This document shows positions 1 to 64,000 of a DNA stretch of 64,000 nucleotides, piece after piece. The position numbers and the translations under genes were made by a program. This stretch comes from Anaerolineales bacterium (GTDB taxonomy: Bacteria > Chloroflexota > Anaerolineae > Anaerolineales > E44-bin32): positions 4,408 to 68,407 of the forward strand of contig DAOUDW010000087.1 of assembly GCA_034430895.1 (NCBI GenBank), written 5' to 3'. The notes under the pieces were generated by a model. That model was not told the origin of the DNA, did not search any database, and saw only the letters and a list, made by a program, of their open reading frames with translations. The first letter of the stretch is position 1, and each line of letters opens with the position of its first letter.

Positions 1-1814
1 CAATACACCGTACCATTCAAGAATGTTCGTGGATGTGGCTCGGTACGGATGAAATCGCCGGTCTTTGGCATCCACCGATCATCAACGATCGAATTTCTCC
101 GGGACTGGTTCCCATCCGGGGTGTGGAGATGCGCTCGCCCGACCCGGAGGACGTACAGGGCTTTTACAAGATCGGCACGTACCACTCGGCTGAGGGAGTC
201 AAAAAGGCGGTCAAGATCTCATCCACGGCCTTGAAGCACAACATTTTCTGCATTGGCAAACCGGATGCCGGGAAATCAACATTGATGCTCCATCTTTCCC
301 ATGCGGCGATGGAGGACGATGGCCAGCCGGCTGTGATCCTGATCGATCCGCATGGCGATCTGGTGAACGAGTTTATCGGTACGCTCAACCCTGCTGATGC
401 GCATCGAATACGGATTTTGGATATCACCGATCGGGACTACGCCTATACGTTGAACCCACTCGATGTCCATCGGGAGGGATGGGACGTCCTCGCGGTCACG
501 AATTCCATCGTGGATATCGGCCAGTCGTTGTGGACGAGATATTGGGGGCCGAGGATGCAGATTCCACTCAAGCGGGGGGTTCAACTTCTCACGGCCGCCA
601 ACGAACTTCGTCCCAAAGACTCATGTCTGGGTTTGTCGCAGCTTGCATCGCTGCTCAACGCGGATGTGAAAGTCCGTAGAGAATTCATCGCCCGGGATTT
701 GGAGGGAAGTCCTCATCGCAAAACACTTGCGAAGTACTTCCTGCATGACTATGAGGACATCACGCGTAATTTCCGTGAACAGGTGATCCAACCCGTTCTA
801 TCGAAAGCCCATCGCTTTGAAGAAGAACCGATGCTGCCGATATTCAGTTGTCCTGAATCGAAATTGAATCTCGGTGAGATTATCCAAAATCGCAACGTCT
901 TGGTGATTAACACCGGCAAGAACCGGTACGGCTCCGAAGTCAGCGACTTCGTTGGCTCGTTGTTGATCAACATCATTCTCCTGGCGTTGATTCGGCAAGG
1001 GGAAAGCGCGGCGCGCGATCGTGTGCCCGTCTTTCTCGTGATCGACGAATTCCAGACGTTCACGGGTGTTGCCTGGGAAGATCTCATCCAGCAAATGCGG
1101 AAATATGGCGGCCGCATGATCCTGGGAACGCAATCCATGGCCAGCCTTCGCAAACAAAATCCGGAAATTCCGGAGATCATCCTGAGCGGTGTGTATTCCC
1201 TTTTTGCTTTCACGATGAACGGTGAAGATGCAGCGTACATCTCAACCAAAGAACTCAGTGGAGAGAAAGGAGGTCCTGCTGCGGATACGCTGCTCAGTCT
1301 TGAGCCCCACAAGGCGTATGTACGGCTTGAAAGGCAAGCGGGAGGACTAAGCCGACCCTTTTATTTTGAAAGTGAGCCTCCTCCTGAATTCGACCAACTT
1401 CTCGCCGATCGTATCTGCGGCTTGCGTGCCAAGTATAGTCTCCCATACAAAACTGCTATGCAAGGAGCACTCGAAATGCTCATAGTTTTTGAGGAATACG
1501 GACAAACGATCAACACCAGGGGGATTCATCCGACCCATTCTCGGTTTCATCTTGATTCTCCCTGTTCGCAAGCAGCACGTATCTTGTTGTCCGATCTCGA
1601 AACCAATGGGGTTGAAGGCGACTCGCTCCCCATCGATTGTTACTGGGGGGAGGGGCCAGGAGGGCAGGAGATACCCGACAACAGCGATGCTTCACAGAAT
1701 ATAGCTTCGAAGGGAGAAATTACCGCCGATGAGAGACGGGATTTTGTTATGGGATTCGAAGGACCGTTGATTGATCAAGATGAGGCAGGTGAGGTTACAA
1801 GTTCATTAGCGTGA
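1..1814 (+). CDS. FtsK/HerA-superfamily P-loop NTPase, VirD4/TraD (type IV coupling protein)-like; 5' end runs off the window
   Basis: The frame is open from nt 3. Walker A GKPDAGKST, ILIDPHGDL, TLNPLD, Walker B VFLVIDEFQTF and RKYGGRMILGTQS occur in the order typical of TraD/VirD4/HerA ATPases. Confidence 0.65.
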   Translation, partial: IHRTIQECSWMWLGTDEIAGLWHPPIINDRISPGLVPIRGVEMRSPDPEDVQGFYKIGTYHSAEGVKKAVKISSTALKHNIFCIGKPDAGKSTLMLHLSHAAMEDDGQPAVILIDPHGDLVNEFIGTLNPADAHRIRILDITDRDYAYTLNPLDVHREGWDVLAVTNSIVDIGQSLWTRYWGPRMQIPLKRGVQLLTAANELRPKDSCLGLSQLASLLNADVKVRREFIARDLEGSPHRKTLAKYFLHDYEDITRNFREQVIQPVLSKAHRFEEEPMLPIFSCPESKLNLGEIIQNRNVLVINTGKNRYGSEVSDFVGSLLINIILLALIRQGESAARDRVPVFLVIDEFQTFTGVAWEDLIQQMRKYGGRMILGTQSMASLRKQNPEIPEIILSGVYSLFAFTMNGEDAAYISTKELSGEKGGPAADTLLSLEPHKAYVRLERQAGGLSRPFYFESEPPPEFDQLLADRICGLRAKYSLPYKTAMQGALEMLIVFEEYGQTINTRGIHPTHSRFHLDSPCSQAARILLSDLETNGVEGDSLPIDCYWGEGPGGQEIPDNSDASQNIASKGEITADERRDFVMGFEGPLIDQDEAGEVTSSLA

Positions 1815-2272
1815 AGCCTCTGAAGGTCATTGGACATCTACGCCGGGATCGATACAACGGTTTACCTCATCCGTCTGATTTGGCTTGTGTTATGAGTCTG
1901 TCGACCGAATGTCGCCGTGGTGGAAAATTTAGAAAGCAGTAAAAATGAATCCGGGTTGACGTATTTGTTGGGATTGGATTGTGATGGTATGCGGTACTTG
2001 TCTCATGCCACGAACGGGATTGTGATAAAGCATGGGGGAGGGAAGGGGTGGTATGGATGTTGGTGACGGTGAACATCAGTGCGAAAAGGATGCCGATGAG
2101 TATGACGTAGTTGTTGAGGGAATCATACGTGGCTTGGAGTCTAGGCGGAAGGATGTGCGGTCTGAATCGGTTTCTTATTTTCTGCCAGACCCAGATGATG
2201 AGCTAGATGTTACTGGACTCGAGGTCCCAGAAAAAGAAGATTGAAAATTTCGTTTAGCATCGGAGGATAACC

Positions 2273-2494
2273 GTGGATGATCAATCGTTGATTGAACAGG
2301 ACCATGACTCTATGGATCGAATTTGGTTGGACGATTGCTCGTGGTTGAACGATTATTCCACGGCTCAAAAACGCAATGATAGAGATCAAGAGGGTTTTCT
2401 TGGTTGGGTTAATAAGAATCCCATATCAATCAATATCTTGATGTTCGTTATCGGGGGCATCACGATTTTCATCATTGGATCGATTATGCTTTGA
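2273..2494 (+). CDS. hypothetical small protein with C-terminal TM helix
   Basis: ORF in an AT-rich spacer with a hydrophobic C-terminus (ILMFVIGGITIFIIGSIML). No recognisable family. Confidence 0.25.
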   Translation: MDDQSLIEQDHDSMDRIWLDDCSWLNDYSTAQKRNDRDQEGFLGWVNKNPISINILMFVIGGITIFIIGSIML

Positions 2495-2606
2495 ACGGTG
2501 ATTTTTTCATATCAGGGAACTCAGGGATTTGAATATAAAATAGAGAATCTAAAATTCAATATTGGTGTTGTGAAATGTACAGACAATATATCTTTTGGAA
2601 GAATGA

Positions 2607-2849
2607 TTGCGATATAGGCTAGGGGGTAATGTGGCAAATCAAGATAGCAATAGTCAAAAAGCAAAGAATGGATTGCTCTATATGGGGATGGTTCTTTTGA
2701 TTGTCGGAACCATTGGCATGTTTGCCTTGGTTTCAGGTTCATCATTTTCGATTGAATTGATTGTGACGGTAGTCGGATTTTTTTCTTTTATTTGGGCTTT
2801 CGATCCCGAACCAGGAATAACTACCAAGGCTAGAGCAACTTTGTCATAA
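2607..2849 (+). CDS. hypothetical small 2-TM membrane protein
   Basis: 80-aa ORF with two hydrophobic helices (LLYMGMVLLIVGTIGMFALV and LIVTVVGFFSFIWAF). No family recognised. Confidence 0.3.
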   Translation: MRYRLGGNVANQDSNSQKAKNGLLYMGMVLLIVGTIGMFALVSGSSFSIELIVTVVGFFSFIWAFDPEPGITTKARATLS

Positions 2850-2979
2850 TCACCACTTCTATGGCTAGTCTCATTTTGTACCGCCTGGTATTTATCCTTA
2901 TGGGGGCACATTCATCCATCACGTAGGTTAGGACCTTCACTTATAAAGGGAATGTTTCAAGGAGTAACGGGGTAATCTT

Positions 2980-3429
2980 TTGGGGTCTCAAGGACTCGAA
3001 TTAATCCCAGTGCCAAGGCTAAACATGGATATTCCAGATAAATCCAGATTGGTTATTCGTGCGGGAGATCAGAGAATAGCTGACCATGTTATTTACTGCA
3101 ATTCTCGTGATTCGAGACGAAAAGGTTTGCTGGGTCGGCGTATCCTTGCCCCGGATGATGGAATCCTGATGAAAATGCCGGGCTTTCGCAAAGGGAAATC
3201 GGGCGTCGTCAATTCAATTCACATGCTGGGTATGCGTTTTGATATCGCAGCCGCGTGGTTAAATTATGAAGGAAGAATCCAATATTCTATCCTGGCCAAG
3301 AGATGGCGTCCTTATTATGGAACCTCTCATCCATCCTGGTATGTTCTAGAACTGCACTCATCAAAATTACCTTTGCTTTCTGAAGGGACTTTGCTTTACT
3401 GGAAGGCTTGGTCGCCGAACGGAATTTGA
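2980..3429 (+). CDS. DUF192 (COG1430)-family protein
   Basis: RRKGLLGRRILAPDDGILM, IHMLGMRFDIAAAWLNYEGRI and WYVLELHS match the conserved DUF192 blocks (GLMgr..l..d.GmLF / fwMknt..pLDi.f.d..g / yvLEl). Confidence 0.55.
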   Translation: MGSQGLELIPVPRLNMDIPDKSRLVIRAGDQRIADHVIYCNSRDSRRKGLLGRRILAPDDGILMKMPGFRKGKSGVVNSIHMLGMRFDIAAAWLNYEGRIQYSILAKRWRPYYGTSHPSWYVLELHSSKLPLLSEGTLLYWKAWSPNGI

Positions 3430-3448
3430 ACACTTTATTGGACAAGAT

Positions 3449-4600
3449 ATGGCCGCAGCAGGTTCTTTGAAACCTACACTCGAATTAGAAGATGTAAGGG
3501 ACTGGGCTTACTGTCCATTACGAGTCTGGTGGAGACACAAAGGGCTGGCATCTGATATTGTCAGGTTCGGAGGAAATCGCACAGGCGAAAGCCTTGTGCG
3601 TGAGTCGATTCGCTCAGCGATTCGCCTTTATTACCGCAATATCCGAAAGCAGCCAGATTTTTCCTTTGGGGAAAGTCTGGGGTTGATATGGAGATATTGG
3701 CTTGATGCTTGGGAATTGTCTGGTGCCCTAACTTCGCAACTTGTGGAGTACCACCAGAGACGGCGGACTTTGCTAAAGCGCTTCGAAGAAAGGTCTTTTA
3801 AAGCACAGGATGGTATGGATGGAAGGGATTCCATCATGAAGCGCGCATGGCGCGAGGATGCAATAACTAATGGGCTATTGAATCTACGGAAGAAGATAGA
3901 TCGTCATCAGGAAGCAATTGGGATGGTAGGCATTAATGCTCGCGATGACGATACTCGTCAATCCCCGATAGGCTTTGCGGATGCATTCTCGAATTCGATG
4001 GACATGGCAGAGCAGATCCATTTGCCTGATCCAAGTAGAGTACTCGGTGTCGGAGTGCCCATGGTGGTTGATCTGCCAACTGTAACATTAAAGTGTCGCG
4101 CCGATATCGTCCAGGAACTGGAAAGATCAAGAGGAGTAGGTCGACCTTCCAAGGATCCGTGTAGTAACGTTTATACGCAGAAACTTGAAACCACCGTATT
4201 CCTTTTTAATGAAATCTTGTCTTCGTTAAATAGTCTGGCCATGGACATACGTATCCTGGCGTTCAAGTGGGCAAAATTGGCTCCTGATAGATTCACCGGG
4301 AGAAACATAGTAAAACGTGTGAGTCTTTATCATCTTCCTTCTGGGGAGTCTCAGGAGTTTTCGCCTCGTATTCGTGATGGACTTAATTATCTGGATGCAT
4401 TGTCAAGGTCTGTGATTGTTGGTATCCGATACGGTTTGTATGTTCCGCGATGGATACGAGGATGGCATATGTGTGGGGATTGTGAATACCGTATTCATTG
4501 TTTTTCTGATACGGGGGTTTTTCAAGCGTTTGATACCACATGTCGCACTCAGATAGATGGAAGACATTCTTTTCCAGACAAGATGGTGGAGGTTCAATAG
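3449..4600 (+). CDS. Cas4/RecB-like PD-(D/E)XK nuclease superfamily protein with 4-Cys cluster signature
   Basis: N-terminal WAYCPLRVWW plus C-terminal C-x2-C-x5-C (HMCGDCEYRIHC), which is the Cas4/AddB-type Fe-S arrangement. No CRISPR array or other cas genes are nearby. Confidence 0.55.
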   Translation: MAAAGSLKPTLELEDVRDWAYCPLRVWWRHKGLASDIVRFGGNRTGESLVRESIRSAIRLYYRNIRKQPDFSFGESLGLIWRYWLDAWELSGALTSQLVEYHQRRRTLLKRFEERSFKAQDGMDGRDSIMKRAWREDAITNGLLNLRKKIDRHQEAIGMVGINARDDDTRQSPIGFADAFSNSMDMAEQIHLPDPSRVLGVGVPMVVDLPTVTLKCRADIVQELERSRGVGRPSKDPCSNVYTQKLETTVFLFNEILSSLNSLAMDIRILAFKWAKLAPDRFTGRNIVKRVSLYHLPSGESQEFSPRIRDGLNYLDALSRSVIVGIRYGLYVPRWIRGWHMCGDCEYRIHCFSDTGVFQAFDTTCRTQIDGRHSFPDKMVEVQ

Positions 4601-4728
4601 CGGTAACGCTATACCGAAGACATAAATCCGTGGACCATATCCTTTTCTTAAAGATACTTACGCAGTCAGTCGGGTTATTGCCTGACGGCGGTTTTAGGGG
4701 GTTAGATGACTTTGGGGGTAAATCGATC

Positions 4729-6297
4729 ATGCTAGGGCACTTTCGAAGACGAATCGCCCGGTCCGGGCGGCGTCTCTTCCTATATCTCGCGGGAATATTC
4801 ATCGTCGCGATAAGTGGTGCGATTGCGATTTCTGCAACTCTATTCCCGCTCTATACACATGTGGGGAATTGGAGCGATGTCGTCTTACAAATTTTCATTG
4901 CAATACTTGGTGCATTGATGGGTATTTTGCTCATTATCGCTGCACGTCAAGAAACAAAGGCGCTGGACCTCTTCGGCTGGTTGCAGGAGTTGAATTACTT
5001 ACTCGCTGGACTATCCGCTCCCCTAAATGTTGAAAACATCTATCCTATTTGTGAGAAGCTGCTGAGTGTTTTTCCAGAGCATTCGGGATGGATTCTGCTA
5101 ATTAGAGCTCCCGGTTTGTTAATCCGAGGTGAAGTAAGAAGGCGTAAGTATCTACCTATTGTCTTCGATCCAGTAGATCATCAATGGGATATCCACTGGG
5201 CTGAGAATCATCTCAAGGACATGATTGAAAATGTTGATGAGTCAGAGAGGCGAGTTGCAGCCAGGTTGATGTATGGAGCAAAAATACCAGAAGGCACATT
5301 GTCGGCTGACATGGCAGGCATGTCATTGACAGATCAGATTGCTGCGCAATCTCGGACAGTTGGTTTTCTTAGGAATAGAAAGCGTGGATTAATACGACAA
5401 AAAATTGACGGTTATCCTGTGCTCGTCTGGACCTCGAAGATAAAAGCCGGGGATATTTCTACCGGAATGGCGATTGGAGTAGGCGAGAAGAAAGCGATGC
5501 CAGGCACAATGACAGTGCAGGCATTAACGACCGGCTTGGATTTACTTGTTCAACGTATTGGCAGCATTCTGACAGAGGTAATTCAACGACGAGAGGGTCT
5601 GGGAATCGAGAATCTTGGTTTGATCATGCGGGTGCTTGCTCATGAGATCAACAATGATCTTCAGGGCGCATTGAACACCATGGCCACATACTTCGATTAT
5701 TCCAACGGGTTAACAAGTAACCGGTTCTTAAAGCTTCGAGCAATGCTTGCCCGGGCGAGTCATTGGAGTCACTTAATGCGTGAGGCACCGTTTCTTGTGG
5801 ACAATGTGCTTCCTGTTGAACGGGATATTATCTCTCTTTTCGACTCCCTCCGTGGAACAATCGACGAAATTCGTCAGGCCTGGCCTGATCTCTCGTTTAT
5901 TCTCGAATTTCCTGATGATGCAGAACGAATGGATGTTGTAGGTGATCAGCATGTATGCTCGATCCTTCGCAATCTTTTACACAATGCAGCTTCATTTTCC
6001 CCTGATGATGGTGCTGTAAAGATAACTGTTGCGGAGGATAAAGACTATGCACGTGTTTTTGTTCAAGACGAGGGTCCAGGGGTTGATCCAGCGGACATTG
6101 ATAAGATATTCTCGCCTTTGGCGAGTTATAAAGAGGGACGAAGAAGGGGTGTTAGGGCGGATTATGGTATGGGGGTTGGTTTAACCCTGTCGAGGGCGAT
6201 TTCTCGTGCCTATGGCGGCGGTTTGCTTTGTCACAGCAATGTGCAAGAAGGGGGAGGTTGTTTCGAGGTTTTCTTTCCCCTGGCATATGATGATTAA
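4729..6297 (+). CDS. sensor histidine kinase (2 N-terminal TM helices)
   Basis: H-box LAHEINNDLQGAL, N-box LLHNAASFS, G1 DEGPGVD and G2 GMGVGL. The ATG at 4729 is preceded by GGGGG, so the track ORF from 4540 is probably over-extended. Confidence 0.85.
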   Translation: MLGHFRRRIARSGRRLFLYLAGIFIVAISGAIAISATLFPLYTHVGNWSDVVLQIFIAILGALMGILLIIAARQETKALDLFGWLQELNYLLAGLSAPLNVENIYPICEKLLSVFPEHSGWILLIRAPGLLIRGEVRRRKYLPIVFDPVDHQWDIHWAENHLKDMIENVDESERRVAARLMYGAKIPEGTLSADMAGMSLTDQIAAQSRTVGFLRNRKRGLIRQKIDGYPVLVWTSKIKAGDISTGMAIGVGEKKAMPGTMTVQALTTGLDLLVQRIGSILTEVIQRREGLGIENLGLIMRVLAHEINNDLQGALNTMATYFDYSNGLTSNRFLKLRAMLARASHWSHLMREAPFLVDNVLPVERDIISLFDSLRGTIDEIRQAWPDLSFILEFPDDAERMDVVGDQHVCSILRNLLHNAASFSPDDGAVKITVAEDKDYARVFVQDEGPGVDPADIDKIFSPLASYKEGRRRGVRADYGMGVGLTLSRAISRAYGGGLLCHSNVQEGGGCFEVFFPLAYDD

Positions 6298-6314
6298 CGC
6301 TTCAAGTAGGGAGG

Positions 6315-7079
6315 TTGATAGTAGTGGCACAAAGAGATTACGAACGTGTAGTCCTTGCAGAGGATGATCAAGAACGTGCTTCCGAAATGATGAAAATTCT
6401 CAACGTGATCGGAGGGTTTGATGTGTCGATCACGAAATGGAGAGCCGAAGTAGTTAATCTCGTCAGCGTAACGAAAGCTGGATGGTTAATTCTTGACCTG
6501 AACCTGGAAGATGGAAATTCTGCAGAAATCGTACCGCTTCTTCGTGAGCAATTTGGAAAAGATCTAATCATTATCATTTTATCTGGATTTTTCGAAGAAT
6601 ACCCTGAGTGGGATTTGTTGTCTAGAGGGGCGGATCTGTATTTACGGAAACCTTATCGGCCGAAGGCAATGCTCCAACAAATGGAAACATTGCGGGCACG
6701 TCTGGAAGGACAGCCGTTGAAGAGGTCAACCAACATCAGTCTCAAGATCGGTGACGGAGTACTTGACTTGGATCAAGCGGTTTTCAAGAGAGGAAGTACA
6801 GAGATTGTTGTTCCCCACGTCCAAATCAAGTTAATTAAGTTACTGGCGGCTGCTCGCGACGGTGGTGGCTGGAAATACGTTGATCGCCCAGAAATCATCA
6901 TGCATGTCTGGGGCGAAGATTTTGAAGTGGACCCCATTACAACGACGGAGCGGCTGCGAAAATTAAGAAACCGAATACGAAAAACGTTAGGCACCAAGAT
7001 AACAGAAAGCGTTCAATCTGGAACGAAAAGGCTTCCCAAGTATCGCCTCGTTTCGGAGATTAAGGTAGTAGAGGACTGA
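6315..7079 (+). CDS. OmpR/PhoB-type response regulator (receiver + winged-helix)
   Basis: Receiver residues EDD, LILDLNL, ILSG and LRKP are present, followed by a C-terminal trans_reg_C-like segment. The start may be the GTG at 6324, downstream of GGGAGG. Confidence 0.85.
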   Translation: MIVVAQRDYERVVLAEDDQERASEMMKILNVIGGFDVSITKWRAEVVNLVSVTKAGWLILDLNLEDGNSAEIVPLLREQFGKDLIIIILSGFFEEYPEWDLLSRGADLYLRKPYRPKAMLQQMETLRARLEGQPLKRSTNISLKIGDGVLDLDQAVFKRGSTEIVVPHVQIKLIKLLAAARDGGGWKYVDRPEIIMHVWGEDFEVDPITTTERLRKLRNRIRKTLGTKITESVQSGTKRLPKYRLVSEIKVVED

Positions 7080-7115
7080 ACAGAGTAACATTGATAGAAT
7101 GAAGGATAAGCAATC

Positions 7116-8183
7116 ATGCCAAAAGCCCCGAAGGGGTTTCATCTACCTCCATTTGTGATGGCGCCAGAGGATCTTGAAGAAGTGGCGCTTCATATTGAGG
7201 AAAAACTAGCTGTGGGCTGTGAAGACATCTTCTGGCCCATCCCTACGGGTTTTGACCCCATCGATCGTTATTCGGGTGGTGGATTGCATGCTGGCGATCT
7301 GACAATTATCGGAGGCGTTCAGAATGTCGGAAAAACCGCGCTCGTTCTTCAAATCGCCAATCATATTGCAGTCAACGATGCCCTTGCCATTATCGTTTGC
7401 TACGAGCATAGTACCGTCACGCTTTGGGAACGATTATTATGTCAGAATTCGTTTACCGTGAGTCCTGATGATCATATCACCATGGAATCACTTCGCGAGG
7501 CGTATATCGAAACGATTAGAGAACGCAAACGGATTCTTACCGATCAATCGAACCATAAAATTCACATACTTGACGAAGTCCTTTCGAGGGTGCCAAGGGG
7601 AACAGAATCCTGGTCGAGATTAACCGACCGCATGCGCAATATTTGGTTGGTTATGGGTGATGGGGTGAATACGGACCTGGTGTCGTTAAGCCGATACATA
7701 GAGTTTGCGATCCAACACTATAATAAACACAGAGTTGTACTTATCATTGATTACGTGCAGCGAGTTCCTATTATTGACACCTCCCGCGCTCTCGATTCGG
7801 ACGAGCGCATCGAGCGAGTTCTTACCGGGTTGAAAGGCATGGCGATGCGTACAACTTCCCAAGGATCTGTGCTTTCTATTATGGTTGTTGGTGCCGCCGA
7901 TGCCGATGGAATTCGTCGTGGAAGAGTGCATTTCGAGAATCTCTGGGGTAATTCCACCATGCAGTATGAACCGGATGTCGCTTTGATTGGCAACCGGGAT
8001 GGCGTCGATACAGATGGTGTTGCATTGGTGCGTTGGGCCATTGAGAAAAACCGGCGGGGTGAGAGTAATATCGAGTTTACACATCGCTACCATGGCGCTG
8101 CATTTAGTTTTGAACGAAGCGGCGAAAGAATAAGCTGTGAAGAGAGTTGGCAGTCTGAGCGTGAGGGATTTAGGAACTCATGA
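7116..8183 (+). CDS. DnaB C-terminal-domain / KaiC / RecA-like ATPase (no DnaB N-terminal domain)
   Basis: IPTGFDPIDRYSGGGLHAGDLTIIGGVQNVGKTALVLQIA (DnaB-C H1/Walker A pattern) and Walker B VVLIIDYVQRV. At 355 aa it is too short for a replicative DnaB. Confidence 0.65.
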   Translation: MPKAPKGFHLPPFVMAPEDLEEVALHIEEKLAVGCEDIFWPIPTGFDPIDRYSGGGLHAGDLTIIGGVQNVGKTALVLQIANHIAVNDALAIIVCYEHSTVTLWERLLCQNSFTVSPDDHITMESLREAYIETIRERKRILTDQSNHKIHILDEVLSRVPRGTESWSRLTDRMRNIWLVMGDGVNTDLVSLSRYIEFAIQHYNKHRVVLIIDYVQRVPIIDTSRALDSDERIERVLTGLKGMAMRTTSQGSVLSIMVVGAADADGIRRGRVHFENLWGNSTMQYEPDVALIGNRDGVDTDGVALVRWAIEKNRRGESNIEFTHRYHGAAFSFERSGERISCEESWQSEREGFRNS

Positions 8184-8277
8184 GCATAACATGTTTTAGG
8201 ATTATTAAGTCCCTGGCTCAAGGGTTTCGTTGCGTGTTATTTGGCCTAGTTCACACAACTCGGGAAATATAAAAGAG

Positions 8278-8871
8278 ATGAATATTCTTGTTTCTATTTT
8301 AACGACGGTTCTCTTAATCTGGGCGGCGCGAGTTGATTACAGGATCAGAAAAATCCCCCGCGGCGCTGGATTGTGTATTTTGTCTATCGGCTTGTTCGTT
8401 CTATTATGGAACCGGCTTTGGGTGGAAGCGCTGTATTATGTGCTTGCGATCTGGTGCACTTCCGGGGGTATATGGAGTCTGGTTTTGATCCTGGCATCGA
8501 TGGCAGCCGTATATATTGGAAGTGACAGCAGCATTCCTCTCGTTTTAGGTATCGTCCTGGTTTCTGTGTTTTTCTGGATGCGTTGGTTCGGTGGTGGGGA
8601 TGCGCAGCTCGCCATTGGGCTCATCGGGATCGGCCACGATTGGCCTGTCCTTGTTCTCTTGGTCGGCTGTACAATCATATGGATGGTCATTCTCGTGTTT
8701 CGAAAATATGGATTTTCGGATGGGCTGAGACGATTGCGTTACGTTTTCCTGAACCTTGGCGCAAAACCGGACGTGCATGCGATCCGTACGCCCTGGGCGG
8801 TGATCGCTTTGATTTCAGGTATTCTCTATCTCTGGCTCTGGCCTGTCGTCACGGGATGCATGCTGACATGA
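8278..8871 (+). CDS. A24-family prepilin peptidase (CpaA/TadV-like)
   Basis: Polytopic membrane protein with both aspartate motifs (ARVDYRIRKIP and GGGDAQLAIG). Confidence 0.7.
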   Translation: MNILVSILTTVLLIWAARVDYRIRKIPRGAGLCILSIGLFVLLWNRLWVEALYYVLAIWCTSGGIWSLVLILASMAAVYIGSDSSIPLVLGIVLVSVFFWMRWFGGGDAQLAIGLIGIGHDWPVLVLLVGCTIIWMVILVFRKYGFSDGLRRLRYVFLNLGAKPDVHAIRTPWAVIALISGILYLWLWPVVTGCMLT

Positions 8872-9356
8872 AGCGGACAGCACTGGCGGGCAGCAGCGTT
8901 GTTGTCGCTGCGATATTGATCGTTGGCTGTTCTCTCTTCGGCGAAGGAAACGATGGAACGGGTACACCCGAAGATGATCTCCAAACCACAAGCGGAACCC
9001 CGCGCGAGATCAGCGGCGAAGAAGCGCTGCAGCTCTACGGCGTCGAGACGGAAGATCCGGCTTCCATAGTGCCCACAAGCACCCCACTCTATTTCTTCCC
9101 GGCGCGCGCCTGGGTGCTGCCCAACGAAATTCCCTACGACACGAACGAGACAATCACCATCCTGCCCATGTTCACCCGTCCATCATTAAACGACGGCGGA
9201 ACCTGGCTGGGCGACCTGCAGACCGGGACGGAGGTCGTGCTGCACAGTGTGAACGCCGATCGCACGGCCTGCCTGGTCGAAGGACTCACCATGCAGGGCT
9301 GGTCCACGATTGGCTGGGTGGCCTGCAATCGGCTGCGTTTTTACGAAGGAGATTGA
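8868..9356 (+). CDS. lipoprotein with C-terminal SH3b-like module (copy 1 of 3)
   Basis: Lipobox AAILIVGC. ATGA overlap with the peptidase stop. The C-terminal 65 aa (ETITILPMFTRPSLNDGGTWLGDL...GWVACNRLRF) recurs at 12470-12670 and 21350-21450. Confidence 0.6.
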   Translation: MKRTALAGSSVVVAAILIVGCSLFGEGNDGTGTPEDDLQTTSGTPREISGEEALQLYGVETEDPASIVPTSTPLYFFPARAWVLPNEIPYDTNETITILPMFTRPSLNDGGTWLGDLQTGTEVVLHSVNADRTACLVEGLTMQGWSTIGWVACNRLRFYEGD

Positions 9357-9449
9357 TTCCAGGTCTTTTCGGTTTCGTCGGTGTCAAGGAAGAATCCACC
9401 GATTCTCAAGATTCCTGGAATCAACTACCAAGTGCAACTTTATGGTTTA

Positions 9450-9560
9450 TTCACCGCTGCAGGTGCTGAATCCGGTTCGAGGCCGGAGCGTGCGAACTGG
9501 TCTCTGCCTGGAGACAAATCAAGCCCCTCGGGGCAATTCAAACGGAGGTAAGCCATGAGC
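9450..9560 (+). repeat. orphan copy of the 5' leader of the 12377 gene, followed by a 5-codon dead ORF
   Basis: About 85 percent identical to 12282-12380, including the GGAGG-N6-ATGAGC start context, but the reading frame stops after ATG AGC GCG GCA TCC TAA. Confidence 0.5.
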
Positions 9561-9659
9561 GCGGCATCCTAAATACCGTGAATTGTAAGCGCCTGAGTAA
9601 TTACAACAAATCAGTTCATGATCTTCGACCGAGGGCGGATAGACGGCATCCGCCTGACC

Positions 9660-10871
9660 CTATTGAAGCCACATCATGTTCGAAATGCTCTGGCCCTCAG
9701 AAAGACCGATATCGAGTGATGTGACTTCATAAGTAACCAGATCAACTATGTATGAATGATATACAGGCCCTGGATCGACGGATGTAAAAGCTAGCTGTAA
9801 TCCATCAGGTGATACAGATGACAGGTATGATATGTCATGCGGGATAGAAACCTCTTCTTCAAGATCACCTGATGCAGAATAAAGGTAGTGATGATACTCG
9901 TCGAGGACAGGATCACCAGTGACGATCTGTACTAACAAACGCTGCCCGCCATCTATCCATAGCCACGCATCGCACCAAAATTGCTTATCTTCCAGTGGAT
10001 GTGTTAGCTTGACCTCGCCGGACAATTCGGCATCTACAATATATAGTGCTGGTTGATAGACACCTTCTATTTCTGCAAGCCTAAACGTAACAAGACGATC
10101 TCCTTTTGGAGAGAATACGGGAGACGAGAGATTTTCCAATTCCTCTAACCCGGAGCCATCAATTTTTGCCCGCCAGGTTCCCTGATTAAATATCCCCGCA
10201 TTTGAGACTAGACCTTCCTCCCACATAATTATTGAATTAGAGTGCGTATTATAGAGTCGTAAAATATCGCTTCCTTTTTGTGTGATCTTCTTTAGATCTG
10301 ATCCATCTTCGCGGACGGAATATATGAAATCTTGTCCTTGCTCTTGTCCAATGAACACAATCGTGTCTATCCCTGGGAGCCAATATGCTCGTGTGAAACC
10401 GGTTTCGCCTGACAAATTATTTGCGACGTCAATTATTTCTGATCTGTTGGGTGTACTGACCATAAGCCGCTCAGATTGAGAAATCAGAATTTTATCGCCA
10501 TCGGGAGATACTGCTTCGAGTCGATATCCCTCATCAACAACTTGCGTCAGTTTGCTAGAGCCAACATCGAATGAGAAAATCCCTAAAGAGGGGCACGCAT
10601 CAACACAGGTTTCGCTTGTGTCGAGTATTTCCAATAGCAAGGTTCCCGACCCGCCCAAGGGAGTAATTGTCGGACTCGGTTGTAGGGTAGGAGTCATCGT
10701 GGGGGAAGGCGTTGGCTCTAAGGTGCTTGTTGGCTCTTTCGTAGCCTCTTGCGAAGAAGGCGCGCTGGCTTTTTCAGAAGAACTACAAGCAGTAACGAGC
10801 ACGATTGCAAACAACCCGATGCAAACCAGAATCGGCGCATTATATCCAGTTCCTGTCGCTTTTTGCTGCAT
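9660..10871 (-). CDS. PD40/TolB-like beta-propeller lipoprotein (paralog 1)
   Basis: Signal plus lipobox (VLVTACSSS), PTSTLEPTPSPT linker, and repeated SPDGDK / SPKGDR / SPDGLQ PD40-type motifs. ATG at 10871 follows AGGAGGG. Confidence 0.65.
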   Translation of the reverse strand: MQQKATGTGYNAPILVCIGLFAIVLVTACSSSEKASAPSSQEATKEPTSTLEPTPSPTMTPTLQPSPTITPLGGSGTLLLEILDTSETCVDACPSLGIFSFDVGSSKLTQVVDEGYRLEAVSPDGDKILISQSERLMVSTPNRSEIIDVANNLSGETGFTRAYWLPGIDTIVFIGQEQGQDFIYSVREDGSDLKKITQKGSDILRLYNTHSNSIIMWEEGLVSNAGIFNQGTWRAKIDGSGLEELENLSSPVFSPKGDRLVTFRLAEIEGVYQPALYIVDAELSGEVKLTHPLEDKQFWCDAWLWIDGGQRLLVQIVTGDPVLDEYHHYLYSASGDLEEEVSIPHDISYLSSVSPDGLQLAFTSVDPGPVYHSYIVDLVTYEVTSLDIGLSEGQSISNMMWLQ

Positions 10872-10966
10872 CACACCCTCCTGAGAAATTCCCTCGTAGC
10901 AGAGCATCAAACCAAAGGATGCCATTGGCTTTCATTCGGGAACATATGAAAAGCGTAATCACAAAA

Positions 10967-12160
10967 TTAATAAAGCCACATCATACTTGCAATTGCTTGA
11001 TCCTCGGGAAGATCAAACTCAAGTGGCGTGACTTCATATGTAAGCAGATCGAGCAGGTAGAGATCGTGGTTTGTTAAAAATAGCTGTAATCCGTCGGGGG
11101 ATACCTTTGTGTCTGACATCGGAAACGGAATATCAACTTCTTCTTCAAGCGCACCTGATGCAGAGAATATGAAAGAATACTGATGAATTTCGTAAGATGG
11201 CAATTCTTCGTCGACACTTACCAACAGATTCTTTCCGCCCCTTATCCATTGGATGTAAAGCCCATAATGCCGCCCGACAAGGTCAAATTCGATCGGAAGC
11301 GCAAGTTGAACTGCCTCCGATAAGTCTGCCGATGCTATATAAAATACCACATCAAATCCCGACGTTATTTCCCAATATGCAAGATGAGCTCCGGTTGGAG
11401 AGTAAACAGATCCCCTTATTTCCTTCAGGGTTTCCTGATTGGAGCCGTCCATGTTAGCTTTATGCCAAAGGGGGGGGGCAAAGTAAATTGAATTTTTGTC
11501 CTGTTCTAGCCACATGATTGAATTGCTTGAGTGAGTATTGGCAAGGCACCACAACTCCGCCCCTTGTTGTGTAATTTTCTTCAAATCCGTTCCATCTTCG
11601 CGAACAGAATATACATAATCTTGTCCTTGATCTTGCCCAAGAAAAACAATCGTGTCTGTTCCAGGAAGCCAATATGCCCTGGTACTATGACTGTCATTCC
11701 CTAGAAAATTCTGCGCAATGGCAACGAATTCCGATTCGTTGAGCAGTGCGAGCATAAGGTTTTCGGATTGAGAAACCAGGAATTTGTCGCCGTTGGGCGA
11801 TACGGCTTCAAGTGCGTATCCATCATCAGTAACCCTGGTGAATTCACCCGAGACGACATCGAGCGCGAATATTCCCAGATAATCATCAAATGTGGTTGGC
11901 CGCAGATCCAGGAGCACAACCCCCGACCCGCCTAAAGGAGTGGGGGTGACCGTCGGGCTTGGGCTGGGCGTTGGCGTCGACGAGGGAGAAGGCGTTGGCT
12001 CTAAGGTATCGGTTGGTTCTTTCGTGGCCTCCGGCGAAGGCGGCGCGCTGGTGACCGCAGACGAACTGCAGGACGTCATGAGCGTGATTAAGAATAGCAC
12101 GATGAAGATGGAAATGAGAGCGGTTGTTCCATACCAAAATCCCGCCGCTTTTTGTTTCAT
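10967..12160 (-). CDS. PD40/TolB-like beta-propeller lipoprotein (paralog 2)
   Basis: Same architecture as 9660-10871 and collinear with it (…AYWLPG.DTIVF.GQ.QGQD..YSVREDG.DLKKITQ…). ATG at 12160 follows GGGAGGA. Confidence 0.65.
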   Translation of the reverse strand: MKQKAAGFWYGTTALISIFIVLFLITLMTSCSSSAVTSAPPSPEATKEPTDTLEPTPSPSSTPTPSPSPTVTPTPLGGSGVVLLDLRPTTFDDYLGIFALDVVSGEFTRVTDDGYALEAVSPNGDKFLVSQSENLMLALLNESEFVAIAQNFLGNDSHSTRAYWLPGTDTIVFLGQDQGQDYVYSVREDGTDLKKITQQGAELWCLANTHSSNSIMWLEQDKNSIYFAPPLWHKANMDGSNQETLKEIRGSVYSPTGAHLAYWEITSGFDVVFYIASADLSEAVQLALPIEFDLVGRHYGLYIQWIRGGKNLLVSVDEELPSYEIHQYSFIFSASGALEEEVDIPFPMSDTKVSPDGLQLFLTNHDLYLLDLLTYEVTPLEFDLPEDQAIASMMWLY

Positions 12161-12281
12161 GAAATCCTCCCTGTTATTTACCTTGCACCAGTGAATCGAA
12201 TAAAAAAGCGCTGGCTTCAATAACCTTATTCAGAATACCCCATAAAGCGCTCAACCGCAAAACATACATCATTCACGCGGC

Positions 12282-12376
12282 AGGTGCCCGGATCCGGTTC
12301 GAGTCCGGAGCGTGTGAAATGGTCTCCACCTGGAGACAAATCTAGCCCTTTGGGGCAAATCAAACGGAGGTAAGCG
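12282..12376 (+). promoter_or_regulatory. structured 5' leader of the SH3b-like gene (three predicted hairpins, first one tRNA T-arm-like)
   Basis: TCCGG-TTCGAGT-CCGGA, GTCTCC-ACCT-GGAGAC and GCCC-TTTG-GGGC hairpins precede GGAGG-ATG. Duplicated at 9450-9560 with stem-preserving changes. Confidence 0.35.
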
Positions 12377-12673
12377 ATGAGCAGAACGTTTTATGTAATC
12401 GGAGACGCAGACGATCTGGGGGTGGATGAAATGGTCAAATTGCTAGTCAGGCAAGATCCAGATGAGACCATTACGATCCTGCCCATGTTCACCCGTCCAT
12501 CATTAAACGACGGCGGCACCTGGCTGGGCGATCTGGAGGCTGGGAGCGAGGTCGTGCTGCAGGGGGTCAACGCCGATCGCACGGCCTGCCTGGTCGAAGG
12601 ACTCACCATGCAGGGCTGGAGCACGATGGGCTGGGTGGCCTGCAACCGGCTGCGTTTCGACGCAATGGATTGA
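12377..12673 (+). CDS. small SH3b-like protein (copy 2), no signal peptide
   Basis: 98-aa ORF. Its last 65 aa are near-identical to the C-terminus of the 8868-9356 product. Confidence 0.55.
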   Translation: MSRTFYVIGDADDLGVDEMVKLLVRQDPDETITILPMFTRPSLNDGGTWLGDLEAGSEVVLQGVNADRTACLVEGLTMQGWSTMGWVACNRLRFDAMD

Positions 12674-12805
12674 TGGTTCCCCGGAGTAGTACGCCGCTTG
12701 AAACATGTGATAGACGAGTGCCCTGCTGATCGGGATAATTCTTTTGCCTCGAATTCTCATAAATCCATCCGTGAGTAGTTCGTAAGATCAACAAGTGCGT
12801 TCATT

Positions 12806-12831
12806 CGAACGGATTTCCATTTTCGGCCAGC
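12806..12831 (+). repeat. short interspersed repeat, GAACGGATnnnCATTTTCGGCCAGC type
   Basis: gaacggatttccattttcggccagc matches 54943-54966 at 22 of 25 positions, and also matches 57641-57664. Confidence 0.6.
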
Positions 12832-12973
12832 GAAGCTCGTGCCCTTGAGCCTCCATCCACAAGGGAATATACTCTCTTCATTCGGGCTCGATTTTGTCTA
12901 CAATGTTCCAAGGACATGCAAGGATCACACCTCACCCGCCGGGTTGAAATGGCGCAGGAGGTGCGTAGGAGAT

Positions 12974-13597
12974 ATGTGTGTGGATGGCCGGCGTGCGTTT
13001 TTTGAATCCCTGGCGGAAGGATGGGACGCAGAGCAACCTCCTAATCGCTTCGAAGTACTGCGGCGGATGTTGGAGCCTTTTGAGGCGGAGTTGAGGATTG
13101 CCAAAGCGATCCTGGAAGTCGGCACCGGTACAGGGGCGCTCATCCCTCATCTTCAGGAGCGCGCCACAGCCGCGCGACTGGTCTCGATCGACCTGGCGCA
13201 AGCCATGCTGCAGCATGCCCGGAAGCGCTGCCCGGATGCCTTACTGATACAGTGTGATGTGCACCGGCTGCCCTTCCCTGCGGGGTCGTTCGAACGGGGA
13301 TTCGATTGGGTGATCTGCCACAACAGCTTCCCGCATTTCTCGGACCCATTTTCGGCTGCAGCCGACATGGCGCGTGTGCTCTGCCGTGGCGGTCGCCTGC
13401 TCATCGTGCACGACCTCGGCCGGGCGCAGGTCAATACCATCCATCGGGGCATACCGAACCGCTTCGTCAAGGACGATCTGCTCCCCAGCGGGGCCGAGCT
13501 GGCCGAGATGCTGGCGCGGCGTGGTTTTGAGGTCCTTCAAGTCAAAGACAGCGCGAACCGCTATGCCGTGCATGCACAAATTCCAGAATGCAGCTAG
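12974..13597 (+). CDS. class I SAM-dependent methyltransferase
   Basis: Motif I ILEVGTGTGALIP with a downstream acidic loop SIDLAQ. ATG at 12974 follows AGGAGG/AGGAG. Confidence 0.8.
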   Translation: MCVDGRRAFFESLAEGWDAEQPPNRFEVLRRMLEPFEAELRIAKAILEVGTGTGALIPHLQERATAARLVSIDLAQAMLQHARKRCPDALLIQCDVHRLPFPAGSFERGFDWVICHNSFPHFSDPFSAAADMARVLCRGGRLLIVHDLGRAQVNTIHRGIPNRFVKDDLLPSGAELAEMLARRGFEVLQVKDSANRYAVHAQIPECS

Positions 13598-13778
13598 CAA
13601 GCCGCACTCATATCCCACAGGTTGGGTTGAGGGTCACCGAAACCCCGCACCTCTCCCGCGACGTATCCGAATTCAAGAATTTGAGAAGAATGAACCATCG
13701 AAAGTTAGCTGGTGTCATTTGTACTTATTCATTATCATTGTTCAGGTTAATGAGATTTATGGTGGGAGGCGAAAGAGA

Positions 13779-14936
13779 ATGAATTTCACATCGCGGTCTT
13801 GCAGGCTCCATTCCGCTAGGGTAGGTGAGTATAAGAAATTAATTCTCCTGAGCGATACGATCGCGCTACTCTTTCTTGGAGGGGTCGTTGGCTGCGCGCC
13901 GATTCAAAGCGGGCGGGAGCAGGAGGCCTTGAATACGGCAGCTTCACTTGCACGCACAGAAACTGCAACTGCCGCCAAGATTATTAGCGCTCAGCTCACA
14001 GATACTCCTACAGTAACCATCACCTTTACACCACCGCCGTCGGATACTCCAACGAGTACGCATTCCCCAACGCCGGAAGCTGGTGCGACGATGGTTTCGG
14101 AAAAAGACAGCATGACGATGGTCTACGTTCCAGCGGGACCATTCCTGATGGGAAGTTCCGAAGAGGAAATTGATATTGTCTCGGAATATTGTACCGAGAA
14201 ACAAGAAGAAAATAACTCGCCCTATACTGACACGCGCCATGATCCATGCCAAATATCGAATTATGACGACGAGCGCCCTCAACTCGAGGTATACCTGGAT
14301 GCGTTTTGGATCGATCAAACAGAGGTTACCAATGCCCAGTATAAACAATGCGTAACCGAAGGGCAATGCCTGTCTCCAACGAGAGACTGCCAACCAATCA
14401 ATCCAACCTATCTGGATTCGGATATGGGGAACTATCCCGTTGTGTGTGTAGATTGGTCTGGCGCGCAGGCGTATTGCGAGTGGGCAGGTCGTCGCCTGCC
14501 AACGAATGCCGAGTGGGAGAAGGCAGCACGCGGGACCGATGGAAGGATTTATCCATGGGGCAACGATACTCCGAGATGCTATTTAGCCAATACGCAAGCT
14601 TGTGTCGCCATGGCGGATGAAGTTGGTCTCAGGCTTGAAGGCGCCAGTCCGTACGGCGCGTTGGACATGCTGGGCAATGTCTCGGAATGGGTGGCCGATT
14701 GGTATGATAAGGATTATTACACCTATTCACCGAAGGATAATCCCCCAGGGCCAATATCATGGAACACTGGCATTGAGTCGCAGGATTGGGAGGTCCGTGT
14801 TGTCCGGGGCGGTTCATATCGTATCAGATCCTGGTTGACGCGAGCAGCCGAGAGGCAATATCGCGGTATGGGGATAATAATGTATGGCAGTATTGGATTC
14901 CGCTGTGTATTGCCAACAACGCCGGAGGAAAATTGA
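13779..14936 (+). CDS. lipoprotein with formylglycine-generating-enzyme (FGE/SUMF1) domain
   Basis: MVYVPAGPFLMGS, FWIDQTEVTNAQY, PVVCVDWSGAQAYCEWAGRRLPTNAEWEKAARG, GNVSEWVADWY and RVVRGGSY. N-terminal lipobox GGVVGC and PT-rich linker. Confidence 0.85.
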   Translation: MNFTSRSCRLHSARVGEYKKLILLSDTIALLFLGGVVGCAPIQSGREQEALNTAASLARTETATAAKIISAQLTDTPTVTITFTPPPSDTPTSTHSPTPEAGATMVSEKDSMTMVYVPAGPFLMGSSEEEIDIVSEYCTEKQEENNSPYTDTRHDPCQISNYDDERPQLEVYLDAFWIDQTEVTNAQYKQCVTEGQCLSPTRDCQPINPTYLDSDMGNYPVVCVDWSGAQAYCEWAGRRLPTNAEWEKAARGTDGRIYPWGNDTPRCYLANTQACVAMADEVGLRLEGASPYGALDMLGNVSEWVADWYDKDYYTYSPKDNPPGPISWNTGIESQDWEVRVVRGGSYRIRSWLTRAAERQYRGMGIIMYGSIGFRCVLPTTPEEN

Positions 14937-14937
14937 T

Positions 14938-14963
14938 CTGTAAAGGGAAAAACCGATATCCAT
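14938..14963 (-). repeat. degenerate copy of the CCTGTAGGG-GGAAAAAC interspersed repeat
   Basis: ctgtaaagggaaaaaccgatatccat matches 57531-57556 at 19 of 26 positions. It lies at the distal edge of the triplicated cassette. Confidence 0.35.
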
Positions 14964-15009
14964 TTCAGGATGCGGAGGAATTCATTCGAACGGGTGCACA
15001 TTTTCAGCC

Positions 15010-15097
15010 AGGACAGCCGGGCACGGGAGAAGCGCAGGCCGATCAGGGCGCCAATAAACCCGAAGACGAAGAGCTAAGCGACCAATCCCCAATCCAT
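15010..15097 (-). pseudogene. decayed third copy of the 50-codon microprotein gene
   Basis: Same GGAGGTATAACCC-ATG-GAT-TGG context as 16190 and 17290, but TAG at codon 8 (ATG GAT TGG GGA TTG GTC GCT TAG). Homology fades after about 85 nt. Confidence 0.5.
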
Positions 15098-15100
15098 GGG

Positions 15101-15718
15101 TTATACCTCCGTTTCTTCCGTTGAAGTCTTCGTTGCCTGCTTCTGTTCCCAGATGCGGTGCGAAATCGCTTGCGCCCCTATCAACATTCCCAGGATTGTA
15201 AGGATTCCTACGGACAACATAACGTAATCACCCCTACCACGATGTGATGAATACAAACCCATCAACACGCCTGCCCCCGACAAAGGCACAATGACGCGCC
15301 GGACCACTTGCAGATAGATCTTTCCTGCTTTTGACCGCGGCGTCATCTGCTCACGCAGGATCACCGCAGAGATCCTTGAATCGATGTAGGGCAGGAACCA
15401 CGCCAATGCATACAACGCCAGCAGCAGCAGAACCCATCCTGTCGAAATCGGGGATACCCAATCAATCATGCGTAATCCGCTTGCAAACAATAACAACAGC
15501 CAGGCATTGAAACTGATCTCACGTCCCCACAGGAAGCGAGTTCTTGCTGTGAGAACCATGCCGCATGTTCCCAGGAATGTCAGCGAGATGGCTGTGACAA
15601 CCGAGGTGGTTGTTGGGCCCGGGGGAAAGATCGCTTCCAGCAACCCTATTCCACCCAGGACGAAAAGGGAAAGTGCGAGAATTTTCCATAGGGGCATCTT
15701 CCTGGCCGGGATTTTCAT
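15101..15718 (-). CDS. polytopic membrane protein, cassette paralog C
   Basis: Collinear with 16194-16838 and 17294-17917 (…ILREQMTP…SHRIWEQKQATKTSTEETEV). ATG at 15718 follows GAGGTGG. Confidence 0.6.
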   Translation of the reverse strand: MKIPARKMPLWKILALSLFVLGGIGLLEAIFPPGPTTTSVVTAISLTFLGTCGMVLTARTRFLWGREISFNAWLLLLFASGLRMIDWVSPISTGWVLLLLALYALAWFLPYIDSRISAVILREQMTPRSKAGKIYLQVVRRVIVPLSGAGVLMGLYSSHRGRGDYVMLSVGILTILGMLIGAQAISHRIWEQKQATKTSTEETEV

Positions 15719-15794
15719 CGATTGTCCACCTCGTTTGGGTTGTACTCTGTGCCCAATGATAGCAGGCAAATGGGATCATCACATATCTACCTAA

Positions 15795-15971
15795 TCACCC
15801 GCCAAACAACCCGCCGAAGAAATCTCCTACGGCATCGGCTGCATCGCCTACTGCAGATTTCACATTGTCGATCCCATTCTCAACCGCGGTTCCAATATTA
15901 TTGGCTGTCTGTTCGAGAGTTGTCGCCACATCGGTTACCGTATTTCGCACGTCATCACCTGGAATGGGCAA
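15795..15971 (-). other. orphan duplicate of the 3' end of gene 18004-21066 (58 codons, only a TTG start)
   Basis: Translates to LPIPGDDVRNTVTDVATTLEQTANNIGTAVENGIDNVKSAVGDAADAVGDFFGGLFGG*. It is collinear with the last 52 residues of the 1020-aa protein, and an in-frame TGA lies immediately upstream. Confidence 0.5.
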
Positions 15972-16037
15972 TCAAGAGGCACTGCAATCCCCCATTTTAT
16001 TACTTGTCCCCACAACAAGCATCAAGTACGATGGTAG

Positions 16038-16190
16038 TCAGTCGGATTTCCTTTTATCTTGACCCTTATCTTTTTTCTCTTCTTCCTTCACTCGCTCTTC
16101 ACGCAACCGCCGGGCGCGGGAGAGCCGCAGGCCAATCAGTGCGCCGATGAACCCGAAGACGAAAAGACGAGTGACCAGTTCCCAATCCAT
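16038..16190 (-). CDS. 50-aa single-TM microprotein with lysine/arginine/glutamate-rich tail (copy 2)
   Basis: Not in the ORF track. [50 protein letters not shown]. The RBS GGAGG lies inside the last codons of the upstream gene (GAG GTA TAA CCC ATG). Confidence 0.55.
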
Positions 16191-16193
16191 GGG

Positions 16194-16838
16194 TTATACC
16201 TCCGCTTCCTGATCCGAGGATTTCGTCTTGCGCGTCTGTTCCCATATCTGGTGGGAAAATGCTTGGGCACCAGCTAATGCGGATAAGATACCAACAATAC
16301 CCATAATGAGATATACAACATTTTCCTCACCCGATCGCGATGCATGTAATCCTGTCAGTGCGGCGATACCCCCGATGGTCGGCAGGCCCCCCAAAGCGAT
16401 ACTCATGCAGCCTTTCCCCAATCTCGTCTCCGGGGCCATTTGCTCGCGCAGTATGATGGAAGACAGCTTCGGTCTGAGGTAGGGCAACAACCAGGCCAAC
16501 GCGTATAGCACGAGAAACACCAGAAGCCACCCCGTCGGAATCAGGTAGACTTCATTTAGAGCACGCAATCCTGTGGCATAAATGATAAACATCCATGAAT
16601 GAAATGATATCAATAGACCCCAAAGGGTTCTTTTCCAAAATCCGAAAATAATGGATATCGGTCCAATTATTGTATGCAGAATACCGACCCAAATCGCTGT
16701 GGAAGAAATTCTATCAGGTGTAATAAAAATTAAAATGGCCGAAAAAAAGCTAAGGACAAGAAACAATCCAAATGACAAAAGAAATACATTTCCCCAGGTC
16801 CCATTTCGAGGTCTATTGTTCATCGACAAGTTATCCAT
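16194..16838 (-). CDS. polytopic membrane protein, cassette paralog B
   Basis: The C-terminal half is near-identical to paralog A (…[38 protein letters not shown]…[20 protein letters not shown]). The N-terminal half is divergent. Confidence 0.65.
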
Positions 16839-16892
16839 TCAATTGAGGTTTATTATTTCTCACTGCTAACAAGAAATCTATGATGCATGGTT

Positions 16893-17072
16893 TTATTTTC
16901 CTCCAAACAACTCGCCAAAGAAATCACCCACAGCTTCAGCTGCATCGCCGACTGTAGATTTCACATTGTCGATTGTATTATCAACCGCTGTACCAATAGT
17001 ATTCGCAGTCTGTTCGAGAGTTGCAGCCACATCGGTCACCGTATTTCGCACATCATCACCTGGAACGGGCAA
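16893..17072 (-). other. orphan duplicate of the 3' end of gene 18004-21066 (59 codons, only a TTG start)
   Basis: Translates to LPVPGDDVRNTVTDVAATLEQTANTIGTAVDNTIDNVKSTVGDAAEAVGDFFGELFGGK*. An in-frame TGA lies immediately upstream. Confidence 0.5.
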
Positions 17073-17137
17073 TCAAGAGGCATTGCAATCCCCAATTTAT
17101 TACTTGTCCCCATAACAAGCATCAAGATCGTCAGTGG

Positions 17138-17290
17138 TCAGTCGGATTTCCTTTTATCTTGACCCTTATCTTTTTTCTCTTCTTCCCTCACTCGATCTTC
17201 ACGCAACCGCCGGGCGCGAGAGAGCCGCAGGCCAATCGGGGCGCCGATGAACCCGAAGATGAAGAGACGAGCGACCAGTTCCCAATCCAT
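17138..17290 (-). CDS. 50-aa single-TM microprotein with charged tail (copy 1)
   Basis: Not in the ORF track. [50 protein letters not shown]. Same TAA-CCC-ATG coupling to the upstream gene. Confidence 0.55.
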
Positions 17291-17293
17291 GGG

Positions 17294-17917
17294 TTATACC
17301 TCCGCTTCCTGATCCGAGGATTTCGTCTTGCGCGTCTGTTCCCAGATCTGGTGGGAAAATGCCTGGGAGCCGGCCAATGCGGTTAGGATACCTATAATAC
17401 CCATAATGAGATATACAACATTTTCCTCGCCCGATCGCGATGCATGTAACCCGATCACTGCGGCGATACTCCCGATGGTCGGTAAGCCGCCTAACGCGAT
17501 ACTCATGCAGCCTTTCCCCAATTTCGTCTCTGGGGCCATTTGCTCGCGCAGTATGATGGAAGACAACGCAGGTCTGAGGTAGGGCAGCAGCCAGGCCAAC
17601 GCATACATCACGAGAAACACCAGAAGCCACCCCATCGGGATCGGATAGGCTGCGTTCAGCGCGAATAATCCAGTTGCATATATGATAAACATCCATGAAT
17701 GCCCACCAAGAAAACGCGCCCATACAATCTTAGTCCTTGCTGATAATAGAACAGCTATTGCCCCCATAAGAGGATGAGAAACCGCGACAATAATTGCTAT
17801 AATTGATCCATTGGATATGAAGATTGGCATCAAGGAAAAGACGCCCAATATAATACAGTAAGAAAGCATTACAATCAGTACTTTCCATAAAGGCATATTC
17901 CTCACTGGGATTTCCAT
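17294..17917 (-). CDS. polytopic membrane protein, cassette paralog A
   Basis: 207-aa ORF with 5-6 hydrophobic helices. AAGGTGG RBS. Lies directly downstream of the 1020-aa gene. Confidence 0.65.
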
Positions 17918-18003
17918 AAATCCACCACCTTTAGATTTTTTTAGGGATTATTTTGTCTTTCATCTAATAAAATAGTAACTAGAAAAAATCGACCATGTAA
18001 AAA

Positions 18004-21000
18004 TTAATCTCCTCCAAACAATCCGTTGAAGAAGTTAGATACAGCATCACCGGCTGTCTTTGCAGCATTTCCTACAGTAGATTTCACATTATCGATTCCA
18101 TTCTCAACCGCGGTTCCAATGTTATTCGATGTCTGTTCGAGAGTTGCGGCCACATCGGTTACTGTATTTCGCACGTTCTCGATCGTGTTATTCACGGTGG
18201 TTTGGATATTATCCGATACTTCCGATAACTTGTCGCCAACATGATCTGCGATGACTTGCGCATTCTGACGAATTCCCTTCCAGGCGGATAAACCAGAATC
18301 GAGTGTGGCTCCAAATTTCTGTTTGATCTCAGCGATCTCTTCCCCGAAGAAATGATCGACTGCCAGGCTGGCTCCGAGGCCAACGAGTACGGTAGCCCCT
18401 GCTAATACAGCGAATGGTGCAGTGAAACCGAATGCAGCAGTCACAAGCAATGATCCTACTCCAACGGCTACAGCGGATCCAATTCCAACGCCTGTGGAGA
18501 CAGCAGTATCCACGATAGTCGATGCAGTGAACTCCCCGAGGCTCCCGCCTTTGTTGCTGCCCAGAAGGTAGTCATATGCATTTACGGCGGCGCTTACCCC
18601 AAGGTTGGTTTTAATACCGTTAAACGCCCTTCGTCCCAATGATTTTAACGTCGTCCAGGAAAGTGTCGTTGGTTTATATCGGGTCCCCGGGATATTGACA
18701 TCACTGCCTGTCCGAAAGGCAAGCTTCTCACCAGGCGGTACCCCCGGTGCGCTGACGGAAACATGCCCGGATGGAAGGGGAGTGAAACGAATTTTCCGAA
18801 GATCGATGGCGCTGGCCATGCTATTAATAAATTTTCCAGCCTTCCCGATCCACTTCATAATGCCAGTCGGAGGCGCTTCGATTGTTTCCTCTTTTACTTG
18901 GGTGTGTCGGTAATCCACGCGATCCGCTCGACGCAACTCCTCTTCCTGTGCGCGCAGTTCGGCTTGCTTCTGCTCCTCTTTACGCTTGCGCAGATCTTCC
19001 TCGCGCTGCCGCTGCTTCTGGGCCTCCACGTAGATGAAGTACGGCGGCGCGGGCTGGCCGGTGGTAATCCCCTGGGCTTCTCGCTCGGCTTTAATCGCCT
19101 CCCGTTCCGCTTCGAGGCGGGCGGCCTCCTGTTCCGCCTCCCATTTCGCCTGGGCGGCGTTCTGGGCCTGCTTCTCCTCCAGGGCGATCTGCGTTTGGTT
19201 GAAGATCGCCGCGGCTGCGGCTTGTTTCTTTTCCTCGTCCTTGCGCTTCTTCTTCGCCGCGGTGACCACGTTCATCGCTGCGCCAACCGCCGCAACGGCC
19301 GCCGCGCCGGCCAGCAGGTTGCTCGAACCTGCAGGCGGCGCGATCTCTTCCGTTTCGGTTTCCGGCTCGCTTTCGAAGGTCACCACGCTCGGCGCTGCCG
19401 GGGGATCCTCCGCTGCAGGTGCCATATCGCCACCACCCGTATCACCGCCACCCGTATCTCCAGGCGGCTCGGCGGGCGGATCTTCCGGCGGCGCGACACT
19501 GAGCACGCCGGGATCGTCTTCCTGCTCCACTTCATCCGGCTCGGGGATCACGATTTCGCCCCAGGCGGCGCCCTTGTTGCCCACCTGATCCCAGGCCTCC
19601 ACTTCCACCGGGTAGCCGCCGATGGGCGCCACGATGTCCCCAAAGAGGCGGTCCCACTTGAAATCGTCCTGTCCGCTGTGCCAGTTGTAGACCCTCTCGC
19701 CGTATGAACCGCCGTGAATCGTCAGGCGCACGCGATCGACGCCGATGCCATTATCGACGACGTTGATCGCCACCCGCCGCCAGATCGGCCACGAAGCGGG
19801 GATGTAGATATGCGGCTCGCCGTTGTCGACCATGATCGTGACCGCAGCCGCCCCGCCCACGTTTCCGGCTTGGTCGAGGCCGCGGGCGCGCACGCTGTAG
19901 CTGCCATTGGCTACCGTGTGCGTGTCCCATGTCGTCGACCAGTTGCCGCCCCCGTCCGGGCTCAAACCGCTCCAGGAACTCCCGCCGTTGGTTGAGATCT
20001 CGGCGCCGCTCAGATTCAGGTCGCTGCTCACGCCGCTGAGCGTGATCGTACCCGTGGCCCAGGTTGTGCCCGTGGGGTCGGTGATGACCGTGGTCGGTGC
20101 AATGGTGTCGATCTGGAAGGACATGCTGGCGCTGTCGCTTAATCCGGCGTTGTCGGTTGCCAGCAGCTCGACTGTGTGATTTCCGTTGTTCAACGTGATC
20201 GGTCCGCTGTAGGCGTTCCATCCACTGCCGTCGACCGCGGCCTGGAAGGAGGCCAGTCCCGATCCGGGTGAGGGATCGGCGGCGGAAGCCTCGATCGTCA
20301 CCGCGGAGACGTACCAGGATCCGCTGCCAGAAATCCCACTGGCGCTGGCGTTGACGGAGGGCGGACGCGTGTCCACGCCCCGATTGGTGCTGCCCATCAG
20401 GGAGCTGTCGCCCCAATCGGAGAGCGCCCAGAATGTGAAGGCGTTGGCGCCTTCGACCAGGTTGATGGCGCAGGAATCCCCGGAACAGGCGAACGTGGCC
20501 CCATTTTGGGTGCCTTCCAGAGTGATGATGCTGTACCCGCTGAGCGGTTCGTCCCCGGAGAGTGAGAGGCTGGCCGCGGCGGTGCAGTAGCCGTTGTCGC
20601 CGGTCTGCGGGCAGTTGATGTTTCCGGAGATCGTCGCCGGCGGATGGGTGGTCGTCTGCGCCACGCTGCGGCAGCCGGTTTCTCCAGCGCTGCAACTCAC
20701 AGTGCTGCTGGACGGTGTGATCGAGCAGGAAGTCTCCGGGTCGTTACAGCAAGACGGCCAATCAAATGGCCAACCGGATCCGCAGGAATGAGAATCGTTA
20801 CTGAAGTAGCCAGATACATTAGAAGGACAACTATCGTTGGGTGGTACGTATAAATTTAGCGTGCAGCTGTCATACCCCGGGCCGACAGGGTCATGGACGG
20901 CCACGTAATGGCAGCGTTTGCGCTGGTTGACGTATGTCGTCACGGTGCGGTCGGGGCCGATGTAATCGGCCAGGACCGGCACGACGACCAGCAGGCCGAG

Positions 21001-21066
21001 CAGCAGCGCCAGCGGCAGGGCGCGGCGAAAAATCTGTGTCGTTTTGTGAGAAATATTCGTTTTCAT
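18004..21066 (-). CDS. large bitopic cell-surface protein: signal/anchor, Cys-rich region, Ig-like domains, Pro-rich linker, TM, charged coiled-coil, glycine-zipper hydrophobic region, helical-repeat tail
   Basis: Features in order: N-terminal LPLALLLGLLVVVPVLA; 20+ Cys in the first 200 aa; DTRPPSV / DTIAPTT Ig-like boundaries; PPEDPPAEPPGDTGGGDTGGGD linker; TM LLAGAAAVAAVGAAMNVVTAA followed by KKKRKDEEKK; EAEQEAARLEAEREAIKAEREA coiled coil; GVGIGSAVAVGVGSLLVTAAFGF...GLGASLAV. Confidence 0.7.
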   Translation of the reverse strand: MKTNISHKTTQIFRRALPLALLLGLLVVVPVLADYIGPDRTVTTYVNQRKRCHYVAVHDPVGPGYDSCTLNLYVPPNDSCPSNVSGYFSNDSHSCGSGWPFDWPSCCNDPETSCSITPSSSTVSCSAGETGCRSVAQTTTHPPATISGNINCPQTGDNGYCTAAASLSLSGDEPLSGYSIITLEGTQNGATFACSGDSCAINLVEGANAFTFWALSDWGDSSLMGSTNRGVDTRPPSVNASASGISGSGSWYVSAVTIEASAADPSPGSGLASFQAAVDGSGWNAYSGPITLNNGNHTVELLATDNAGLSDSASMSFQIDTIAPTTVITDPTGTTWATGTITLSGVSSDLNLSGAEISTNGGSSWSGLSPDGGGNWSTTWDTHTVANGSYSVRARGLDQAGNVGGAAAVTIMVDNGEPHIYIPASWPIWRRVAINVVDNGIGVDRVRLTIHGGSYGERVYNWHSGQDDFKWDRLFGDIVAPIGGYPVEVEAWDQVGNKGAAWGEIVIPEPDEVEQEDDPGVLSVAPPEDPPAEPPGDTGGGDTGGGDMAPAAEDPPAAPSVVTFESEPETETEEIAPPAGSSNLLAGAAAVAAVGAAMNVVTAAKKKRKDEEKKQAAAAAIFNQTQIALEEKQAQNAAQAKWEAEQEAARLEAEREAIKAEREAQGITTGQPAPPYFIYVEAQKQRQREEDLRKRKEEQKQAELRAQEEELRRADRVDYRHTQVKEETIEAPPTGIMKWIGKAGKFINSMASAIDLRKIRFTPLPSGHVSVSAPGVPPGEKLAFRTGSDVNIPGTRYKPTTLSWTTLKSLGRRAFNGIKTNLGVSAAVNAYDYLLGSNKGGSLGEFTASTIVDTAVSTGVGIGSAVAVGVGSLLVTAAFGFTAPFAVLAGATVLVGLGASLAVDHFFGEEIAEIKQKFGATLDSGLSAWKGIRQNAQVIADHVGDKLSEVSDNIQTTVNNTIENVRNTVTDVAATLEQTSNNIGTAVENGIDNVKSTVGNAAKTAGDAVSNFFNGLFGGD

Positions 21067-21349
21067 CTTCCACCCCTTGCGTTTCAGCCTGTATTAAACA
21101 CACACGAAGGCCGCAGGTTCCCCAGATCCGCGGCGACGGGCCTTCCGTCGAATTGTCCCTCTGGCCGGAAATACTGTGACCAGTCTACAACAATCCAAGA
21201 TGGGATTCAACACCTTTTCGGCGAAACGTCGCCGGGTTCGATCCATCAAGATCGCCATTCAGCGTAGGATCGCTCGTTGTCGAATTAAACCCACTATCGC
21301 GCCGCATAGTTACGGGAGTTTAACCGCAGGATTACCTTTTGGTAACTTC

Positions 21350-21450
21350 CTGCAGGGGGTCGACGCCGACCGCACGGCCTGCCTGGTCGAAGGAGTCACC
21401 ATGCAGGGCTGGTCCACGATGGGCTGGGTGGCCTGCAATCGGCTGTGTTT
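21350..21450 (+). pseudogene. fragment of the SH3b-like module (copy 3, about 33 codons, no start)
   Basis: LQGVDADRTACLVEGVTMQGWSTMGWVACNRLCF aligns with the C-termini of the 8868-9356 and 12377-12673 products. There is no upstream module and no RBS. Confidence 0.55.
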
Positions 21451-21592
21451 TTCTGAATCATTTGGTGTTCGTTAAAACCTGGATTCAACGACCAGGTGCA
21501 GCCTCATCCCACGTTGGTGTCGATATCCATTCACAACGTAGATTATCCTAACGATCTGCATACTTTCTCCCGGCAGTATGGAGTACGCCTTT

Positions 21593-21635
21593 TTGGATGA
21601 GGTATTTCATCACGGCTAATTTTTACCCTGCGCAC
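21593..21635 (+). repeat. degenerate copy of the GGAYGAGGT-TTTC interspersed repeat
   Basis: ttggatgaggtatttcatcacggctaatttttaccctgcgcac resembles 54854-54900 (ggacgaggttttccc...agtttttacccactaca). Confidence 0.3.
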
Positions 21636-21801
21636 TGCAACCAACTGCAGTACCTCCACGTATAGAAAATCGATCGGCTTGATATTGTCAGCAGGTCACC
21701 CCCATCCCTGGTTCCAGGTGGAAAGACGACATGGAGCGGTTATTGGGGACGGGTTAGAAAGAGACGAAATAAAAAATCACAGAACGAAGAAAGGAACATC
21801 A

Positions 21802-23160
21802 ATGAAACGGCTGTCAATTTTCATACTTATTTCAATGCTTATTACTTGCTGTCAACCAGGCAGTAATCTATTGGAAAATGAGCCTGAAAAATATCGAAGG
21901 GAACTTGATACATACATTACAGAAAAAATGAGTCATGTGCACGTTCCGGGGCTCGCCATTGGGATTATTGAAAAGAGCAAAATCATTTACACGCAGGGGT
22001 ATGGGTTGGCTGATATCGAGAATGGTATTCCTGTAACGGAGGAAACGCTTTTTCATCTAGGATCGATTTCCAAACTGGTAACCGCTACCGCAGTTATGAA
22101 ATTAGTTGAAGATGGATATATCGACCTTGATGAGGATATCAATACCTATCTGGACTTTGAAATCCGAAACCCGAATTTTCCTGAAGATAAAATCACGCCT
22201 CGTATGCTTCTTACGCACACTTCATCGATCATCGATGATGAAGAGATTTATGAAAGCCTGTACACCATTAATTCCGGTGGAGGTGATTCACCAATCAGTT
22301 TACGTGAATATTTGGAGAATAGTTTATCCAATTCCGGCAAGTGGTACTCTGAGAAGATTTATTTAGAAAGCAGACCCGGCACTGTTAATGAATACAGCAA
22401 CATTGGCTTTGCATTGGCGGGATATTTGGTCGAGGTGATTTCTGGCAAGCCTTTCAATGAATATTGCAACGAGAATATTTTCGACCCGCTTCGTATGGAC
22501 GATACTCGCTGGTTCTTATCGGAATTGGATACGGCAAAAATCGCTATCCCCTATCAATTCGAAAACGGAGAATTTTCTGCCTATCCGCATTATGGATTTC
22601 CCAGTTACCCGGACGGTCAGTTGAAGAGCAATGTGGTCGATCTGCTGTCTTTTCTGCAGTTCTTCCTGAACAATGGAGAAGGTTATGATGTTCCAGTATT
22701 GCAGGCAGCTACTATTGAGGAAATATTAAGGATCCAGGAGCCGGATGTTGATTATGGGCAGGCACTTGGTTGGAGCTACTCGGAATTCAATCTACCGATC
22801 GTTAATAATGCCTTCCTGCCGGCGAAAGGGGGGGAGGATCCGGGCGCCCGGGCGATTATCTTGTTCGATCCAATATCGAAATCAGGGTTTGTAATTTTAC
22901 TCAATCAAGAGTTGAAAGATTTCTGGACGGAACAAAGAGAAATATGTTTTGACCTGGTTAACAAACTCAAAGCGGATTTGGGGTTGAAGAACATGCACGG
23001 TATCAACGAATTACGAATTGGATCAATTGCGGCTGGTATCGCAGTGGTCGTAGTTGTTCTTGTATGGCTTGTCATCCCGAAACAGATATGTCCGCACTGT
23101 GGTCATAAATTTCATAAGTTCGAACGAAAATGTCCAAAATGCAGGGTAAAGAGACAATAG
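21802..23160 (+). CDS. serine hydrolase (class C beta-lactamase/PBP family) lipoprotein with C-terminal TM helix and zinc ribbon
   Basis: SxxK (GSISKLVTA) and YxN (EYSNIG). Lipobox LITCCQ. C-terminal IAAGIAVVVVVLVWLVI followed by CPHCGHKFHKFERKCPKC. Confidence 0.75.
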   Translation: MKRLSIFILISMLITCCQPGSNLLENEPEKYRRELDTYITEKMSHVHVPGLAIGIIEKSKIIYTQGYGLADIENGIPVTEETLFHLGSISKLVTATAVMKLVEDGYIDLDEDINTYLDFEIRNPNFPEDKITPRMLLTHTSSIIDDEEIYESLYTINSGGGDSPISLREYLENSLSNSGKWYSEKIYLESRPGTVNEYSNIGFALAGYLVEVISGKPFNEYCNENIFDPLRMDDTRWFLSELDTAKIAIPYQFENGEFSAYPHYGFPSYPDGQLKSNVVDLLSFLQFFLNNGEGYDVPVLQAATIEEILRIQEPDVDYGQALGWSYSEFNLPIVNNAFLPAKGGEDPGARAIILFDPISKSGFVILLNQELKDFWTEQREICFDLVNKLKADLGLKNMHGINELRIGSIAAGIAVVVVVLVWLVIPKQICPHCGHKFHKFERKCPKCRVKRQ

Positions 23161-23423
23161 ATGCAATGGTTCCTGCAATGCAATATTGGGACGGCATCAT
23201 GTATTCGATTACTATTGCAGATGGCTTGAAACAGACAATAGGATAACCATAACGAGAATTCGTTCCCACACCGGGCGGATTGGGCTTGCAAATTATTTAT
23301 TTCATAGTATTACGGTGTAAATCGTCGTATTTACGCTATGACAGCCCACACTTGGTTATCGTCGTTGATGCTGGTAGATTCGAGTTTATAATAAAGATGG
23401 CAACGAGGAAACGGAGGGCAGTT

Positions 23424-23645
23424 ATGGCACGCCAGGTTTGGCAGGTTCTCAAGACCAAGCACTGCGAACGCATCGGCGAGATCGCTTCGTTGGAAGTACA
23501 TCTCATCTTCCCGGACGATATCCTGCCGGACCAGGGGCCGCGGGTGATCGGCCATCGCTGCTCGCACGGTTTGCGCTGCAATCAACTCGATGCGCCCACC
23601 TGCCAATGGGCAGGGACGCTGCCGGGTTACGATCCGTTCCGTTAG
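23424..23645 (+). CDS. 73-aa Cys4 protein of unknown function (copy 1)
   Basis: GGAGGG RBS. MARQVWQVLKTKHCERIGEIASLEVHLIFPDDILPDQGPRVIGHRCSHGLRCNQLDAPTCQWAGTLPGYDPFR. Near-identical second copy at 28405-28626. Confidence 0.55.
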   Translation: MARQVWQVLKTKHCERIGEIASLEVHLIFPDDILPDQGPRVIGHRCSHGLRCNQLDAPTCQWAGTLPGYDPFR

Positions 23646-24233
23646 TTGTTCTGTGTCGCAAGATCGTTGAACTTCAATATTTTCAACTACCAATCAAGGA
23701 ATATGGGAAGGACCGAAAAGGTCCTTGCTTGTTTTATGGGGATAATTCGCCGCCTGGCGTATATTCGAGGACATTTATTAGAATGGACGCACATTTTCGG
23801 CCATTACAGGCTGATATCGGGCGTGGCACTTGGGTTGGGGGTGTCTGTTAGCGGCGCGGTCGGTTGCGGATTGGATGTTTGACTTGCAGTGATCGCAGTT
23901 AGAATCGACGTTTTCGTTGTACAACCCGCGATCACTAGGATCGAGATCGCGATCGCTGTGGTGGCATTTTTCTTCATAGTGAAAGCATACACCATACCAG
24001 CTTGATGTTCAAAACACGATACACCTACAGGGGAACTATCACGGCGGAGAGATCAGCGAACCTGCAACACGAACATCTTTCTGCTCGGCGATATCCTAAG
24101 CGACACCCGCTTCGGTGTTGACGATTTCGAGATCGGTGTCGTCAACGATTACTTGCCTAGTCTGCCTTGTTGCACCTCGGAGTTGAAACCAGGAATTAAG
24201 CTCTGGCGGAGTTACGCATGATCCGCATTCGTC

Positions 24234-24623
24234 TCATTCTTTATGCTCCCCCTGACACGACGAACAATAGCCAAATAGAATGAGGTGATTGGTGGTTAGC
24301 TGGAAATCAAAACGATCTTTAATCTCATTGAACATGGATTGGACGACTTCGTTTTCAAGCGTGATCACCTGCTGACAGCCCTGGCAAACCAGATGGTGAT
24401 GTGGAGAATTGCCCACCATTTCGTAAACCATGGCCCCTTTGCCCATGTCCGAGACCGAAACTTCGCCTGCATCGGTTAAGCGCTCCAAAGCTCGATATAC
24501 CGTGGAAGGATTTACACTCGGAAGACGTGGTTTCAGGCGCAAATAAATTTCCTGGGCAGTGAAATGCATGGGGCGTGATTGGAGCAACTCTACGATCAAT
24601 TGCTGTACTGAGCTTGATTTCAT
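24234..24623 (-). CDS. fur: Fur-family metal-responsive transcriptional regulator
   Basis: Winged-helix N-terminus (STVYRALERL), HHHLVCQGC and CSSC metal-site motifs, 129 aa. Confidence 0.85.
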   Translation of the reverse strand: MKSSSVQQLIVELLQSRPMHFTAQEIYLRLKPRLPSVNPSTVYRALERLTDAGEVSVSDMGKGAMVYEMVGNSPHHHLVCQGCQQVITLENEVVQSMFNEIKDRFDFQLTTNHLILFGYCSSCQGEHKE

Positions 24624-24645
24624 GGCTAAAATTATAATCCGTCAC

Positions 24646-24673
24646 GCAAGTTTTTGCATATGCAATAACTTGC
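24646..24673. promoter_or_regulatory. 28-bp near-perfect palindrome, candidate Fur-family operator in the divergent promoter region
   Basis: GCAAGTTTTTGCATATGCAATAACTTGC is self-complementary except for one position pair. It lies 23 nt upstream of the fur start and upstream of the ABC importer genes. Confidence 0.45.
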
Positions 24674-24763
24674 GTTATAATACTTGTCCTTTGTTATGGA
24701 TGCTCTTATTATAAAAAAAATCCATCTCGGTTATCAAATAAAGGAGTGGGTGGAGCATACGTA

Positions 24764-24938
24764 ATGAATCCGCAGCAACTTGAATCAGTCGCTCAATTTC
24801 ACAGGCATCTTTGCCCAGGGCTGGCTATTGGCGTACGCCGCATAACTTGCGGTGCGCGATATTCCTGCTCATACAGTCGATGAAGAAATCATCGCTATCG
24901 TCAAGACTGTTACGGAAAAGATCTCACATGGGAAATAA
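24764..24938 (+). pseudogene. frameshifted/truncated FmdE-domain gene remnant
   Basis: MNPQQLESVAQFHRHLCPGLAIGVRR carries the FmdE HxHxCPG motif. The frame then breaks and DIPAHTVDEEIIAIV continues in another frame. No C-terminal Cys-rich part is present. Confidence 0.45.
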
Positions 24939-26034
24939 ACCCATGCGTGAAGCAGCTTTCATCAACAGTAGCTCGTCGAACGGGGCGGCTGAAAACTTCC
25001 ACCGGCAGTCATCAAGCAAAAAGCGGCTCGTCCTGGGTTTATTTGTTCTGACAATCCTGCTGACGGTCGTCGCAATCAACGCCGGAGCCGCGGAAACCCA
25101 TCCCGTGCAGGTGCTGCGGACGCTATTGGGCCTGGAAAGCGGCCTTTCAGGCGTAGTAATCTGGAACATCCGGCTGCCGCGGGTCATCGCCGGGATTGTA
25201 TCTGGGGTCGGGCTGGCGCTGGCCGGCTGCGTGATGCAAACCAGCCTGCGTAACCCGCTGGCATCCCCGTTCACATTAGGCATCTCGAATGCGGCCGCCT
25301 TTGGCGCCAACCTGGCCATCGTGTTGTTCGGAGCCGGTACCTTGCACAGCAACACCCACGATGCAGTCTTCATCGCCAATCCCTACACCGTCACGGTGAG
25401 TGCCTTTGCCTTCTCGATGGCCGCCATGATGCTGATATTGTTCTTGGCACGGCTGCGTGGCTTTTCACCCGAATCGGTGGTGCTTGCGGGAGTGGCCTTC
25501 GGTTCGCTGTTCGCCGCTGGATCTGCCCTGGTACAGTACTTCGCTGAGGACGTGCAGGTGGCCGCTATGGTTTTCTGGACATTTGGTGATTTGGGACGCG
25601 TCTCTTGGCAGGAGGTAATCATCCTGACGCTGATTACTGCGGCCGCCTCGAGCTATTTTCTACTGCACCGCTGGAATTACAATGCCCTCGAAAGTGGCGA
25701 AGACGTTGCGAAAAGCCTGGGCGTTGATGTGGAACAGATCCGTTTTCGCAGCTTGCTCGCATCATCATTGGCCACTGCTGTGGCGGTCGCCTTTATGGGC
25801 ATTATCGGTTTCATCGGTCTGATCGCCCCCCAGATGATGCGCCGTGTGCTGGGAATCGATCACCGCTTCCTGCTCCCGGCAGCGGCTTTAACCGGAGCAA
25901 CCTTGCTGTTACTTGCTGATACCCTGGCGCGAACTTTGATATCACCGGTAATTTTACCGGTCGGTGCGATTACCTCTTTCTTCGGTGCGCCCTTATTCCT
26001 ATTCATTTTAGCGAAAGGCTATTCACGGCGATGA
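24928..26034 (+). CDS. FecCD/BtuC-family ABC importer permease (iron-siderophore/cobalamin type)
   Basis: Ten hydrophobic segments with family blocks RLPRVIAGIVSGVGLALAGCVMQ, NPLASPFTLGIS and IGFIGLIAPQMMR. The start is uncertain (24928 or 24943). Confidence 0.85.
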   Translation: MGNKPMREAAFINSSSSNGAAENFHRQSSSKKRLVLGLFVLTILLTVVAINAGAAETHPVQVLRTLLGLESGLSGVVIWNIRLPRVIAGIVSGVGLALAGCVMQTSLRNPLASPFTLGISNAAAFGANLAIVLFGAGTLHSNTHDAVFIANPYTVTVSAFAFSMAAMMLILFLARLRGFSPESVVLAGVAFGSLFAAGSALVQYFAEDVQVAAMVFWTFGDLGRVSWQEVIILTLITAAASSYFLLHRWNYNALESGEDVAKSLGVDVEQIRFRSLLASSLATAVAVAFMGIIGFIGLIAPQMMRRVLGIDHRFLLPAAALTGATLLLLADTLARTLISPVILPVGAITSFFGAPLFLFILAKGYSRR

Positions 26035-26783
26035 TCCTGCGTGTACAAGGGATTACGTTTCACTATCCGGGACGTCCGGTGTTGGATGATGCCAGCTTCA
26101 CGGTGGAAAAGGGTGAGGTGTTGGCAGTCCTGGGACCCAATGGAACGGGTAAGACCACGCTGCTCAAGTGTCTTAATCGCATTCTTGCCCCCGCAGCCGG
26201 AATGATATGGATCGGTGATGAACCCATTTCAAGCCTCAGCCGCAATGCTTTGGCGCAGAAGATCGGCTATGTGGAACAGCAGCGCGCTGGTTCACGAACC
26301 ACCGTTTTCAATGCAGTACTATTAGGTCGCAAACCGTACATCCGTTGGGACATTACCCAAAATGATATTGCAATTGCGAGCCAGGTGTTGGAACCCCTGG
26401 GGCTTTCTGAATATGCGTTACGCTACCTGGATGAATTGAGCGGCGGTGAACTGCAAAAGGTGGTGATTGCACGTGCCCTGGCGCAAGAACCCCAGATCCT
26501 GCTGATGGACGAACCCACGAGCAGCCTGGATTTGAAGAATCAGCTGGAGTTGATTGACCTTATCCGCCAGATTAGCCGTGAGCGCGGTATTGCCGCGGTG
26601 GTGGCAATGCACGATCTGAACCTTGCCTTACGATTCGCAGATCGCTTCATTCTGCTGAAGGATAAAACCATCTTCGCCGCGGGCGGACCGGACATTATAT
26701 CTCCTGAAACCATCGAATCTGTGTACGCTGTTCCCGTGGTGATCGCGAAACACAATGGCAACCGCGTTGTGGTGCCAATATAG
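26031..26783 (+). CDS. ABC transporter ATP-binding protein (FecE/FepC-like)
   Basis: Walker A GPNGTGKTT, signature LSGGELQ, Walker B ILLMDEPTSSLD and H-loop AMHD. Overlaps the permease stop by 4 nt. Confidence 0.9.
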   Translation: MILRVQGITFHYPGRPVLDDASFTVEKGEVLAVLGPNGTGKTTLLKCLNRILAPAAGMIWIGDEPISSLSRNALAQKIGYVEQQRAGSRTTVFNAVLLGRKPYIRWDITQNDIAIASQVLEPLGLSEYALRYLDELSGGELQKVVIARALAQEPQILLMDEPTSSLDLKNQLELIDLIRQISRERGIAAVVAMHDLNLALRFADRFILLKDKTIFAAGGPDIISPETIESVYAVPVVIAKHNGNRVVVPI

Positions 26784-26798
26784 ACACAACAAGCCCTT

Positions 26799-27938
26799 AT
26801 GGTCATGGAGAGAGGAACCATCGTGAAAAAAACCGTTTTCATCATCGTACTGCTGCTCGTTATCACCTCGCCTGGATTAAACGGGTGCAACCCCGGATTA
26901 CAAAATGAAGACGCAAACGTCATCGTGACTGATCTATTGGGGCGTGAAGTATCCATACCTACAACAGTAACCCGCGTGGTCGCCATCGGGCCGGGCGCGT
27001 TGCGCCTCTACGTCTACGCCGGGAATCTGGATTATGTTGTCGGTGTGGAACAAATCGAAGCCGAGCGTCCTACTGGAAGACCATATTTACTTGCACACCC
27101 CGAGCTGGCGAATTTGCCCGTCATCGGTCAAGGAGGCCCAAACAATGCTACGGACCCGGAGAAAATCCTGTTGATCGAGCCAGATGTAATCCTCAGCACG
27201 TATGTTGTAGATATGGCCGCGGCTGATGAGCTGCAAGCCAAGACTGGCATCCCCGTGGTTGCGATCAGTTATGGCTATGCCGGCTTTGGTATAACCAATC
27301 TCGCCGGGCCGGAAGTACCAGAATCGTTGCTGTTGATTGGACGGGTTATTGGCGACGAAACCAGAGCGCAAGCGGCTGTGGCCTTTTTACAACAAGTCCT
27401 GCAGGATCTGGACGAACGCACAATCGATATCCCTGAAGAAGATAGACCCTCGGTGTATGTGGGTGGCCTGGGCTCCAAGGGAACGCATGGTATCGAAAGC
27501 ACTCAGGGTGACTACTCCCTGCTGAATGTCATTCACGCCAAGAACATGGTGGATGAAACCGGGGTTAGCGGGTCCATTATGATCGACAAGGAGAAGTTAT
27601 TGGTCTGGGACCCGGACTTCATCTTTATCGACCAGGGCGGATGGGCGGCAATTGTTGAAGATTATCAAAAGAATCCTGTATATTACGAATCACTATCGGC
27701 AGTCCAGAATGGCAGAGTTTATTCACAACTGCCGTACAATTACTACAATACCAATATTGATACAGCGATCGCTGACGCTTATTATTTGGGGAAAATTCTC
27801 TACCCCATTGCCTTTGCAGATATTGATCCTTCGGAGAAAGCTGACGAAATCTACCTCGCTTTGTTGGGCCAACCCGTTTGCGCTCAGATGGCAGCTGATT
27901 TTGGCGGTTTCAGCGAACTATCCTTGGGCGATTCGTAA
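26799..27938 (+). CDS. periplasmic-binding-protein (cluster A-2, iron-siderophore/B12 type) lipoprotein
   Basis: Lipobox LNGC and a PBP_2-like pattern (RVVAIGPGALRLYVYAG, PDVILSTY). Third gene of the importer operon. Confidence 0.75.
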   Translation: MVMERGTIVKKTVFIIVLLLVITSPGLNGCNPGLQNEDANVIVTDLLGREVSIPTTVTRVVAIGPGALRLYVYAGNLDYVVGVEQIEAERPTGRPYLLAHPELANLPVIGQGGPNNATDPEKILLIEPDVILSTYVVDMAAADELQAKTGIPVVAISYGYAGFGITNLAGPEVPESLLLIGRVIGDETRAQAAVAFLQQVLQDLDERTIDIPEEDRPSVYVGGLGSKGTHGIESTQGDYSLLNVIHAKNMVDETGVSGSIMIDKEKLLVWDPDFIFIDQGGWAAIVEDYQKNPVYYESLSAVQNGRVYSQLPYNYYNTNIDTAIADAYYLGKILYPIAFADIDPSEKADEIYLALLGQPVCAQMAADFGGFSELSLGDS

Positions 27939-28404
27939 AGGAGAATACAAGGGCGAATCTCAGAGTTTTCCGATGGGTGTATTGGCCGAATTTGAACATC
28001 TTCTACGCAATGCAGTCATGGTCTTGGCTTCTTGATTGGAAAGGCTGATCGTGATTTCATTTCTCCACCATTTATATGAAACCAACCTGTATATGATTGA
28101 ATGGCATATAAATCTTACAAATAGATATTTGACATTATCATAACCATCTTGTAATTTCGGGCAGCATCAGCTATTTAATATTTGGGAACACTACATCCAG
28201 ATGATGTTATTCCCTGAAATATAAAAATGGGGTAAGGTCATATTTTTGGTTGTGAATTTGGATTCTATATTTTCGTTTCATAGTATTACGGTGTAAATCA
28301 TCGTATTTGCTTTGTGACAGTCAACACTTGGGGGCGGTTGCACTTGGGTGTAGATTCCGATGTATGATATAGTAGCGAGCGTGATGAGGGAACGGAGGTC
28401 GATC

Positions 28405-28626
28405 ATGGCACGCCAGGTTTGGCAGGTTCTTAAAACCAAACACTGTGAACGCATCGGCGAGATCGCTTCGTTGGAAGTACATCTCATCTTCCCGGCCGAT
28501 ATCCTGCCGGACCAGGGGCCGCGGGTGATCGGCCATCGCTGCTCACACGGTTTGCGCTGCAATCAACTCGATTCGCCCACCTGCCAGTGGGCAGGGACGC
28601 TGCCGGGTTACGATCCTTTCTGTTAA
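28405..28626 (+). CDS. 73-aa Cys4 protein of unknown function (copy 2)
   Basis: Differs from copy 1 at 3 of 73 residues. The shared upstream block tttcatagtattacggtgtaaatc is also duplicated. Confidence 0.55.
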   Translation: MARQVWQVLKTKHCERIGEIASLEVHLIFPADILPDQGPRVIGHRCSHGLRCNQLDSPTCQWAGTLPGYDPFC

Positions 28627-28722
28627 GTCCCTCGTTCTGCATTATCGTTCTTTCTTGGAATCAAACGGTGCCCGTGATCGACGGGCACCGTGCGCGTCTC
28701 GCATTCTTCTTGGGGCTTTCGG

Positions 28723-29913
28723 TCAGATCACGCCGAGGCTGTGCGCAACCTTTTCGATCGCCATAATCCCAAATTCGAGATCCGCTTGCTCGTGGGCAGC
28801 GGAGATCATCACGCGGATGCGGGCCTTGCCCTGCGGCACGGTGGGGAAACCGATCGCCGTGGCGAAAACGCCTTCGTCGTAGAGCGCCTGGCTGAACTGC
28901 TGCGCCAGGGGGGCTTCGCCCAGAAGGATGGGCGTGATCGGGGTCGTGCTCACGCCCGAGTCGAGGCCGAGATTGGCGACCTCGCTCTTGAAGAATTCCG
29001 TGTTCTTCCACAGGCGCTGGACGAACTCGTCCGATTCTTCCAGCAAGTCGATGGCAGCGATGCAGGCAGCAACGTCGGGCACGGTCATCGCCGAGGAAAA
29101 CAGGAAGGGGCGCCCGCGCTGACGCAGCCAATCGATGATTTCCTGCCTGCCCGCGACCATTCCGCCCACAACGCCGAAGGCTTTCGAGAAAGTGCCCATC
29201 TCGATATCGACTTTACCGTGCAGGCCGAAGTGATCGACAATGCCGCGTCCGTTCTTTCCCAGCACGCCCTCGCCGTGGGCGTCGTCGACCATGAGCAGAC
29301 AGTCGTTTTCCTCGGCCACGGCGGAGAGTTCGTCGAGGGGGGCAATGTCGCCGTCCATGCTGAAAACGCCGTCCGTCACGATCAAGGCGCGGCGGAAATT
29401 CCGGGTGCGGTTTTCTGCAATCCGGCAGCGCAGGTCTTCGGCGTTGCTGTGTGCATAGCGGGCGATGGTCGCTCGTGAAAGCCGGCAGCCGTCGATAATG
29501 CTGGCGTGATTGAGTTCGTCCGAGTAGATGATGTCTTTTTTGTCAACCAACGCCGGAATGGTGGCCAGGTTGGCGTTGAATCCGGATTGGAAGGTGATCG
29601 CCGATTCCACACCCTTGAACGCCGCCACGCGGCGCTCCAATTCGAGATGCAGCTCCATCGTGCCGGCGATCGTGCGCACCGCGGCGGGACCGATGCCATA
29701 TTGGTCCAGGGCGTCGTGGGCTGCCTGGATCAATGCGGGATGATTGGCCAGGCCGAGGTAGTTGTTGGAGCAAAAGTTGAGTACCTTGCGTCCGTCGACG
29801 GTCAGCCAGGCGCCCTGTGCGGAGTTCAAGGTTCGAATGTTGGTCAACAAACCGTTTTGCTTCAGGGTGTCCAGGGCGTCGCGAATCCAGGAGAGCTTCT
29901 TAGTTTTGGTCAT
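28723..29913 (-). CDS. kbl: alpha-oxoamine synthase, glycine C-acetyltransferase (2-amino-3-ketobutyrate CoA ligase)-like
   Basis: NFCSNNYLGLANHP, SDELNHASIIDG, DGVFSMDGDIAPL, DDAHGEGVLG and PLP-lysine GTFSKAFG. BioF cannot be excluded without a search. Confidence 0.7.
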   Translation of the reverse strand: MTKTKKLSWIRDALDTLKQNGLLTNIRTLNSAQGAWLTVDGRKVLNFCSNNYLGLANHPALIQAAHDALDQYGIGPAAVRTIAGTMELHLELERRVAAFKGVESAITFQSGFNANLATIPALVDKKDIIYSDELNHASIIDGCRLSRATIARYAHSNAEDLRCRIAENRTRNFRRALIVTDGVFSMDGDIAPLDELSAVAEENDCLLMVDDAHGEGVLGKNGRGIVDHFGLHGKVDIEMGTFSKAFGVVGGMVAGRQEIIDWLRQRGRPFLFSSAMTVPDVAACIAAIDLLEESDEFVQRLWKNTEFFKSEVANLGLDSGVSTTPITPILLGEAPLAQQFSQALYDEGVFATAIGFPTVPQGKARIRVMISAAHEQADLEFGIMAIEKVAHSLGVI

Positions 29914-29917
29914 GTGG

Positions 29918-30202
29918 TTATCGGCCTTCCTTATCTTCCGCAGATAATTGCTTTTGTGAGTCAATCAGGGCGAGTTTTCGATCTCGCGAGAGCGATTTGA
30001 TCGCCCGTTCGCGCTGCATGGCGGCGGACCGATCGGGGAGACGTTCGAGGTAGGCGAGACGAAGGGGCCGGCGAGAGCGCGTGTAGCGAGCGCCGCGGCC
30101 GGCGTTGTGGTCCCGCAGGCGCCGTTCGGGATGGGTCGTCCAACCGGTGTAGAGCGTCCCGTCGGCGCACTCCAAAACGTAGCAGTAAAACTCGCTCACC
30201 AA
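29918..30202 (-). CDS. GIY-YIG nuclease family protein (UPF0213-like)
   Basis: FYCYVLECADGTLYTGWTTHPERRLRDHN...RPLRLAYLE...AMQRERAIK. Confidence 0.8.
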   Translation of the reverse strand: MVSEFYCYVLECADGTLYTGWTTHPERRLRDHNAGRGARYTRSRRPLRLAYLERLPDRSAAMQRERAIKSLSRDRKLALIDSQKQLSAEDKEGR

Positions 30203-30278
30203 CTCATTATACGATCACTGCGACCGGGAGAACAATTCCGGGGTACTCTTGGCGGCGGTTTTTTCCGAGAGATCGATA

Positions 30279-31262
30279 TTATTCGCCATCGTCGGGCAAA
30301 TGAAAACCGAGTAGTTTATCAATCATGCTGCGGCGTTCGGGGATGCGCTCGGATGGAGTGCTCCGCTCCGTTCGTACGCCATGCTGCCGGGAAGTCAGCC
30401 ACTGGGTGCGGGCGGTGTGTGCCGAAGCGATGTATTCATCGAGCGATTTCCCACTTTCGTCTGCGAGCGCATGATGCAGGTTTTGGAGTTCTCCCATGAA
30501 GTGCAGCAGTTTACCACGAAGGATTTCCCGGTTGAGGGAGGACAGGTCCTCGGGATCCTTGGCAGGCGGTTCGCTGCAAAGCGCAGTAATGCTGGCGAAG
30601 GTCGTCCCTGCCATGCGCTGCATGTCCCGCCAGTTCCCCGCTTTGGAAGCCGCTTGCAGGATGGCCGCGCTGATCAACCTCGGCAGCCATTCCACGGAGG
30701 TCGTAATCCCATCATGTTCGTCCGGGTCGATGAAGATGGGCGTGGCGCCCAGCAGTCTGGCCAAATCAAGACCACTATCAACAGCTTCTTCCGATCCGCT
30801 TCCGGGGACAACGATGGCCATGAGGCTATTCTGGAACAGGTCGATTCTGGGTTGGTGCTTTTCTTCCCGTTCGCCGAAAAGATTATCTGCACCAATGATG
30901 GGCGTTACGCCGAGATAATGGCGATCAGCCGGCAGGAATTCCCGGGCCCACTGGAAGGCCAGGGAACGCGCCGGTGAGGTGTCGATGACGATCCCTTCGG
31001 GTTTAAGCTGCTTTCCCAGCATTTCGAGCTGATCGCGAACGGCGGAAGGCGGAAGATCGAGTATCACGATGTCCGCCGATTTCGAAGCCTTTTTGGGATT
31101 GGAAACCAATCGATCGAATATGCCGAGTTCTTTGGCTCGGCGCGTATATTTCTTTGTGGGATCGAATCCTACAAGCTTGATGTCGGATTCCGATCTGGCG
31201 AAGTTCATGGCGATCGAAGTTCCGATCTGGCCCAGGCCGATAAATAAAGCCTCGTGGCTCAT
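30279..31262 (-). CDS. tyrA: prephenate/arogenate dehydrogenase
   Basis: N-terminal Rossmann FIGLGQIGTSIA, HYLGVTPI catalytic-His region, and a C-terminal dimerisation domain. Confidence 0.65.
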   Translation of the reverse strand: MSHEALFIGLGQIGTSIAMNFARSESDIKLVGFDPTKKYTRRAKELGIFDRLVSNPKKASKSADIVILDLPPSAVRDQLEMLGKQLKPEGIVIDTSPARSLAFQWAREFLPADRHYLGVTPIIGADNLFGEREEKHQPRIDLFQNSLMAIVVPGSGSEEAVDSGLDLARLLGATPIFIDPDEHDGITTSVEWLPRLISAAILQAASKAGNWRDMQRMAGTTFASITALCSEPPAKDPEDLSSLNREILRGKLLHFMGELQNLHHALADESGKSLDEYIASAHTARTQWLTSRQHGVRTERSTPSERIPERRSMIDKLLGFHLPDDGE

Positions 31263-31271
31263 ACTGTCACC

Positions 31272-31790
31272 TCAATTATTCCCGTCGGCTTGCTGCAAGC
31301 GAAGGAGTAAACGATCGATTTCCGAGCGGGGATGCGAAGTGGGAGTTTCCTGGTGGCGGCTGATCAGGGTAATCAATTCTTCTCTTCCGCCTGCGGCACG
31401 GACGATCTTGGCGCCCCACTGCGGATGTTGCGCGGCGATGACGAACGGCCGCCGCCAGCCTCGCGGATCTCCCACTCCCCAGCGTTCGATTGCATCGGGG
31501 ATTATAGCCCTACCGAGCACCACCAATATGCGGTCCCACAGTCGAAAAGGGTGGCGGGATTTGCCCACATCGTGCAGCAGTGCCGCGGCGCACAACGTAG
31601 GGTCTGCTTCGCCCGCGGCGCATACGGAACGTAAGACCCGCAAGCCGTGAAGCTGATCCGAGCGGTTCATGCGCTGGAAGACTTCTATAAGGGAAGGCGA
31701 GAGGGTTTTTTCGATGAGCAGGTTATCTTCGGGGGTCAGTCTGGCGAAAAGGGCGTGAAAGAATTGCGATGCCCGGTAGATGATCTTCAT
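31272..31790 (-). CDS. HD-domain phosphohydrolase
   Basis: HGLRVL ... LLHDVGK motif pair. Confidence 0.7.
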   Translation of the reverse strand: MKIIYRASQFFHALFARLTPEDNLLIEKTLSPSLIEVFQRMNRSDQLHGLRVLRSVCAAGEADPTLCAAALLHDVGKSRHPFRLWDRILVVLGRAIIPDAIERWGVGDPRGWRRPFVIAAQHPQWGAKIVRAAGGREELITLISRHQETPTSHPRSEIDRLLLRLQQADGNN

Positions 31791-32488
31791 GTGCCCGGAA
31801 CGAGGAGGTTGAAGATAAAATCTGCCGGCGCGCCGATGATAAGGTCGAGTAAATTGAAACCCGTAAAATTGCCCATCAAAATGATGGCAATGAGGATCAT
31901 CGGTCCATAAGGGCGCAGGCGATAAAGCACGTCCTGCCCACCGGGCGGGAGGAAGTAATCGGCTACTTTCTCACCATCGAGCGGAAAGATGGGCAGCAGA
32001 TTGAAGAAGAGCAGGATGAGATTAAGGTAGATGAACATCGATAGGAACACAACGAGGGTACTGAAAGTCGGGATGCCGCCGGAAGTAAATAAGCCCATAC
32101 GGAAGGGGATCGCCGCAAGAATGGCGAGCAGCAAGTTCGAAAAGGGTCCTGCCATCGCCACGAGCATGAATCCGGCTGGCGTTCGTCGCCGCAGGGCAAA
32201 GTAGTTCACAGGGACCGGTTTGGCCCAGCCAAACCCTGCGATGATGAACATCAGGGAACCCCATAGATCGAGGTGAGCGAGCGGGTTGAGGGTCAACCGT
32301 CCGGCCAGGCGGGGTGTATCGTCGCCCAGTTGGTCCGCAGACCAGGCGTGTGCGAATTCGTGGACGGTGAGCGAGACCACCAGGGTGATCAAGATAGGTG
32401 CAATTAGAATCGGTTCAAGGCCAAACACGTTCAGGATTATACCACTGGGAATATTTACATGACCTGGCAGCGCATCTGCTTGCCACAC
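31787..32488 (-). CDS. site-2 protease (M50) family metalloprotease
   Basis: HEFAHA zinc motif in the first TM helices and LPIFPLDGEK second motif. Confidence 0.8.
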   Translation of the reverse strand: MWQADALPGHVNIPSGIILNVFGLEPILIAPILITLVVSLTVHEFAHAWSADQLGDDTPRLAGRLTLNPLAHLDLWGSLMFIIAGFGWAKPVPVNYFALRRRTPAGFMLVAMAGPFSNLLLAILAAIPFRMGLFTSGGIPTFSTLVVFLSMFIYLNLILLFFNLLPIFPLDGEKVADYFLPPGGQDVLYRLRPYGPMILIAIILMGNFTGFNLLDLIIGAPADFIFNLLVPGT

Positions 32489-32527
32489 ACGCGGGTGGTA
32501 TAATCCGCGCCAATCCGATATGTTGGT

Positions 32528-32749
32528 TTGTGGTGTGCAATGCTGCCGGATTTACAAATGGGAGACGTTCTGCGTTTACGCAAGCCGCATCCGTGCGGGA
32601 ACACGGATTGGGTCGTCGTGCGTCTGGGTGCAGACATCGGTTTGAAATGCCTGGGATGCGGCCGACGCATTCTGCTGCCGCGCAGGGAAGTCGCTCGAAG
32701 GATGAAGGCGTACGTTTCCAAGGGCGGGGTGGATGTGAGTGGGAAATAA
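32528..32749 (+). CDS. DUF951-family small protein
   Basis: [44 protein letters not shown] matches the conserved DUF951 pattern. Confidence 0.7.
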
Positions 32750-33050
32750 ATGGACAGGAGCTGCTTTCGGTTGATCGCTTGAAGAATCACCGAATTCAAG
32801 CGGTCATTTCCAGGTGGGTTTTGCCTTTGAAATGGGGTGTCGGTAGAAATCGAAGGGTGAATCTGCAGGCGCAGAACGCGTCGATACTACGGAGCAAAAT
32901 GCATCGCTGCCTTGATCCTCCTTCTCGAAGGATGCGCGAAAACATGATGCACTTCTTCGACCGTACAGTACCATCGAGCAAAGTTGAGATTTCAATCGAT
33001 GCGCTTACGTTTTGATCATTGTTCGTAAGATATTACGCCCCAATTGAAGT

Positions 33051-33224
33051 CTATAGATTAGTGATGACGTTACTGTACATGTTCCCCACTGCGCCGCCAA
33101 AAAGGGCCAGTATCACGATCACAATGATCGCGACGAGAACGAGGATTAGAGCATACTCCAATAGCCCCTGACCGCGTGGGAAATAATATAATGAACGAAG
33201 ACTTCGAAAAAATATGGCTTTCAT
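33051..33224 (-). CDS. Flp/Fap-family type IVb pilin (57 aa; absent from the ORF track)
   Basis: My translation is MKAIFFRSLRSLYYFPRGQGLLEYALILVLVAIIVIVILALFGGAVGNMYSNVITNL*. It carries the Flp processing motif G-(Q)-G/LLEYALIL. Confidence 0.7.
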   Translation of the reverse strand: MKAIFFRSLRSLYYFPRGQGLLEYALILVLVAIIVIVILALFGGAVGNMYSNVITNL

Positions 33225-33332
33225 AATGTAAGTATAGTATAGGGTCGCATATCAACACCACTCAATAGTATTCTTGGGTGGGGTATTAATGTAGGAAGAA
33301 AACTCGTTCTAGGAGCGTGCAAAGGAGGATTC

Positions 33333-33653
33333 ATGCACAAGCTGATGCTCCTTTTTCGAAGACCGATGGATGTTGAGATGTTCGAGACCCGTTGGAGCCA
33401 CGATTTTGTGCGCGCGGCGGAGAAAATGCCCGAAATCCGACGTGTGACCGTGAGCAGAATCAACGGAGGGATTTCCAAAGCGGTTGATGTACATCTCGTG
33501 CACGAATTCTATTTCGATAATTTCGAAGCCATGCGGCGTGCGATGGCATCCCCGAACGGGCAAAAGGCTGGAAAGATCCTGATGAGCTTTGCAGCAGATA
33601 TCGTAACGCTTTGTTTCGCGGAACATTGGGAAGATGATTGTGTAAGATCGTAG
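33333..33653 (+). CDS. EthD-family (TIGR02118-like) protein
   Basis: MHKLMLLFRRP...FETRWSHDFV...VHEFYFDNFEAMRRAMASPNGQKA pattern. Confidence 0.65.
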   Translation: MHKLMLLFRRPMDVEMFETRWSHDFVRAAEKMPEIRRVTVSRINGGISKAVDVHLVHEFYFDNFEAMRRAMASPNGQKAGKILMSFAADIVTLCFAEHWEDDCVRS

Positions 33654-33701
33654 CGCTGGTATATACGTTTTTTATTACGATAGGGTATTTATAGGAGATC
33701 G

Positions 33702-34187
33702 ATGATGTTGACACCGGATGATTTGGCGGCATTTATCAGGAAGAACGATGTCGAAGCGGAGGTGATCGTTCTGGACGAGGCGACGACCACCGTCGAGGAT
33801 GCTGCACGAGCTGTTGGCACCTCCTCGAAGCAAATCGTAAAAAGTCTGCTCTTTCTCATCGATGGGAAACCGGTATTGGCGATTGCGTGCGGAGAAACGC
33901 GCATCGATCGCCGTCCGATTGCGCAGCATTTTGGGGTAGGACGCAAACGGGTGAAAATGGCCGATTCGGATTCGGTCTTGAAATTCACTGGCTACCCGAT
34001 TGGGGCGGTGCCGCCCTTTGGGATGCCCGAGCAGCCAAGCACGCTCATGGATGCACGTCTTTTTGAACACGAGGTTGTCTATGCGGGAGGCGGTGATATC
34101 CATGCCCTCATTAAGGTGAATCCCCTGGAGATTGAACGGGCGACGAGTGGCATTCGTTTGGACCTGCTCAACCTGGATGATGGCTAA
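33702..34187 (+). CDS. YbaK/EbsC-type aminoacyl-tRNA deacylase
   Basis: VKSLLFLIDGKPVLAIACGETRID...TGYPIGAVPPFG. Confidence 0.75.
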   Translation: MMLTPDDLAAFIRKNDVEAEVIVLDEATTTVEDAARAVGTSSKQIVKSLLFLIDGKPVLAIACGETRIDRRPIAQHFGVGRKRVKMADSDSVLKFTGYPIGAVPPFGMPEQPSTLMDARLFEHEVVYAGGGDIHALIKVNPLEIERATSGIRLDLLNLDDG

Positions 34188-34892
34188 ATGAAAAGACCAT
34201 TGGGTTTGGGTATTTCCTTTCTGGTTGTCGTTGCGCTGGTGGCTGCCTATTTAATCTACCAGGGCTATCGAACCACGGCCGGCCGCTTGCAGCGATTGCG
34301 TCAGTATTGGGAAAATCCCGAAGCGCAAATTGAGGGTGTGATTCACGCCGGAGAACGATGCGGGGATGCGCCTTTCGTCATGCCCACTGATGGATGGGTC
34401 GGATTTCTGTGGGGTGATTCCTTCCGTCCCGGGCATACCCACCAGGGTGTGGATATTTTTGGCGCGGATGGCCTGGGGAAAACACCGGTTGTGGCAGCTT
34501 ATGATGGTTATCTGACGCGCCTGCCTGATTGGCGCTCCTCGGTTATTCTGCGCATAGAGCACGATCCCCTGAAGCCTTCGCGGCAGATTTGGGTCTACTA
34601 CACCCATATGGCAGACCCATATGGCAACTCCTTTATCGTGGATGCTTTTCCTCCCGGCACGTCCGACCAATTTGTCAAAGCTGGAACCCTGCTTGGGTAT
34701 CAAGGCAATTACTCGGCCGATCCTGACAATCCTACTGGAATCCATTTACATTTCTCCATCGTGAAGGACGATGGGGAGGGTAACTTCAAGAATGAGTTGG
34801 AGATTAAAAACACCATTGACCCTTCGCCTTACTTGGGGATGGAGCTCAACGCCGATAAGGTAGGAGACGGGATTGCAACCTGCGTGGAGTGA
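34188..34892 (+). CDS. M23-family metallopeptidase (membrane anchored)
   Basis: HQGVDIF and GIHLHFSI zinc-ligand motifs with an N-terminal TM helix. Confidence 0.8.
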   Translation: MKRPLGLGISFLVVVALVAAYLIYQGYRTTAGRLQRLRQYWENPEAQIEGVIHAGERCGDAPFVMPTDGWVGFLWGDSFRPGHTHQGVDIFGADGLGKTPVVAAYDGYLTRLPDWRSSVILRIEHDPLKPSRQIWVYYTHMADPYGNSFIVDAFPPGTSDQFVKAGTLLGYQGNYSADPDNPTGIHLHFSIVKDDGEGNFKNELEIKNTIDPSPYLGMELNADKVGDGIATCVE

Positions 34893-35062
34893 TTGTCGGA
34901 CTGCGCGGCGTGGAATGTGGCTGCGAATCCGATTCGAGCATATCATTGGATTGCCTGGACAGGGTAGAGACTCAGTTTGTTGGGAATTTAACTTTCGAAT
35001 TTCCAGATGTGGGACGTTCATGAGAATGGAATCGAATACAACTGCGAGATGTTTATTGCCTG

Positions 35063-35863
35063 ATGCCCTCCTATCGTGATTTGATCCACGCCTTCCGCCA
35101 AGTAGAACTCGGCTCGCACAGTCAAGTGCTCCTACACGCGTCTATATCCTCATTGCCGCCGATTCCCGGCGGGGCGGAAACGGTCATTGGTGCGCTGCTG
35201 TCGACCTGCGATGCATTAATCACACCCGCATTTACACTGCGTTCGATGATCACACCGGGTGTGGGACCTGCGGATAATGCTTTGGATTATGGACAGGCTA
35301 ACGAGCAGAATTTGCACGCCGAGATCTACAGCCTCGATTTGCCTGCGGATGACGGTCCGGACAGTATCCCGGAAACCTTGCGCCAACATCAAGGCGCGCT
35401 GCGTTCGAATCATCCCCTGCTTTCCTTTGTGGGCGTAAATGCCGATGAGGCCTTGCAAGCGCAGTCTATCGACGAACCCTGGGCGCCCATCGCTTGGCTG
35501 GCGGACTATGACGCTGACGTTGTTTTGCTGGGTGTCGATCACACGGCCAATGTCAGTTTGCATTACGCCGAATTGAAAGCCGGTCGACATCAATTCGTGC
35601 GTTGGGCATTGACGCCCGGTAGTGTGGTCGAATGTCCGAATTTCCCGGGTTGTTCCGCTGGTTTTCAGGCGGTCGCCTCGCGGTTAGAGAGCGTCCATCG
35701 CACCGCCCAATTGGGGGAATTGACGATCGAGGCCATTCCACTTCGAGATATGATCAATATTACGGTGGGCTGGATTCACGAAGACTCTCGTGCTTTGTTG
35801 TGCGATCGCGAGGGCTGCCCATGTTGTGCTGCGGTGCGAACTGCCGTGCGCGTCAATCAATGA
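35063..35863 (+). CDS. AAC(3)-family N-acetyltransferase-like protein
   Basis: VLLHASISSLPPIPGGAETVIGAL, NVSLHYAEL and a C-terminal CDREGCPCC. Confidence 0.6.
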   Translation: MPSYRDLIHAFRQVELGSHSQVLLHASISSLPPIPGGAETVIGALLSTCDALITPAFTLRSMITPGVGPADNALDYGQANEQNLHAEIYSLDLPADDGPDSIPETLRQHQGALRSNHPLLSFVGVNADEALQAQSIDEPWAPIAWLADYDADVVLLGVDHTANVSLHYAELKAGRHQFVRWALTPGSVVECPNFPGCSAGFQAVASRLESVHRTAQLGELTIEAIPLRDMINITVGWIHEDSRALLCDREGCPCCAAVRTAVRVNQ

Positions 35864-36016
35864 TTTCCTTGGCTTGATTAAGGACGGTTAAGTATGCGGA
35901 AGCTGCAATTCAATCCGCGCGAAAGTACCGTAGATGATTGGATTTTTTGTGTCGCATAATTCTTTTTTCCATCATAAAATCATAGGACTTTCGACTTCCT
36001 GACACGTGCACAATCC

Positions 36017-36457
36017 GTGGTAAGATTTATTGAAAATATTTTCAAATGGTTTCCTGTAGAGATGACAGAACCCGAAAAAATCACTATCGTTGAAGGTCCC
36101 ACACCTACATTCGAGTTGGTATCAGACCCCTGGCTGCACAGCCTAATCGAGAGTCCGCTTCCATCACGCGTGGCTATGTGTAGAGTGCGTGCTTTCAACG
36201 GGCCGGCTTTGGTCGAACGCTGCTACCGCGCCTGGCACGCCGGCGAACCCATCTATCTCGAATTTCGCGATGAAGAAGGCCTGACCGACCAGGCCAGTAT
36301 CATTGCCGTTCGTTGGATGGAACAAGATGAAGGGGACATGCTCCTGCTTTGGGTACGTTTGGAAGAAACCGACATTGAGATCGAATTCGACATTGATTTC
36401 GACGATTTCGATTTCGACGACGATTTCGACGGACCTGATCTCAGTACTCCCTTTTAA
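36017..36457 (+). CDS. hypothetical protein with extremely acidic C-terminus
   Basis: ORF with tail DIEIEFDIDFDDFDFDDDFDGPD. The start may be the ATG at 36062. Confidence 0.4.
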   Translation: MVRFIENIFKWFPVEMTEPEKITIVEGPTPTFELVSDPWLHSLIESPLPSRVAMCRVRAFNGPALVERCYRAWHAGEPIYLEFRDEEGLTDQASIIAVRWMEQDEGDMLLLWVRLEETDIEIEFDIDFDDFDFDDDFDGPDLSTPF

Positions 36458-36520
36458 AAATCCAAGCTGCCCGCAGGGACAGCTTGAAGAAGAGATGTAA
36501 TCTTCCAGTATTCGATCGCT

Positions 36521-38299
36521 TCAGTCGATCGAAGTTCCTAAGCGACTGCGTTCTTCCTCCACCAGCGAGTCATCCAGTTTCTTGAACAAAGGCTTTGGCT
36601 TTTGAAATTTACGTCCAGCTTCGAGTTCGCTTGCTTCCCAACGACCTGTGCCCGGTGAGGGATCATAGGTCAGCGCATTGTGTTCACGGGATGATTCCTG
36701 AAAGGTTTCGATGTGCTGCTCGCCGAAAAGGGGCTGTTCGTATCCCAGGGTTGTATGCAGGCGCTCGCTGCTGAAAGGCAGGAATGGCGCCAATAAAACC
36801 TTCAACGAGTCGATAGCACGCAGCGCCGTGTAGACCGTCGTGGCAGCGCTGGCCTTGTCTTCTTTGATCACGCCAAACCAGGGCGCTCGATCGAGGTAGC
36901 CATTGACCTCTCGGGCGAGCCGCATCGCTTCCTGGAGCCCAGCACGCAGTTTCACCGCTTCGACGTGCTCACCGATGGTATTGAACCCGGATTCGATTTG
37001 TGTCAGCAGCTCGCGATCATCTGGCCGCAGTTCTCCCGGGTCTGGGACGACGCCATCCCAATGTTTATAGGCAAATGAAAGCACGCGATTGGCGAGATTG
37101 CCCCACGTGGCGACCAATTCGTCGTTGTTGCGGCGCACGAAATCGGCCCAGGAAAAATCGCTGTCGCGCGTTTCCGGCATCACGGATGCCACGTAGTAGC
37201 GGATGGCATCGGGGTCGTATCTTTCCAGGATGTCCGGCAGCCAGACGGCCCAATTGCGGCTCTTGCTGAACTGCGCGCCTTCGATGTTCATGAATTCATT
37301 GGCGGGGACGTCGTAGGGCAGGTTCAGACGCAGGCTCTCGTCGTCTTCATACAAACGCTCGACGCCGAGCAATTCGGCCTGCCAGAACAGCGTGTGGAAG
37401 GGGATGTTGTCCTTGCCGATGAAGCAATAGCCGTGTGAGGCGGGGTCGTACCACCATGCTTTCCAGGCCTCGGGCTCACCGTGGTTGTGAGCCCATTCCA
37501 CGGATGCGGTGAAATAGCCCATCACGGCCTCGAACCAGACGTAAAGACGCTTTTCGTCCCAGCCTTCAAGCGGAACCGGGATGCCCCAGTCGATGTCGCG
37601 CGTCACGGCGCGTCCCTTGAGACCGCCTTCCACGTAGTTGCGGGCGAAGTTGATCACGTTGGGGCGCCAGTGATCGGCGTGTTTCTCCATATAAGCCAGC
37701 AGCCGATCGCTGAATGCAGGCAGATCGAGATAGAAATGTTCCGTCTCACGCACGATCGGCTTGCTCCCGTCGGTCTTGCTGCGCGGATCGATCAACTCCA
37801 GGGCGTCGAGCAGGTTGCCGCAGTTATCGCATTGATCCCCGCGCGCCTCTTTGTATCCGCAAATCGGGCAGGTACCTTCCACGTAGCGATCGGGCAAGAA
37901 GCGGTCTTCACTTTCGGAATACAACTGCGCTTGGGTTTGACGATAGAGATATTCTTCTTCGAGCAATCGTGTGAAGAAATCCTGGGCGATGCGATGATGG
38001 TTCTCCGTATCCGTGTGCGTGAAGAGATCGTAACTGATGCCAATCGCTTTCTGTGTCTTAAGAAAGCGCTGATGGTAGTGTTCAAACACTTCCCGCGAAC
38101 TGATCCCGCGTTTATCGGCTTCGATGGTGATGGGTGTACCGTGCGTGTCAGAGCCGGAGACCATGAGCACGCGGTTTCCCTTCAAACGATGGTAGCGAGC
38201 GAAAATATCCGCCGGCAGATAGGCGCCGGCCAGGTGTCCCACGTGCATATCGCCGTTGGCGTAGGGCCAGGCGACGGAGATGTGGATCAGATCGGACAT
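36521..38299 (-). CDS. metG: methionine--tRNA ligase
   Basis: HVGH (HIGH) motif in WPYANGDMHVGHLAG, zinc knuckle CPICGYKEARGDQCDNCG, and KFSKSRN (KMSKS). ATG at 38299 follows GAGGAG. Confidence 0.92.
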   Translation of the reverse strand: MSDLIHISVAWPYANGDMHVGHLAGAYLPADIFARYHRLKGNRVLMVSGSDTHGTPITIEADKRGISSREVFEHYHQRFLKTQKAIGISYDLFTHTDTENHHRIAQDFFTRLLEEEYLYRQTQAQLYSESEDRFLPDRYVEGTCPICGYKEARGDQCDNCGNLLDALELIDPRSKTDGSKPIVRETEHFYLDLPAFSDRLLAYMEKHADHWRPNVINFARNYVEGGLKGRAVTRDIDWGIPVPLEGWDEKRLYVWFEAVMGYFTASVEWAHNHGEPEAWKAWWYDPASHGYCFIGKDNIPFHTLFWQAELLGVERLYEDDESLRLNLPYDVPANEFMNIEGAQFSKSRNWAVWLPDILERYDPDAIRYYVASVMPETRDSDFSWADFVRRNNDELVATWGNLANRVLSFAYKHWDGVVPDPGELRPDDRELLTQIESGFNTIGEHVEAVKLRAGLQEAMRLAREVNGYLDRAPWFGVIKEDKASAATTVYTALRAIDSLKVLLAPFLPFSSERLHTTLGYEQPLFGEQHIETFQESSREHNALTYDPSPGTGRWEASELEAGRKFQKPKPLFKKLDDSLVEEERSRLGTSID

Positions 38300-38460
38300 G
38301 ATGTACTCCTCGATGCGGCTGCATGCGCTTGTGTGAAAGGGGTCTTCTTCCAGTGCAAGCCGGGCTGAGCATACCACAAATCCACCGGGATATTAACTTG
38401 CACGGCATGCAATCCGTCGATCATGAATATAGCTTCAGGTTATTGGGCGGCGCGCCGCCC

Positions 38461-38492
38461 GGAAAACGAAAACGCCAGCTCGTTCGCTGGCG
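38461..38492 (-). terminator. intrinsic terminator between the PCD gene and metG
   Basis: Minus-strand CGCCAGC-GAACGA-GCTGGCG followed by TTTTCGTTTTCC. Confidence 0.5.
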
Positions 38493-38711
38493 CTGACAGG
38501 CTGCCGGGGTTGGCGGTGCTCCCCGATGTTCACGAGTTCAGCGGGAGGCGCGGCCACTCCAAGCCGATGGTACGCGCGCCATCGGCGACGGCAGCTCGGG
38601 CATGATCATGGCTTGCTGGACTTTGAACATTCTTTCTCCCAAGGTCGATCCGGGTGTATCTATTAAGATCGAATTCGACCTCGAATTCGTTTCTTTATTG
38701 TACCAATGATG

Positions 38712-39053
38712 TCAAGCGAGTTGGTCACATCTTGCGGCGAAGATGAAATCCGCTTCGCTGAGGCCGCCGATGGAATGGGTCCAGATGGTGATTTTCGCTT
38801 TCCCCCAGGTGAGGCAAATCTCGGGATGATGATCCACGCTTTCGGCCAACTCGCCCACGGCGTTGGTGAAATCGAGCGCTTGCTGAAAATCAGTGAATTT
38901 GAAGGTCTTTTCCAGGTGGTGTTCATCGATGATCTGCCAATCGCCCCCGAGCTGCTCGCGGATGGCGTTCAATTTATCCCCCTTTAACGGCGCTGCACCT
39001 TTACGAGGCGGTTTGAGTTCTCTGCGCGCGAGTTCGGACATGGTTGACTCCAT
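38712..39053 (-). CDS. 4a-hydroxytetrahydrobiopterin (pterin-4a-carbinolamine) dehydratase
   Basis: FKFTDFQQALDFTNAVGELAESVDHHPEICLTWGKAKITIWTHSIGGLSEADF. Confidence 0.85.
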   Translation of the reverse strand: MESTMSELARRELKPPRKGAAPLKGDKLNAIREQLGGDWQIIDEHHLEKTFKFTDFQQALDFTNAVGELAESVDHHPEICLTWGKAKITIWTHSIGGLSEADFIFAARCDQLA

Positions 39054-39196
39054 TTTAATTAGACAAGTATTGTCTACATTTTATCACGCGGGATTTTGGT
39101 TTCTACAACGCTATTTCACTTAAATTATAATATTGTCATTTGGTAAACTTATGCTTTAAAAACAATCAAATGAAATCTGTAATAGTCCTTTGCCGC

Positions 39197-39223
39197 CCTG
39201 TAGGGGGGAAAAACCTCATCCGG
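39197..39223 (-). repeat. interspersed repeat copy (inverted orientation) upstream of the giant gene
   Basis: cctgtaggggggaaaaacctcatccgg is the reverse complement of 55190-55215 at 24 of 26 positions. It merges into the palindrome GAAAAACCTCA-TCCGGA-TGTAGTTTTC. Confidence 0.6.
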
Positions 39224-39493
39224 ATGTAGTTTTCTATGCTATACGATATTTAGGGTAGCTGAAGGTTCAAGATGGTTATGATAATGTCAGTTGTAGAAAC
39301 ATAAGGAGCGGAACCCACCAGATTGAGATAACACTCCGCTGAAAAATCATTCGATTTTCAAGCTCCCTCTTTTCCAATTTGTTATCCAAAAAAACAATAA
39401 CATTCCAGCCCGTTCGACGCAAGGAAAGCCATAACAGGGATACAAGCGTCGTTGGTTTACCGCAGGGTTACCGTTGTATTACCGTTTGGTAAC

Positions 39494-39516
39494 AATCCGC
39501 GACGATGCGGATTTTT
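39494..39516 (+). terminator. terminator-like hairpin inside the 780-nt leader of the giant gene
   Basis: AATCCGC-gacgat-GCGGATT followed by TTTT, about 320 nt upstream of the start codon. Confidence 0.4.
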
Positions 39517-39836
39517 GGTGTATAAACTTGTAAGTGAGATCGGTAAAAGCAGATTTGATGAGGGTATCTTAAGTATCGTCATAAGTGCGATATCATGTGG
39601 TGTTAAGTGTCCTAGTAGGTCGATTTATCACCAAATGCTTGAATTGCCGCTCGAGTTGTTGTAATGTGATACAAGTTTCGGTATTGTTCATACATTCCCT
39701 TTCGCTGGTATTCAACAACCCAATATCCAACTCCCTGCGTGGTTAAACCATCCTTTGCGCATACCAACAAAGCCCACGATGTTCCAGGGAGATGACAGAC
39801 CTGTATCTTGAAAGTTACTGTTTCTGGAGAGGAAAA

Positions 39837-42800
39837 ATGTCCATGTCCCGCACAACCCTTACTTCTGTAATTCGCGATTTTTCACGACCGCGCTTCCGGC
39901 TTTATCGATTACGATCAGCCATTATAAAGATATTAAACGCCGGCGTAGCTGCATCCATGCTTACTTCGATGAGCGGCGTGGCTCTGGCTAGTGCAGCATC
40001 TGATGCGGATACAAACGTGGAGATTCCTCTCCCGGCCCCTTACAAGAGTATCGAAGCTCTCGTAGAGCCCAACATCGTCCAGAGTACATTCGACAGCGAT
40101 GACGAAGGATGGACGATCGTCGGTGATGGGGACGGTCCGACATATAACGCCACCGGTGGCAATCCGGGTGGGTACATCAGCTCTACAGACCAAGCGTCAA
40201 GCGAATATTGGTATTGGCAAGCCCCGGCGAAATTCCTCGACGATCAATCCGCTGCATATGGCAGAACACTGAGCTTCGACCTTGTCCAAAGCGTCACCGA
40301 TGACCAGGATGATCAAGATGACGTTGTCCTGGTGGGAGATGGTATCACGCTTGTATTTGACACTTCATATAACCCGGGAGATACGTGGACGCATTATGTG
40401 GTCACGTTACATGAAAGTGCCGGATGGCTAAATTCAAGCACAGGCCTTGCGCCATCTTCTATCGAATTCACCCAAGTTTTGACGAATCTCGAATCTCTTC
40501 TCATCCGCGGCGAGTATCGTGTTGGCGATGATACCGGCGGACTCGACAATGCTGCTTTTTCGGTACTCTGCCCAGAAACGGGGAATCTCATTGTTCCAAT
40601 TGGAACTTCGTGCTGGCTCGAGGCTGGCGAATATACATTCGACAGCATCACCGTCGAAGCTGGCGGGCTGATTTATCTCGAAGGTGATCCAGTTACCGGC
40701 GAAGGCGTCATTCTCAATTCCACGACAATCGTTGTGGAATCTGGAGGTGAGATGACCGCCACTGCGCTGGGATACCCGATCGGCCAGGGTCCGGGAGCCG
40801 GGAGCGGGACCGATAAGACGGGCGGCGGGGGACACGGCGGCTATGGAGGAAATGGGACCGAATACAATGCAATCGGCGGTGTGGGATACGGTTCGCTGTT
40901 CGAGCCCATCACGCTGGGTAGTGGCGCGGGAGATCGCCCTGAGGGTGGCACTGGAGGGGGTGCGATCCATCTCATTGTGAACGGCACACTGCAGCTGGAC
41001 GGCACGGTATTGGCCGATGGTGGTGCTGGCACCCAATACGAACGGGGTGGCGGCGCCGGTGGCAGCATCTGGATTGAGGCGGCCTCATTGGCCGGTTCGG
41101 GCCTGATCCGCACGAATGGCGGCAATGCGGGTTACATGGGCGGTGGAGGAGCGGGTGGGCGCATCGCCATCGATGCAAGCAGCAACAGCTTCACCGGATC
41201 GGTGAACGCACACGGCGGCACGGGCAACCAGGCCGGTGGTGCGGGGACAATCTACTGGACAGTGGATGATCACCTGGTGGTCGACAACGGCGGCAACAGC
41301 GGTAAGCAAACCCCCCTCGAGGAAGACGATTACGACTTCGAAAGCATCACACTCAATGGCAATGCCATCCTGCAAGTGGAAGGGGCTAACTCTTCTATCA
41401 CCCTGGACAATACAACCATCCAGGGGGATGGCACAGGCAGGCTCACTCCATTCGGGACGGCGTATGTTCCTGTTGACCTTATTATTAATGATTACACGTT
41501 GAATTTGGAAGGGCAGATGCCGGGGGTGCAGACTGTGACTGTCGAGTCGGGCGGCGGTCTGATGTTCAGGCCGGGCTCACAGTTCTACTCTGGCTCGTAT
41601 GCCTTCCAGTCTATTGAGGTGAGAGACGGCGGCAAATTGTATGCATACCCGTATATCGCGGGTGGCGGGGTTTATTCGAATGATTATGGCCTCACGCTCG
41701 AGGTCGGGAACCTGACCGTCGATGCTGGTGGTGAGGTTACAGCCACCGGGTTGGGATACCCGATTGGGCAAGGACCGGGAGTCGGGAGTGGAAGCGATGA
41801 CACGGGTGGTGGGGGACACGGTGGTCTGGGAGGAAATGGAATTGAAGCCAATGCAACGGGTGGTGGGGCATACGGGTCGCTTTTCGAGCCCATCACGCTA
41901 GGCAGTGGCGCGGGTAATGTAGGACAGGGGGGGAGCGGAGGGGGCGCGATCCATTTACTGGTGAGCGGCACACTGCAGCTGGATGGCACAATATCTGTCG
42001 ATGGTGGTTCTTCTACCCAATACGAACGGGGAGGCGGCGCCGGTGGCAGTATCTGGGTCGAAGCGGCATCCTTTACCGGGACGGGTTTGATTCGCGCCAA
42101 TGGTGGCAATGGAGGCACACAGGGTGGTGGTGGTGGCGGCGGGCGCATTGCCATCGATGCAAGCAGCAACAGCTTCACGGGCTCGGTGAACGCGAGTGGC
42201 GGTACAGGGAACGAGAGAGGTGGGTTTGGTACGATCTACTGGACGGTGGACGATCATCTGGTGATCGACAATGGCGGGGTCAATGCTAGACCATCTGTTA
42301 TCGTCGAGGGGGATTATGATCTCAATCTCATCACGCTCAGTGGCAATGCTATCCTGCGGGTGGAAGGTGCCAGCTCATCCATCACTCTTGATAACACAAC
42401 CGTTCAAGGAGATGGTACAGGTAGACTGATCCCATTTGGCACAGTCTTAACTCCGGCAGCTTTCACGGTTGATAACTTCGCCTTGGATTTGGAAGGAAAA
42501 TTTGATGGGGTTACGAATCTCACCGTAGGAAGCAACGGCGAATTGATCCTACGAACATATACAGCGCTTTATTCTGGAATCCACACCTTCTCCAGTGTTG
42601 ATGTGGTTTCTGCCGGGCGGCTAATATTCGTACCATACAATAATGGGGATTCCGATTACACGAACGATTCTCCATTCGAGCTGCACGTAGACACACTGAA
42701 TATTGATGCTGCCGGCATCATCACCGCTGAAGGTTCGGGGTATCCTCGCAATCAAGGTCCTGGCACGCCGACGTCAAGTGGTGGTGGCGGGGGTGGTCAC

Positions 42801-45800
42801 GGCGGGGCTGGGGGGAACGGACTTCACGGATCTGGGGGAACATCATACGGTTCCTTGTACCAACCGGTTCTATTCGGTAGTGGAGGCGCCGATGACGCAA
42901 ATGGTGCAGCATCTGGAGGCGGCGCTATTATTCTGGTCGTCGAAAATGCGATCACCGTCAATGGGATTCTTTCGGTTGATGGCGCATCAAACAGTGCCGT
43001 TAGCAGCAGTGGAAGTGGAGGTGGTGGATCGGGAGGTAGCATCTGGGTTACAGCCGATACCCTCAATGGTTCAGGCGTTGTATCCGCTGACGGTGGTAAT
43101 TCCACGAATGGCGGAGGCGGCGCGGGCGGACGTATCGCCGTCTACGCCGAGACAGTCGATCCCAACCTTTCCCTTTCCGTCATGGGAGGAGCTGGCGGCG
43201 ATCCTGGAGACCTGGGGACGACGTATTTGGGAAATCTGGATCCCACACTCTCAAGCATTACCATCGATCCGGACACTGTGCCCACCCTCGTTTCGAGTTA
43301 CGGTGAGATTAGAGTAACTTTACGCAACGAATTTGGATTGCCCATCCCTGGCAAGCCGGTATCTGTGGCCTTGATTTCTGGTGATGAAGCCTACATCAAC
43401 GATCAACTCGTGGGTTTGAATGATTTTATCGACATCGGATTGACGGATATCGATGGTAATGCGACCGGTACGATCCGCGCCGAGACCCTCGGTCTACGAA
43501 CGGTCCGAGCTCGCAGCGAGCAGGAACTCATCCTGGCTGAGGCGACCGTCGAATTTATTCCGGGGCCCTTCGATCCTGGCACATCCACGATTGATGCCAC
43601 TCCGCAGCAAGTTCCGGCTGACGGCAGTACACCGGCCAACTTGATTGTCACGACGCGTGATGCGTTTGGCAATCCTGTCCCCGGAGCTGAGGTGACCCTG
43701 ACTACTCCAAGCGGGACGCTGACCCAACCTGCAACACCTACCGATGCGAATGGTCAGACCAGCGGTACGCTGACGCACGATGCCATCGAAGCCATCACGG
43801 TTTCCGCACTTGTCGACAGCGTAATGTTTGATGACGAGGCGACTGTTGATTTTCATGGATCCGATCTGGAGGCAGATATTACTGCCCCAGACGAAGCAAT
43901 TGCCGATGGCACAGTGACGTATTCGATTACTGTGAAGAACATGGATCTGTTAACCGCGAATGGCGTGACGGCAACCCTGGAGCTTCCAGCCGAAGTAACC
44001 TATCTCTACGACAGCGCGCCCACCGATCCAACGCAAAATGGGAACGAGTTGACCTGGGAGCTGGATGCTCTGCCTCATAACAATGCAGTGTCTTTCAGCG
44101 TCACAACCGACGTCAATCCAACTGTACCCGCTGGCAGTACACTCACGGGTGTGATTAATGTAAGCACGACGTCACCGGAAGCCAACACCAGTAACAATGT
44201 AAGCAGCGACAGCACGACCATCGTCGATGCGTTCGATTTCACGGTCGCATTGATCCCCACCAGCGCCACGCTCAACATGGGTGGCGCAGCGCAGTACACC
44301 ATCCGAATTCGCAACGTCGGTTTCGTCGGTGACAGCTATGCCATCAGCGTCGATGGTCTAGATGCAAATTGGATCGAGCTTGGCGACAATGAGATCGGCA
44401 TCTCCCCGGGTGCGAGTCGAGATGTGACACTGACCATATCGCCGGACGGTTGCCAGGCGGAGGAAATCTTACCCTTCAGTGTATCCGTCCAATCCAATGG
44501 CGGCACCATCAAGACAGCCCAGGGTGAAGTATCGCTGGTACAGGTGCCGAACATCACGCTGGATAAACCGAAGGACAATTCAACATCCGGTTCTCGTTCC
44601 GTGCTCTTCAGCTGGCGCACGAATCCGACCACAACGGGCACATTGACGGTCTACCCACAGGGTCAACCTGCCGAAGCACAGACTTTCAACTCCTCTCAAG
44701 GCGCCACGCACAACATCCAGGTGGAGGATCTCGAGCGCTACGTGACCTACGAGTGGTACGTGCAGGCCGATTCGACTTGCGGTACGCAAACCAGCGCAAC
44801 ACGAACCTTCACTGTCGGCAGCGGCATTGTGTTCGTAAGCCGCAATCCTTCCTTTGAACTTGCCCGTGATTACGATCAACGTTTCTCGATCACGGTGCGC
44901 AACGATGACAGCGAGGCACACACCTTACTGGCGACGGTCCAGAATCCTTACGAGGATTTGATACTCAACTTCGTCGGCAGCGGCAGCGTAGACGAAACGA
45001 TCACACTTTCCGCAGGGCAAAGCCGCACGCTGGAACTGGTCGTGCACGCCCAGGACGCAACGAATCATGAGTACGACCTTTTGGCCGAGATCACCGCTGA
45101 TGACGGTACTTCAATTCCACTGACCGACAACACCAGCATCCATCTGACCGTGCTCTTCGAATTCGATGTGAGTGTGGTTGAGGATTCAGTTGACCCGATC
45201 ACCGGCGTGAAGACCTATACCGTCACCAACAACGGTTTGCCGATCACCGACCTCGAAATCAGCGCCGCCGATCCCACCAGCGGCGAACCGGCGCGGGTGA
45301 TGTTCTTGCCTTCGATCTCCCACGGAAAGCTCGATACTGGGGATTCAGTCACCTTCGATATGATCCCGCTTTTCGACGAACGGGATGTCGCGGGGATGAG
45401 CGCCCTACCCTCCGGCGGTAATCTGGCCTCGTATTTGCCCAACAGTGAACCGGGAATTATTAGTGCGAATCTGATCGTCGGCGGCGCTGGCCAGGAACAA
45501 GTACAGTCGTCGAATATGAGCTGCCCTTCCGGCAGCGTGCACAGCGCGCCACTGGAAGATGTGTGTTTGGAGCTCCAAAACAGCAACTGGTACTGCACCA
45601 ACAAACCGAACATCAGCATGCCTTTCTACCTGCCCTTTATCGTCGAGCAGGATCTGATCGAATCTGTCAATCTGCAGATGGATTTCCACCCAAGAAGCAA
45701 CGTTCAGGATCACACTACCAGTATCTCTTTGAACGGTGAGCTACAGGGTACGCTGGATAATATGATCCCCAACGGCACATTCTCCACGCGTGTTCCCCCC

Positions 45801-48800
45801 GACACGCTACACACCAGCGAATACGGTTCGACAGTGCAGGAACTCGAACTGAATTCGGTTCATAACAATCCGGGGCATTACGTATCCGTAGCCGATTTCA
45901 GCCTGGGCATCGGTCTTCAATCCACCACGGCGTATGTTTGCGCTGAATCTCCTGAAGATGCCAGCGAAAACGCCATGGATGCCTTCCATCTCAAGCCCTC
46001 GGAAATTGCTTCGGCCTGTGCTTCGGTCGGTATTCCTGTCGAATCGGTCTTGTCCTCCGGAGACGATTGCTGCGCAGCGTACGGCGCCACACAGGTTAAC
46101 GTGGGTGGCGAAATCAATACTCGCACGGGGGGCATGGACTATTCTTTTGTTGACATATCCATCCCCACCTCTGCTGGAACGCTTTCTTTCAAACGATGGT
46201 ATTCCACACTCACGCTCGAGGACTATGCGGATACACTAGGATATGGTTGGACTCATAGTCTGGACACGCGTCTGATCTTCCCCGACGATCCTCTCGGTCG
46301 TGAGGGTGTGGTATTGATGAAGCTGCATGCATCCAATCGCTACCAATTCACCATCGAGGATGACGGCACCTTCACACCCTTTCCTGGATTTACTGGGGAG
46401 TTGACCGCTTCCGGTGATCCGCTTACGTTTACTTACGCAACACCAGGACAATACGATTATCATTTCGACGCGGATGGGAAATTAATTTCCCGATCCGACC
46501 CTCGGGGTAACGCATTGCAATACACATATAACGCGGAAGACCGTTTAATCCGTGTCGAAGACGACAATGGGCAACGTTACCTGGAACTGGATTACGATGC
46601 ATTGGGACGAGTTAACTCGGTTCAGGATCATACAGATCGTGGCGTTACCTTTAACTACAACGCCGCCGGTGACTTGAGTTCCAGCGTCGATTTACTCGGC
46701 GGCACCTGGACCTACTTTTATGATCCTACGCTGCCGCACTACCTGTCTGAAGTGCGTGATCCCAGCGGCACCACCCTCGAACGCACGGTTTTCGATGAAC
46801 AGGGCCGCGCCGTAGAACAGTACAACGGTGAGGGCGAGTTGGCCGTGCGTCTCGAATATGAAGGTTTCGGTTCTACCAAGGTCTACGAAGCCACCGGCAA
46901 CCAGTCGATGCACGTCTACGACAGCAATGATGCCATTGAACGCCAGGAGGATCCTTTGGGTGGCCTGAACCGGCGTGAGTACGACGACAACTTCCGCCCC
47001 ACTATGATCACCGACGAGGACGGCGACACTACCCACCTGACCTGGAGCGAGGACGGCACCAACCTGACCCAGGTGATTGATGCCGAGGGCAATCCGGTCA
47101 ACCTGTCTTACGACGAAAACAACAACCTTACTTCTATTGTCGATCCGCTCGATACGGAGACCAGCTATGCCTACGACGGGTTGCTGCTGACCTCCAGCAC
47201 CGACGACGAGGGCAATACCACCAGCTACACCTACACACCTGAAGGGTATCTGCAAAGCATCACCGACGCGGCCGGAAATACGACATCTTACACTTACGAT
47301 TCTTATGGCCAACAAGTTTCGATGACCGATGCCTCAGGCAACACCTGGCTCTACCGCTACGACGATCTTGGCCGCCTGATCGAGAACGAGGATCCCAACG
47401 GCGTGATCGCACGCCGCGAGTACGACGCTGCCGGACGGATGATCCGCTCGACGCGCAACTACGATCCCGCCCGCCCGCAGAACGACGAGAACCTTTACAA
47501 CATTGTCACCGAGTACGTCTACGACGCCGTGGGCAACCAGATCGAAGTCATCGACACCTTCGGGCGTAGCACACAGTATGTCTACGACGACGCCAATCGT
47601 CTAATCCGCATGTTCGATTCCGCCGGCAACGAGACGACCAATACCTTCAACAACGCCGGGCAATTGGTTGCTACGACCGATGTCTTGGATCGCATTACAA
47701 CTTTCGTCTACGATGAACTCGGCCGCATGGTGGAGATGCACGACGCGCTGGGCAACATCACCACCACGGTTTACAACCCCGACGGCACCGTCGCCAGCAC
47801 ATCCGATGCGTTGGGAAACAGTACTTCGTATACCTACGACGACCTCAAACGCGTCGCGGCCACAACCGATGCCCTCGACGGCACGACGACCACTACCTAC
47901 GACGAGTTAGGCAACGTGATCGCCACGACGGACGCCCTGGGGAATACCACAACCTACGAATACAACTCGCTAGGCCAATTGACACACCAAACCGACCCCG
48001 AAGGTGGAAATATACAGTACGTTTACGACGAACTCGGCAACCGCATCGAGACCATCGATCCGCGCGGGAATTCGACGTTTTATGTCTACGACGATCAAGG
48101 CCGCCTGGAGACGGTCACCGATGCGCTGGGCGGTACAACGACATACACCTACGACGCCTTGGGCCGTCGCCTAGCCATTACCGATGCAGAGGATAACACC
48201 ACCAGCTACAGCTATGATGAACTCGGTCGACAGGTTTCTGTAACTGATCCGTTGGGGAACACGACTTCTACGGAATTCGATGCGCTCGGCAATGTACTCA
48301 GCCGTACGGACGCCAATGAAGAGACCACCACGTATGTTTACGACGTGCTTGGCCGACTGGAATCCCAGACCGACCCGCTAGGTGGCATTACGACCTATAC
48401 CTACGACGCCGCCAGTAACCAACTCACGGTAACCGACGCCGAAGGGCACACCACCACGACGGTCTACGACGAACTCAACCGGCCGGTCTCGGTGACTGAT
48501 CCCCTGGGAAATACAACCACCACAGCCCATGACGCCACCGGCAACGTACTCGCCACCACCGACGGCTCGGGGCAGACGATCACGTTCACCTACGACGAAC
48601 TGGGCCGCCAGGAGACGGTCACCGACCCGCTGGGCAACACGACGAGCTACGCCTACGACGCCGTGGGCAACCGCATCTCGCTGACCGACACCAACGGCGT
48701 GGTCACACGCTACGAGTACGATGGGCTGAACCGTCTCACGGCAGTGGTCGAGAACTACCTCTACGGCGCGCCAGCCGATCACGAGACCAATGTGCGTACC

Positions 48801-55357: not shown

Positions 55358-57265
55358 TCAAGGATTAAGTACTTGGAGCAACGCTGTACTTGGGCTTGGT
55401 TTATCAGGATCCTGTGCTTCAAAAACTTGTTGTTCATTAGCAATACTAATTGGACACCGTTCCCAGAGGTTATGACGAGCGAGGAATGAGTCAAATTGCA
55501 TGCCCGAAGCACCAACATCAATACGCCTCAATTCATATGGACCATACGCATCAATCCCCTTTTCGGCCCACAATTTCCATACTTTTTCTGTCCAGACGAG
55601 GCCATTTCCATGTCGTTCCCATGTATCCCACCAATCTGTTAGTTTCAAGGTGATTTCAGGTCCATAAATGCCTTCGAACTTCATAGGTAGACAGTGAGGG
55701 TCATTATATTCGAAGAGTTGCATTCGCTCCTCTACAAGTTCCAGAAGTTCTTTCTTCTTAACGCGTAGAATGTCAAGCGTGGGTTTATTGAAAACGACAG
55801 CGTATTCACCTACTGCTTGATCACCACCTACCATGTCATCTGGATCTGAAACTTTTCTTACAACGAGAAATGGGCAGTTTTCATAAAGATTGTGTTCAAT
55901 ACTCCAGATTTGTTTTCTAAGTTCAATAATCGCCATCGTATTTACATATAAGCTAACAGCTATGTTAAGTTCGAGGTCGACATTCAAAAGCTTTTTTAAT
56001 GTCTGTTCATATGCTCGCATATATCCATATGCCATATTTATATTAATGAGACCAGGGTTGACCTCCATTGAATTGTGCACATGCATTTCAGAAAATATTG
56101 GGATATTCTCCACATCTGCAGGCCATTTGCCAAACTCTGGCTTTATCTCATTAGCCGTTATTTCAGCTGATTGGGTGTCCATGAGACGATAGAGAATCTT
56201 GACCATATTCGAGTTATGGTAGCTGCCCGCTGGCTCCCTTAATGGCTCCTCAGGTCCAGCTAATATTGAAATAACACGCTCTGCTCCAAGCTCAAGAGCA
56301 GCCCTTATGGGGAGTACGTCTCTCACTCCTCCGTCTACAAAATGTCCATCCTTATATGGATCAGCCCGTAAATCTTTCGCTTCATAAATACAAGGGATCG
56401 AAGATGACGCGATAGTACCTTGGACAAGGGCATCCTTAATAGTACCCATCCCATTCTCTGCATCCAACTGCCAAGACACTTCGGGCGTATTGGCATTTCC
56501 TTTAATAAGTCTTGCATCTTCGGTCACATACCATGTCTGGGCATCCTCGAGACACACTGTCGCAAGACGCATCTTAATGTAAGGTGTGAGAGATGTACCA
56601 AACTTGTTAAAATCAACTTTCGCCTTTATTAATTCCTCTATTGGCTTGAGTGTGTAAAGGCTAGGAGCTGAAAAGAATAGGTTTATTACCTTTAAAATCT
56701 TTCCCAGCATATCTGTTAAGTCCTCAATCACACCAACGGCCAAGGTCCCGAAGGATAATATATTCAAAAGTACAAAACCGGCACCAACACCGGGAAGTTC
56801 AGGCTCACCCCCATTCACCCCTCCTGTCTCAATAACTTGGTCTATATCCACATTGAGATCATCTAATATTTGAAGTATCTCTCCGATGTTTTTATGCGGA
56901 AGGTACATGTCATTTTCACTCTGAAGGGAAAGAAATAAACTGACGAGATCCTTGACGCCCTTATAGCCAGATTCCGCAATTTTAAGGGCCATAATTGCTC
57001 CTACTGAAGTTCCACAGACATATCTCAAATTGATCTTTTTCCAAATATCAGATCTCGTAAGATAATCTAGAGCACCTACTTCGAAACTTCCTTTGGAGCC
57101 TCCACCAGAAAGTACTAATGCAGTGGCTGGGACATTATCATCTACATGTCCGAAATGTCTTTTCTTCAGGTCTAGCGGATCAAGTCCTGGACGCTCAGGC
57201 TCCTCAACAGGAATTTCACCTATTGGTACAATTTCGTGATCCCTTTCTGGGTCTAGGTCAGGCAT
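55358..57265 (-). CDS. patatin-like phospholipase with large C-terminal extension
   Basis: Oxyanion LVLSGGGSKGSFEVGAL, nucleophile elbow GTSVGA, and catalytic Asp FVDGGVRD. ATG at 57265 follows GGGGAG. About 300 aa after the catalytic domain have no recognisable motif. Confidence 0.85.
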   Translation of the reverse strand: MPDLDPERDHEIVPIGEIPVEEPERPGLDPLDLKKRHFGHVDDNVPATALVLSGGGSKGSFEVGALDYLTRSDIWKKINLRYVCGTSVGAIMALKIAESGYKGVKDLVSLFLSLQSENDMYLPHKNIGEILQILDDLNVDIDQVIETGGVNGGEPELPGVGAGFVLLNILSFGTLAVGVIEDLTDMLGKILKVINLFFSAPSLYTLKPIEELIKAKVDFNKFGTSLTPYIKMRLATVCLEDAQTWYVTEDARLIKGNANTPEVSWQLDAENGMGTIKDALVQGTIASSSIPCIYEAKDLRADPYKDGHFVDGGVRDVLPIRAALELGAERVISILAGPEEPLREPAGSYHNSNMVKILYRLMDTQSAEITANEIKPEFGKWPADVENIPIFSEMHVHNSMEVNPGLININMAYGYMRAYEQTLKKLLNVDLELNIAVSLYVNTMAIIELRKQIWSIEHNLYENCPFLVVRKVSDPDDMVGGDQAVGEYAVVFNKPTLDILRVKKKELLELVEERMQLFEYNDPHCLPMKFEGIYGPEITLKLTDWWDTWERHGNGLVWTEKVWKLWAEKGIDAYGPYELRRIDVGASGMQFDSFLARHNLWERCPISIANEQQVFEAQDPDKPSPSTALLQVLNP

Positions 57266-57529
57266 CAGGCTCCCCTTTCTTTCTTTATCTTCGAAGATAA
57301 TAAGTAAATGTGTGAAGTAGGTTGAAAAATTAAAAACCCGACTTAAGATGAGTCGGGCTTGCATTGCCTTTTGAAATTATGTGGCTTCCCCCGACACCAC
57401 ACTATTGTTAGTTACACTAAGACAAAATACTATGTGTCAATATTATACAGGATGTAGATTTGGGATTCAACTTCTGTGATGATGCCAGATAACGAGTGGG
57501 GGACAAGTATGGCCGAACCATCAGGATAT

Positions 57530-57557
57530 CCTGTAGGGAGGAAAAACTATATCCGTG
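57530..57557 (-). repeat. interspersed repeat copy (inverted orientation)
   Basis: cctgtagggaggaaaaactatatccgtg. Confidence 0.55.
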
Positions 57558-57603
57558 TTAAAATCCGGCGCAAACTCACCCTGTAGTATGGGAATATTTT
57601 ATT

Positions 57604-57664
57604 AGGATGATGTTTTTCTACCCAACAAGGTCATTTTTATAGAACGGATGTACATTTTCGGCCA
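57604..57664 (+). repeat. interspersed repeat composite (GGATGATGTTTTTC... plus GAACGGATGTACATTTTCGGCCA)
   Basis: Same two-part architecture as 54909-54966. It overlaps the annotated start of the 57648 ORF. Confidence 0.6.
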
Positions 57665-58007
57665 TCACAATGGCTATTACGATGCCTGTGCTGTGATGAT
57701 CCGTCGACTCTTAGAAACCTTAATCATCGAATGCTATGAGGTACACAAGATCGCCGATGATATTTTGGATGCTAGTGGTGACTTTGTGAGATTGGATAAG
57801 CTTATCGATTGCTTCCTCTCTCAAAAGGAATGGAACATAGGCCGCGACACAAAAAAGCAGTTGAAGAAACTACCATCAATCAAAGGCGTTGGAGATCGAT
57901 CTGCCCATAATAGACGATATATAGCTTCAAAAGATGATATTGATCGAATTGCTGATGATACTAGGTTAGCTATACAGGAACTAGTATCTATTGCATTCGA
58001 AAAGTGA
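57648..58007 (+). CDS. DUF4145/HEPN-like domain protein (possibly N-terminally truncated)
   Basis: GYYDACAVMIRRLLETLIIE and IKGVGDRSAHN resemble the DUF4145 blocks (aca...R.llE / lR..GN.aaH). The start codon lies inside a repeat that also occurs at 54943. Confidence 0.45.
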   Translation: MYIFGHHNGYYDACAVMIRRLLETLIIECYEVHKIADDILDASGDFVRLDKLIDCFLSQKEWNIGRDTKKQLKKLPSIKGVGDRSAHNRRYIASKDDIDRIADDTRLAIQELVSIAFEK

Positions 58008-58136
58008 AATACCTTGAAACAATTTCCAAGGTATTCTAAGTGCTAAGTACAAGTGATCAGTTATTTTCGATAAATAGTCGAAGTGCTCTAAGCCTTATCA
58101 TTGCCTCGTGCCGTATTGCTCAGCGAGGGCATTCAT

Positions 58137-59312
58137 TTACAATTGATTGTGTTCTTCACTGTCTGTGTATATGTACTGCTTACGATAACTTTCCCTCAAC
58201 TCATCGATAACCAGTAATTCATTATCTTCTGACGCAAAATACCAGTTCTGCCACCCATTGCATGGACTACCACCCATCAAATGCTTTCCCGCTTGATGGA
58301 TTGAACCCTCAAACCCATCTGAAAGCCGAAGTTTTCCATCTGGTTTAATAAAGGCATTTCTTGCACGATCCTTCTGGAAAAATAGCTGCTGCCCTGGCAG
58401 CAAATAATTTGTTTCAAGCAAATTCGCAAAACCAACACGCGGGGCTAAGCGTTTTTTATCGCTTACATCAAACACATCATCAGCCCGTGGCTCGGATAGC
58501 ATCGGTTTTACGTCATCAATTCGTTTTTTAGCAATCTTGATGTAGTCTCTGTCCTGCTCAATCCCAATCCAATGGCGGTGAAGCTTCTTTGCTACGGCTC
58601 CTGTTGTACCAGTTCCAAAAAATGGATCCAAGACAATATCTCCCTTTTGTGTCGATGCAATTAAGACACGAAATAACAAGGCTTCTGGTTTTTGAGTTGA
58701 GTGGGCTTTCTTGCCACCCTTTTTTTTGATTCTCTCAGCTCCTGAGCAGATTGGTAAAACAAATTGTCTCGGAATTGGCCAGTCACTGCGAAGCTGTTTT
58801 CCTTCATTAAACTCTTTCATCGCATGATGATTGAATGAATATTTTGCACCTTTTGATTTGCTAGCCCATATTAGCGTTTCATGGGCATTCGTCAAACGAA
58901 CTCCTCGGAAATTTGGCATAGGATTCGTTTTAATCCAAACTACGTCATTTAAGATCCAATAACCCAAGTCTTGGATGATTTTCCCAATTCGATATATATT
59001 GTGATAAGTTCCTATCACCCAAATAGTTCCTGTATCCTTTAGTACCCGCTTGCATGCGTTTAACCACTTTTTACTAAAGAGGTCGTATTCACCATTGTTT
59101 TCAAACTGATCCCATGAATCATTTACAGCGTCAACTTGCGTCATATTAGGACGCCATAATTCGTTTTGTAGCTGAAGATTGTATGGAGGATCGGCGAAAA
59201 CGAGATCAACAGAGCTTTCGGGAAGAGAGTTCAGTACCTCAATACAATCCCCTTGGATTATCTGATCTACTGGCAATTCGTTTTTCATAATGATTTTAGT
59301 AATACCTGTCAA
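58137..59312 (-). CDS. beta-class N6-adenine DNA methyltransferase, CcrM/M.HinfI family
   Basis: Motif IV VFADPPYNL precedes motif I DPFFGTGTTGAVA (beta-class order). The C-terminal RVGFANLLE...LPGQQLFF...PDGKL...GSIHQAGKHL...CNGWQNWYF is the CcrM-type extension. Confidence 0.85.
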   Translation of the reverse strand: MTGITKIIMKNELPVDQIIQGDCIEVLNSLPESSVDLVFADPPYNLQLQNELWRPNMTQVDAVNDSWDQFENNGEYDLFSKKWLNACKRVLKDTGTIWVIGTYHNIYRIGKIIQDLGYWILNDVVWIKTNPMPNFRGVRLTNAHETLIWASKSKGAKYSFNHHAMKEFNEGKQLRSDWPIPRQFVLPICSGAERIKKKGGKKAHSTQKPEALLFRVLIASTQKGDIVLDPFFGTGTTGAVAKKLHRHWIGIEQDRDYIKIAKKRIDDVKPMLSEPRADDVFDVSDKKRLAPRVGFANLLETNYLLPGQQLFFQKDRARNAFIKPDGKLRLSDGFEGSIHQAGKHLMGGSPCNGWQNWYFASEDNELLVIDELRESYRKQYIYTDSEEHNQL

Positions 59313-60171
59313 TTCTTTCTAACAATGATTTTGCTAGATTCTGATACTCATCAGATTTCTGCTTAGAAAAATGGCCAAACAACAACATCAGGGTCGTCCC
59401 CTCGCTGAATAATACACGAATAATACCATCAGCCCAAATCTGTTCATTCGATATCAGTTTTCTCCAATAATGTAGCCGGATTGATTTGATATCTTCGAAA
59501 CTCTCTCGTGGTGATGCATCGAGATCAATTTCAGGAAAGTCATCGAGCTCCCTCCTCCAATCTGTTAGCCAAGATACAAATTCGAACCAAACTGTAGGGA
59601 AACTTAGGTATGTGAACAAATCCTTTCCATAGAACAGGTACAGGTCTAGGCCGTAAATATCCTTTAATTTGTCCAATTGCTCCTGGTAGAACGATTTGCT
59701 TTTTGAAAAGGCTGGATCAACAAAGTACATGATGCCGATTAGATTCTTATGATGCTCTTGGTAGAGCCGATCTAGTTTCTCCTCGAAATTCTTTATCTGA
59801 CCACGCTTCTTTGTTGAGTCATGATCATCCCGCATTTTTTGCTCAATAAAGAAGTGTTTTTTTCCTTTCGCGAAGTATTGATCCAATGATAGCGATGTTT
59901 TATCATCGATGTTGAGAACAAGATCAAGGTTAGTATATCCTTGCTCCGCAAGGATTTCTCGCAGCAATAGTTCAATAGCATCCCCGAACCGAATCTCGTG
60001 AGATTGCAATAGATTTTGAATTATCTTCGCCCGAGGCTTCGTCGGTCGAAAATCACCCAGGTATCTCTCCGGATTCAAAGCAAGTTTCTCAATAATGTTT
60101 ATCTTATCGGCTTCGAATACCTGAGAGTGCAGAAGCCTTATTGCTTTCTTGGAATCCATTCCTAACCCCAC
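59296..60171 (-). CDS. uncharacterised protein, candidate PD-(D/E)XK restriction endonuclease partner of the methyltransferase
   Basis: SLDQYFAKGKKHFFIEQKMRDDHD gives a D-x13-E-x-K arrangement. The gene overlaps the methyltransferase by 17 nt and the upstream gene by 10 nt. Confidence 0.4.
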   Translation of the reverse strand: MGLGMDSKKAIRLLHSQVFEADKINIIEKLALNPERYLGDFRPTKPRAKIIQNLLQSHEIRFGDAIELLLREILAEQGYTNLDLVLNIDDKTSLSLDQYFAKGKKHFFIEQKMRDDHDSTKKRGQIKNFEEKLDRLYQEHHKNLIGIMYFVDPAFSKSKSFYQEQLDKLKDIYGLDLYLFYGKDLFTYLSFPTVWFEFVSWLTDWRRELDDFPEIDLDASPRESFEDIKSIRLHYWRKLISNEQIWADGIIRVLFSEGTTLMLLFGHFSKQKSDEYQNLAKSLLERIDRYY

Positions 60172-60971
60172 GGGATTTTAATGTACCGATGGAGCTTCGT
60201 GCTCCCGATGTTCTCTAATAGCCAGATCTCATCCTCATCAGGTGTTGATTCAGTAATTGCCTTGACAAAAAGGACTAGGAATAGTTGATCGAGCTTTCTA
60301 TGGTATTCTTGTCTATCTTCCTCGTATGGAAAAATGAACCTCACGATGGCAGTTGTCTCATCAACCAGATACGCCTTCCCTTTCTTCTTTGCAGCTTCAG
60401 CTTTGGTTAATACTCCGTCGCCAGTTCGAAATCGGCCTCCAACATGCGAGACAGAGTATCCCCAGAACAGGTCACTTGCTTCGCGAGCAACCCGCTTGTA
60501 GTAATCCGGTATGGATTCGCCATCTTCAAATTCATAAATTGGCGTCAAATCATCAAGATTGGTAGCCTCAAGCCTCTCAATGAGCGTATCTTCGTAAAAG
60601 AGATTATCCAAATTCTGCCGCAGCAGATTCTCATTTCGTAGAGGAAGGTAAAAATCGTAGATCTTTACTAGGTCATGTATTACATGATTATATTTGGAGA
60701 ATATCTGATTTTTCTGCCGGAAGAGATCACGAAAATCAGCCAGCAAGATTAATTTAATATTTCGATCAACATAATACTTCCTGTCAACCATTAAGGTTCC
60801 TGGCTCGAACTTGTCTACAAGGAATTCTCTGATTCTCTTGGAAATATTCGTGGACAAATTCTTTTGTGACCAACCTGTGTAATTTAACAATTCGCGGAAT
60901 ATTATCTCATTTCCTGCTTGCGCTTGGAGATATTCATAACACTTATCGATCTTTCGGAAATTCCTTGGCAT
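60162..60971 (-). CDS. hypothetical protein (269 aa), first gene of the methyltransferase operon
   Basis: Long AT-rich ORF with an N-terminal HTH-like segment (IIFRELLNYTGWSQKNLSTNISKRIREFL). No family recognised by eye. Confidence 0.45.
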   Translation of the reverse strand: MPRNFRKIDKCYEYLQAQAGNEIIFRELLNYTGWSQKNLSTNISKRIREFLVDKFEPGTLMVDRKYYVDRNIKLILLADFRDLFRQKNQIFSKYNHVIHDLVKIYDFYLPLRNENLLRQNLDNLFYEDTLIERLEATNLDDLTPIYEFEDGESIPDYYKRVAREASDLFWGYSVSHVGGRFRTGDGVLTKAEAAKKKGKAYLVDETTAIVRFIFPYEEDRQEYHRKLDQLFLVLFVKAITESTPDEDEIWLLENIGSTKLHRYIKIPWG

Positions 60972-61130
60972 TAGAAATCCTTTCGGCCAATGTCAATGAT
61001 TTGCCTAGGTGTAACCCGGCCTTGATTAAATTAACCCCACTTTCAATACCGATAATAAACTAGCACTAGGCAAATCTGGTTATTTCCTGGGTAGGATTTA
61101 GCAAGTTCTATCACGACGAGCTCTTATCTC

Positions 61131-61859
61131 TTAGAGAATGAAATCAGTATCAGTTTTTAGTGATTCATGTTCGTAATCTTTAGCAAGAGATTCATAATCA
61201 TAAAATGCAATCCGCTCAGAGATTGAATGAAAGGCGGTACGATTTACTTTATCGTGGAATTCGCGACGTCGAGAAGAATGAGCAACGATGATCAAACGAG
61301 TATTGAAGTCTTGAAGATCAAAAAATTTCAGTAATGAATTCTGGAAGTCAGTTGAATGTTCAATTTCGAATAAGCTATGAGGCATATGTCGATTATTAAA
61401 CCAACTTACATCGATTGTCGATGCACGCTTAACTAAGTCCTTATAAGTGAATATCGGGATCTTCTGTAAACTCCTAATTTCTTGAAGATGACAATTTAGA
61501 CAAAGCTTGTTCTTGTCCTGATTTGGTATGAATGTAGAATAGCCTCGCAAATTTCCAAGAGTAGCCAATAGCCCCTGATAATACGAGTGACTTAAAGTAA
61601 TAGACTCTTTCGACAAATCGATCTCATTATCTTCAGAGAAAAGTCCTAAACGACTTCGATATGACTCCAATGCCCAAAGACCTGGTCGAACCTTGAATAT
61701 CTCAGGTCTAACTTGAACAATGCGCCTTATTGAAGCATGTGGAGTTTTGGTTCTCCATTCAACCCCAGGAACCTTTAATGCTTCCCTATATAGCTGGGCT
61801 AAAGTGGCTTGACCGCCAAGACGATCTAATGTTTGAATAACTGCCTCATACTGCTTCAT
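61131..61859 (-). CDS. winged-helix (Mrr_N/HARE-HTH-like) plus nuclease-like C-terminal domain protein
   Basis: N-terminus MKQYEAVIQTLDRLGGQATLAQLYREAL...RPGLWAL. C-terminus IDVSWFNNRHMPHSLFEIEHSTDFQNSLLKF is a D...E-x-E/H arrangement seen in restriction-fold proteins. Confidence 0.5.
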   Translation of the reverse strand: MKQYEAVIQTLDRLGGQATLAQLYREALKVPGVEWRTKTPHASIRRIVQVRPEIFKVRPGLWALESYRSRLGLFSEDNEIDLSKESITLSHSYYQGLLATLGNLRGYSTFIPNQDKNKLCLNCHLQEIRSLQKIPIFTYKDLVKRASTIDVSWFNNRHMPHSLFEIEHSTDFQNSLLKFFDLQDFNTRLIIVAHSSRRREFHDKVNRTAFHSISERIAFYDYESLAKDYEHESLKTDTDFIL

Positions 61860-62134
61860 ATTTATAGATTGTACATTACGACAAGGTGAAATACGGATTG
61901 TCGTCGTATGGTTTTGAACTTCCAAGTTATGTGCTTATGATAGGGAGGTCCTCGCCATAAATACCAACCGCTAACCAAGTATATATAAATCATTCCCCTT
62001 TGCTATATAGATATTTCCAAATTGACGGGTTAATGTATCCTCGGAGGTGTTATGTCGAAATTTTACATAGCATACACTTTCATGCATGCGTAATCAAGCG
62101 GCCATCTATTTTGACACTTTTCTTTCGAGAGTTT

Positions 62135-62306
62135 TATAAAGCATAATATGGCCGGATTACTGGGGAAACTCAGCTTGAAAGCTCTTAGAAATAAAGCATA
62201 ATGTGGCCGAAAGTGCAAAAATAAAGCACAAGCTGGCCGTAAGTTCTTTAAACATCCTTTTCGTCAATACCGATTCTACACGGACAAGGTTTTTCCACCC
62301 TACAGG
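62135..62306 (+). repeat. iteron-containing repeat unit U3 (direct repeat of U1)
   Basis: Iterons at 62135, 62190 and 62221 have the same spacing as in U1, followed by ACACGGACAAGGTTTTTCCACCCTACAGG. Confidence 0.75.
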
Positions 62307-62333
62307 TCATACCTTATAAAGGCTCTATTGGAT

Positions 62334-62483
62334 ATGGCAAATGTGAAAGACCTTCCAAGCTCAGTCGTTTGGCAACACTTGACGCGAACTACTCTACTTT
62401 ATGCTCGAGGGGAATCTGATATTGTGATTTCGTGCTACAAGAAACCTTTCGCTGCGATGATCCCGTTTCGGGATGGATTATGA
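62334..62483 (+). CDS. 49-aa Phd/YefM-like antitoxin fragment (not in the ORF track)
   Basis: MANVKDLPSSVVWQHLTRTTLLYARGESDIVISCYKKPFAAMIPFRDGL* resembles the Phd/YefM N-terminal fold pattern (ge.vvIt..gkpvAvliP). It is followed by an overlapping 10-codon stub. Confidence 0.35.
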   Translation: MANVKDLPSSVVWQHLTRTTLLYARGESDIVISCYKKPFAAMIPFRDGL

Positions 62484-62662
62484 AAACGGTCAGATTTTGC
62501 ATTACAAAGTAAGAAACGCGAGGACGGGAGCAAAATCCAACTGACCTGCCGTTAAAGAATATGCGAAATCCTTTCGGGGTCTCTGAGTCCCTTGCAATTG
62601 ATCGAAAAACCTATTTGATATATGCTTGGTACAGCTTTAATGACATTATTTCTTTTTGCAGT

Positions 62663-63277
62663 CTAGATTATTTAACACTTCAATATTATTACATTCCTTA
62701 TCTTAACCGCTGGATCCAGCCCGATACTATTTTACCTAATCCCACCAATCCGCAAAGTTATAACAGATACACATATGTGTATAACAATCCGATCCGATAT
62801 AACGATCCAACTGGGCATTATGTTCCAGCAGAGGTTTGTGCAATGGGTGGGGCAAATATACCCCATTGTAATTCTAAAACAGGTAGTTATTTTTACACTG
62901 GTCTTAACTCCGACTTAGAGTCAACAGACTGGGAAGATAGATATGGAGGACCTCTTGCAAAGAAGACATATGATCTGATATCACGTAATTATTATATTTG
63001 GGGAAGGGAAGGGTCAGAGGAGATCGAGAAAGGATTGGGTGAATATCCACCTCCGTTATTCGATATATCAAAATGGAATGGGTTTCGAGAAATAGTTACG
63101 GCTTTCAAGTTGGGCAGTCAACCAATCATGTGCCCAGATCTCTATATACTCGGATTAGATTCCTTGGGTATAAGTTGTATGTCCTCAAAACATTTGAGAC
63201 AAAACAGGCATTTCACTAAGAGAGTCTTTTCAGCCCCGATCTACACTGGAGTATACACCCTCTCCCGCATGGCATGA
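62663..63277 (+). pseudogene. orphan Rhs core-end plus alternative toxin tip, 3' end replaced by IS sequence
   Basis: LDYLTLQYYYIPYLNRWIQPD...NRYTYVYNNPIRYNDPTGHY aligns with RARYYIPWQSRFMSKD...ANDAPITSFDPTGHY of the main gene, and an unrelated tip follows. The ORF end overlaps the transposase gene. Confidence 0.7.
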
Positions 63278-64000
63278 GCCCTGCGACGCTTCTCCATGGT
63301 TCTCCGTTTGATCTCTTCTCTCCGATCCAGCACCTCCTTTTCACGGCCAAAATAGACATCGGCTGGCGTCAAATTGTCCAGCGCTTCATGATATCGACCA
63401 TTGTTGTAGTAGTCCACGAACGCCGCTATGGCGTTATTCAGGTCCGATGGAGAGTAGTAGTTCTCCAGCAGGACGACATTTTTCATCGAACGATGCCAAC
63501 GCTCGATCTTGCCCTGCGTCATCGGATGATATGGAGCACCGCGCACATGATCCATATGCTTGCGTTTGAGAAACCGCTCCAGATCTTTCGAAAGATAGGC
63601 TGGACCGTTGTCCGAGAGCAAACGCGGCCGGTGCCGCACACGGGCTGTTTCCAGCCCAGTTCGCTCAAGCGCCAGCTTCAAGGTTTCTTCGACGTCTTCT
63701 GCTCCCATGCTGGACGACAGCCTCCAGGCGATGATGTAGCGGGAGTAATCGTCCAGGACGGTGGACAGGTAATACCAGCCCCAGTGATTGAAAACCTTGA
63801 AATGGGTGAAATCGGTCTGCCACAGTTCATGCACCCGCCGAGTGGGTTTCTCGAACTTCTCCCGGGCGGGCACCATCTGGAACACCGGGCTCTGGATCAA
63901 GTCAAAGCTCTTCAGAATGCGGTATACGCTGGATTCCGAGACGAAATAGCCCTGCAGATCGGTGAATAGCCAGGCGATCTGCCTTGGAGATTTCTCCGGA
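63241..64000 (-). mobile_element. rve-type DDE transposase gene (IS3/IS481-like), 5' end beyond the window
   Basis: WQTDFTHF, LSTVLDDYSR and LLSDNGPAY...YHPMTQGKIERWH (D, D, E region). The frame stays open to nt 64000 (…SPRQIAWLFTDLQGYFVSESSVYRILKSFDL). Confidence 0.85.

Follow-up and report, generated by a model that had tools for sequence, protein, structure and literature searches.

Short repeats at accessory loci of an Anaerolineales genome are very probably ends of decayed IS481-like insertion sequences

Introduction

Insertion sequences of the IS481 family (e.g. IS481 of Bordetella pertussis; ISfinder) generate a short direct target duplication of 4–15 bp. TGT...ACA termini are reported for IS481-related elements, together with one DDD/E transposase (PMC10045372). 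Here we describe probable debris of such elements in a stretch of 64,000 nucleotides (the window) of an Anaerolineales bacterium (assembly GCA_034430895.1, contig DAOUDW010000087.1), where the earlier note had described a short interspersed motif, A, and a companion, B, as marking the edges of most accessory modules.

We conclude that A and B, with high probability, form the inverted repeats at the termini of two IS481-like sister elements, IS-A and IS-B, which persist here as debris; the copies are ordinary remains of mobile DNA and not a dedicated module-edge marker. The elements resemble the IS481 family in their length of 1.1–1.5 kb, in their imperfect terminal inverted repeats of ~27 bp with 5'-TGT...ACA-3' termini and in their non-autonomous derivatives. 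Each has one open reading frame for an apparent DDE transposase of the rve type, whose top family model is IS481 at a score below the curated cut-off, which would make them distant members. They differ from the family in that no target duplication is seen; the window moreover holds orphan ends only and the IS-A transposase is missing from the assembly.

Copies of the motifs in the window

Motif A occurs with one mismatch each at 39197 (minus strand), 54661, 55190 and 62280 (all plus), and motif B at 12807, 54944 and 57642 (all plus), with a further copy carrying three mismatches at 14988 (plus). No strong copies of either are expected by chance (100 dinucleotide-preserving shuffles), so that the repeat family first reported here is real at the positions of its strong copies. 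Both motifs share the core CGGAT-N4-TTTTC, which is why B looked like a companion of A. A position weight matrix was trained exclusively on copies off the window contig, taken from relatives and from other contigs of the same genome (G000), and was then used for a genome scan; the reversed genome, serving as control, gave two hits of at least 14 bits with a maximum of 20.1 bits. The window contains no transposase of IS-A or IS-B. What remains are solo ends, 3'-end stubs consisting of a transposase tail and the right repeat, one miniature element and fragments inside the ends of other transposons; three of all these copies (14988–15015, 23781–23808 and 28134–28222) are additions to the original list:

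12807–12831, plus strand: degenerate solo IS-B left-end repeat without the terminal ACA, also present in the same-genus relative G002
14937–14963, minus strand: degenerate IS-A left-end-type repeat, a variant of GGATATCG with indels; sequence matrix score 13.9 bits
14988–15015, plus strand: solo IS-B left-end repeat ending ...GGACA; 15015 is the exact homology breakpoint against G002 and the cassette repeats
21529–21620, plus strand: decayed IS-A 3'-end stub, transposase tail with degraded right repeat; alignment score 42
23781–23808, plus strand: remnant of a solo IS-B left-end repeat (GAATGGACGCACATTTTCGGCCATTACA)
28134–28222, plus strand: another decayed 3'-end stub of IS-A; a 6.9-kb segment missing from G002 has its right edge ~60 bp beyond it
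39197–39299, minus strand: IS-A 3'-end stub; right inverted repeat 39197–39223, terminus leftward; 44.6 bits
54633–54687, plus strand: IS-A fragment inside an X end (see below); right inverted repeat 54661–54687; 39.5 bits
54830–54879, plus strand: ~50-bp IS-A mini-fragment, found in some Y ends and not in others; right repeat 54854–54879, T-run one T short; 18.0 bits
54910–54971, plus strand: IS-B left-end repeat (54944–54971) preceded by a degenerate A-like one; all genomic copies stop sharply at ...CAGCACA
55115–55216, plus strand: IS-A 3'-end stub; right repeat 55190–55216; 40.1 bits
57530–57630, plus strand: 101-bp miniature IS-A without an open reading frame; left repeat 57530–57556 (40.3 bits), degenerate right repeat 57603–57630 (matrix hit at 57603, 22.6 bits)
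57642–57669, plus strand: IS-B left-end repeat, whose ATG opens a truncated DUF4145 reading frame
62253–62306, plus strand: IS-A fragment inside a variant X end; right repeat 62280–62306; 43.1 bits

The two weakest copies originally listed need their context. By its score alone the copy at 14938 is borderline, but it lies 24 nt from the B-like end at 14988–15015, whose terminus is an exact synteny breakpoint against G002, and this context supports it. The copy at 21593 scores below 8 bits, which is background level, yet it sits within a significant degenerate IS-A stub: positions 21529–21583 align to the unit at 55127–55180 with a score of 42, compared to 14.8 ± 2.0 for shuffles, and the region is therefore read as a decayed copy of a larger unit bearing motif A. 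The 6.9-kb segment begins ~180 bp to the left of this stub. Most copies are intergenic, as had been claimed for all of them; the exceptions are the B end at 57642, which supplies a start codon, and 14988–15015, which abuts a cassette repeat.

The miniature element at 57530–57630 folds into a long hairpin (z = −2.1) and lies 11 nt inside an IS-B end, the two together forming a 144-bp composite unit that is matched, in full or in part, on another 16 contigs of G000. Its size, IS-A-type inverted repeats, lack of a reading frame, hairpin and several copies are those of a MITE. Unlike MITEs, it shows no target duplication and has a low copy number, and most copies in the window are single ends.

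Full-length elements and their distribution

Motif B extended by ACA is the inverted repeat of IS-B (~1.46 kb; 1450–1467 bp in three copies), with the left repeat TGTGCTGGCCGAAAATGTACATCCGTTC, the right repeat ...GCATGGATGAGATTTTTCGGCCAGCACA and TGT/ACA termini. On contig C2 of G000 (5097–6563) an inverted pair of B repeats encloses an open frame of 412 codons, the first 18 of which lie inside the inverted repeat and were trimmed ahead of scoring to leave 394 residues. The top NCBIfam model for this protein is the IS481 family transposase (98.9 bits, E = 3.6e-28, against a curated cut-off of 224 bits), followed by an IS3 model at 77.5 bits; the Pfam domains are rve_3 and rve. Intact copies are found in the relative G005 (L037:12181–13639, with a 405-aa open frame, and L035:13510–14959); G000 has further copies, either collapsed at the start of a contig (C2, C84) or partial (C108, C90). 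More than 7,000 metagenomic relatives of the transposase are named 'putative transposase', most of them on contigs of 1.2–2 kb.

Motif A is the inverted repeat of IS-A (~1.1 kb; 1107–1111 bp), which likewise has TGT/ACA termini, a left repeat (CC)TGTAGGGWGGAAAAACTATATCCGT and a right repeat ACGGAYGAGGTTTTTCCMCCCTACA(GG). Full copies occur only in the same-genus relatives G003 and G002. On the reverse strand of G003 L005 (415–1525) the repeats CCTGTAGGGATGAAAAACTATATCCGT (left) and ACGGATGAGGTTTTTCCACCCTACAGG (right) surround a reading frame for a transposase, whose stop (...GGIIHDYYRCAA*) lies 7 nt ahead of the right repeat; the transposases of IS-A and IS-B share 32% identity. G002:C122 carries a second copy that is 86% identical, there are also fragments at contig ends, and BLAST matches to the 1111-bp element start at positions 1–3 and stop at 1109–1111. 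A miniature IS-A of ~170 bp is present in G003:C56. The IS-A transposase was not found in the assembled contigs of G000, leaving the A copies there without an autonomous partner in the same genome.

Around three full copies of IS-B and one of IS-A (flanks of up to 25 bp), and around the miniature at 57530–57630, we found no target-site duplication; later recombination between copies may account for this. An intact element would move when its transposase binds the A or B repeats and cuts at TGT/ACA. Insertion sequences would accumulate in dispensable DNA, and their copies would hence cluster near accessory blocks.

Genome-wide, A and B are present in ~23 and ~28 copies per 3.7 Mb, compared to 1 and 0 in the reversed-genome control. 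Motif A is found in five of five same-genus genomes and in none of 35 genomes of other genera. Both are biased towards contig ends: 61% of the A and 46% of the B copies are no more than 2.5 kb away from one, where 12% would be expected, and at every B copy similarity stops exactly past ...GCACA.

These features bear on the functions first offered for the motifs, namely regulator binding sites, recombination sites or a REP/MITE-like element. That A and B are bound by a regulator common to surface-protein and toxin loci is very hard to credit: several intergenic copies do lie 5' of genes (39197 of a pterin dehydratase, 57530 of a patatin and 21593 of a beta-lactamase-family gene), but these genes are functionally unrelated, the motif is confined to one genus at low copy number and near contig ends, similarity stops sharply at TGT/ACA, and in full elements inverted pairs of A or B enclose transposases. 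Nor, given the latter observation, is there support for sites of inversion. Copies in opposite orientation do literally flank the surface-protein/cassette block (14.9–21.6 kb) and the giant Rhs gene (39.2–54.7 kb), as the earlier note stated. Opposed copies around 14.9–21.6 and 39.2–55.2 kb could suggest an invertase flipping the blocks between them or REP-like elements mobilized by a tyrosine transposase of the RAYT type. We nevertheless give such schemes scarcely any weight, since neither motif is palindromic or forms a hairpin (minimum free energy 0 to −0.2 kcal/mol), some 25 copies each are not the hundreds of REP or BIME elements, the window has no recombinase gene, and the opposed stubs at 39197–39299 and 55115–55216 are just 74% identical over 103 bp. 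A TCCGGA palindrome had been pointed out at 39.2 kb; it does exist, within the 10-bp CATCCGGATG that borders one subfamily of the inverted repeats on the inner side, but the fold is no better than that of shuffles (z = −0.55). The window has no Rfam match. Of the options offered, the MITE-like one is on the right track, given the true miniature and the IS481-like inverted repeats, and the REP-like one lacks support.

Fragments of IS-A inside cargo transposons

A third repeat family in the window, distinct from A and B, comprises the ends of transposons that we term X, Y and W, which have TGTSACTTAA termini and three to four subterminal sites:

39109–39113, no strand: 5-bp target-site duplication CGCTA, with its partner copy on contig C1 (367–371)
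39114–39196, plus strand: degenerate X-type left end of an insertion of at least 25 kb (TTTCACTTAAATTATAATATTGTCA...), with an intact homologue on G002 contig C83
54488–54632, plus strand: X-type end, with TGTCACTTAAAGGATAATTTGGCCG and then another three AAAGCATAAnnTGGCCG sites
54686–54829, plus strand: Y-type end without a terminal site and with three tAGCATATnnTTGCCG sites
62097–62252, plus strand: variant X-type end, 84% identical to 54518–54685 in direct orientation

Two of these elements have perfect 5-bp target duplications (CGCTA/CGCTA for the island starting at 39114, GGTTT/GGTTT on G005:C6), and the flanks of two others match at four of five positions. Their cargo ranges from single surface-lipoprotein genes and an ABC-transporter/TetR module to the giant Rhs gene and defence-like genes on the island (at least 25 kb). 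X/Y/W elements, as opposed to A or B, thus invite comparison with mobile insertion cassettes and with Tn7-, Tn5053- and Mu-type transposons. Common features are TGT/ACA termini, three to four subterminal repeats of ~20 bp per end, 5-bp target duplications, cargo genes that lack a transposase and insertion just 3' of a conserved gene. In contrast, the six incomplete assemblies of the genus (G000–G005) yielded no TnsB/MuA-type domain (PF09299), no TniQ and no rve protein larger than 435 aa. PF09299 and PF06527 had no matches there; a control search with PF09299 likewise drew a blank in every control genome. A Tn7-like assignment, which would call for a TnsB-type transposase with TnsC and TniQ/TnsD partners, was set aside for want of TnsB-type or TniQ matches in G000–G005, though the end structure fits.

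Short IS-A fragments lie ~40 bp inside multi-site X/Y/W ends. X ends with A recur at 54488–54687, 62097–62306, C93:30094–30264 and G005:C6, and Y ends with A at about nine loci. This placement inside X and Y ends is seen in two species and could mean that A has a role there, serving as an additional site for transposase binding, or as a promoter or operator facing inwards, and selectively maintained ~40 bp inside the last subterminal site, which would make it an edge marker by design; A also faces the downstream gene at several loci, and in the M6-type unit a TATAGAAT box precedes it by 9–10 nt. We regard such a role as improbable. Some X and Y ends with the same kind of boundaries lack A, which argues that A inserted into these ends and is no original part of them; at the left end of the island (39114–39223) A is oppositely oriented; and in M6-type units the decayed tail of an IS-A transposase gene lies directly 5' of A, so that the box probably derives from the 3' end and stop region of that gene and is not a promoter. 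As inserted debris, the A fragments would be copied along whenever the cargo transposons move, which would add to the clustering of copies near accessory blocks.

With no other candidate transposase found, an IS481-like transposase acting in trans can be proposed. We offer only as a long shot that the A and B debris lies in and around hitherto undescribed, transposase-less cargo transposons of this Anaerolineae genus, and that the embedded IS-A repeat may allow an IS481-like transposase to drive them.

Edges of the accessory modules

Synteny with five same-genus relatives, all of which lack it at this site, identifies everything from 39114 onwards as a single insertion, at least 25 kb long and accompanied by a target duplication of 5 bp. 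It extends beyond the window and does not end at 54.7 kb. Its edge lies 83 bp from the nearest A copy and belongs to the TGTSACTTAA family. Direct repeats of gene 3' ends delimit other strain-specific segments, and stubs of insertion sequences merely lie near these. The association between motif and module edges originally proposed is hence real but indirect, as the true edges are formed by other repeats.

Implications

The boundaries of the accessory modules can now be corrected: the single insertion that starts at 39114 contains the Rhs gene, the patatin/methylase block and the orphan Rhs piece. A tempting false lead is also removed, in that the repeats are debris of insertion sequences and not a regulatory code or recombination signal of surface and toxin loci. 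The family of cargo transposons, in turn, may account for the spread of surface-lipoprotein genes in this uncultured lineage.

Identity of the repeats

Motifs A (ACGGAYGAKGTTTTTCCMCCCTACAGG) and B (GAACGGATnnnCATTTTCGGCCAGC) are the terminal inverted repeats of two sister insertion sequences of the IS481-like kind, here termed IS-A (about 1.1 kb) and IS-B (about 1.46 kb). The repeat family that the earlier note had described is real: with one mismatch, motif A occurs in the window at 39197(-), 54661(+), 55190(+) and 62280(+), whilst motif B is found at 12807, 54944 and 57642, with a weaker match at 14988, and no such copy is expected in 100 shuffles. The identification relies on the sharp boundaries of B, an inverted pair of B that encloses a transposase, and a pair of A-type repeats that bounds a second one.

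Genome-wide, the similarity among B copies stops exactly after ...CAGCACA in every copy. Some of them have open reading frames running across B; a conserved coding N- or C-terminus was nevertheless rejected because the similarity halts at ACA whatever the frame. On contig C2 (5097-6563) an inverted pair of B contains a 412-codon open frame, whose protein, scored after removal of 18 repeat-borne codons, finds its top family match in the IS481 transposase model (98.9 bits, under the curated cut-off of 224) and carries rve_3 and rve domains (Pfam). The same-genus relative G005 holds two intact copies of IS-B, whose open frames span 405 and 435 codons. Metagenomic relatives of the transposase, labelled 'putative transposase', number more than 7,000.

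Motif A is present in five of five genomes of the genus and absent from all 35 genomes of other genera. In the relative G003 a second transposase gene, whose product shares 32% identity with the IS-B transposase, has its stop codon 7 nt ahead of motif A, and a variant, A2 (CCTGTAGGGATGAAAAACTATATCCGT), precedes this gene, so that A and A2 together delimit the 1.1-kb IS-A. A second copy in the relative G002, contig-end fragments and a miniature copy of about 170 bp have identical first and last bases. The GGATATAG form of A is the left end of the element and the GGAYGAGG form its right end, and CGGAT-N4-TTTTC together with the ACA end is common to A and B; the trailing GG of the motif as first described is variable and probably flanking sequence. 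The IS-A transposase was not found in any contig of the source assembly. IS-A and IS-B are new, distant members of the IS481 kind, their placement scoring under the curated cut-off. Target duplications were looked for around both and none found; we infer that the two elements transpose.

The other readings fare less well. REP elements find no support, the repeats being devoid of a hairpin and low in copy number, and the notion that A and B are binding sites of a regulator or an invertase is argued against by the transposases of the full elements and by their sharp TGT/ACA ends. A CRISPR-like repeat or structured RNA was dismissed for want of a hairpin and of any Rfam match in the window. Tn7/CAST-like ends were considered since the stacked sites resembled TnsB sites, yet TnsB and TniQ are unmatched in the genus and both motifs turned out to be plain IS inverted repeats.

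Remnants in the window

A position weight matrix trained solely on copies off the window's contig was run across the source assembly (3.7 Mb, 52% GC, 116 contigs; like every genome compared, incomplete), with the reversed genome as control. Five window copies score 39-45 bits, followed by 57603 (22.6 bits), 54854 (18.0 bits, its T-run short by one T) and 14937 (13.9 bits); the control gives two matches of at least 14 bits over the whole genome, the top one at 20.1. Two copies flagged as weak in the earlier note, at 14938 and 21593, are both real, though decayed. The first is borderline in score but adjoins a B-like end that terminates at a synteny breakpoint; the second, at less than 8 bits, fails as a motif, but its 55-bp upstream sequence gives an alignment score of 42 against the IS-A stub at 55127 (shuffles 14.8 +/- 2.0).

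No transposase of IS-A or IS-B lies within the window, and its A and B copies sort into four classes:

12807, 14988, 23781, 54944, 57642: solo IS-B left ends
39197-39299 (-): IS-A 3'-end stub (decayed transposase tail and right repeat)
55115-55216 (+): IS-A 3'-end stub (decayed transposase tail and right repeat)
21529-21620 and 28134-28222: degraded IS-A 3'-end stubs
57530-57630: miniature IS-A of 101 bp, situated 11 nt inward of the IS-B end at 57642
54661, 54854, 62280: short IS-A fragments embedded in the multi-site ends of a third repeat family, at a depth of about 40 bp

The miniature IS-A and its IS-B end make up a 144-bp composite with further full or partial matches on 16 other contigs. 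An ATG within this IS-B end (GGATGTACATTTTC...) starts a 119-aa ORF (57648-58007), the rest of which is a DUF4145 domain from profile position 11; probably the insertion truncated a gene, which then gained a new start from the IS end.

The stretch 54270-55220 is a mosaic of eight parts, from left to right a hairpin repeat, a second repeat, an X-type end, an A fragment, a truncated Y-type end, another A fragment, an IS-B end and an IS-A stub. The hairpin repeat (GTAGGTTGGGTTGAGGAACGAAACCCAAC, 54285-54326) sits directly past the Rhs stop codon, has copies on at least eight contigs of the source assembly and dozens in relatives, and is probably a terminator-like dispersed repeat.

Module edges

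The proposal that the motifs mark the edges of accessory modules holds only indirectly; the large insertion begins at 39114, and the A copy at 39197 is not its edge but sits 83 bp further in. By synteny, G002 is without 13695-15015 and 21349-28284. The former segment ends exactly at an IS-B end terminus, 15015, and the latter has an IS-A stub just inside both edges. Other breakpoints fall on direct repeats of gene 3' ends, which match the edges of segments missing in G002 or G005:

9147-9357 = 12464-12674 = 21350-21452: 3' end of the gene at 8583-9356
23300-23644 = 28276-28625: a separate 350-bp pair

These edges are suggestive of serial integration into duplicated attachment sequences; the window showed no integrase. 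Genome-wide, a contig end is close by (within 2.5 kb) for 61% of the A copies and 46% of the B copies, against an expected 12%, and the A, B and third repeat families cluster together.

The segment 13695-15015, missing from the syntenic G002 locus, covers the C-terminal 1.3 kb of an FGE-sulfatase-domain gene (13374-14936). FGE-sulfatase (C-type-lectin-fold) tails are frequent targets of diversity-generating retroelements.

Multi-site ends and their cargo

The third repeat family, of X, Y and W types, has TGTSACTTAA... termini with three to four subterminal sites of about 20 bp:

39114-39138 and 54488-54632: window
C44:2724-4544, C75:62495-66132 and C48 up to 2873: other contigs of the source assembly
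L040:599-3998 and L038:583-3364: other stretches

The source assembly has about 30-44 such termini (control: 3). The units that these ends bound are without a transposase; their cargo is either a single lipoprotein gene (466-1104 aa), an ABC-transporter/TetR module, or a large island. Their target duplications are of 5 bp (two perfect, two matching at 4/5 positions), and where units abut, 5-7 bp separate the neighbouring termini. The Y ends had been considered as nothing more than a promoter or operator array serving lipoprotein genes, a reading rejected in view of the matching W ends downstream of these genes and the 5-bp duplications. Motif A may have a functional role inside X and Y ends, but X and Y ends without it exist.

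Contig C88 (1841 bp) of the source assembly is a different IS481-like element with a 408-aa transposase and two or three 22-bp subterminal repeats (TATCARGACATRGGTAACAC) per end; multi-site ends thus do occur with IS481-type transposases in this genome.

The large insertion from 39114

Each of the five same-genus relatives has the homologue of C1:367-6045 no more than about 100 bp beyond the pterin dehydratase gene (38712-39053 in the window). In the source assembly this junction is interrupted by a degenerate X-type end from 39114 on the window side and a Y-type end finishing at C1:366 on the other, and a 5-bp duplication, CGCTA, flanks the island (39109-39113 and C1:367-371). The sequence from 39114 to the window end is thus a single insertion or several stacked ones, at least 25 kb in all, absent at the dehydratase site in all five relatives; with the duplication it takes up 39109-64000 and C1:1-371. 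The insertion does not finish with the giant Rhs block (39.2-54.7 kb) but continues past 54.7 kb.

The island carries the giant Rhs gene, a patatin-like lipase, the DUF4145 fragment, an N6/N4 methylase operon and an orphan Rhs piece; save for repeats and one weak methylase match, these genes have no DNA match in three relatives. Its interior has assembly gaps at other insertion sequences. The Rhs gene could also be read as a composite transposon, now decayed, with the inverted IS-A stubs of 39197 and 55216 as its ends; this is possible but unsupported, as a target duplication is missing and the stubs are just 74% identical. A small ORF at 62334-62483 was discarded as a candidate antitoxin (no Pfam match).

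G005 encodes a homologue of the giant Rhs protein on contig C11 (L035:3-12323). The two share 76.5% identity as far as residue 4532 of 4825 but differ at the C-terminal tip, and the G005 gene likewise adjoins Y-end, A and IS-B sequences. As it lies on another contig, and G005 has an empty dehydratase site, the location of the gene differs between the two species.

The gene at the start of C1 is not the island's own transposase but belongs to another multi-copy IS (C1:1-165; end GATAATGTCTCATAAAGTGG..., gene start MTNSNMTLLEYLRK), which cuts an A copy after TTTTC and is also found at three or four contig ends in the relative G004 (L042-L045).

As a feature of the window the A/B repeats are ordinary, their elements being present mainly as debris, and the X/Y/W cargo elements beside them offer a more interesting lead.

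Follow-up and report, generated by a model that had tools for sequence, protein, structure and literature searches.

Small accessory subunits such as CydX with CydAB and KdpF with KdpABC are translationally coupled to a polytopic partner. In the orphan cdiA-CT/cdiI and rhs-CT/rhsI arrays, a large surface gene is followed by tandem modules of a 3' fragment and a small gene, and the orphan fragments diverge after a junction motif (Poole et al., 2011, PMC3150448). For pore-forming bacteriocins and Cdz, immunity is as a rule conferred by proteins embedded in the membrane (PMC5380434). The window analyzed here, a stretch of 64,000 nucleotides from an Anaerolineales bacterium, resembles such orphan arrays in its layout: on the minus strand, the gene of a 1020-aa surface/membrane protein (21066–18004, ORF list) is followed by three head-to-tail units. 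The locus encodes a membrane module that is conserved in Anaerolineae and has not been described so far. Its true unit is a tail, a protein with six transmembrane helices (6-TM) and a microprotein, the first tail being fused to the large protein.

The triplicated cassette of the preliminary description was borne out, with all elements on the minus strand and within a few bases of the coordinates given before. In a self-BLAST of the whole window, the top repeat paired 15799–16601 with 16900–17701 (803 nt, 88.8% identity, E = 0; span 15799–17701, minus strand). Each copy of this 0.8-kb recombining block contains the 3' part of a 6-TM gene, the microprotein gene, a spacer and a tail gene, and together the two copies flank the unique 5' part of 6-TM gene B. 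At its 3' end (18062–18176), the large gene also matched the tail segments, at 84–89%. The end of the array is truncated by a dispersed repeat, GGCYGAAAATGTRCAYCCGTTC (14985–15011, minus strand), which likewise delimits the arrays of the related genomes L003, L005, and L007.

The large protein starts with a signal/N-terminal TM segment, Ig-like domains, and a stop-transfer TM helix, continues with a charged coiled coil and a conserved mid domain, and closes with a Gly-rich TM hairpin followed by a hendecad tail. Big_13/Big_7 matches were found, as well as an OmpL47-type barrel domain at residues 252–317 (E 3.9e-14). Hydropathy segments in a Kyte-Doolittle scan were located at residues 10–40, 583–605, and 856–905. 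Residues 583–605 (19252–19320, minus strand) are the predicted stop-transfer helix and are followed by KKKRK; L013, L014, and L015 have an equivalent hydrophobic and polybasic segment. Because they lie downstream of this helix and of KKKRK, the C-terminal 415 residues are predicted to be on the cytoplasmic side. The Gly/Ala-rich hairpin (residues 856–905; 18352–18510, minus strand) was delimited by hydropathy and an alignment of ten homologues, which revealed invariant D, G, and P in the hairpin region and an invariant motif, EF-x-AST-x-V-D (Asp853), just before it. The tail (residues 906–1020; 18004–18351, minus strand) is amphipathic and predicted to be cytoplasmic. Its hydrophobic moment peaks at 98°, corresponding to an 11/3 helix, and its C-terminal end is NFFNGLFGGD. 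Matches of the tail to apolipoprotein, CsmC, the ZorA tail, and tape-measure proteins were below threshold.

The portion repeated as orphans comprises the last 56 codons of the large gene (18174–18007). The 52 shared codons reported earlier apply to the orphans (51–52); the large gene differs by a 4-codon indel. Free tail gene 1 lies at 16893–17072 and free tail gene 2 at 15795–15971 (both minus strand, ORF list). Their frames of 59 and 58 codons were confirmed, each opened by a TTG directly behind an in-frame TGA. The likely start of orphan 1 is a GTG at 17051 with AGGTGA upstream, giving a 52-aa product (VRNT…FFGELFGGK), and that of orphan 2 a GTG at 15950, giving 51 aa. The AGGTGA is positioned 4 nt upstream of the orphan GTG start and is kept in L005 and L010. 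The glycine-zipper segment formerly proposed as a membrane-active module is not part of the orphans: they hold the helical tail alone, and the hairpin is absent.

Comparison of the two orphans yielded synonymous differences at 15 of 39 sites and nonsynonymous differences at 8 of 114 sites (omega 0.14, Fisher p 1.3e-5). Across genomes, omega of the orphan tails was 0.06–0.30 (orphan 1, 0.14–0.30; orphan 2, 0.06–0.14), and the FFxGLFGG end is the most conserved part of the tail. Free tail ORFs also precede the second 6-TM gene in L026 (140 aa) and L030 (a short one), and L003 has free tail ORFs of 148 and 121 aa. A natural 6-TM::tail fusion exists in L017; in an AlphaFold model of this natural fusion, the helix was modeled confidently. 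Some orphan tails have decayed, as seen from a 37-codon remnant in L003. Based on the SD-like site with its GTG start, the purifying selection, and the free tail ORFs in distant arrays, the orphan tails are most probably genes under purifying selection, not debris. Because modules change places between the main and the orphan position, the low dN/dS could in part derive from past periods as the end of the main gene.

The 6-TM ORFs are all intact (C-part omega 0.13–0.34). Protein A (17294–17917, minus strand; 207 aa) has an N-part of type a and the SD AAGGTGGTG upstream, and protein B (16194–16838, minus strand; 214 aa, or 209 aa from ATG 16823) an N-part of type b. Protein C (15101–15718, minus strand; 205 aa) belongs to the divergent type d and starts at ATG 15718 behind the SD GAGGTGGA; its maximal frame is a 222-aa ORF from TTG 15769. 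The family comprises 135 clusters and has no model in Pfam, NCBIfam, PADLOC, or PHROG. Protein A was modeled by AlphaFold with a pLDDT of 94.3 and a pTM of 0.87, and a Foldseek search of the PDB with this model returned no fold match (best E 1.3; ExbB at E 6). A MotA-like motif in the family failed the profile tests. The best-conserved parts are a predicted cytoplasmic helix/loop, LSxxLxREQxAPxTRxG, and the C-terminal SHQLW..RPW, and some members carry a fused C-terminal TPR domain (P0108).

Each 6-TM gene is followed by a microprotein gene. Microproteins A (17138–17290) and B (16038–16190; both minus strand, ORF list) have 50 aa, and A shows an MDW start, one TM helix, and a polybasic, then mixed-charge tail. 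The third copy (15017–15097, minus strand) is a pseudogene with the TAG at codon 8 (15076–15074) that had been noticed before, and its homology stops after codon 27. In all three units, the microprotein SD GGAGGT sits within the end/stop region of the 6-TM gene. Together with the 3 nt that separate the 6-TM stop from the start of microprotein A, this position suggests translational coupling of the two genes. In L013, L017, and L030, the corresponding stop and start codons abut or overlap.

Genes A and B share 46% nucleotide identity with saturated synonymous sites in their 5' part (aa 1–71), and 90% identity with a dS of 0.32 in their 3' part (aa 95 to the end). These values confirm and quantify the mosaic, gene-conversion-like pattern proposed before; unit 3 is indeed more diverged (its 3' part is ~55% identical to those of A and B). 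The N-parts of different types are 42–57% identical in nucleotides, those of orthologues in different genomes 76–100%, and the C-parts among types a/b/c 78–96%, whatever the genome. The variable 5' thirds are ancient allele types (a, b, c, d). What varies in the cassette is TM1–TM2 of the membrane protein rather than the "tip." The arrays contain a single unit in L007 (b), two in L005 (a, b) and in L010/L022 (a, d), three in the window (a, b, d), and at least five in L003, which has a second large gene in addition.

A hairpin-bearing protein followed by a 6-TM gene was found in all of the about nine lineages with readable upstream sequence, namely the window clade (L001–L012), L013/L025 (34–36% identity), L026 (30%), L017, L014, L015, L029, L030, and L031. 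Seven of these lineages have the microprotein gene next in line; in L014 this position is occupied by a TPR gene, and no microprotein was identified after the 6-TM gene of L015. The linkage of large protein and membrane genes, whose lack elsewhere would have spoken against the earlier reading, thus held in every lineage examined. The cassette is conserved across Anaerolineae and matched no described family. Modules swap between main and orphan positions: the main tail and type-b 6-TM gene of L007 correspond to orphan 1 and gene B of the window, and unit 2 of L030 to the main module of L013. The large protein of L003 shows 76% identity in its N-terminal half, 39–47% in its C-terminal half, and 38% in the adjacent 6-TM gene; the second large gene of L003 differs in its C-terminus and downstream genes. 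Tail T1 precedes type a in three genomes, and in L003 type a has a different tail. As tail variants do not cleanly track 6-TM types, any cognate pairing is hypothetical.

The best explanation, which we hold tentatively and with slightly less than even confidence, is a membrane complex module that recombination between the repeats has expanded and shuffled. The large protein would expose its Ig-like domains outside the cell, cross the membrane once, and continue inside with the cytoplasmic coiled coil and mid domain, before the Gly-rich hairpin with its invariant Asp re-enters the membrane. Its last part would be the amphipathic tail of 11-residue repeats, located in the cytoplasm and closed by the motif FFxGLFGG. 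The 6-TM protein and the coupled one-TM microprotein may form a stoichiometric membrane partner complex, which would receive the tail and possibly the hairpin, too. We infer this interaction of tail, 6-TM protein, and microprotein, like the topology and any physiological role; the complementary conservation of the 6-TM cytoplasmic loop/C-terminus and the tail end, and the cytoplasmic adaptor character indicated by the TPR domain (P0108) or TPR gene (L014), were counted in favor of the explanation as a whole. Unequal homologous recombination would have multiplied the unit to give the array of the window, and in units 2 and 3 the tail would be produced as a free protein of 51–52 aa. Recombination or gene conversion would uphold the similarity of the 0.8-kb blocks, which bracket the ~0.3-kb 5' parts (TM1–TM2 and part of TM3) with their old and discrete types a–d. 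Crossing-over from block to block would alter the copy number, the order of types, and the 6-TM type beside the large gene, so that the cell would carry several alternative isoforms of the partner complex.

The toxin-tip/immunity analogy drawn in the preliminary description implies that a polymorphic membrane toxin is accompanied by cognate as well as orphan immunity genes, which we consider unlikely. The hairpin and/or the amphipathic tail would permeabilize membranes, the 6-TM protein and the microprotein would confer inner-membrane immunity, and the extra cassettes would guard against variants of other strains or serve reloading. The analogy stands for the layout (a large surface protein, then a repeated C-terminal piece with small membrane genes) and for the main/orphan swaps. 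The kept N-terminal half of the L003 protein beside its diverged C-terminal half and 6-TM neighbor, the second large gene there, the transposase/IS or repeat elements at array ends, and the membrane-embedded immunity usual for pore-forming bacteriocins and Cdz (PMC5380434) are consistent with it. It is weakened by the absence of a toxin or delivery domain, by orphans that are not polymorphic, and by a variable half of the large protein that is predicted to face the producer's own cytoplasm. Searches of the locus detected no family of toxins or pre-toxins, of delivery systems (TPS/FHA, Rhs, LXG, T1SS), or of immunity proteins. The orphans are alignable over their full length, mildly divergent, devoid of the hairpin, and equipped with their own SD and start, which is the opposite of CDI orphans. 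With KKKRK and a highly charged coiled coil, the region beyond the stop-transfer helix is predicted to lie in the cytoplasm and would therefore not be presented to neighboring cells. Furthermore, recombination in the tail would be self-defeating, exchanging the "immunity" gene without the putative toxin; the hairpin has residues that stay unchanged among lineages of 25–40% identity, as is typical of a structural element rather than of a polymorphic toxin; and 6-TM::TPR fusions exist.

A neutral by-product seems quite improbable. A tandem segmental duplication would have had its left breakpoint in the large gene by chance, leaving redundant orphan tails and extra copies that decay slowly with occasional gene conversion. 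The third microprotein pseudogene in the most diverged unit, the broken orphan tails in L003, and a hendecad repeat that could favor breakpoints in the tail fit such an origin. The purifying selection on the tails, the constraint on three intact 6-TM ORFs, the N-part types that are old yet conserved between genomes, and the independent rise of tail-containing arrays in L026, L030, and L017 argue against it.

It is highly doubtful that the module is a new ion-conducting or motor-like unit, in which the 6-TM protein, as a very distant MotA/ExbB/TolQ-like channel subunit, would surround the microprotein TM helix (conserved Asp2) or the hairpin of the large protein (invariant Asp at the cytoplasmic end), ion flow or gating being coupled to the surface protein and a ZorA-like helical tail. 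The 6-TM profile aligned its P-xx-G-xx-G-xxx-G with TM3–TM4 of B. subtilis MotA (PDB 6ysl; E 6.8e-4), but the hhalign probability was 2.1%, and E. coli MotA, TolQ, and ExbB were not matched, even without filters. MotA_ExbB was the commonest weak Pfam match among members (5/65); the Foldseek search with the confident model nevertheless gave no PDB match. An invariant Asp is found where the hairpin helix begins, whereas the microprotein is predicted to be N-out/C-in, opposite to MotB, ExbD, and TolR. The weak tail match to ZorA tail models (E 2.9e-5), like those to tape-measure proteins, sits in low-complexity helical repeats. False triplication of one unit during assembly, suggested by the general hazard of repeats in metagenomes only, can practically be dismissed, as the units differ by at least 11% even in the closest block and have unalignable 5' parts, related genomes contain 1, 2, 3, or at least 5 units in differing type orders, and the array is real, being collinear throughout, with one mismatch each, in two independent assemblies of different origin (NCBI MAG contig, L001; JGI metagenome contig, L002).

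Compared to known systems, the locus shares with CDI/Rhs arrays the trading of main and orphan positions between strains, the nearby IS/repeats, and homologous segments on hand for recombination. In contrast to these arrays, its fragments are homologous throughout, possess translation signals, and encode no recognizable toxin; what varies is the first third of the gene for the membrane protein; TPS/FHA/Rhs delivery machinery is missing, and a cytoplasmic location is predicted for the half of the large protein that varies. As in pore-forming bacteriocins (colicin A/E1-type; CdzC/D–CdzI, PMC5380434), a Gly-rich hairpin lies beside amphipathic helices, and a small polytopic inner-membrane protein is encoded directly downstream. 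Neither the colicin pore domain nor the Cdz proteins were matched in sequence at the locus. Unlike in these bacteriocins, there is no T1SS or lysis gene, the partner has six TM helices instead of 3–4 and a coupled microprotein, and the hairpin is conserved across distant lineages rather than polymorphic. Three features recall the MotA/ExbB/TolQ–MotB/ExbD/TolR stator units and ZorA (Zorya), namely P-xx-G-xx-G-xxx-G in the penultimate TM helix, a conserved Asp with the TM helix of the partner, and, as in ZorA, a long cytoplasmic helical tail behind a TM hairpin. However, no comparison succeeds, be it by profile, profile–profile, or fold, the number of helices and the orientation of the small partner differ, and a peptidoglycan-binding domain is absent here. 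Like CydX and KdpF, the microprotein has one TM helix and at most 50 aa, and its gene directly follows that of the polytopic partner, with which it is conserved. It has no homology to CydX or KdpF, and the pair recurs here as a repeated cassette linked to a large surface protein.

On the minus strand of the window, the gene of the 1020-aa large protein (21066–18004, from the ORF listing and direct reading of the strand) is followed by three consecutive units. The first consists of the 3′ end of the large gene, 6-TM gene A (17917–17294, 207 aa) and a gene for a 50-aa microprotein (17290–17138). In the second, a free-standing tail frame of 59 codons (orphan 1, 17072–16893) precedes 6-TM gene B (16838–16194, 214 aa) and its 50-aa microprotein (16190–16038); in the third, a 58-codon frame (orphan 2, 15971–15795) precedes 6-TM gene C (15718–15101, 205 aa) and a microprotein gene that starts at 15097 and has a TAG at codon 8. 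A TTG directly after an in-frame TGA opens both orphan frames. The three-unit repeat of the preliminary description was borne out by the ORFs, the repeat search, a three-way alignment and self-BLAST, and its reports of orphan frames behind a TGA and of the early TAG were both reproduced on direct reading. In the self-BLAST, 15799–16601 against 16900–17701 (803 nt, 88.8%) was the strongest repeat of the whole 64 kb. This 0.8-kb block runs from the 3′ two-thirds of a 6-TM gene through the microprotein gene and the spacer to the orphan tail, and the tails have a further match, of 84–89%, in the large gene (18062–18176).

Hydropathy analysis of the large protein placed an N-terminal signal or anchor at residues 10–40, a single TM helix at 583–605 with KKKRK behind it, and a hairpin rich in Gly and Ala at 856–905. 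Ig-like (Big_13, Big_7) and OmpL47-type barrel domains lie at residues of about 200–500; the stretch from TM1 to the hairpin contains a coiled coil of high charge and a conserved mid domain. The positive-inside rule predicts a cytoplasmic location for the C-terminal 415 residues, with the exception of the hairpin loop. Ten aligned homologues, 22–93% identical to the window protein, share an invariant Asp at the hairpin start (EF-x-AST-x-V-D) and an invariant Pro opening the second hairpin helix. The last 115 residues form an amphipathic helix of exact 11/3 periodicity, the hydrophobic-moment spectrum of residues 896–1020 peaking at 98°, and the tail terminates in the family-wide motif FFxGLFGG plus 0–3 residues. 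As the Pfam matches to Apolipoprotein, ApoLp-III and CsmC were all below thresholds, the tail is assigned to a structural class (hendecad) and not to a family. Matches to the ZorA tail (PADLOC, E 2.9e-5) and to phage tape-measure proteins (PHROGs, E ~2e-4) were likewise sub-threshold and were rejected as compositional similarity of helical repeats; relatives were not found in viral contigs. The same hairpin and hendecad tail (46% identity) occur in a 386-aa protein on a 1.6-kb JGI contig (P0012) behind a different N-terminal region without Ig domains, and the C-terminal anchor module is therefore portable.

Homologous loci in other genomes and contigs (numbered with L below) revealed a conserved operon core. 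A hairpin-bearing protein followed by a 6-TM gene was found in every lineage with readable upstream sequence (about nine). The linkage between large protein and membrane gene, whose absence from homologous loci would by the preliminary description have refuted its reading, is thereby confirmed. The microprotein comes next in seven of these, namely the window clade, L013/L025, L026, L029, L030, L031 and L017; in L017 it follows the second 6-TM gene, the first being fused to an orphan tail. A TPR gene follows in L014, and in L015 no microprotein was identified up to the contig end. A metagenome scan with a narrow 6-TM alignment gave 7 loci. The flanking genes vary among genomes, and the module is therefore self-contained. 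In one sublineage the microprotein is replaced, either by fusion of the 6-TM protein to a cytoplasmic TPR part (P0108, 439 aa) or by an overlapping TPR-protein gene (L014, 1452–2769). L003 carries a second, N-terminally truncated large-protein gene (6336–10130) with the same Ig region and an unrelated Gly-rich C-terminus, still ending in GFFEGLFGK. Where the 6-TM/microprotein pair would be expected, a two-TM protein of 393 aa and a membrane microprotein of 54 aa come next, suggesting an alternative C-terminal module that has partners of its own.

The extent of the 6-TM family was revealed by an exhaustive profile HMM search, which gave 135 cluster representatives of about 200 aa at E ≤ 1e-3; a word-index search had recovered 11 clusters only. 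Members have six TM helices, and a helix/loop with LSxxLxREQxAPxTRxG is predicted on the cytoplasmic side; in the lineages with readable upstream sequence they are encoded directly downstream of the gene for a hairpin-bearing protein. Pfam holds no model for any member, and the three window copies had no match in NCBIfam, PADLOC or PHROGs. The AlphaFold2 model (65-sequence alignment; pLDDT 94.3, pTM 0.87) has six TM helices; the most conserved motif, LSxxLxREQxAPxT, sits on an additional short helix (116–127). Foldseek found no match to this pLDDT-94 model in the PDB (best E 1.3, TM-score ≤ 0.35). Conservation of ≥ 90% family-wide is limited to E125, three Pro and one Gly. An enzyme function (intramembrane protease or sortase-like) was rejected, as the conservation of Cys, His and Arg does not extend from the close clade to the whole family.

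The microprotein begins with MDW and has one TM helix and a polybasic stretch. Its SD sequence, GGAGGT, is located within the final part of the 6-TM gene, 3 nt separate stop and start, and distant loci have the same coupling arrangement. For P0026, a natural fusion of 6-TM protein and tail, AlphaFold predicted a confident helix at the tail start and gave no contact readout. Promoter and terminator scans yielded counts no better than shuffled controls, hence no sign of internal transcription units, and an Rfam scan of the window gave zero matches.

Thirteen 6-TM genes from five genomes were compared. By their 5′ part (aa 1–71, about TM1–TM2) they can be sorted into four discrete types (a, b, c and d), with 42–57% nt identity in this part between types and 76–100% between orthologues of different genomes. 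In the 3′ part (aa 95–end), all a, b and c copies share 78–96% identity, irrespective of genome. For the pair A and B, the 5′ part shows saturation at synonymous sites (dN 0.67) and the 3′ part a dS of 0.32, which confirms the mosaic of divergent 5′ and near-identical 3′ halves seen earlier; the 0.8-kb direct repeats enclose ancient variable segments. Strictly intragenomic concerted evolution was rejected, as the C-parts are equally alike between and within genomes: that of A shares 96% with the type-a copy of L005, 94% with the type-b copy of L007 and 90% with B. Without higher similarity within genomes, the pattern points to recombination or cassette exchange over the shared block and not to purely local concerted evolution. 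Copy number and order are polymorphic, with unit b in L007, a and b in L005, a and d in L010/L022, a, b and d in the window, and at least five units in L003, which also has the second large gene with its different C-terminus and downstream genes.

In the window, L003, L005 and L007, the array ends distally at a dispersed repeat, GGCYGAAAATGTRCAYCCGTTC, which stands directly behind the last microprotein gene in L003, L005 and L007 and truncates microprotein C in the window. This element (GGCYGAAAATGTRCAYCCGTTC(TA/GA)…, ~25–30 nt) is present at 12808–12828, 14989–15009, 23782–23802, 54945–54965 and 57643–57663, always on the minus strand (5 copies versus 0.06 expected by chance). It often directly follows a stop codon of the minus strand, and the copies at 54.9 kb and in L005 run on into longer shared sequence (…GAAAACCTCRTCCGGATGGATCAA…). 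No match was found in Rfam; a MITE/IS end is one possible identity, a structured 3′ element another. A palindromic GC-rich element, REP- or MITE-like (GTAGGTTGGGTTG(A/G)GG…AAACCCAACC…GGTGTTGGGTTT…CCCTCAACCCAA), lies downstream of the arrays in L003 (~12640–12790) and L010 (~11880–12000).

The window contains further repeats. Three copies of a gene segment (9147–9357, 12464–12674 and 21350–21452; 89–96% nt identity) encode …LQGV(N/D)ADRTACLVEG(L/V)TMQGWSTMGWVACNRL…, and two of them flank the region holding the array and the large gene. Two adjacent paralogous genes of ~420 aa (9660–10925 and 10967–12220) share segments of 82–83% identity. A giant 4825-aa ORF (39792–54269, plus strand) has many internal tandem repeats of 71–79% identity in self-BLAST (48.0–52.5 kb and 40.7–42.4 kb). 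Dispersed repeats link 23300–23644 with 28276–28625 (87% over 354 nt) and 54518–54685 with 62137–62304 (85% over 170 nt).

We tentatively favor one reading, for which the chances are somewhat below even: a membrane unit of 6-TM protein and microprotein that receives the tail, with isoforms reshuffled by unequal crossing-over. The two proteins would form a stoichiometric unit, and its conserved cytoplasmic face would take the conserved tail end, either tethered to the large protein or free. Unequal crossing-over between the repeats could both make and reshuffle the alternative TM1–TM2 isoforms.

The preliminary description had proposed an array of toxin tips and immunity genes. A toxin–immunity system with main and orphan modules is unlikely, even if modules are indeed exchanged between main and orphan positions and the C-terminal half of the large protein diverges together with its partner in L003. 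As in CDI/Rhs systems, the orphan module of one strain has a counterpart in the main module of another: the main tail and type-b gene of L007 resemble window orphan 1 and B, and unit 2 of L030 resembles the main tail and 6-TM gene of L013/L025. The defining features of CDI/Rhs orphans, however, are lacking. In these, a junction common to orphan and main gene (e.g. VENN) is conserved, and beyond it the sequences become unrelated toxin domains (PMC3150448), whereas the window orphans align over their full length to the main tail (72–77% aa identity) and to each other (83–93% nt) and, judged by sequence, appear to have AGGTGA and a GTG start in place. The large protein has no CDI/Rhs-type delivery scaffold or toxin domain (TPS/FHA, Rhs/YD, LXG, known Tox domains); Pfam, NCBIfam, PADLOC and PHROGs returned nothing but the Ig-like/OmpL47-type domains and sub-threshold helical-repeat matches. 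The proposal also conflicts with the predicted cytoplasmic location and makes little mechanistic sense, because recombination at the tail would exchange the 'immunity' gene but leave the hairpin in place.

Neutral decay of the array is improbable, being contradicted by the selection tests. Nei–Gojobori counts for orphan 1 versus orphan 2 (Sd 15/39, Nd 8/114) gave an omega of 0.14 (p 1.3e-5), and orphan-to-orphan comparisons across genomes gave 0.06–0.30; the tail/6-TM/microprotein cassette is under selection. In each orphan, an in-frame GTG (V of VRNT) has AGGTGA 4 nt upstream, an arrangement conserved in the window, L005 and L010, and the NCBI annotation of the MAG lists the tails as 51–52-aa genes. 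With purifying selection, a putative SD-like site and a GTG start of their own, the orphans, called fragments in the preliminary description, are to be regarded not as gene debris but as predicted small genes, and the repeat unit as tail, 6-TM protein and microprotein. Part of the selection signal on the tails could date from past positions as main-gene ends. Free tail ORFs ahead of a second 6-TM gene were also found in the deeply diverged arrays of L026 (140 aa, ending in GFIGGLFGRGG) and L030 (short), and in L017 the preceding 6-TM protein carries the orphan tail as a fusion. L003 has longer tails (148 and 121 aa) that begin right after the last TM helix, and some of its tails are broken. 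The spacer 5′ of each orphan opens with the native sequence (…AAATGGGGGATTGCAG…) that in L005 and L007 lies 3′ of the terminal microprotein.

A MotA-like channel is a still less probable identity for the 6-TM protein. The family profile matched B. subtilis MotA in the PDB (E 6.8e-4, one PDB sequence only), but PF01618 was reached by 0/65 members at E ≤ 0.01 and by 5/65 at E ≤ 10 (best 0.16), the family HMM had no match to E. coli MotA, TolQ or ExbB, the hhalign probability was 2.1%, and Foldseek indicated no shared fold (ExbB at E 6). As the single match failed every stricter test (HMM, hhalign, fold), membership in MotA/ExbB/TolQ was rejected and the resemblance stays a motif-level lead. That the array is an assembly artefact can be excluded for practical purposes, since contigs of an NCBI MAG (GCA_964606275.1) and a JGI metagenome (3300031337) are collinear with the window across it, with one mismatch each.

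If the findings hold, a hairpin/tail surface protein, a 6-TM protein and, in most lineages, a microprotein constitute a conserved operon core in Anaerolineae, no part of which is covered by Pfam, NCBIfam, PADLOC or PHROGs and whose 6-TM fold has no PDB counterpart, and 135 protein clusters gain a name and testable partners. An apparent orphan gene fragment could then be a selected small gene, and a selection check would be advisable before in-frame 3′ fragments beside tandem paralogues are labeled pseudogenes or silent cassettes. The locus would also be a clean natural example of cassette shuffling, a homogenised 0.8-kb block around ancient TM1–TM2 types with copy number and order differing between close genomes, and the purpose of these types would become a directly testable question. 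It is conceivable, at long odds, that the large protein, 6-TM protein and microprotein form an undescribed transmembrane machine of filamentous Anaerolineae. An Ig-domain surface sensor or adhesin would plug its cytoplasmic hendecad tail and Asp hairpin into interchangeable, channel-like 6-TM/microprotein units, with the array as a recombination-driven repertoire that might serve, for instance, in sensing phage or envelope stress with membrane gating, or in kin or cell–cell recognition. Such a machine would represent a new class of modular and polymorphic membrane devices and not a toxin–immunity pair.

Among known systems, MotA-type partners have an N-in single TM helix, a conserved Asp near its cytoplasmic end and a periplasmic domain. 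The microprotein has Asp2, but its C-terminal side is polybasic (predicted N-out/C-in) and it has no outer domain; the hairpin of the large protein has an invariant Asp at the cytoplasmic end, which is a lead only. Colicin- or Cdz-type systems are characterized by a pore domain or by an RTX-leader Gly-zipper with an adjacent T1SS. Pfam gave no PF01024 or related match, and the array is neighbored in the window by iron-type ABC importer, Fur, beta-lactamase-like and FGE-like genes, with no T1SS. Loci in which tandem cassettes follow a large surface-protein gene are of a known kind. New here are families without annotation, a fold without a solved relative, 'fragments' that are genes, and a variable element that is the first two helices of the partner. 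In formal layout the locus resembles toxin/immunity orphan arrays, but its variation has the opposite polarity.

Follow-up and report, generated by a model that had tools for sequence, protein, structure and literature searches.

The window, by which is meant the whole 64-kb stretch of DNA analysed here, contains a 14.4 kb gene for a giant protein that is probably a Rhs/YD polymorphic toxin exported through the Sec pathway and then displayed on the surface or released, working in the manner of WapA and the bacterial teneurin-like proteins and carrying a protease warhead that acts on the cell envelope. The gene lies in a frame that is open throughout in the open reading frame listing and translation of the window. 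The likely start is the ATG at 39837 rather than the first ATG at 39792, because GGAGAGG is found 6 nt upstream of it, and the product from this start has 4,810 aa, a mass of 511 kDa and a pI of 4.1. Judged by the homologues, the host is probably a member of Chloroflexota (Anaerolineae-like). The features of the gene and of its surroundings are as follows.

39792..54269, + strand: gene for the giant Rhs/YD polymorphic toxin (4,825 aa if counted from the first ATG; likely start ATG 39837)
39837..39995, + strand: Sec-type signal peptide or signal anchor (sequence inspection and hydropathy)
40212..40559, + strand: Laminin_B-like beta-sandwich domain (aa 141-256)
40560..43511, + strand: three Gly-rich modules of ~328 aa (aa 257-590, 591-925 and 926-1240), each opened by a weak G8-like segment
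43512..44213, + strand: Big_1/Invasin_D3 Ig-like domains, then DUF11 (CLIPPER) (aa 1241-1474, profile search)
44214..46106, + strand: further Ig/fn3-like domains and a Cys-containing region (aa 1475-2105)
46107..46283, + strand: DUF6531 (aa 2106-2164, profile search), interpreted as the plug at the N-terminal end of the Rhs cocoon
46284..49517, + strand: YD-repeat shell, part 1 (aa 2165-3242)
49518..52595, + strand: 12 CarboxypepD_reg (transthyretin-like) domains, a conserved Cys pair in every one (aa 3243-4268; 109 kDa)
52596..53147, + strand: YD-repeat shell, part 2 (aa 4269-4452), which continues part 1 when aligned to solved shells
53148..53387, + strand: Rhs-associated core with aspartyl autoprotease residues R4486/R4488, D4501 and D4528 (DPTGH)
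53388..54269, + strand: C-terminal toxin domain of 293 aa, predicted papain-like cysteine protease (Q4589, C4618, H4757, N4787; GC 0.40)
9660..12220, - strand: two tandem lipoprotein genes, products 50% identical to each other
62561..63277, + strand: orphan Rhs C-terminal cassette, in which a different tip of ~150 aa comes after a core remnant (YYIPYLNRW...NNPIRYNDPTGHY)

An earlier note on this DNA had read these parts, from the signal-like N-terminus to the tip, in one uninterrupted frame. All of them have been recovered by profile searches or sequence inspection, and the profiles that it had proposed for scanning (RHS_repeat, TIGR03696, Laminin_B, Big_1, DUF11 and CarboxypepD_reg) all match.

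A gene with such long internal repeats, three modules of 1 kb and twelve units of 246 nt, might be an assembly artefact in which repeats have been collapsed or misjoined, or two genes fused, particularly as its relatives are mostly broken into fragments in assemblies and one of them, the metagenomic L001, carries a frameshift. This is highly improbable. The 14.4 kb run without interruption, and collapse of the array is unlikely because its units are only ~75-77% identical at the DNA level. Moreover, L001 is colinear with aa 260-4510 of the giant protein at ~40% identity, which argues against an assembly chimera, and its single frameshift falls inside a domain. The shell parts on either side of the array also fit one solved shell. 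Exact-match look-ups of the protein from both starts, and of the pterin dehydratase encoded by a gene neighbouring the giant gene, returned no match.

Cocoon and inserted domain array

The YD-repeat shell is recognised by RHS_repeat in 28 stretches (E 5e-157) and by YD_repeat_2x in 21, and aligns to solved Rhs shells; its closest sequence matches are T6SS Rhs effectors such as 8qjc, 8qja and 7q97. A PDB match named SGS4 was rejected as a bacterial analogue; a paper on the related SGS1 suggests that it is a YD protein of mosquito salivary glands. The shell is followed by the Rhs-associated core, which TIGR03696 matches at aa 4453-4532 and whose DPTGH motif, given in the earlier note for the end of the core, is found at aa 4528. 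The core has the PxxxxDPxG type of ending and contains the predicted self-cleaving aspartyl-protease residues, a catalytic Arg and two Asp.

The size of the protein had been ascribed to a shell several times larger than usual, a reading that does not hold. Without the 1,026-aa array, the plug, YD repeats and core come to ~1,400 aa. When the array-deleted sequence is compared with the Bacillus inaquosorum teneurin-like protein 9pt5_A, the two align as one 873-aa stretch (539-1411 against 1273-2146) that passes straight across the deletion junction, and the shell is therefore a single normal cocoon bearing an insertion. The extra mass is made up of the N-terminal adhesin-like region and the array.

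The array, already noticed as an internal 12-copy repeat, is matched by CarboxypepD_reg in 12 stretches (E 5e-97). It consists of 12 units of 82 aa, one of which is extended by 26 aa and another by 6 aa, with pairwise protein identities of 48-87%. It is bordered by the Gly linkers PGGGTGGP and PGGGGSAP and ends ~265 aa ahead of the self-cleavage site. We infer that the array lies outside the cocoon, looped from its wall through the Gly linkers; a YD cocoon would thus appear able to bear a 109-kDa multi-domain insertion in its wall. Many metagenomic proteins cover 99-100% of the junction from array to YD repeats to core, those with names being from Chloroflexota or Anaerolineales, and a full-text literature search found no description of an in-shell domain array. 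Hence, a sizeable structural class of Rhs proteins is apparently undescribed, and the gene reported here provides a complete example of a lineage that is usually shattered at its repeats in assemblies. In one relative, P0122, the region before the last YD segment has no Pfam match.

The predicted C-terminal protease and the partner genes of its family

The tip that follows DPTGH has the 293 aa originally given for it. It shows no Pfam match at E<=1, no PDB sequence match and nothing in a word-indexed search. Eight of its relatives gave, at E<=1 in Pfam, only two stray single-member matches (YmiD, E 0.075; Guanylate_cyc_2, E 0.17). A PDB search with the profile of the alignment A1 matched only Rhs cores, since these were included in that alignment.

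The single-sequence AlphaFold model of the tip was useless (pLDDT 31), and the tip model considered here has a pLDDT of 83.5 and a pTM of 0.85. In this model a helix starts at C86 (tip numbering) and a strand at 222-226 holds H225. Foldseek matches the model to staphopains, to 9l5u (a papain-like toxin with its immunity protein), to a C39 peptidase and to a CdiA-CT, with probability ~1.0 and E down to 2e-5. Across 34 homologues C86 and H225 are invariant and Q57 and N255 nearly so, giving the residue order Q-C-H-N that is found in the papain-like clan CA. The tip thus models as a papain-like (clan CA) cysteine protease, matching in Pfam none of the curated families C39, C47, NlpC/P60 and Tox-PL.

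In relatives, members of the tip family sit on the Rhs cores of other proteins; those with names are all from Chloroflexota, and the closest, P0121, is on a contig of 2.2 kb. The loci were searched with a trimmed alignment, A2, as A1 was too diverse. A PD40 beta-propeller gene lies directly downstream of the tip-family gene in all six genome loci and in 31 of the 35 metagenome loci; in three of the other four the contig ends within 330 nt, and the last has no resolvable toxin ORF. On the model and the locus comparison, the tip represents a predicted papain-like toxin family that is not yet curated and that is consistently partnered by a PD40-propeller protein. A regular expression finds a lipobox-like motif in 20 of 32 partners, and most of them look like exported lipoproteins. 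The target of the warhead may therefore lie outside the cytoplasmic membrane, and if so an injection machine is not needed. The PD40 protein could also be an accessory factor instead of an immunity protein.

Next to the present toxin copy there is no convincing open reading frame in 54270-55357, where the partner profile has no match either. The tandem lipoproteins encoded 28 kb from the giant gene have a build resembling that of the tip-family partners, with a lipobox, a Thr/Pro-rich linker and a PD40-like propeller. They match the partner profile moderately (E 1e-19 and 1e-14 in a search of 844 ORFs) with a best pairwise score of 41 bits, and are weak candidates for unlinked immunity proteins. 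The GC content drops exactly at the core/tip junction, from 0.594 in the preceding core to 0.398 in the tip. This break and the orphan C-terminal cassette are hallmarks of toxin-tip exchange, giving the locus the character of a polymorphic-toxin locus. Searches of the 64-kb window for tRNAs and Rfam RNAs gave no match.

Proposed export, display and mode of action

The N-terminus has an Arg-rich n-region followed by a hydrophobic stretch of ~26 aa that ends in ALASAA, as seen by eye and from hydropathy, and it looks like a Sec signal or, because the h-region is long, possibly a signal anchor. A Tat signal was rejected: the sequence is RPRFR, with no twin-arginine motif, and it is implausible that Tat would carry a protein of ~500 kDa.

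The region between this signal and DUF6531, some 2,100 aa, is adhesin-like, and the view that the protein has its own adhesin-like N-terminal half is borne out by the domains found in it. The Laminin_B profile matches aa 141-256 with E 5e-20. The Gly-rich modules, first described as three of about 330 aa, have a period of ~328 aa; modules 1 and 2 share 66% identity and module 3 is 35-46% identical to both in pairwise alignments, whose scores are far above those of shuffled controls. At E<=1e-5 the Gly-rich region has 586 homologues, and the sources named for them are Phycisphaerae, Verrucomicrobiota, Nodularia, Elusimicrobiota and Bdellovibrionales. The module has no sequence relatives in the PDB. 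Beyond it, Big_1/Invasin_D3 match aa 1261-1354 and DUF11 aa 1358-1474; CLIPPER/DUF11 is included in a survey of intramolecular isopeptide bond domains (PMC12617251). The remainder, aa 1475-2105, gives a FixG_C-like match and weak fn3 and DUF11 matches, with no PDB sequence relatives. No SLH, LysM or CWB-type Pfam match, as might denote cell-wall or S-layer anchoring, was found in the giant protein.

The export route had been called unexplained in the earlier note, which is an overstatement. The observation behind it stands, for the window ORFs that were scanned against Pfam yield no T6SS, T7SS, Tc, PAAR, VgrG or LXG match. However, WapA-type and teneurin-like bacterial YD toxins are known to be laid out in this way, with a Sec-type signal or anchor ahead of N-terminal adhesion domains (PMC13018210), and RHS toxins with signal peptides are listed for Chloroflexi (PMC3482391). 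Export of the giant protein through its Sec-type signal or anchor is thus plausible from the sequence.

It might instead be carried by a dedicated machine (T6SS, T7SS, Tc-A-like or PVC-like) whose genes lie elsewhere in the genome, of which the analysis covers 64 kb, with the N-terminal half serving as an adaptor. The resemblance of the YD part to T6SS Rhs effectors would suit this. Such a role is nonetheless distinctly improbable given an N-terminus resembling a Sec signal or anchor, and profile searches of the protein and its surroundings revealed no PAAR, VgrG, LXG, WXG or SpvB domain. The features expected of T6SS Rhs effectors, a PAAR/VgrG-binding N-terminal domain and linked T6SS genes, were likewise not found in the protein and the window. 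The ~2,100 aa of Ig- and adhesin-like domains and the disulfide-type Cys pair of every array unit suit an extracellular protein. Moreover, the named relatives belong to Chloroflexota, of which T6SS is, to our knowledge, not typical.

As a Sec-exported toxin, the protein would work as follows. The core would cut after DPTG and the protease would stay shut inside the cocoon, whilst the N-terminal half and the looped-out array, both outside the cocoon, would hold or position it on a neighbouring cell. There the protease would be freed and would attack an envelope target outside the cytoplasmic membrane, a target proposed because the tip family pairs in relatives with predicted PD40-propeller proteins bearing mostly lipoprotein-type signals. 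The overall working would be that of WapA or of a bacterial teneurin-like protein, not of T6SS, T7SS or Tc cargo. A more elaborate form of this idea, which we regard as rather doubtful, is that the array and the adhesin half form a built-in receptor-binding and gating device. The protein would then be a single-chain functional counterpart of Tc A+B+C, opened by contact with the target and releasing its envelope-acting protease with no machine beyond Sec.

The protein could also be mainly an adhesin or cell-cell recognition protein with a teneurin-like social function, its papain-like tip being a processing or non-toxic domain, in which case an adjacent immunity gene would be absent. The lack of a partner gene downstream of this copy agrees with that, as does the adhesive appearance of the N-terminal half and the array, and an enrichment of bacterial teneurin-like proteins has been described for socially complex bacteria (PMC13018210). 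This seems unlikely, however, since the catalytic Q/C/H/N residues of the tip are intact and the self-cleavage residues are present. The consistent pairing of the tip family with a downstream partner in relatives, together with the GC break and the orphan cassette, also speaks for a toxin. If the giant protein is indeed a toxin, the tip family with its PD40 partner makes it possible to test whether a Rhs toxin that depends on Sec alone acts on the outer side of the target membrane, and suggests one possible answer to how Rhs toxins work in bacteria without injection machines.

Comparison with known systems

The tip shares the papain fold, the Cys/His site and the position at the C-terminus of Rhs/CDI toxins with the papain-like polymorphic toxins Tox-PLC39 and Tox-PL1 (PMC3482391) and Cpe1/Cpi1 (PMC12136450). 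Tox-PLC39 is moreover listed for Chloroflexi RHS toxins with signal peptides (PMC3482391). Unlike these domains, the tip has no family-level Pfam match, its domain is larger (~260 aa), and in relatives it is partnered by a PD40 propeller protein that usually bears a lipoprotein-type signal. The PDB entry 9l5u (‘Papain-like cysteine protease toxin/immunity pair’) is presumably the Cpe1/Cpi1 pair. In contrast to the envelope action proposed here, the targets of Cpe1, GyrB and ParE, are cytoplasmic proteins (PMC12136450).

The Sec-dependent WapA-type Rhs/YD toxins of Gram-positive bacteria, such as those of Bacillus subtilis and Streptococcus suis (PMC12704120), begin with a signal, as the giant protein may do, and resemble it in their surface-associated N-terminal domains, YD shell, core and polymorphic C-terminal toxin. 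They have no dedicated injection machine, and for the giant protein none is seen in the window. The giant protein is about twice the length of WapA, and the immunity proteins of WapA are cytoplasmic, whereas the partner family seen here has mostly the appearance of exported lipoproteins. It also differs from WapA in having no detected wall-binding repeats and in possessing Laminin_B, the Gly-rich modules and the 12-domain array inside its shell sequence.

The bacterial teneurin-like proteins (BiTLP, 9pt5/9ifo; PMC13018210) share N-terminal adhesion domains and a YD shell that is colinear over 873 aa, as well as, by prediction for the giant protein, the Sec signal (here possibly an anchor), Rhs-core self-cleavage and an encapsulated variable toxin. 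Their superfold comprises an FN-plug, an NHL propeller and the YD shell, with a TIP domain in 96% of members, whereas the giant protein matches only the YD shell; profile searches detect no NHL propeller, FN-plug or TIP in it, and DUF6531 is found where the plug would be. CarboxypepD_reg repeats have been reported upstream of the TLP scaffold, not within the shell (PMC6425310).

No SpvB/TcB N-terminal region, beta-propeller gate or TcA partner was matched in the protein and the scanned window ORFs. Nevertheless, the TcB-TcC cocoon of the Tc toxins also has a non-YD domain embedded in the shell polypeptide, namely the TcB beta-propeller, and encapsulates a self-cleaved toxin, whereas the insert of the giant protein is a string of 12 beta-sandwich domains at another position.

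The giant protein and its domains

The giant Rhs protein is encoded by a single unbroken ORF of 4,825 aa at 39792-54269 on the forward strand. Translation more likely begins at the second ATG, at 39837, than at the first, since GGAGAGG is found 6 nt upstream of the former; from this start the protein comprises 4,810 aa, with a computed mass of 511 kDa and pI of 4.1. The parts listed in the earlier note are all present in profile searches, among them the RHS repeats and the core domain.

Parts of the giant protein (aa; all but the last from profile searches)
141-256, Laminin_B
1261-1354, Big_1/Invasin_D3
1358-1474, DUF11
2106-2164, DUF6531
28 stretches, RHS_repeat
12 stretches, CarboxypepD_reg
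4453-4532, Rhs-associated core TIGR03696
4528, DPTGH, followed by the 293-aa C-terminal tip

That one continuous frame runs through these parts is borne out by the unbroken ORF and by a relative at a metagenomic locus, L001, which aligns colinearly over aa 260-4510 (about 40% identity) and whose gene is interrupted solely by one frameshift, inside the DUF11 domain. This colinearity shows a conserved architecture and argues against an assembly chimera. The giant Rhs toxin is genuine and intact, and is noteworthy for a 12-domain array within its shell and for a front half that combines Laminin_B with Gly-rich modules.

The three Gly-rich modules, also described previously, are confirmed: GGR[IV]A[IV] occurs three times, at aa 455, 783 and 1112, and module alignment scores far exceed those of shuffled controls. 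Modules 1 and 2 share 66% identity, and module 3 shares 35-46% with both. A weak G8-like segment opens each module, and a PDB sequence search gave no match for them among solved structures. Homologues of an 803-aa query were listed up to 1,390 aa (about 1.75 times the query), a range outside which full-length giant relatives fall. A second large protein of 1,020 aa with Big_13/Big_7 Ig-like domains, encoded at 18004-21066 (-) in high-GC surroundings (about 0.585 in a 2-kb bin), is probably another surface protein.

The shell and its inserted array

The array is made up of 12 CarboxypepD_reg units, 82 aa long, in all of which the Cys pair of NHCxxPGC is conserved; two Gly linkers, PGGGTGGP and PGGGGSAP, border it. 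The units are 48-87% identical to one another, the inner ones being most alike, and repeat collapse at the array seems unlikely because they are only about 75-77% identical in DNA. Unit 7 has an extra 26-aa irregular, partly hydrophobic tail or linker before unit 8, VADETPPVANYYGAKRSLAMILPVRLAQ (aa 3817-3842; window about 51240-51317), which, lying roughly mid-array, might speculatively act as a hinge about which the array doubles back.

In the intact protein, the post-array segment (aa 4274-4531) aligns to residues 1879-2143 of 9pt5_A, the PDB chain of a Bacillus inaquosorum teneurin-like protein. When the array was deleted in silico (aa 2096-3240 fused directly to aa 4269-4540), the resulting shell aligned to the same chain as a single stretch (539-1411 against 1273-2146) that crosses the junction. 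This uninterrupted alignment indicates one cocoon with an insertion: a shell of about 1,400 aa and 155 kDa, including plug, YD repeats and core, is entered by the 109-kDa array some 265 aa ahead of the self-cleavage site. The previous view of a shell several times larger than usual was therefore wrong, and the extra mass of the protein resides in an N-terminal region of about 2,100 aa and in the array. The latter would sit outside the shell, given its size and Cys pairs.

A 433-aa query spanning the array-YD-core junction matched 2,413 proteins at E<=1e-10. Among the 120 listed, which reach 758 aa and hence lie below the range of full-length giant relatives, many have 99-100% query coverage with both PF13620 and PF25023, and the named ones come from Chloroflexota or Anaerolineales MAGs. 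The junction is thus common, its relatives being mostly fragments because assemblies break at repeats. The searchable literature places CarboxypepD_reg repeats upstream of the teneurin-like scaffold (PMC6425310) and yielded no account of such repeats within the shell.

The papain-like tip and the PD40 partner of its family

The 293-aa tip has no match in Pfam, PDB sequences or a word-indexed search. An exhaustive HMMER search returned 143 relatives at E<=1e-3 (best 44% identity), many with an Rhs core in front. An AlphaFold2 model built with the relatives' alignment (pLDDT 83.5, pTM 0.85) matched papain-like cysteine peptidases in Foldseek, with E down to 2e-5 and probability about 1.0 at modest TM-scores; the matches include staphopains, Lpg2622, the 9l5u papain-like toxin/immunity pair, a C39 domain, a phytochelatin-synthase-like enzyme and CdiA-CT. 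Cys86 and His225 are invariant among the relatives, and Gln57 and Asn255 nearly so (Q4589, C4618, H4757 and N4787 in full-length numbering for Q57/C86/H225/N255). In the model the Cys is at a helix start and the His on a strand, the canonical papain arrangement. As a trimmed alignment of 9 sequences has no convincing Pfam match for any of its members either, the tip is predicted to represent an uncurated papain-like toxin family. This family may correspond to Tox-PLC39, which is listed for Chloroflexi RHS toxins with signal peptides (PMC3482391).

The family is also noteworthy for a consistent, usually lipoprotein-like PD40 partner, the gene for which is missing beside the window copy. In all six genome loci with a tip relative, each a Chloroflexota MAG, the partner directly follows the toxin gene on the same strand; these partners have 330-420 aa, with a signal peptide and lipobox-like Cys, a Thr/Pro-rich linker and PD40 beta-propeller repeats. 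A downstream ORF matches the partner profile (E 6e-121 to 4e-5) in 31 of 35 metagenome loci, a count that includes some near-duplicates; of the other four, three are on contigs that stop no more than 330 nt from the toxin gene, and in one a toxin ORF could not be resolved. A simple regex finds the lipobox-like motif in 20 of 32 partners. The partners may be read as cognate immunity proteins located outside the cytoplasmic membrane, which would imply an envelope target for the tip protease.

Downstream of the giant gene, 54270-55357 contains short repeats, with no convincing ORF and no partner. Elsewhere in the window there are two tandem paralogous genes for lipoproteins with a lipobox, Thr/Pro-rich linker and PD40-like propeller.

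9660-10925 (-), PD40-like lipoprotein
10967-12220 (-), PD40-like lipoprotein

They are 50% identical to each other and resemble the partner proteins of the tip family distantly. Against the enlarged partner profile they score E 1e-19 and 1e-14, values that come from a search set of just 844 ORFs; their best pairwise score is 41 bits, where true partners typically reach 49. They are possible candidates for unlinked or orphan immunity genes.

Locus history, export and relation to known toxins

The second YD segment and core have a GC content of 0.594, which drops abruptly to 0.398 in the tip, exactly at DPTGH (window 53388). Past the tip it stays near 0.40-0.43, and low values extend over about 9 kb; the intergenic stretch ahead of the giant gene (39054-39791) likewise has 0.40. 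Two direct-repeat copies of 168 bp (54518-54685 and 62137-62304, 84% identical) flank a low-GC island of about 7.5 kb, which has two genes besides the four named below and looks like a defence island inserted between the toxin gene and an orphan cassette.

55358-57364 (-), patatin-like phospholipase, in island
57648-58007 (+), DUF4145 gene, in island
58137-59312 (-), type II DNA methyltransferase with RAMA domain, in island
59296-60171 (-), type II restriction enzyme, in island
62561-63277 (+), orphan Rhs C-terminal cassette: degenerate core remnant ending in NNPIRYNDPTGHY, then tip
63241-63900 (-), putative IS3-type (rve/DDE) transposase, from reading of the translated sequence only

The cassette (GC 0.40) and the giant gene have the core end YYIP...DPTGHY in common and differ in their tips, that of the cassette being unrelated, about 150 aa long and without a Pfam or PADLOC match. 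No immunity gene is visible between it and the putative transposase, whose ORF overlaps a spurious one on the forward strand (63274-63969). The GC drop, repeat-flanked island, orphan cassette and putative transposase are features that commonly accompany tip exchange at polymorphic toxin loci. At L001, the region upstream of the relative's giant gene (3546-6903 and 950-3480) has the same style of locus, with a PD40 gene, a 327-aa unknown gene, two transposases and a 556-aa orphan YD, core and toxin fragment that is 50% identical to aa 4254-4531 of the window protein.

The intergenic regions flanking the giant gene also contain a 22-nt motif, GAYGAGGTTTTTCCCCCCTACA, inverted upstream (39199-39220 (-)) and direct downstream (54664-54685, about 54857-54878, 55193-55214 and 62283-62304 (+)). 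Four matches occur at up to 3 mismatches, against a chance expectation of none, and a repeat finder supplied the copy near 54857. Further short repeat families, AAAGCATAAnnTGGCCGA and CATATTATTGCCGnTTGT, occupy 54490-54810. Near the window start, a TrwB/TraG-like coupling-protein ATPase (33-1814 (+)) and a protein with a DnaB-like helicase C-terminal domain (7116-8183 (+)) may point to an integrated element of conjugative or mobile type.

With regard to export, Arg-rich residues at the N-terminus of the giant protein are followed by a hydrophobic segment of about 26 aa and by ALASAA, a pattern compatible with a Sec signal or, possibly, with a type II signal anchor. T6SS, T7SS, Tc, PAAR, VgrG and LXG components are without a match in the protein or the neighbouring ORFs scanned. 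A classical outer membrane is generally considered absent from Chloroflexota; in that case, a secreted cocoon could have direct access to the wall of a neighbour. The protein is not teneurin-like in the strict sense, because neither an NHL propeller nor an FN-plug was detected in it. YD toxins that are exported by Sec and have adhesion domains at the N-terminus form a known class, which includes WapA and the bacterial teneurin-like proteins (PMC13018210), and RHS toxins with signal peptides are listed in Chloroflexi (PMC3482391).

Follow-up and report, generated by a model that had tools for sequence, protein, structure and literature searches.

In restriction-modification (R-M) systems run by C proteins, such as PvuII and Esp1396I, a regulator gene placed upstream postpones restriction when the system enters a new host, and these C proteins are of ~80-100 aa with an Xre-type HTH. 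Canonical HpyAIV systems, which act on GANTC, have the methyltransferase gene upstream of the endonuclease gene (PMC2615612). Reading of adenine methylation by winged-helix and RAMA domains has been proposed or shown (PMC11037411, PMC4738411). Here, we analyzed a window of 64,000 nucleotides (the whole stretch of DNA under study), and we found that its 55-63 kb region is best read as a mosaic of four separable and unrelated gene units rather than as a composite defence system. These units are a patatin gene, a DUF4145 remnant, a cassette of three genes referred to as K0, R and M, and a winged-helix/NmeDI_C nuclease gene (Table 1). All the ORFs listed in the original prediction were recovered at the same positions.

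Table 1. Features of the 55-63 kb region and its surroundings, in window coordinates.
Feature	Position	Strand	Description and evidence
Left direct repeat, 168 nt	54518..54685	+	Solo right end of an IS481-like element; terminates in GTTTTTCCACCCTACA
Stand-alone patatin-like phospholipase, 635 aa	55358..57265	-	Pfam Patatin E 7e-20; catalytic motifs intact
MITE-like element, ~100 bp	57531..57630	.	Carries the IS-end motif in inverted copies; immediately 5' of the DUF4145 remnant
Apparent DUF4145 (HEPN-like) remnant, 119 aa, 5'-truncated	57648..58007	+	Pfam DUF4145
M, predicted CcrM/M.HinfI-like beta-class N6-adenine DNA methyltransferase with C-terminal RAMA	58137..59312	-	Pfam, PADLOC, NCBIfam
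R, predicted HpyAIV-family type II restriction endonuclease	59296..60171	-	NCBIfam NF045832, PADLOC REase_II, D...EQK
K0, uncharacterised, 269 aa, first cassette gene	60162..60971	-	Predicted N-terminal winged helix ~1-85; predicted C-terminal ferredoxin/PII-like domain ~100-265
Winged-helix (HARE-HTH-like) + NmeDI_C protein, 242 aa, solitary	61131..61859	-	Precomputed Pfam PF27126 NmeDI_C; PADLOC
Right direct repeat, 168 nt	62137..62304	+	Second solo right end, same IS family as the left copy
Orphan Rhs C-terminal fragment	62561..63277	+	Core-end motif, then a different tail; BLASTP against the main Rhs C-terminus

The region had been described as a repeat-bounded AT-rich block. Its AT-richness is clear (GC 0.38-0.43 at 55-63 kb vs ~0.5-0.64 across most other parts of the window), and the two 168-nt repeats exist and are 84% identical. 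However, they are solo ends of an insertion-sequence (IS) family and do not delimit a discrete island.

This IS-scarred stretch is flanked by a giant Rhs gene and, downstream, by one orphan Rhs C-terminal fragment. The main Rhs protein has 4825 aa and 25 RHS repeats, and its C-terminus has in common with the orphan fragment a YYIP...DPTGHY motif (BLASTP, E 7e-9). The supposed location inside an Rhs orphan array is therefore correct for the main RHS-repeat gene accompanied by an orphan core-end fragment, but the window contains only one such orphan.

The K0-R-M cassette is one unit, and it is the defence-relevant one of the region. Its three genes are tightly packed in the order K0-R-M (60971-58137, minus strand), as originally noticed, but the overlap then described depends on the starts chosen: with those that homologues and the gene calls on a related locus (L092) favour, gaps of 2-8 nt separate the genes, which overlap solely if longer GTG/TTG starts are taken. 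The K0 stop and the R start, for example, are either 2 nt apart or overlap by 10 nt, depending on the start chosen for R. The position of K0 directly upstream of R is kept in L001-L004 and L092, and identical order and tight spacing are found in two independent lineages at 59-77% identity. Across the homologous cassettes K0, R and M have diverged to a similar extent, and the flanks are unrelated. An inverted repeat of 12 bp, GATTTGCCTAG, is present upstream of K0 in the window, at -105 and -36, but is not conserved in the L001 and L003 cassettes.

The R protein, previously listed as unknown, is a predicted PD-(D/E)XK endonuclease of the HpyAIV family, which belongs to the GANTC enzymes. It matches the corresponding NCBIfam model (NF045832) with 213 bits (cut-off 160) and the PADLOC REase_II profile with E 5.5e-72, is 44% identical over its full length to Helicobacter pylori loci, and has a D...EQK motif that reads LSLDQYF...FFIEQK. 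Although the ORF has 291 aa, homologues and the L092 gene calls indicate that the true start is likely the ATG at 60159, giving 287 aa. The assignment of M to the CcrM/HinfI family was upheld by its matches to Pfam N6_N4_Mtase (E 9e-62) and PADLOC MTase_II (E 7e-159). M also carries a RAMA domain (Pfam, E 1.3e-11), DPPY and FGTG motifs are visible in its sequence, and translation of M likely begins at the ATG at 59288 (383 aa). Its score against the NCBIfam CcrM model (526 bits) is under the equivalog cut-off of 830, and M is thus CcrM-like and not CcrM itself.

Because R matches a known GANTC endonuclease family, R and M represent an ordinary type II pair, which, judging from family membership, most likely methylates and cuts GANTC. 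This site occurs 241 times in the window against 314 +/- 17 expected; three control palindromes are depleted more, so the depletion is not specific. In the best 80 HpyAIV-family loci examined, the order is methyltransferase then endonuclease in 75/76, and no K0 homologue was found (0/80). We read the cassette as an ordinary R-M core joined by K0 as a new accessory component. Whereas the 291-aa protein falls in a GANTC endonuclease family, the 269-aa K0 has no match among known controllers, specificity factors and nucleases, and is a real and conserved third component.

We could not find any match to K0 in Pfam, NCBIfam, PADLOC, PHROGs or PDB sequences; a K0 profile retrieved nothing from PDB sequences even at E 10, and K0 has no HTH_3/Xre match. 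In the AF2 model (pLDDT 85), the N-terminal winged helix resembles ArsR/PadR regulators (Foldseek probability 0.91-0.99), and the C-terminal part adopts a ferredoxin-like fold for which SAM lyases, PII-like proteins and small proteins of phages are the best matches. These latter resemblances are weak, as none of them reaches E <=1e-3 and the TM values of 0.46-0.60 are attained only when normalised to short targets: PDB 6zm9 is matched at E 0.017 (probability 0.96, target-normalised TM 0.46) and BFVD phage proteins at E 1.3e-3 to 1.9e-3 (TM 0.54-0.60). K45, P110, G171, Y172, G179, R180, Y201, D204 and E205 are invariant in K0, and among acidic residues D204, E205, E246, D247, E248 and E253 are invariant or nearly so. 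The winged-helix motif formed by T41 and K45 is kept with Dam-like and CcrM-like partners alike, which indicates that DNA recognition by K0 does not track methyltransferase specificity. K0 is tied to SAM-dependent methyltransferases, and SAM lyases are among the best PDB neighbours of its C-terminal domain. In the SAM lyase Svi3-3, the conserved SAM-binding residues are Gly56, Tyr58, Glu69 and Gln104 (PMC7877911).

The K0 family is the sole new piece of the block, accompanying an ordinary GANTC pair here and many other adenine methyltransferases elsewhere. Homologues (498 in one search; ~690, precisely 693, representative clusters in another) are spread across bacterial phyla and some archaea. 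A Dam- or CcrM-type methyltransferase lies within 3.5 kb of K0 in 62/90 loci, and no methyltransferase is near it in 26/90. Its nuclease partners belong to three unrelated families (PDDEXK_11, HNH and HpyAIV), and some loci lack any; in about 17 non-redundant loci a methyltransferase and K0 occur without a recurrent nuclease, whether or not K2 is present. K2 is a second domain of unassigned family and a frequent companion of K0; some fusions join it to K0 and others to the methyltransferase, and these fusions indicate that K0 is physically linked to the methyltransferase. The C-terminal domain of K0 is also found with other N-terminal domains. K0 partners with several nuclease families and with either class of methyltransferase, as a regulatory or accessory module would. 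Common Dam-type operons are arranged M-nuclease-K0-K2; in the window cassette and L001-L004, K0 adjoins R and not M, and K2 is absent.

Concerning the remaining units, the predicted 635-aa patatin-like lipase is indeed present (635 aa when counted from an internal Met, as in the public gene call P0241). The Pfam domain spans residues 83-357 of its long ORF, and the GGGSKG, GTSVG and DGG motifs read as intact. Its homologues cover ~80% of its length, have variable extra domains, and occur in housekeeping contexts. CBASS and anti-phage lipase models remained far under their cut-offs (NF041079 CapV, 25.6 vs 200 bits), and none of the six ORFs scanned gave a cyclase-like match that could represent a CBASS partner. 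The neighbouring ORF does contain the expected DUF4145/HEPN-like domain (24.7 bits vs the Pfam cut-off of 23.1, E 2.5e-5) but is not full length: 13 of 17 relatives (45-52% identity) have ~245-252 aa, with ~135 extra N-terminal residues. In-frame stops are present upstream, and its ATG lies within a repeat (D5, which covers the start). By comparison with these relatives, the ORF is a truncated remnant corresponding to the C-terminal 119 aa.

For the 242-aa protein, the inferred nuclease-like C-terminus and solitary state were borne out, although the domain is Pfam NmeDI_C and not Mrr, and the supposed Mrr_N-like winged helix is instead a weak HARE-HTH-like match (17.7 bits, cut-off 25.9). The nuclease domain has invariant D150, E165, E167 and K178, and the protein matches a PADLOC REase_II profile (PDLC03534, E 3e-8); its AF2 model (pLDDT 73) has no significant PDB match. 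No DNA methyltransferase was found in two independent contexts of its relatives (guaA/radical-SAM genes, and a PIN-MazE pair), and the one adjoining it in the window belongs to the separable K0-R-M cassette. From these sequence features, the protein is probably a solitary modification-dependent (type IV) nuclease.

The original prediction proposed a composite or novel anti-phage arrangement, in which the patatin, the HEPN-like gene, K0-R-M and the winged-helix nuclease would form one system. Their clustering in 6.5 kb of AT-rich, repeat-flanked DNA and the common use of patatin, HEPN and nuclease domains as defence effectors (with weak PADLOC matches here) are consistent with such an arrangement, yet we consider it very improbable. 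Homologous cassettes in other genomes consist of K0-R-M only, with no patatin, DUF4145 or winged-helix nuclease gene beside them; the patatin and the winged-helix nuclease each have relatives that stand alone in unrelated surroundings; the DUF4145 gene has lost its 5' part; the units use both strands and have IS-end remnants in between; and the PADLOC check that had been suggested for the island matched no multi-gene system model. The patatin, the DUF4145 fragment and the winged-helix nuclease are thus neighbours, and not subunits, of the K0-R-M system. The reading that we prefer, with a probability of roughly 0.55, combines the four-unit mosaic and a type II K0-R-M cassette with a controller-like accessory role for K0, as a member of a widespread and undescribed family dedicated to Dam-/CcrM-type adenine methyltransferase modules. 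K0 would bind DNA via its winged helix and use its ferredoxin/PII-like domain, a possible binding site for a small molecule (for example a SAM-related metabolite), to gate the endonuclease, at the level of its expression or of its activity, with respect to the methyltransferase. Its role in the window cassette would resemble that of a controller protein. Its gene comes first in the operon, directly before R, and R lies before M, whereas K0-less HpyAIV systems use the opposite and safe order, M then R. Since Dam-type operons have K0 after the nuclease, this gene-order argument is confined to cassettes of the window type.

Some observations speak against a controller: the weakness of the fold matches of the K0 C-terminal domain, the K0 loci with no methyltransferase nearby, the upstream inverted repeat that homologous cassettes have not kept, the invariant D204, E205 and R180 together with E246-D247-E248, which would also suit a catalytic site, and the ~17 loci where K0 is the sole candidate effector beside the methyltransferase, as would fit a nuclease. 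K0 might alternatively be a restriction or effector nuclease of new fold, recognising DNA with its winged helix and cutting it with an acidic cluster, in a cassette of two endonucleases and one protecting methyltransferase. The lack of another recurrent nuclease in those loci, the conserved acidic residues, the tight packing of K0 with R, and the association of its C-terminal domain with other N-terminal domains, as expected of an effector module, point in this direction. We nevertheless find this unlikely: K0 has no similarity to restriction-enzyme profiles (PADLOC, NCBIfam, Pfam), no nuclease is among its top 50 Foldseek PDB matches, its fold is ferredoxin/PII-like, T41/K45 are the same with either class of partner, two-gene systems suffice for HpyAIV-family enzymes elsewhere, and an ordinary restriction enzyme would be self-toxic in the 26 loci without a nearby methyltransferase. 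It is also doubtful that K0, together with K2 where the latter occurs, serves the methyltransferase instead of the nuclease, as a factor that targets or times Dam/CcrM-type enzymes or reads the methylation state, with the HpyAIV endonuclease as a later addition. Such a partnership would agree with a conserved core of methyltransferase and K0 around which the nuclease is variable or missing, with the K2 fusions, with the frequent occurrence of Dam and CcrM families as orphan epigenetic enzymes, and with winged-helix and RAMA domains as proposed or shown readers of adenine methylation (PMC11037411, PMC4738411). However, K0 abuts R and lacks K2 in the window and in L001-L004, and its winged helix is ArsR/PadR-like, DpnI not being among the matches listed.

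Several units can be compared with known systems. The patatin has the fold, the intact Ser-Asp dyad and the oxyanion motif of CBASS CapV, but is twice the size, has no cyclase or other CBASS gene nearby among the six ORFs scanned, and, unlike CapV, has relatives with lectin/carbohydrate-binding domains in housekeeping contexts. The 242-aa protein resembles DpnI, HhiV4I and their relatives in coupling a putative winged-helix-like N-terminus with a nuclease domain, and its relatives, like the modification-dependent enzymes reported, have no adjacent methyltransferase (PMC11037411); its winged-helix assignment is weak, however, and its NmeDI_C nuclease type is outside those characterised in that study. 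R.NmeDI itself has 351 aa and is part of an R-M system (PMC2095814), whereas the window relative has 242 aa and is solitary. With phage SAM lyases (Svi3-3, T3 SAMase) and PII-like proteins, K0 would have in common a predicted ferredoxin-like beta-alpha-beta-beta-alpha-beta domain, but the fold resemblance is weak (E 0.017, TM 0.46), there is no sequence similarity, and K0 additionally carries a helical insert and a winged helix.

The window cassette is reminiscent of C-protein-controlled R-M systems, in that a predicted DNA-binding protein is encoded immediately upstream of, and tightly coupled to, the endonuclease gene. K0 differs from C proteins by its size of 269 aa, its ArsR/PadR-type winged helix joined to a ferredoxin/PII-like domain and the absence of sequence similarity, and we found no conserved operator equivalent to the C-box upstream of K0 in the window, L001 and L003. 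The closest described relatives of the R-M core are the HpyAIV (H. pylori HP1351/HP1352) and HinfI-type GANTC systems; R is a full-length member of the same endonuclease family and likewise adjoins a CcrM/M.HinfI-type beta-class N6-adenine methyltransferase. Those canonical systems have two genes with M first, whereas the window has the order K0-R-M, an extra 269-aa gene, and a RAMA domain on its methyltransferase.

The cassette at 60971-58137 combines an ordinary restriction-modification (R-M) core, formed by an endonuclease (R) and a methyltransferase (M), with a third gene, K0, a widespread accessory component that is truly uncharacterised. Every ORF of the original prediction is present where it had been placed, and the novelty that it saw in the cassette resides in K0. 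However, the block as a whole is not one composite anti-phage arrangement, as homologous K0-R-M loci lack the patatin, DUF4145 and winged-helix nuclease genes. Judging from the closest relatives of several genes, the DNA probably comes from an Anaerolineae-like bacterium of the Chloroflexota.

The 291-aa protein R is a type II endonuclease of the HpyAIV family (NCBIfam NF045832, 213 bits against a cut-off of 160; PADLOC REase_II, E 5.5e-72), and the predicted D...EQK motif does occur in it and is invariant in close relatives. A single-sequence query retrieved no HpyAIV relatives from genomes and a three-sequence alignment was needed; the scan of one genome per species gave 271, among them Helicobacter pylori loci that are 44% identical along the entire protein. 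M is a beta-class N6-adenine methyltransferase (Pfam N6_N4_Mtase, E 9e-62; PADLOC MTase_II, E 7e-159) with a C-terminal RAMA domain (Pfam, E 1.3e-11). Because its score against the Caulobacter CcrM model (526 bits) lies under the equivalog cut-off of 830, we consider it CcrM/M.HinfI-like and not CcrM itself.

HpyAIV recognises GANTC, and we infer GANTC specificity for the window cassette. In PMC2615612, HpyAIV itself appears among the active type II enzymes of H. pylori. The window contains fewer GANTC sites than expected (241 found versus 314 ± 17, ratio 0.76), but the depletion is stronger for three control palindromes over the same sequence (GGNCC 0.48, CTNAG 0.54, TCNGA 0.63). The GANTC depletion is therefore not specific, and we rejected it as a mark of active restriction. 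GCNGC and CGNCG are over-represented in the whole window. These biases may stem from other restriction systems of the genome, or from codon or composition effects.

The block is AT-rich, as had been noted (38-43% GC over 55-63 kb versus roughly 50-64% over most other parts of the window); one GC peak (0.63-0.66), at 19001-21000, falls on a 1020-aa ORF. Scans of the whole window with Rfam and for tRNA gave no matches, and the promoter/terminator scan did not exceed chance. The block had also been described as repeat-bounded. Direct repeats of 168 nt do flank it, but it is no discrete island with its own borders, and lies in IS-scarred DNA. Both repeats end in a 16-nt motif, GTTTTTCCNCCCTACA, of which the window holds eight copies versus 0.09 expected. 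In other Anaerolineales genomes this motif comes immediately after the stop codon of genes that end in ...HxYYRxAA, an ending that we take to be typical of IS481-like transposases. It is therefore most likely the right terminal inverted repeat of elements of an IS481-like family. Each 168-nt repeat would thus be a solo end of the same IS family, and the reading of the pair as att sites or target-site duplications was rejected. The copy at 39199 is in the opposite orientation to those at 54685-62304, so inverted IS ends enclose the Rhs gene, with or without the AT-rich block. The IS-end motif also occurs as three to four degenerate tandem copies of 17 nt (GGTTTTCCCCCCTACAA / GTTTTTACCCACTACAA / GTTTTCACCCCCACATG), and a 100-bp MITE-like pair lies just before the DUF4145 ORF. 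A sibling metagenome contig (L091:1-4556) matches window positions 62959-60826 (2.1 kb) at 100%; the match breaks off 146 bp into K0, beyond which the contig runs into IS21 transposase genes (IstA/IstB). This suggests that part of the population carries an IS-disrupted K0.

Features of the block and its surroundings (window positions unless a locus is named)
Feature	Position	Strand	Remarks
1020-aa ORF	18004-21066	-	at GC peak
GTTTTTCCNCCCTACA copies	39199-39214(-), 54670, 54862, 54879, 55199, 57532(-), 57612, 62289		
Rhs gene	39792-54269	+	4825 aa, unusually large; 25 RHS repeats; upstream of block
168-nt direct repeats	54518-54685 and 62137-62304		84% identical, flanking block
Degenerate tandem IS-end copies	54862-54916		
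Patatin	55358-57265	-	
DUF4145 ORF	57648-58007	+	
K0	60162-60971	-	269 aa, first gene of cassette
242-aa nuclease	61131-61859	-	
49-aa ORF	62334-62483	+	
Orphan Rhs fragment	62561-63277		downstream; core-end motif kept (E 7e-9 versus main protein), then diverges
rve-type transposase	63241-63900		after orphan Rhs fragment
K2 examples outside window	L008:5799-6125; L036:4768-5106; L058:4824-5246; others		

The predicted Rhs surroundings consist of an RHS-repeat protein upstream and, downstream, a single orphan fragment. The upstream protein also contains 11 CarboxypepD_reg-like repeats and Big_1/invasin, Laminin_B and DUF11 domains. Following its toxin end, the stretch 54270-55357 is made of repeats and IS-end remnants and has no ORF of at least 60 aa on the plus strand, hence no obvious immunity gene. 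Just upstream of the orphan fragment, a 49-aa ORF (MANVKDLPSSVVWQHLTRTTLLYARGESDIVISCYKKPFAAMIPFRDGL) resembles by eye the N-terminus of Phd/YefM-type antitoxins; it had no match in Pfam.

We regard the apparent defence island as mostly a chance neighbourhood in IS-scarred DNA. The patatin starts at an internal Met (position 57265), giving 635 aa as in the public gene call, and has intact catalytic motifs; a terminator-like hairpin lies within its supposed N-terminal extension, in a scan not above chance. What had been taken for an unknown C-terminal domain is mostly a shared subfamily extension, since homologues align over ~80% of the patatin length, and these homologues contain variable lectin, carbohydrate-binding or Ig-like domains. 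A CBASS or patatin-based system was rejected, the CBASS and anti-phage lipase models scoring far under their cut-offs, and no cyclase or defence partner was found around two patatin relatives, the sole full neighbourhood being of housekeeping type. The DUF4145 ORF is a remnant, and we rejected it as a functional HEPN abortive-infection gene. It represents only the C-terminal half of its family: 13 of 17 relatives (45-52% identity) are about 245-252 aa long, with ~135 extra N-terminal residues, and an Anaerolineae relative has 60 more residues. Stop codons close its upstream frame and its ATG lies inside a repeat. The 242-aa protein (Pfam NmeDI_C; invariant D150, E165, E167 and K178) belongs to a very large family (>5300 matches) with ~60% identity across Chloroflexota, Acidobacteriota and Nitrososphaera. 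In the contexts examined, relatives of its gene have guaA and a radical-SAM gene on either side or neighbour PIN-MazE pairs, and none is adjacent to a DNA methyltransferase. Its winged-helix assignment is weak, and Foldseek gave nothing significant, with hints only of PD-(D/E)XK-type Can2, EcoT38I and YaeQ. The contexts of its relatives would fit a solitary, possibly modification-dependent nuclease, a kind discussed in PMC11037411.

Neither K0 nor any of 103 aligned family members scanned singly matched Pfam, NCBIfam, PADLOC or PHROGs, and the family profile had no match among PDB sequences even at E 10. K0 nevertheless represents a real family, given its 498 homologues in a word-indexed search and 693 clusters at E up to 1e-3 in an exhaustive HMMER search of 1.84 billion representatives. 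These occur in Chloroflexota, Acidobacteriota, Verrucomicrobiota, Proteobacteria, Asgard archaea and others, and none was found in phage and plasmid collections. K0 is a conserved, selected protein, with motifs GYSxSHVxGRFR, YLVDETTA and EDEIWxLE and invariant residues that include K45, P110, G171, Y172, G179, R180, Y201, D204 and E205. The public gene call on the source contig is only 209 aa long (P0503), in agreement with a start at the internal Met61; the 269-aa form, winged helix included, is backed by all homologues. No conserved operator was found upstream of K0, where 60972-61130 holds the GATTTGCCTAG inverted repeat, and no description of K0 in the literature on PDDEXK_11 or on SAM lyases with a winged helix.

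In an AlphaFold2 model of K0 (pLDDT 85), residues about 1-85 are predicted to form a winged helix resembling ArsR/PadR regulators (probability 0.91-0.99), through which we infer DNA binding, and residues about 100-265 a ferredoxin-like beta-alpha-beta-beta-alpha-beta domain that would bind a ligand or carry an activity. Foldseek searches of the latter against the PDB gave weak likenesses, none at E 1e-3. The best neighbour is the phage SAM lyase 6zm9 (E 0.017, target-normalised TM 0.46), together with other SAM and SAM-AMP lyases, PII-like proteins and dimeric ferredoxin-like proteins. Among BFVD viral structures, the best matches of K0 are uncharacterised phage proteins of 112-153 aa, and are also weak (E 1.3e-3 to 1.9e-3, TM 0.54-0.60). 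SAM lyases are PII-like trimers whose SAM sites lie between subunits (PMC7877911); the likeness of the K0 domain to them and to PII-like proteins is at fold level only.

The same K0-R-M cassette, with the same spacing, is found in close homologues (67% identity) from two independent metagenomic lineages, where divergence is similar across the cassette (K0 67%, R 59-63%, M 69-77% identity) and the flanking genes are unrelated. We also read 90 loci of distant homologues (30-40% identity), considering partners within 3.5 kb. The commonest context consists of a Dam-family methyltransferase, a 138-aa PDDEXK_11 nuclease, K0, and then a ~110-aa protein of a second uncharacterised domain, K2. In variants of this locus, the methyltransferase is CcrM-like, or a 256-aa HNH protein replaces PDDEXK_11, and about 17 non-redundant loci have a methyltransferase and K0, with or without K2, and no recurrent nuclease family among the other neighbours. 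K0 is therefore genetically linked to Dam- and CcrM-type methyltransferases and indifferent to the type of nuclease. In 26 of the 90 loci, mostly of Chloroflexota, none of the recurrent partners is present within this distance; a few of these share a conserved UvrD-K0-NUDIX order. K2 (~95 aa, motif WLRxNGYEDV...TRRNWWEVLAG...FPVL) matched nothing in Pfam, NCBIfam or PADLOC. It is encoded as a small protein beside K0, forms the C-terminal part of some Dam- or CcrM-type methyltransferases, or is joined to K0 itself (P0412, P0430, P0440), and through these fusions K0 is physically tied to the methyltransferase. The K0 C-terminal domain is also joined to other N-terminal regions (P0468, P0494). 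A Pfam scan of the longer K0-containing proteins showed no domains, and the K0-K2 fusions were recognised by reading the sequences.

We favour an accessory or regulatory role for K0. In the window cassette it would be a functional analogue of a controller protein, since K0 is the first gene and abuts R, and R precedes M, an order that is risky unless R is controlled. More generally, K0, with K2 in most relatives, could represent an undescribed partner class of Dam-/CcrM-type adenine methyltransferases, in which a winged-helix DNA binder carries a PII/SAM-lyase-like domain that detects or acts upon the methylation state or a metabolite related to SAM, gating restriction versus modification. We hold this reading tentatively (probability about 0.35), the link to SAM or methylation state being an attractive idea only; such gating would add a layer of safety or control to type II systems. 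In the main rival reading, K0 is itself a nuclease of new fold, a possibility raised by the loci with a methyltransferase and K0 only and by the invariant acidic residues. However, some K0 genes have no methyltransferase nearby, the recognition-helix motif is kept whichever methyltransferase is the partner, and the structural matches include no nuclease folds, all of which argue against a nuclease.

K0 is thus an unannotated protein of ~270 aa found with two classes of adenine methyltransferase and with nucleases from three families unrelated to each other, in many bacterial phyla and some archaea. This range of partners and the K2 fusions suggest that R-M biology includes an accessory layer that has gone unrecognised. 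Type II endonucleases themselves do not require SAM; a coupling of restriction to SAM supply or methylation state by K0 would, if real, explain how such enzymes spare the host when methylation fails, and if K0 is a nuclease, it would represent a new restriction fold. Type II R-M systems are regarded as pairs of genes, to which a small controller protein is sometimes added. Among the best 80 genomic loci of the HpyAIV family, an N6_N4 methyltransferase is present in 76, with M followed by R in 75 of these, an order also described for Helicobacter (PMC2615612), and K0 in none. The window-type cassette, which begins with K0 and has R before M instead of after it, is therefore a rare variant.

What the first reader, a model, noticed from the sequence alone, without database searches (positions are those of the whole stretch)
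62334..64000. Orphan Rhs tip cassette 8 kb downstream of the main gene, truncated by an rve-type IS
62663-63277 encodes the last 50 residues of an Rhs core (YYYIPYLNRWIQPD...NNPIRYNDPTGH) fused to a tip unrelated to the main tip. It has no shell and no credible start. This is the classic orphan module that can replace the main tip by recombination.

Its 3' end runs into the terminus of a transposase gene (63241 to beyond 64000, opposite strand), so the tip and any immunity gene are probably destroyed. A Phd/YefM-like 49-codon ORF (62334-62483) plus a 10-codon stub lie just upstream. They look like the remains of a toxin-antitoxin pair.
Basis: partly seen in the sequence, partly recalled or inferred. 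Interest (0 to 1): 0.65.

Follow-up and report, generated by a model that had tools for sequence, protein, structure and literature searches.

The report
Dead orphan Rhs toxin fragment
This is a leftover end-piece of a bacterial Rhs toxin gene, cut off on its 3' side by an insertion sequence, with no immunity gene and no usable similarity to the big Rhs gene nearby, so it is an ordinary relic and not a spare toxin tip.

Summary
The core observation holds. Window 62543-62818 encodes the end of an Rhs core. It reaches NCBIfam TIGR03696 above its cut-off and ends in DPTGH. A unique tip follows, and the frame runs into an IS on the opposite strand.

Several details change:
- The IS is a 1524-bp IS3-family element at 63176-64699. 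It starts 65 nt before the transposase stop. The last 33 codons of the 238-aa ORF are therefore IS inverted-repeat sequence, and only 119 tip codons (62819-63175) survive.
- A second-sample contig shows that the far side of the IS carries the last 74 codons of a BREX brxL gene. It carries neither the rest of the tip nor an immunity gene. No target duplication is visible, so the IS marks a rearrangement.
- The tip proper has no homologue among 1.84 billion representative proteins.
- The orphan shares 41% amino-acid identity over 46 residues with the main gene's core end, and no DNA word longer than 12 nt. GC is 36% against 53-59%. Tip replacement by homologous recombination with this main gene is not credible.
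- The "Phd/YefM-like" ORF matches nothing.

The fragment lies between direct copies of a roughly 200-bp transposon-end repeat, in a mosaic island.

The parts
62111..62306 (.). D1b: a ~200-bp repeat directly upstream of the small ORF. It holds three 17-nt half-sites AAAGCATAAnnTGGCCG and ends in the 33-nt motif TTCTACACGGACAAGGTTTTTCCACCCTACAGG. I read it as a solo transposon end.
   Evidence: 84% identical to 54518-54685. Half-sites: 7 found against 0.15 expected. The same end occurs in Chloroflexota MAGs and as the TIR of a 211-bp MITE in Nostoc plasmids.
62328..62483 (+). There is no support that it is a gene or an antitoxin.
   Evidence: No hit in Pfam (E up to 10) or NCBIfam, only a noise-level PHROGs match (E=0.23), nothing above noise in PDB, and no homologue in 5.8 billion clusters.
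62480..62512 (+). 10-codon stub MKTVRFCITK*. It is in the same frame as the orphan ORF, and its TAA is the stop that opens the orphan reading frame.
   Evidence: Read from the sequence. In-frame stop at 62510.
62543..62818 (+). Rhs core-end homology: a degenerate PFG...YTGQ-like part, then the well-conserved last 44 codons, 62687-62818.
   Evidence: tblastn with relatives P0020 and P0021 starts at 62564 and 62543. TIGR03696 scores 36.7 bits against a 32.5 cut-off. BLASTP to the main gene gives E=7e-9. 30 homologues are listed, the top hit being the window's own protein; the relatives named by a source are called RHS repeat-associated proteins, and the one with an organism label is from Anaerolineaceae.
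62804..62818 (+). DPTGH, the motif that ends the Rhs core and marks the start of the tip.
   Evidence: Invariant D82, G85 and H86 in alignment A2. The same motif is in the main gene.
62819..63175 (+). Surviving tip-specific sequence: 119 codons of unknown function, cut at its 3' end by the IS.
   Evidence: No Pfam, NCBIfam, PHROGs or PDB hit. phmmer against 1.84e9 representatives gave only two hits, both in the IS-derived tail. AlphaFold2 single-sequence model has pLDDT 29.5.
63176..63277 (+). Last 33 codons and stop of the annotated 238-aa ORF. These are encoded by the terminal inverted repeat of the IS and are not tip sequence.
   Evidence: The IS edge was fixed by aligning with an independent related copy, L027. 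The same peptide tail occurs in P0120 and P0121, which read into other IS copies.
63176..64000 (-). IS3-family insertion sequence. It is 1524 bp in full and continues to window-equivalent 64699. Termini are TGTA...TACA with ~64-nt imperfect inverted repeats. OrfB occupies 63241 onward on the minus strand. OrfA and an A7G slippery site lie beyond the window.
   Evidence: Pfam rve, rve_3 and HTH_Tnp_1. NCBIfam transpos_IS3 scores 177.9 against a 160 cut-off. Full element seen in L001 937-2460. No target-site duplication at either copy.
39792..54269 (+). Main rhs gene (4825 aa), listed for reference. Its core end is 53256-53387 and its tip is 53388-54269.
   Evidence: 27 RHS repeats, DUF6531, 12 CarboxypepD_reg domains. 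TIGR03696 scores 61.7 bits. GC is 59% in the shell, 53% at the core end and 40% in the tip.
54488..54687 (.). D1a: the first copy of the same repeat, 219 nt after the main gene's stop. It starts with the terminus TGTCACTT.
   Evidence: Nearly identical copy, with the same left edge, in an Anaerolineales MAG (L005).

Best explanation
The region holds a non-functional relic of an Rhs C-terminal module.

Anatomy:
- About 92 codons of Rhs core end are present. The upstream half is degenerate.
- The DPTGH boundary motif follows.
- Then come 119 codons of a tip with no known relatives.
- The tip is cut at 63176 by a 1524-bp IS3-family element.

History, as far as it can be read:
- The other flank of the IS is the last 74 codons of a BREX brxL gene.
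- No target-site duplication is visible.
- I infer that the IS mediated, or was left at, a deletion or recombination that removed the 3' end of the tip, any immunity gene and most of brxL.

Relation to the main gene:
- The fragment is foreign to the neighbouring 4825-aa rhs gene. Its GC is lower, protein identity in the shared core end is only 41%, and there is no DNA homology.
- It therefore cannot swap into that gene by homologous recombination.
- It is not a recently displaced former tip of that gene.

Setting:
- It sits in a mosaic island of mobile-element debris and defence genes downstream of the main gene.
- It lies between direct copies of a transposon-end repeat.

Shown: the anatomy, the IS limits, the identity of both flanks, and the lack of homology. 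Inferred: the order of events and the lack of expression.
For: - Rhs core end.
- IS limits come from two independent copies, and the ORF tail is IS-derived.
- The right flank starts exactly at BrxL residues LVVLGEMS. It is 85% identical to BrxL C-termini, matches TIGR02653 positions 600-673 of 675, and matches Lon_C profile positions 135-192 only. No Lon similarity lies left of the junction.
- The IS is present in all three contigs that reach it (the window, L001, L002), which come from at least two metagenome samples.
- No tip homologue anywhere.
- No DNA homology to the main gene, and a GC contrast.
- No immunity-sized ORF between the tip and the IS.
- Flanking repeats and the gene content of 54.3-62.1 kb (patatin, DUF4145, N6_N4 methylase with RAMA).
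Against: - An in-frame ATG at 62561 exists, and gene callers annotate the ORF.
- The 205 codons up to the IS are free of stops, so decay is recent or the frame was maintained until the IS event.
- Another full-length rhs gene elsewhere in the same genome, outside the window, could share its core end with this fragment. I could not see the rest of the genome. The best core-end relative in the databases is 74-80% identical in protein over a match covering only 18-19% of the query, and every relative found is a short ORF.
- Precise excision of the IS gives an in-frame 279-aa ORF. I treat this as a one-in-three coincidence.
Confidence: 0.8

Rival explanations
1. One reading: a classic silent orphan rhs-CT module held in reserve. 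It would replace the main tip by homologous recombination in the shared core region, as in Salmonella LT2.
For: Same strand and downstream of a full-length rhs gene. It retains the core end and the DPTGH motif. Orphan arrays do exist in related genomes (L022).
Against: The shared region is 41% identical in protein. The longest shared DNA word is 12 nt and lies at a non-homologous site. The LT2 case has 95% identity over 522 bp. The tip is truncated and no immunity gene is present. 8.3 kb of unrelated genes and two transposon-end repeats lie in between.
Confidence: 0.05
2. The fragment is the end of a second full-length rhs gene that once stood here. Its 5' shell was deleted and its 3' end was cut by the IS. 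On this view it did not arrive as a short orphan module.
For: Both edges are abrupt. The upstream edge at about 62543 sits next to unrelated sequence and a transposon-end repeat. The island shows other truncated genes: the brxL tail and a remnant DUF4145 start at 54916.
Against: The 5' limit, a few codons before the PFG motif, matches where many short RHS-associated ORFs of relatives begin (alignment A2; L022 array). That fits the usual orphan-module boundary. No shell remnant is detectable upstream in any frame.
Confidence: 0.12
3. The 238-aa ORF, or the 279-aa ORF restored by IS excision, is an expressed stand-alone protein. It might be an internally initiated Rhs-CT acting like a toxin-antitoxin-type toxin, as reported for Salmonella orphan Rhs (PMC7043789, abstract only).
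For: ATG at 62561. A long open frame. A promoter-like site, TTGAAA-16-CATAAT, lies in D1b at 62175-62202.
Against: The C-terminus is IS sequence or an unrelated BrxL tail. There is no immunity gene and no Shine-Dalgarno-like sequence. The core part upstream of residue 43 is degenerate. Promoter-like sites are no more frequent than in shuffles: 6 found against 3.8 expected.
Confidence: 0.03

Closest known systems
Orphan rhs-CT modules of Enterobacteria, for example Salmonella LT2 STM0292 (PMC3967940; PMC3150448)
   Same: A shell-less fragment that keeps the end of the Rhs core and the boundary motif, followed by a distinct tip. It lies downstream of a full-length rhs gene on the same strand.
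   Different: There is no cognate immunity gene. The tip is truncated. There is no near-identical core segment: LT2 has 95% over 522 bp, whereas here there is 41% protein identity over 46 residues and no DNA homology. It is separated from the main gene by 8.3 kb of unrelated genes.
Arrays of short RHS core-end ORFs, each followed by a small ORF (two of them Imm32), in a 5.7-Mb genome that encodes a relative of the orphan (locus L022)
   Same: The same type of core end (YDPYLNRWIQPD...DPTGH; 77% DNA identity over 125 nt). The ORFs are short, with 5' limits similar to the orphan's.
   Different: There, each module is intact and followed by a small putative immunity gene (Imm32 and others). Here there is a single module, cut by an IS, with no partner gene.
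IS3-family insertion sequences
   Same: OrfA (HTH_Tnp_1) and OrfB (rve DDE) overlap with an A7G slippery site. Termini are TG...CA with imperfect inverted repeats. NCBIfam IS3 score is above its cut-off.
   Different: No 3-4-bp target duplication is visible at either of the two copies examined. OrfB also scores high on the IS481 model, at 211.6 bits, just below that model's 224 cut-off.
E. coli Rhs elements with H-rpt/ISAs1 insertion sequences downstream of the core extensions (from my own knowledge, not checked here)
   Same: IS elements and truncated tip fragments accumulate downstream of rhs genes.
   Different: A different IS family and a different phylum (Chloroflexota). The main gene looks Sec-dependent (N-terminal signal-like sequence, read) and not T6SS-linked.

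Membership tests
Orphan Rhs C-terminal (rhs-CT) module | Contains the end of the RHS repeat-associated core with the boundary motif (DPxGx) | tested here: met
   TIGR03696 scores 36.7 bits against a 32.5 cut-off, profile positions 37-76 of 76. DPTGH at 62804-62818. E=7e-9 to the main gene.
Orphan Rhs C-terminal (rhs-CT) module | Lacks the YD shell and N-terminal delivery region | tested here: met
   No Rhs similarity upstream of about 62543 in any frame. In-frame stop at 62510.
Orphan Rhs C-terminal (rhs-CT) module | Variable tip distinct from the main gene's tip | tested here: met
   No alignment beyond the core end. The tip has no homologue at all.
Orphan Rhs C-terminal (rhs-CT) module | Cognate immunity gene immediately downstream | tested here: not met
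   The tip runs straight into the IS at 63176. Beyond the IS lies a brxL 3' remnant.
Orphan Rhs C-terminal (rhs-CT) module | Near-identical core segment shared with a full-length rhs gene, allowing recombination (LT2: 95% over 522 bp) | tested here: not met
   Against the main gene in the window: 41% protein identity over 46 residues, longest shared DNA word 12 nt. Other rhs genes of the genome could not be examined.
IS3 family | Two overlapping ORFs (HTH OrfA, DDE rve OrfB) with a -1 frameshift motif | tested here: met
   L001 OrfA 2000-2368 and OrfB 1002-2012 on the minus strand. AAAAAAAG lies in the overlap region.
IS3 family | Imperfect terminal inverted repeats ending 5'-TG...CA-3' | tested here: met
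   TGTATGTCC... and ...GCTACA. The inverted repeats align over about 64 nt.
IS3 family | 3-4-bp target-site duplication | tested here: not met
   Flanks are AGT|CTG in L001 and CCG|AGT in L027.
Phd/YefM antitoxin | Match to the PhdYeFM_antitox profile or to a known member | tested here: not met
   No Pfam hit at E up to 10. No NCBIfam hit. No PDB relative. No homologue at all.
BrxL (BREX Lon-like protease), for the flank beyond the IS | Full-length protein with BrxL_N, ATPase and Lon_C domains (~675 aa) | tested here: not met
   Only TIGR02653 positions 600-673 of 675 are present. It is a 74-codon remnant.

The most novel reading that the evidence does not exclude
The orphan fragment and the brxL tail may be cargo remnants inside a tandem series of decayed copies of an undescribed transposon family.
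- The family has ends of the multi-site type: terminus TGTCACTT followed by several 17-nt sites AAAGCATAAnnTGGCCG.
- It occurs in Chloroflexota. In Nostoc it occurs as a 211-bp MITE.
- In two Chloroflexia loci one end sits about 30 nt from tRNA-Arg.
- Here, three same-orientation ends follow the giant rhs gene.

If true, this element family would be a vehicle that moves polymorphic-toxin tips and defence genes in Chloroflexota.
Probability: 0.25. Interest if true: 0.5.

Novelty: new member of a known kind. Interest (0 to 1): 0.22.

Why it matters
The finding itself matters little. Truncated orphan Rhs tips next to insertion sequences are a well-known form of debris around rhs genes, and this one is dead.

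Two points are useful:
- It shows that "orphan downstream of an rhs gene" does not imply a recombination-ready spare part. The test is DNA identity with the core, and here it fails.
- The tip of 119 surviving residues has no relative among 1.84 billion representative proteins. Chloroflexota Rhs loci therefore hold toxin diversity that is not yet catalogued.

The flanking transposon-end repeats are the part that may deserve separate study.

Tried and rejected
1. A 9-bp direct repeat, CTACACTGG, at "both IS junctions". I first read it as a target duplication and rebuilt a pre-insertion sequence from it. Alignment with an independent IS copy showed that the left copy lies inside the IS. The idea and the BrxL "continuity through S-T-L" drawn from it were dropped.
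2. The tip as a Lon-like domain. Precise IS excision fuses the tip in frame to the BrxL tail. However, Lon_C and BrxL similarity starts exactly at the junction, and real BrxL C-termini match 70 further profile positions. Rejected as coincidence.
3. The many short Lon_C hits as a conserved end of a mobile element. Context look-ups showed brxL genes called as several adjacent short ORFs (L023, L026), plus one lone remnant present in two contigs (L024, L025). Rejected.
4. D1 as the arms of an integrase attP site. This was suggested by the integrase and tRNA-Arg context in L006. The Nostoc MITE with perfect terminal inverted repeats fits a transposon end better. Left open.
5. Structure prediction of the ORF. 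pLDDT was 29.5, so no fold search was done.
6. Rfam scan of 38-64 kb found nothing relevant.
7. Phd/YefM was tested with Pfam, NCBIfam, PHROGs, PDB, BLASTP and a homologue search, all negative.
8. The repeat block was searched in phage genomes with no match.

Full report
**What is at the coordinates**

The window carries a 4825-aa Rhs protein gene at 39792-54269 (+). It has Laminin_B/G8, Big_1, DUF11 and DUF6531 domains, 27 RHS repeats, 12 tandem CarboxypepD_reg domains and an RHS-associated core.

About 8.3 kb downstream on the same strand lies ORF 62561-63277 (238 aa).
- Its residues 43-88 align with the main gene's core end at 41% identity, E=7e-9.
- Residues 43-86 reach NCBIfam TIGR03696, Rhs_assc_core, at 36.7 bits against a cut-off of 32.5, covering profile positions 37-76 of 76.
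- Both proteins end the core with DPTGH. After that motif they are unrelated.
- A homologue search returned 30 proteins of 220-395 aa, the top hit being the window's own protein. The relatives that a source names are called RHS repeat-associated proteins, and the one with an organism label is from an Anaerolineaceae MAG. Similarity to the query is confined to the core end.
- tblastn with these relatives shows that Rhs similarity starts at about 62543, so about 92 codons of core survive. The first half is degenerate and carries indels.
- Nothing Rhs-like lies further upstream in any frame.
- The 205 codons up to the IS are open in 39%-GC DNA, with a chance of about 9e-7.

**The 3' end**

Two short contigs from other JGI samples carry the identical ORF. 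One of them, L001 (3059 nt), matches the window from 62240 with three mismatches and runs 1.3 kb past the window end.

L001 shows a complete IS:
- OrfB has HTH, rve and rve_3 domains.
- OrfA has HTH_Tnp_1.
- An AAAAAAAG site lies in the overlap region.
- The NCBIfam IS3 score is 177.9 against a cut-off of 160.

An exhaustive phmmer search of the tip against 1.84 billion representatives gave only two hits. Both are tiny ORFs that share just the last 24-38 residues. Both read into other copies of the same IS.

Aligning L001 with one of these independent copies, L027, fixes the element:
- It spans L001 937-2460, which is window 63176-64699, or 1524 bp.
- Its termini are TGTA...TACA, with about 64 nt of imperfect inverted repeats.
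- The last 33 codons and the stop of the "238-aa protein" are therefore IS sequence.
- Only residues 87-205 (62819-63175) are tip.
- Neither IS copy shows a target duplication.

**What lies beyond the IS**

The right flank begins exactly with LVVLGEMS. It encodes the last 74 residues of a BREX BrxL protease.
- It matches TIGR02653 positions 600-673 of 675 at E about 1e-20.
- It is 85% identical to BrxL C-termini.
- It matches Lon_C profile positions 135-192 only.

Precise excision of the IS would fuse the tip and this tail in frame. No Lon similarity exists left of the junction, whereas genuine BrxL C-termini match 70 more profile positions. I take the shared frame as coincidence.

The IS thus separates two unrelated truncated genes. 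The rest of the tip and any immunity gene are not on the other side. The simplest reading is an IS-mediated deletion or recombination. This step is inferred, not shown.

**Can it replace the main tip?**

In Salmonella LT2 the main and orphan genes share 95% identity over 522 bp, and recombination there makes the chimera (PMC3967940). The situation here is different.
- The DNA alignment of the two core ends shows only scattered matches.
- The longest word shared with the main gene is 12 nt, and it lies at a non-homologous position.
- GC is 36% in the orphan's core end, 53% in the main gene's core end and 59% in the main shell.

The fragment is therefore foreign to this main gene and cannot recombine with it by homology. 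I could not examine other rhs genes of the genome.

**The upstream ORFs**

The 51-codon ORF (62328-62483) has no match in Pfam (E up to 10), NCBIfam or PDB, and only a noise-level PHROGs match (E=0.23).

The 10-codon stub (62480-62512) is in the same frame as the orphan ORF. Its stop codon is simply the stop that opens that frame.

The toxin-antitoxin reading has no support.

**Setting**

A roughly 200-bp repeat, which I call D1, occurs at three places:
- 54488-54687, which is 219 nt after the main gene's stop.
- 62111-62306, directly upstream of the small ORF.
- After the brxL remnant, at L001 about 2962-3059.

All three copies are in the same orientation. D1 holds three or four 17-nt sites, AAAGCATAAnnTGGCCG; the window has 7 such sites against 0.15 expected.

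The same block occurs elsewhere:
- In Chloroflexota MAGs and metagenome contigs.
- In two of those loci, next to tRNA-Arg. One has a tyrosine integrase gene just inside the block.
- In Nostoc plasmids, as the terminal inverted repeat of a 211-bp MITE: TGTCACTTAAAGGATAAnGTGGCCG ... CGGCCACTTTATCCTTTAAGTGACA.

I read D1 as a solo end of a transposon family.

Between D1a and D1b lie a patatin gene, a DUF4145 gene, an N6_N4 methylase with a RAMA domain, and three ORFs with no significant family match. The orphan therefore sits in a mosaic of mobile-element debris and defence-type genes.

**Comparator**

A 5.7-Mb genome encoding one of the orphan's relatives has a genuine array of four short core-end ORFs, each followed by a small ORF such as Imm32. 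That is what an intact version looks like in a related genome. The window's copy lacks the partner gene and the end of its tip.

**Verdict**

This is a real but dead orphan Rhs fragment. It is a new member of a known kind and of low interest. The transposon-end repeats are the more unusual feature and are only partly resolved.

Noticed in passing
window 54488-54687, 62111-62306; third copy at L001 ~2962-3059 (window-equivalent ~65201 onward): Three same-orientation copies of a ~200-bp repeat with 17-nt sites AAAGCATAAnnTGGCCG and terminus TGTCACTT. The same end occurs in Chloroflexota MAGs and, as 25-nt terminal inverted repeats of a 211-bp MITE, in Nostoc plasmids (L029 8003-8213). It looks like solo ends of an undescribed transposon family. 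No inverted partner is in the window.
   Followed up: partly
L006 14-1448; L015 ~170-420: In Chloroflexia loci the opposite end of the same element (several direct sites plus one inverted site forming a palindrome) lies about 30 nt from the 3' end of tRNA-Arg(CCT). In L006 a tyrosine integrase gene ends 6 nt before the first site. In L003, L008, L010, L013 and L014 this end abuts the next element's TGTC... end head to tail.
   Followed up: partly
window 39197-39299 and 55127-55216: Imperfect inverted repeats of about 100 nt (local score 66 against a shuffle maximum of 23) bracket a 16-kb segment holding the whole main rhs gene and D1a. Their outer 33 nt (CCTGTAGGGGGGAAAAACC...) recur at 54654, 54847, 55183, 57530(-), 57596 and 62273.
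   Followed up: partly
window 57530-57630: A ~100-nt unit with the 33-nt motif at both ends in inverted orientation. It looks like a MITE and lies just upstream of the DUF4145 gene.
   Followed up: no
window 49500-52550: Twelve tandem 246-nt (82-aa) CarboxypepD_reg-like domains are inserted in the main Rhs protein between the bulk of the YD repeats and the last YD repeat plus core. This is an unusual architecture for an Rhs protein.
   Followed up: partly
window 53100-54487: GC falls from 59% in the shell to 40% in the tip across the main gene's core end, so the main tip itself looks exchanged. No immunity-sized ORF lies between the main stop (54269) and D1a (54488).
   Followed up: partly
window 55358-61925: The 7.6-kb interval between D1a and D1b carries a patatin-like phospholipase, a DUF4145 gene, an N6_N4 DNA methylase with a RAMA domain, and three ORFs with no significant family match (one has only a sub-threshold HARE-HTH-like N-terminus). 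The content looks like a defence island.
   Followed up: partly
L012 (Ga0307439_1009991), oriented copy 78-2392: In another sample the same locus has different sequence left of the 264-aa (sub-threshold HARE-HTH) ORF that precedes D1b. Two overlapping ORFs of 516 and 341 aa replace the window's 60162-60971 ORF. By eye the larger one looks like an IS21-type IstA, but it was not checked against any family library. It suggests population-level rearrangement or IS polymorphism.
   Followed up: no
window 63967, 63984, 63988: Three mismatches between the window and L001 cluster inside the IS, while 1.7 kb of flank is identical. This suggests several slightly different IS copies in the population or assembly.
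   Followed up: no
window 12779, 14960, 54916, 57614: The motif GAACGGATGTACATTTTCGGCCA, which includes the start codon of the DUF4145 gene at 57648, recurs four times. The copy at 54916 heads only a 45-codon remnant.
   Followed up: no
window 15013-18221: Three tandem ~1.1-kb repeats (77-92% identical), each with a ~210-aa ORF on the minus strand. They form a paralogous gene triplet of unknown function.
   Followed up: no
window 9147-9357, 12464-12674, 21350-21457; 23300-23644 and 28276-28625: Further dispersed repeats of 100-260 nt at about 90% identity in the left half of the window.
   Followed up: no
window 33-1814: The first ORF is a TraG/TrwB-type coupling protein, and a DnaB-like helicase gene lies at 7116-8183. 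The left end of the window may belong to a conjugative element.
   Followed up: no
L022 7230-19581: A 5.7-Mb genome (ENA ERZ21862454) has an array of four short YD-shell/core-end ORFs, each followed by small ORFs (two are Imm32; one tip is ADPRT Tse2-like). No full-length rhs gene lies within 10 kb.
   Followed up: partly
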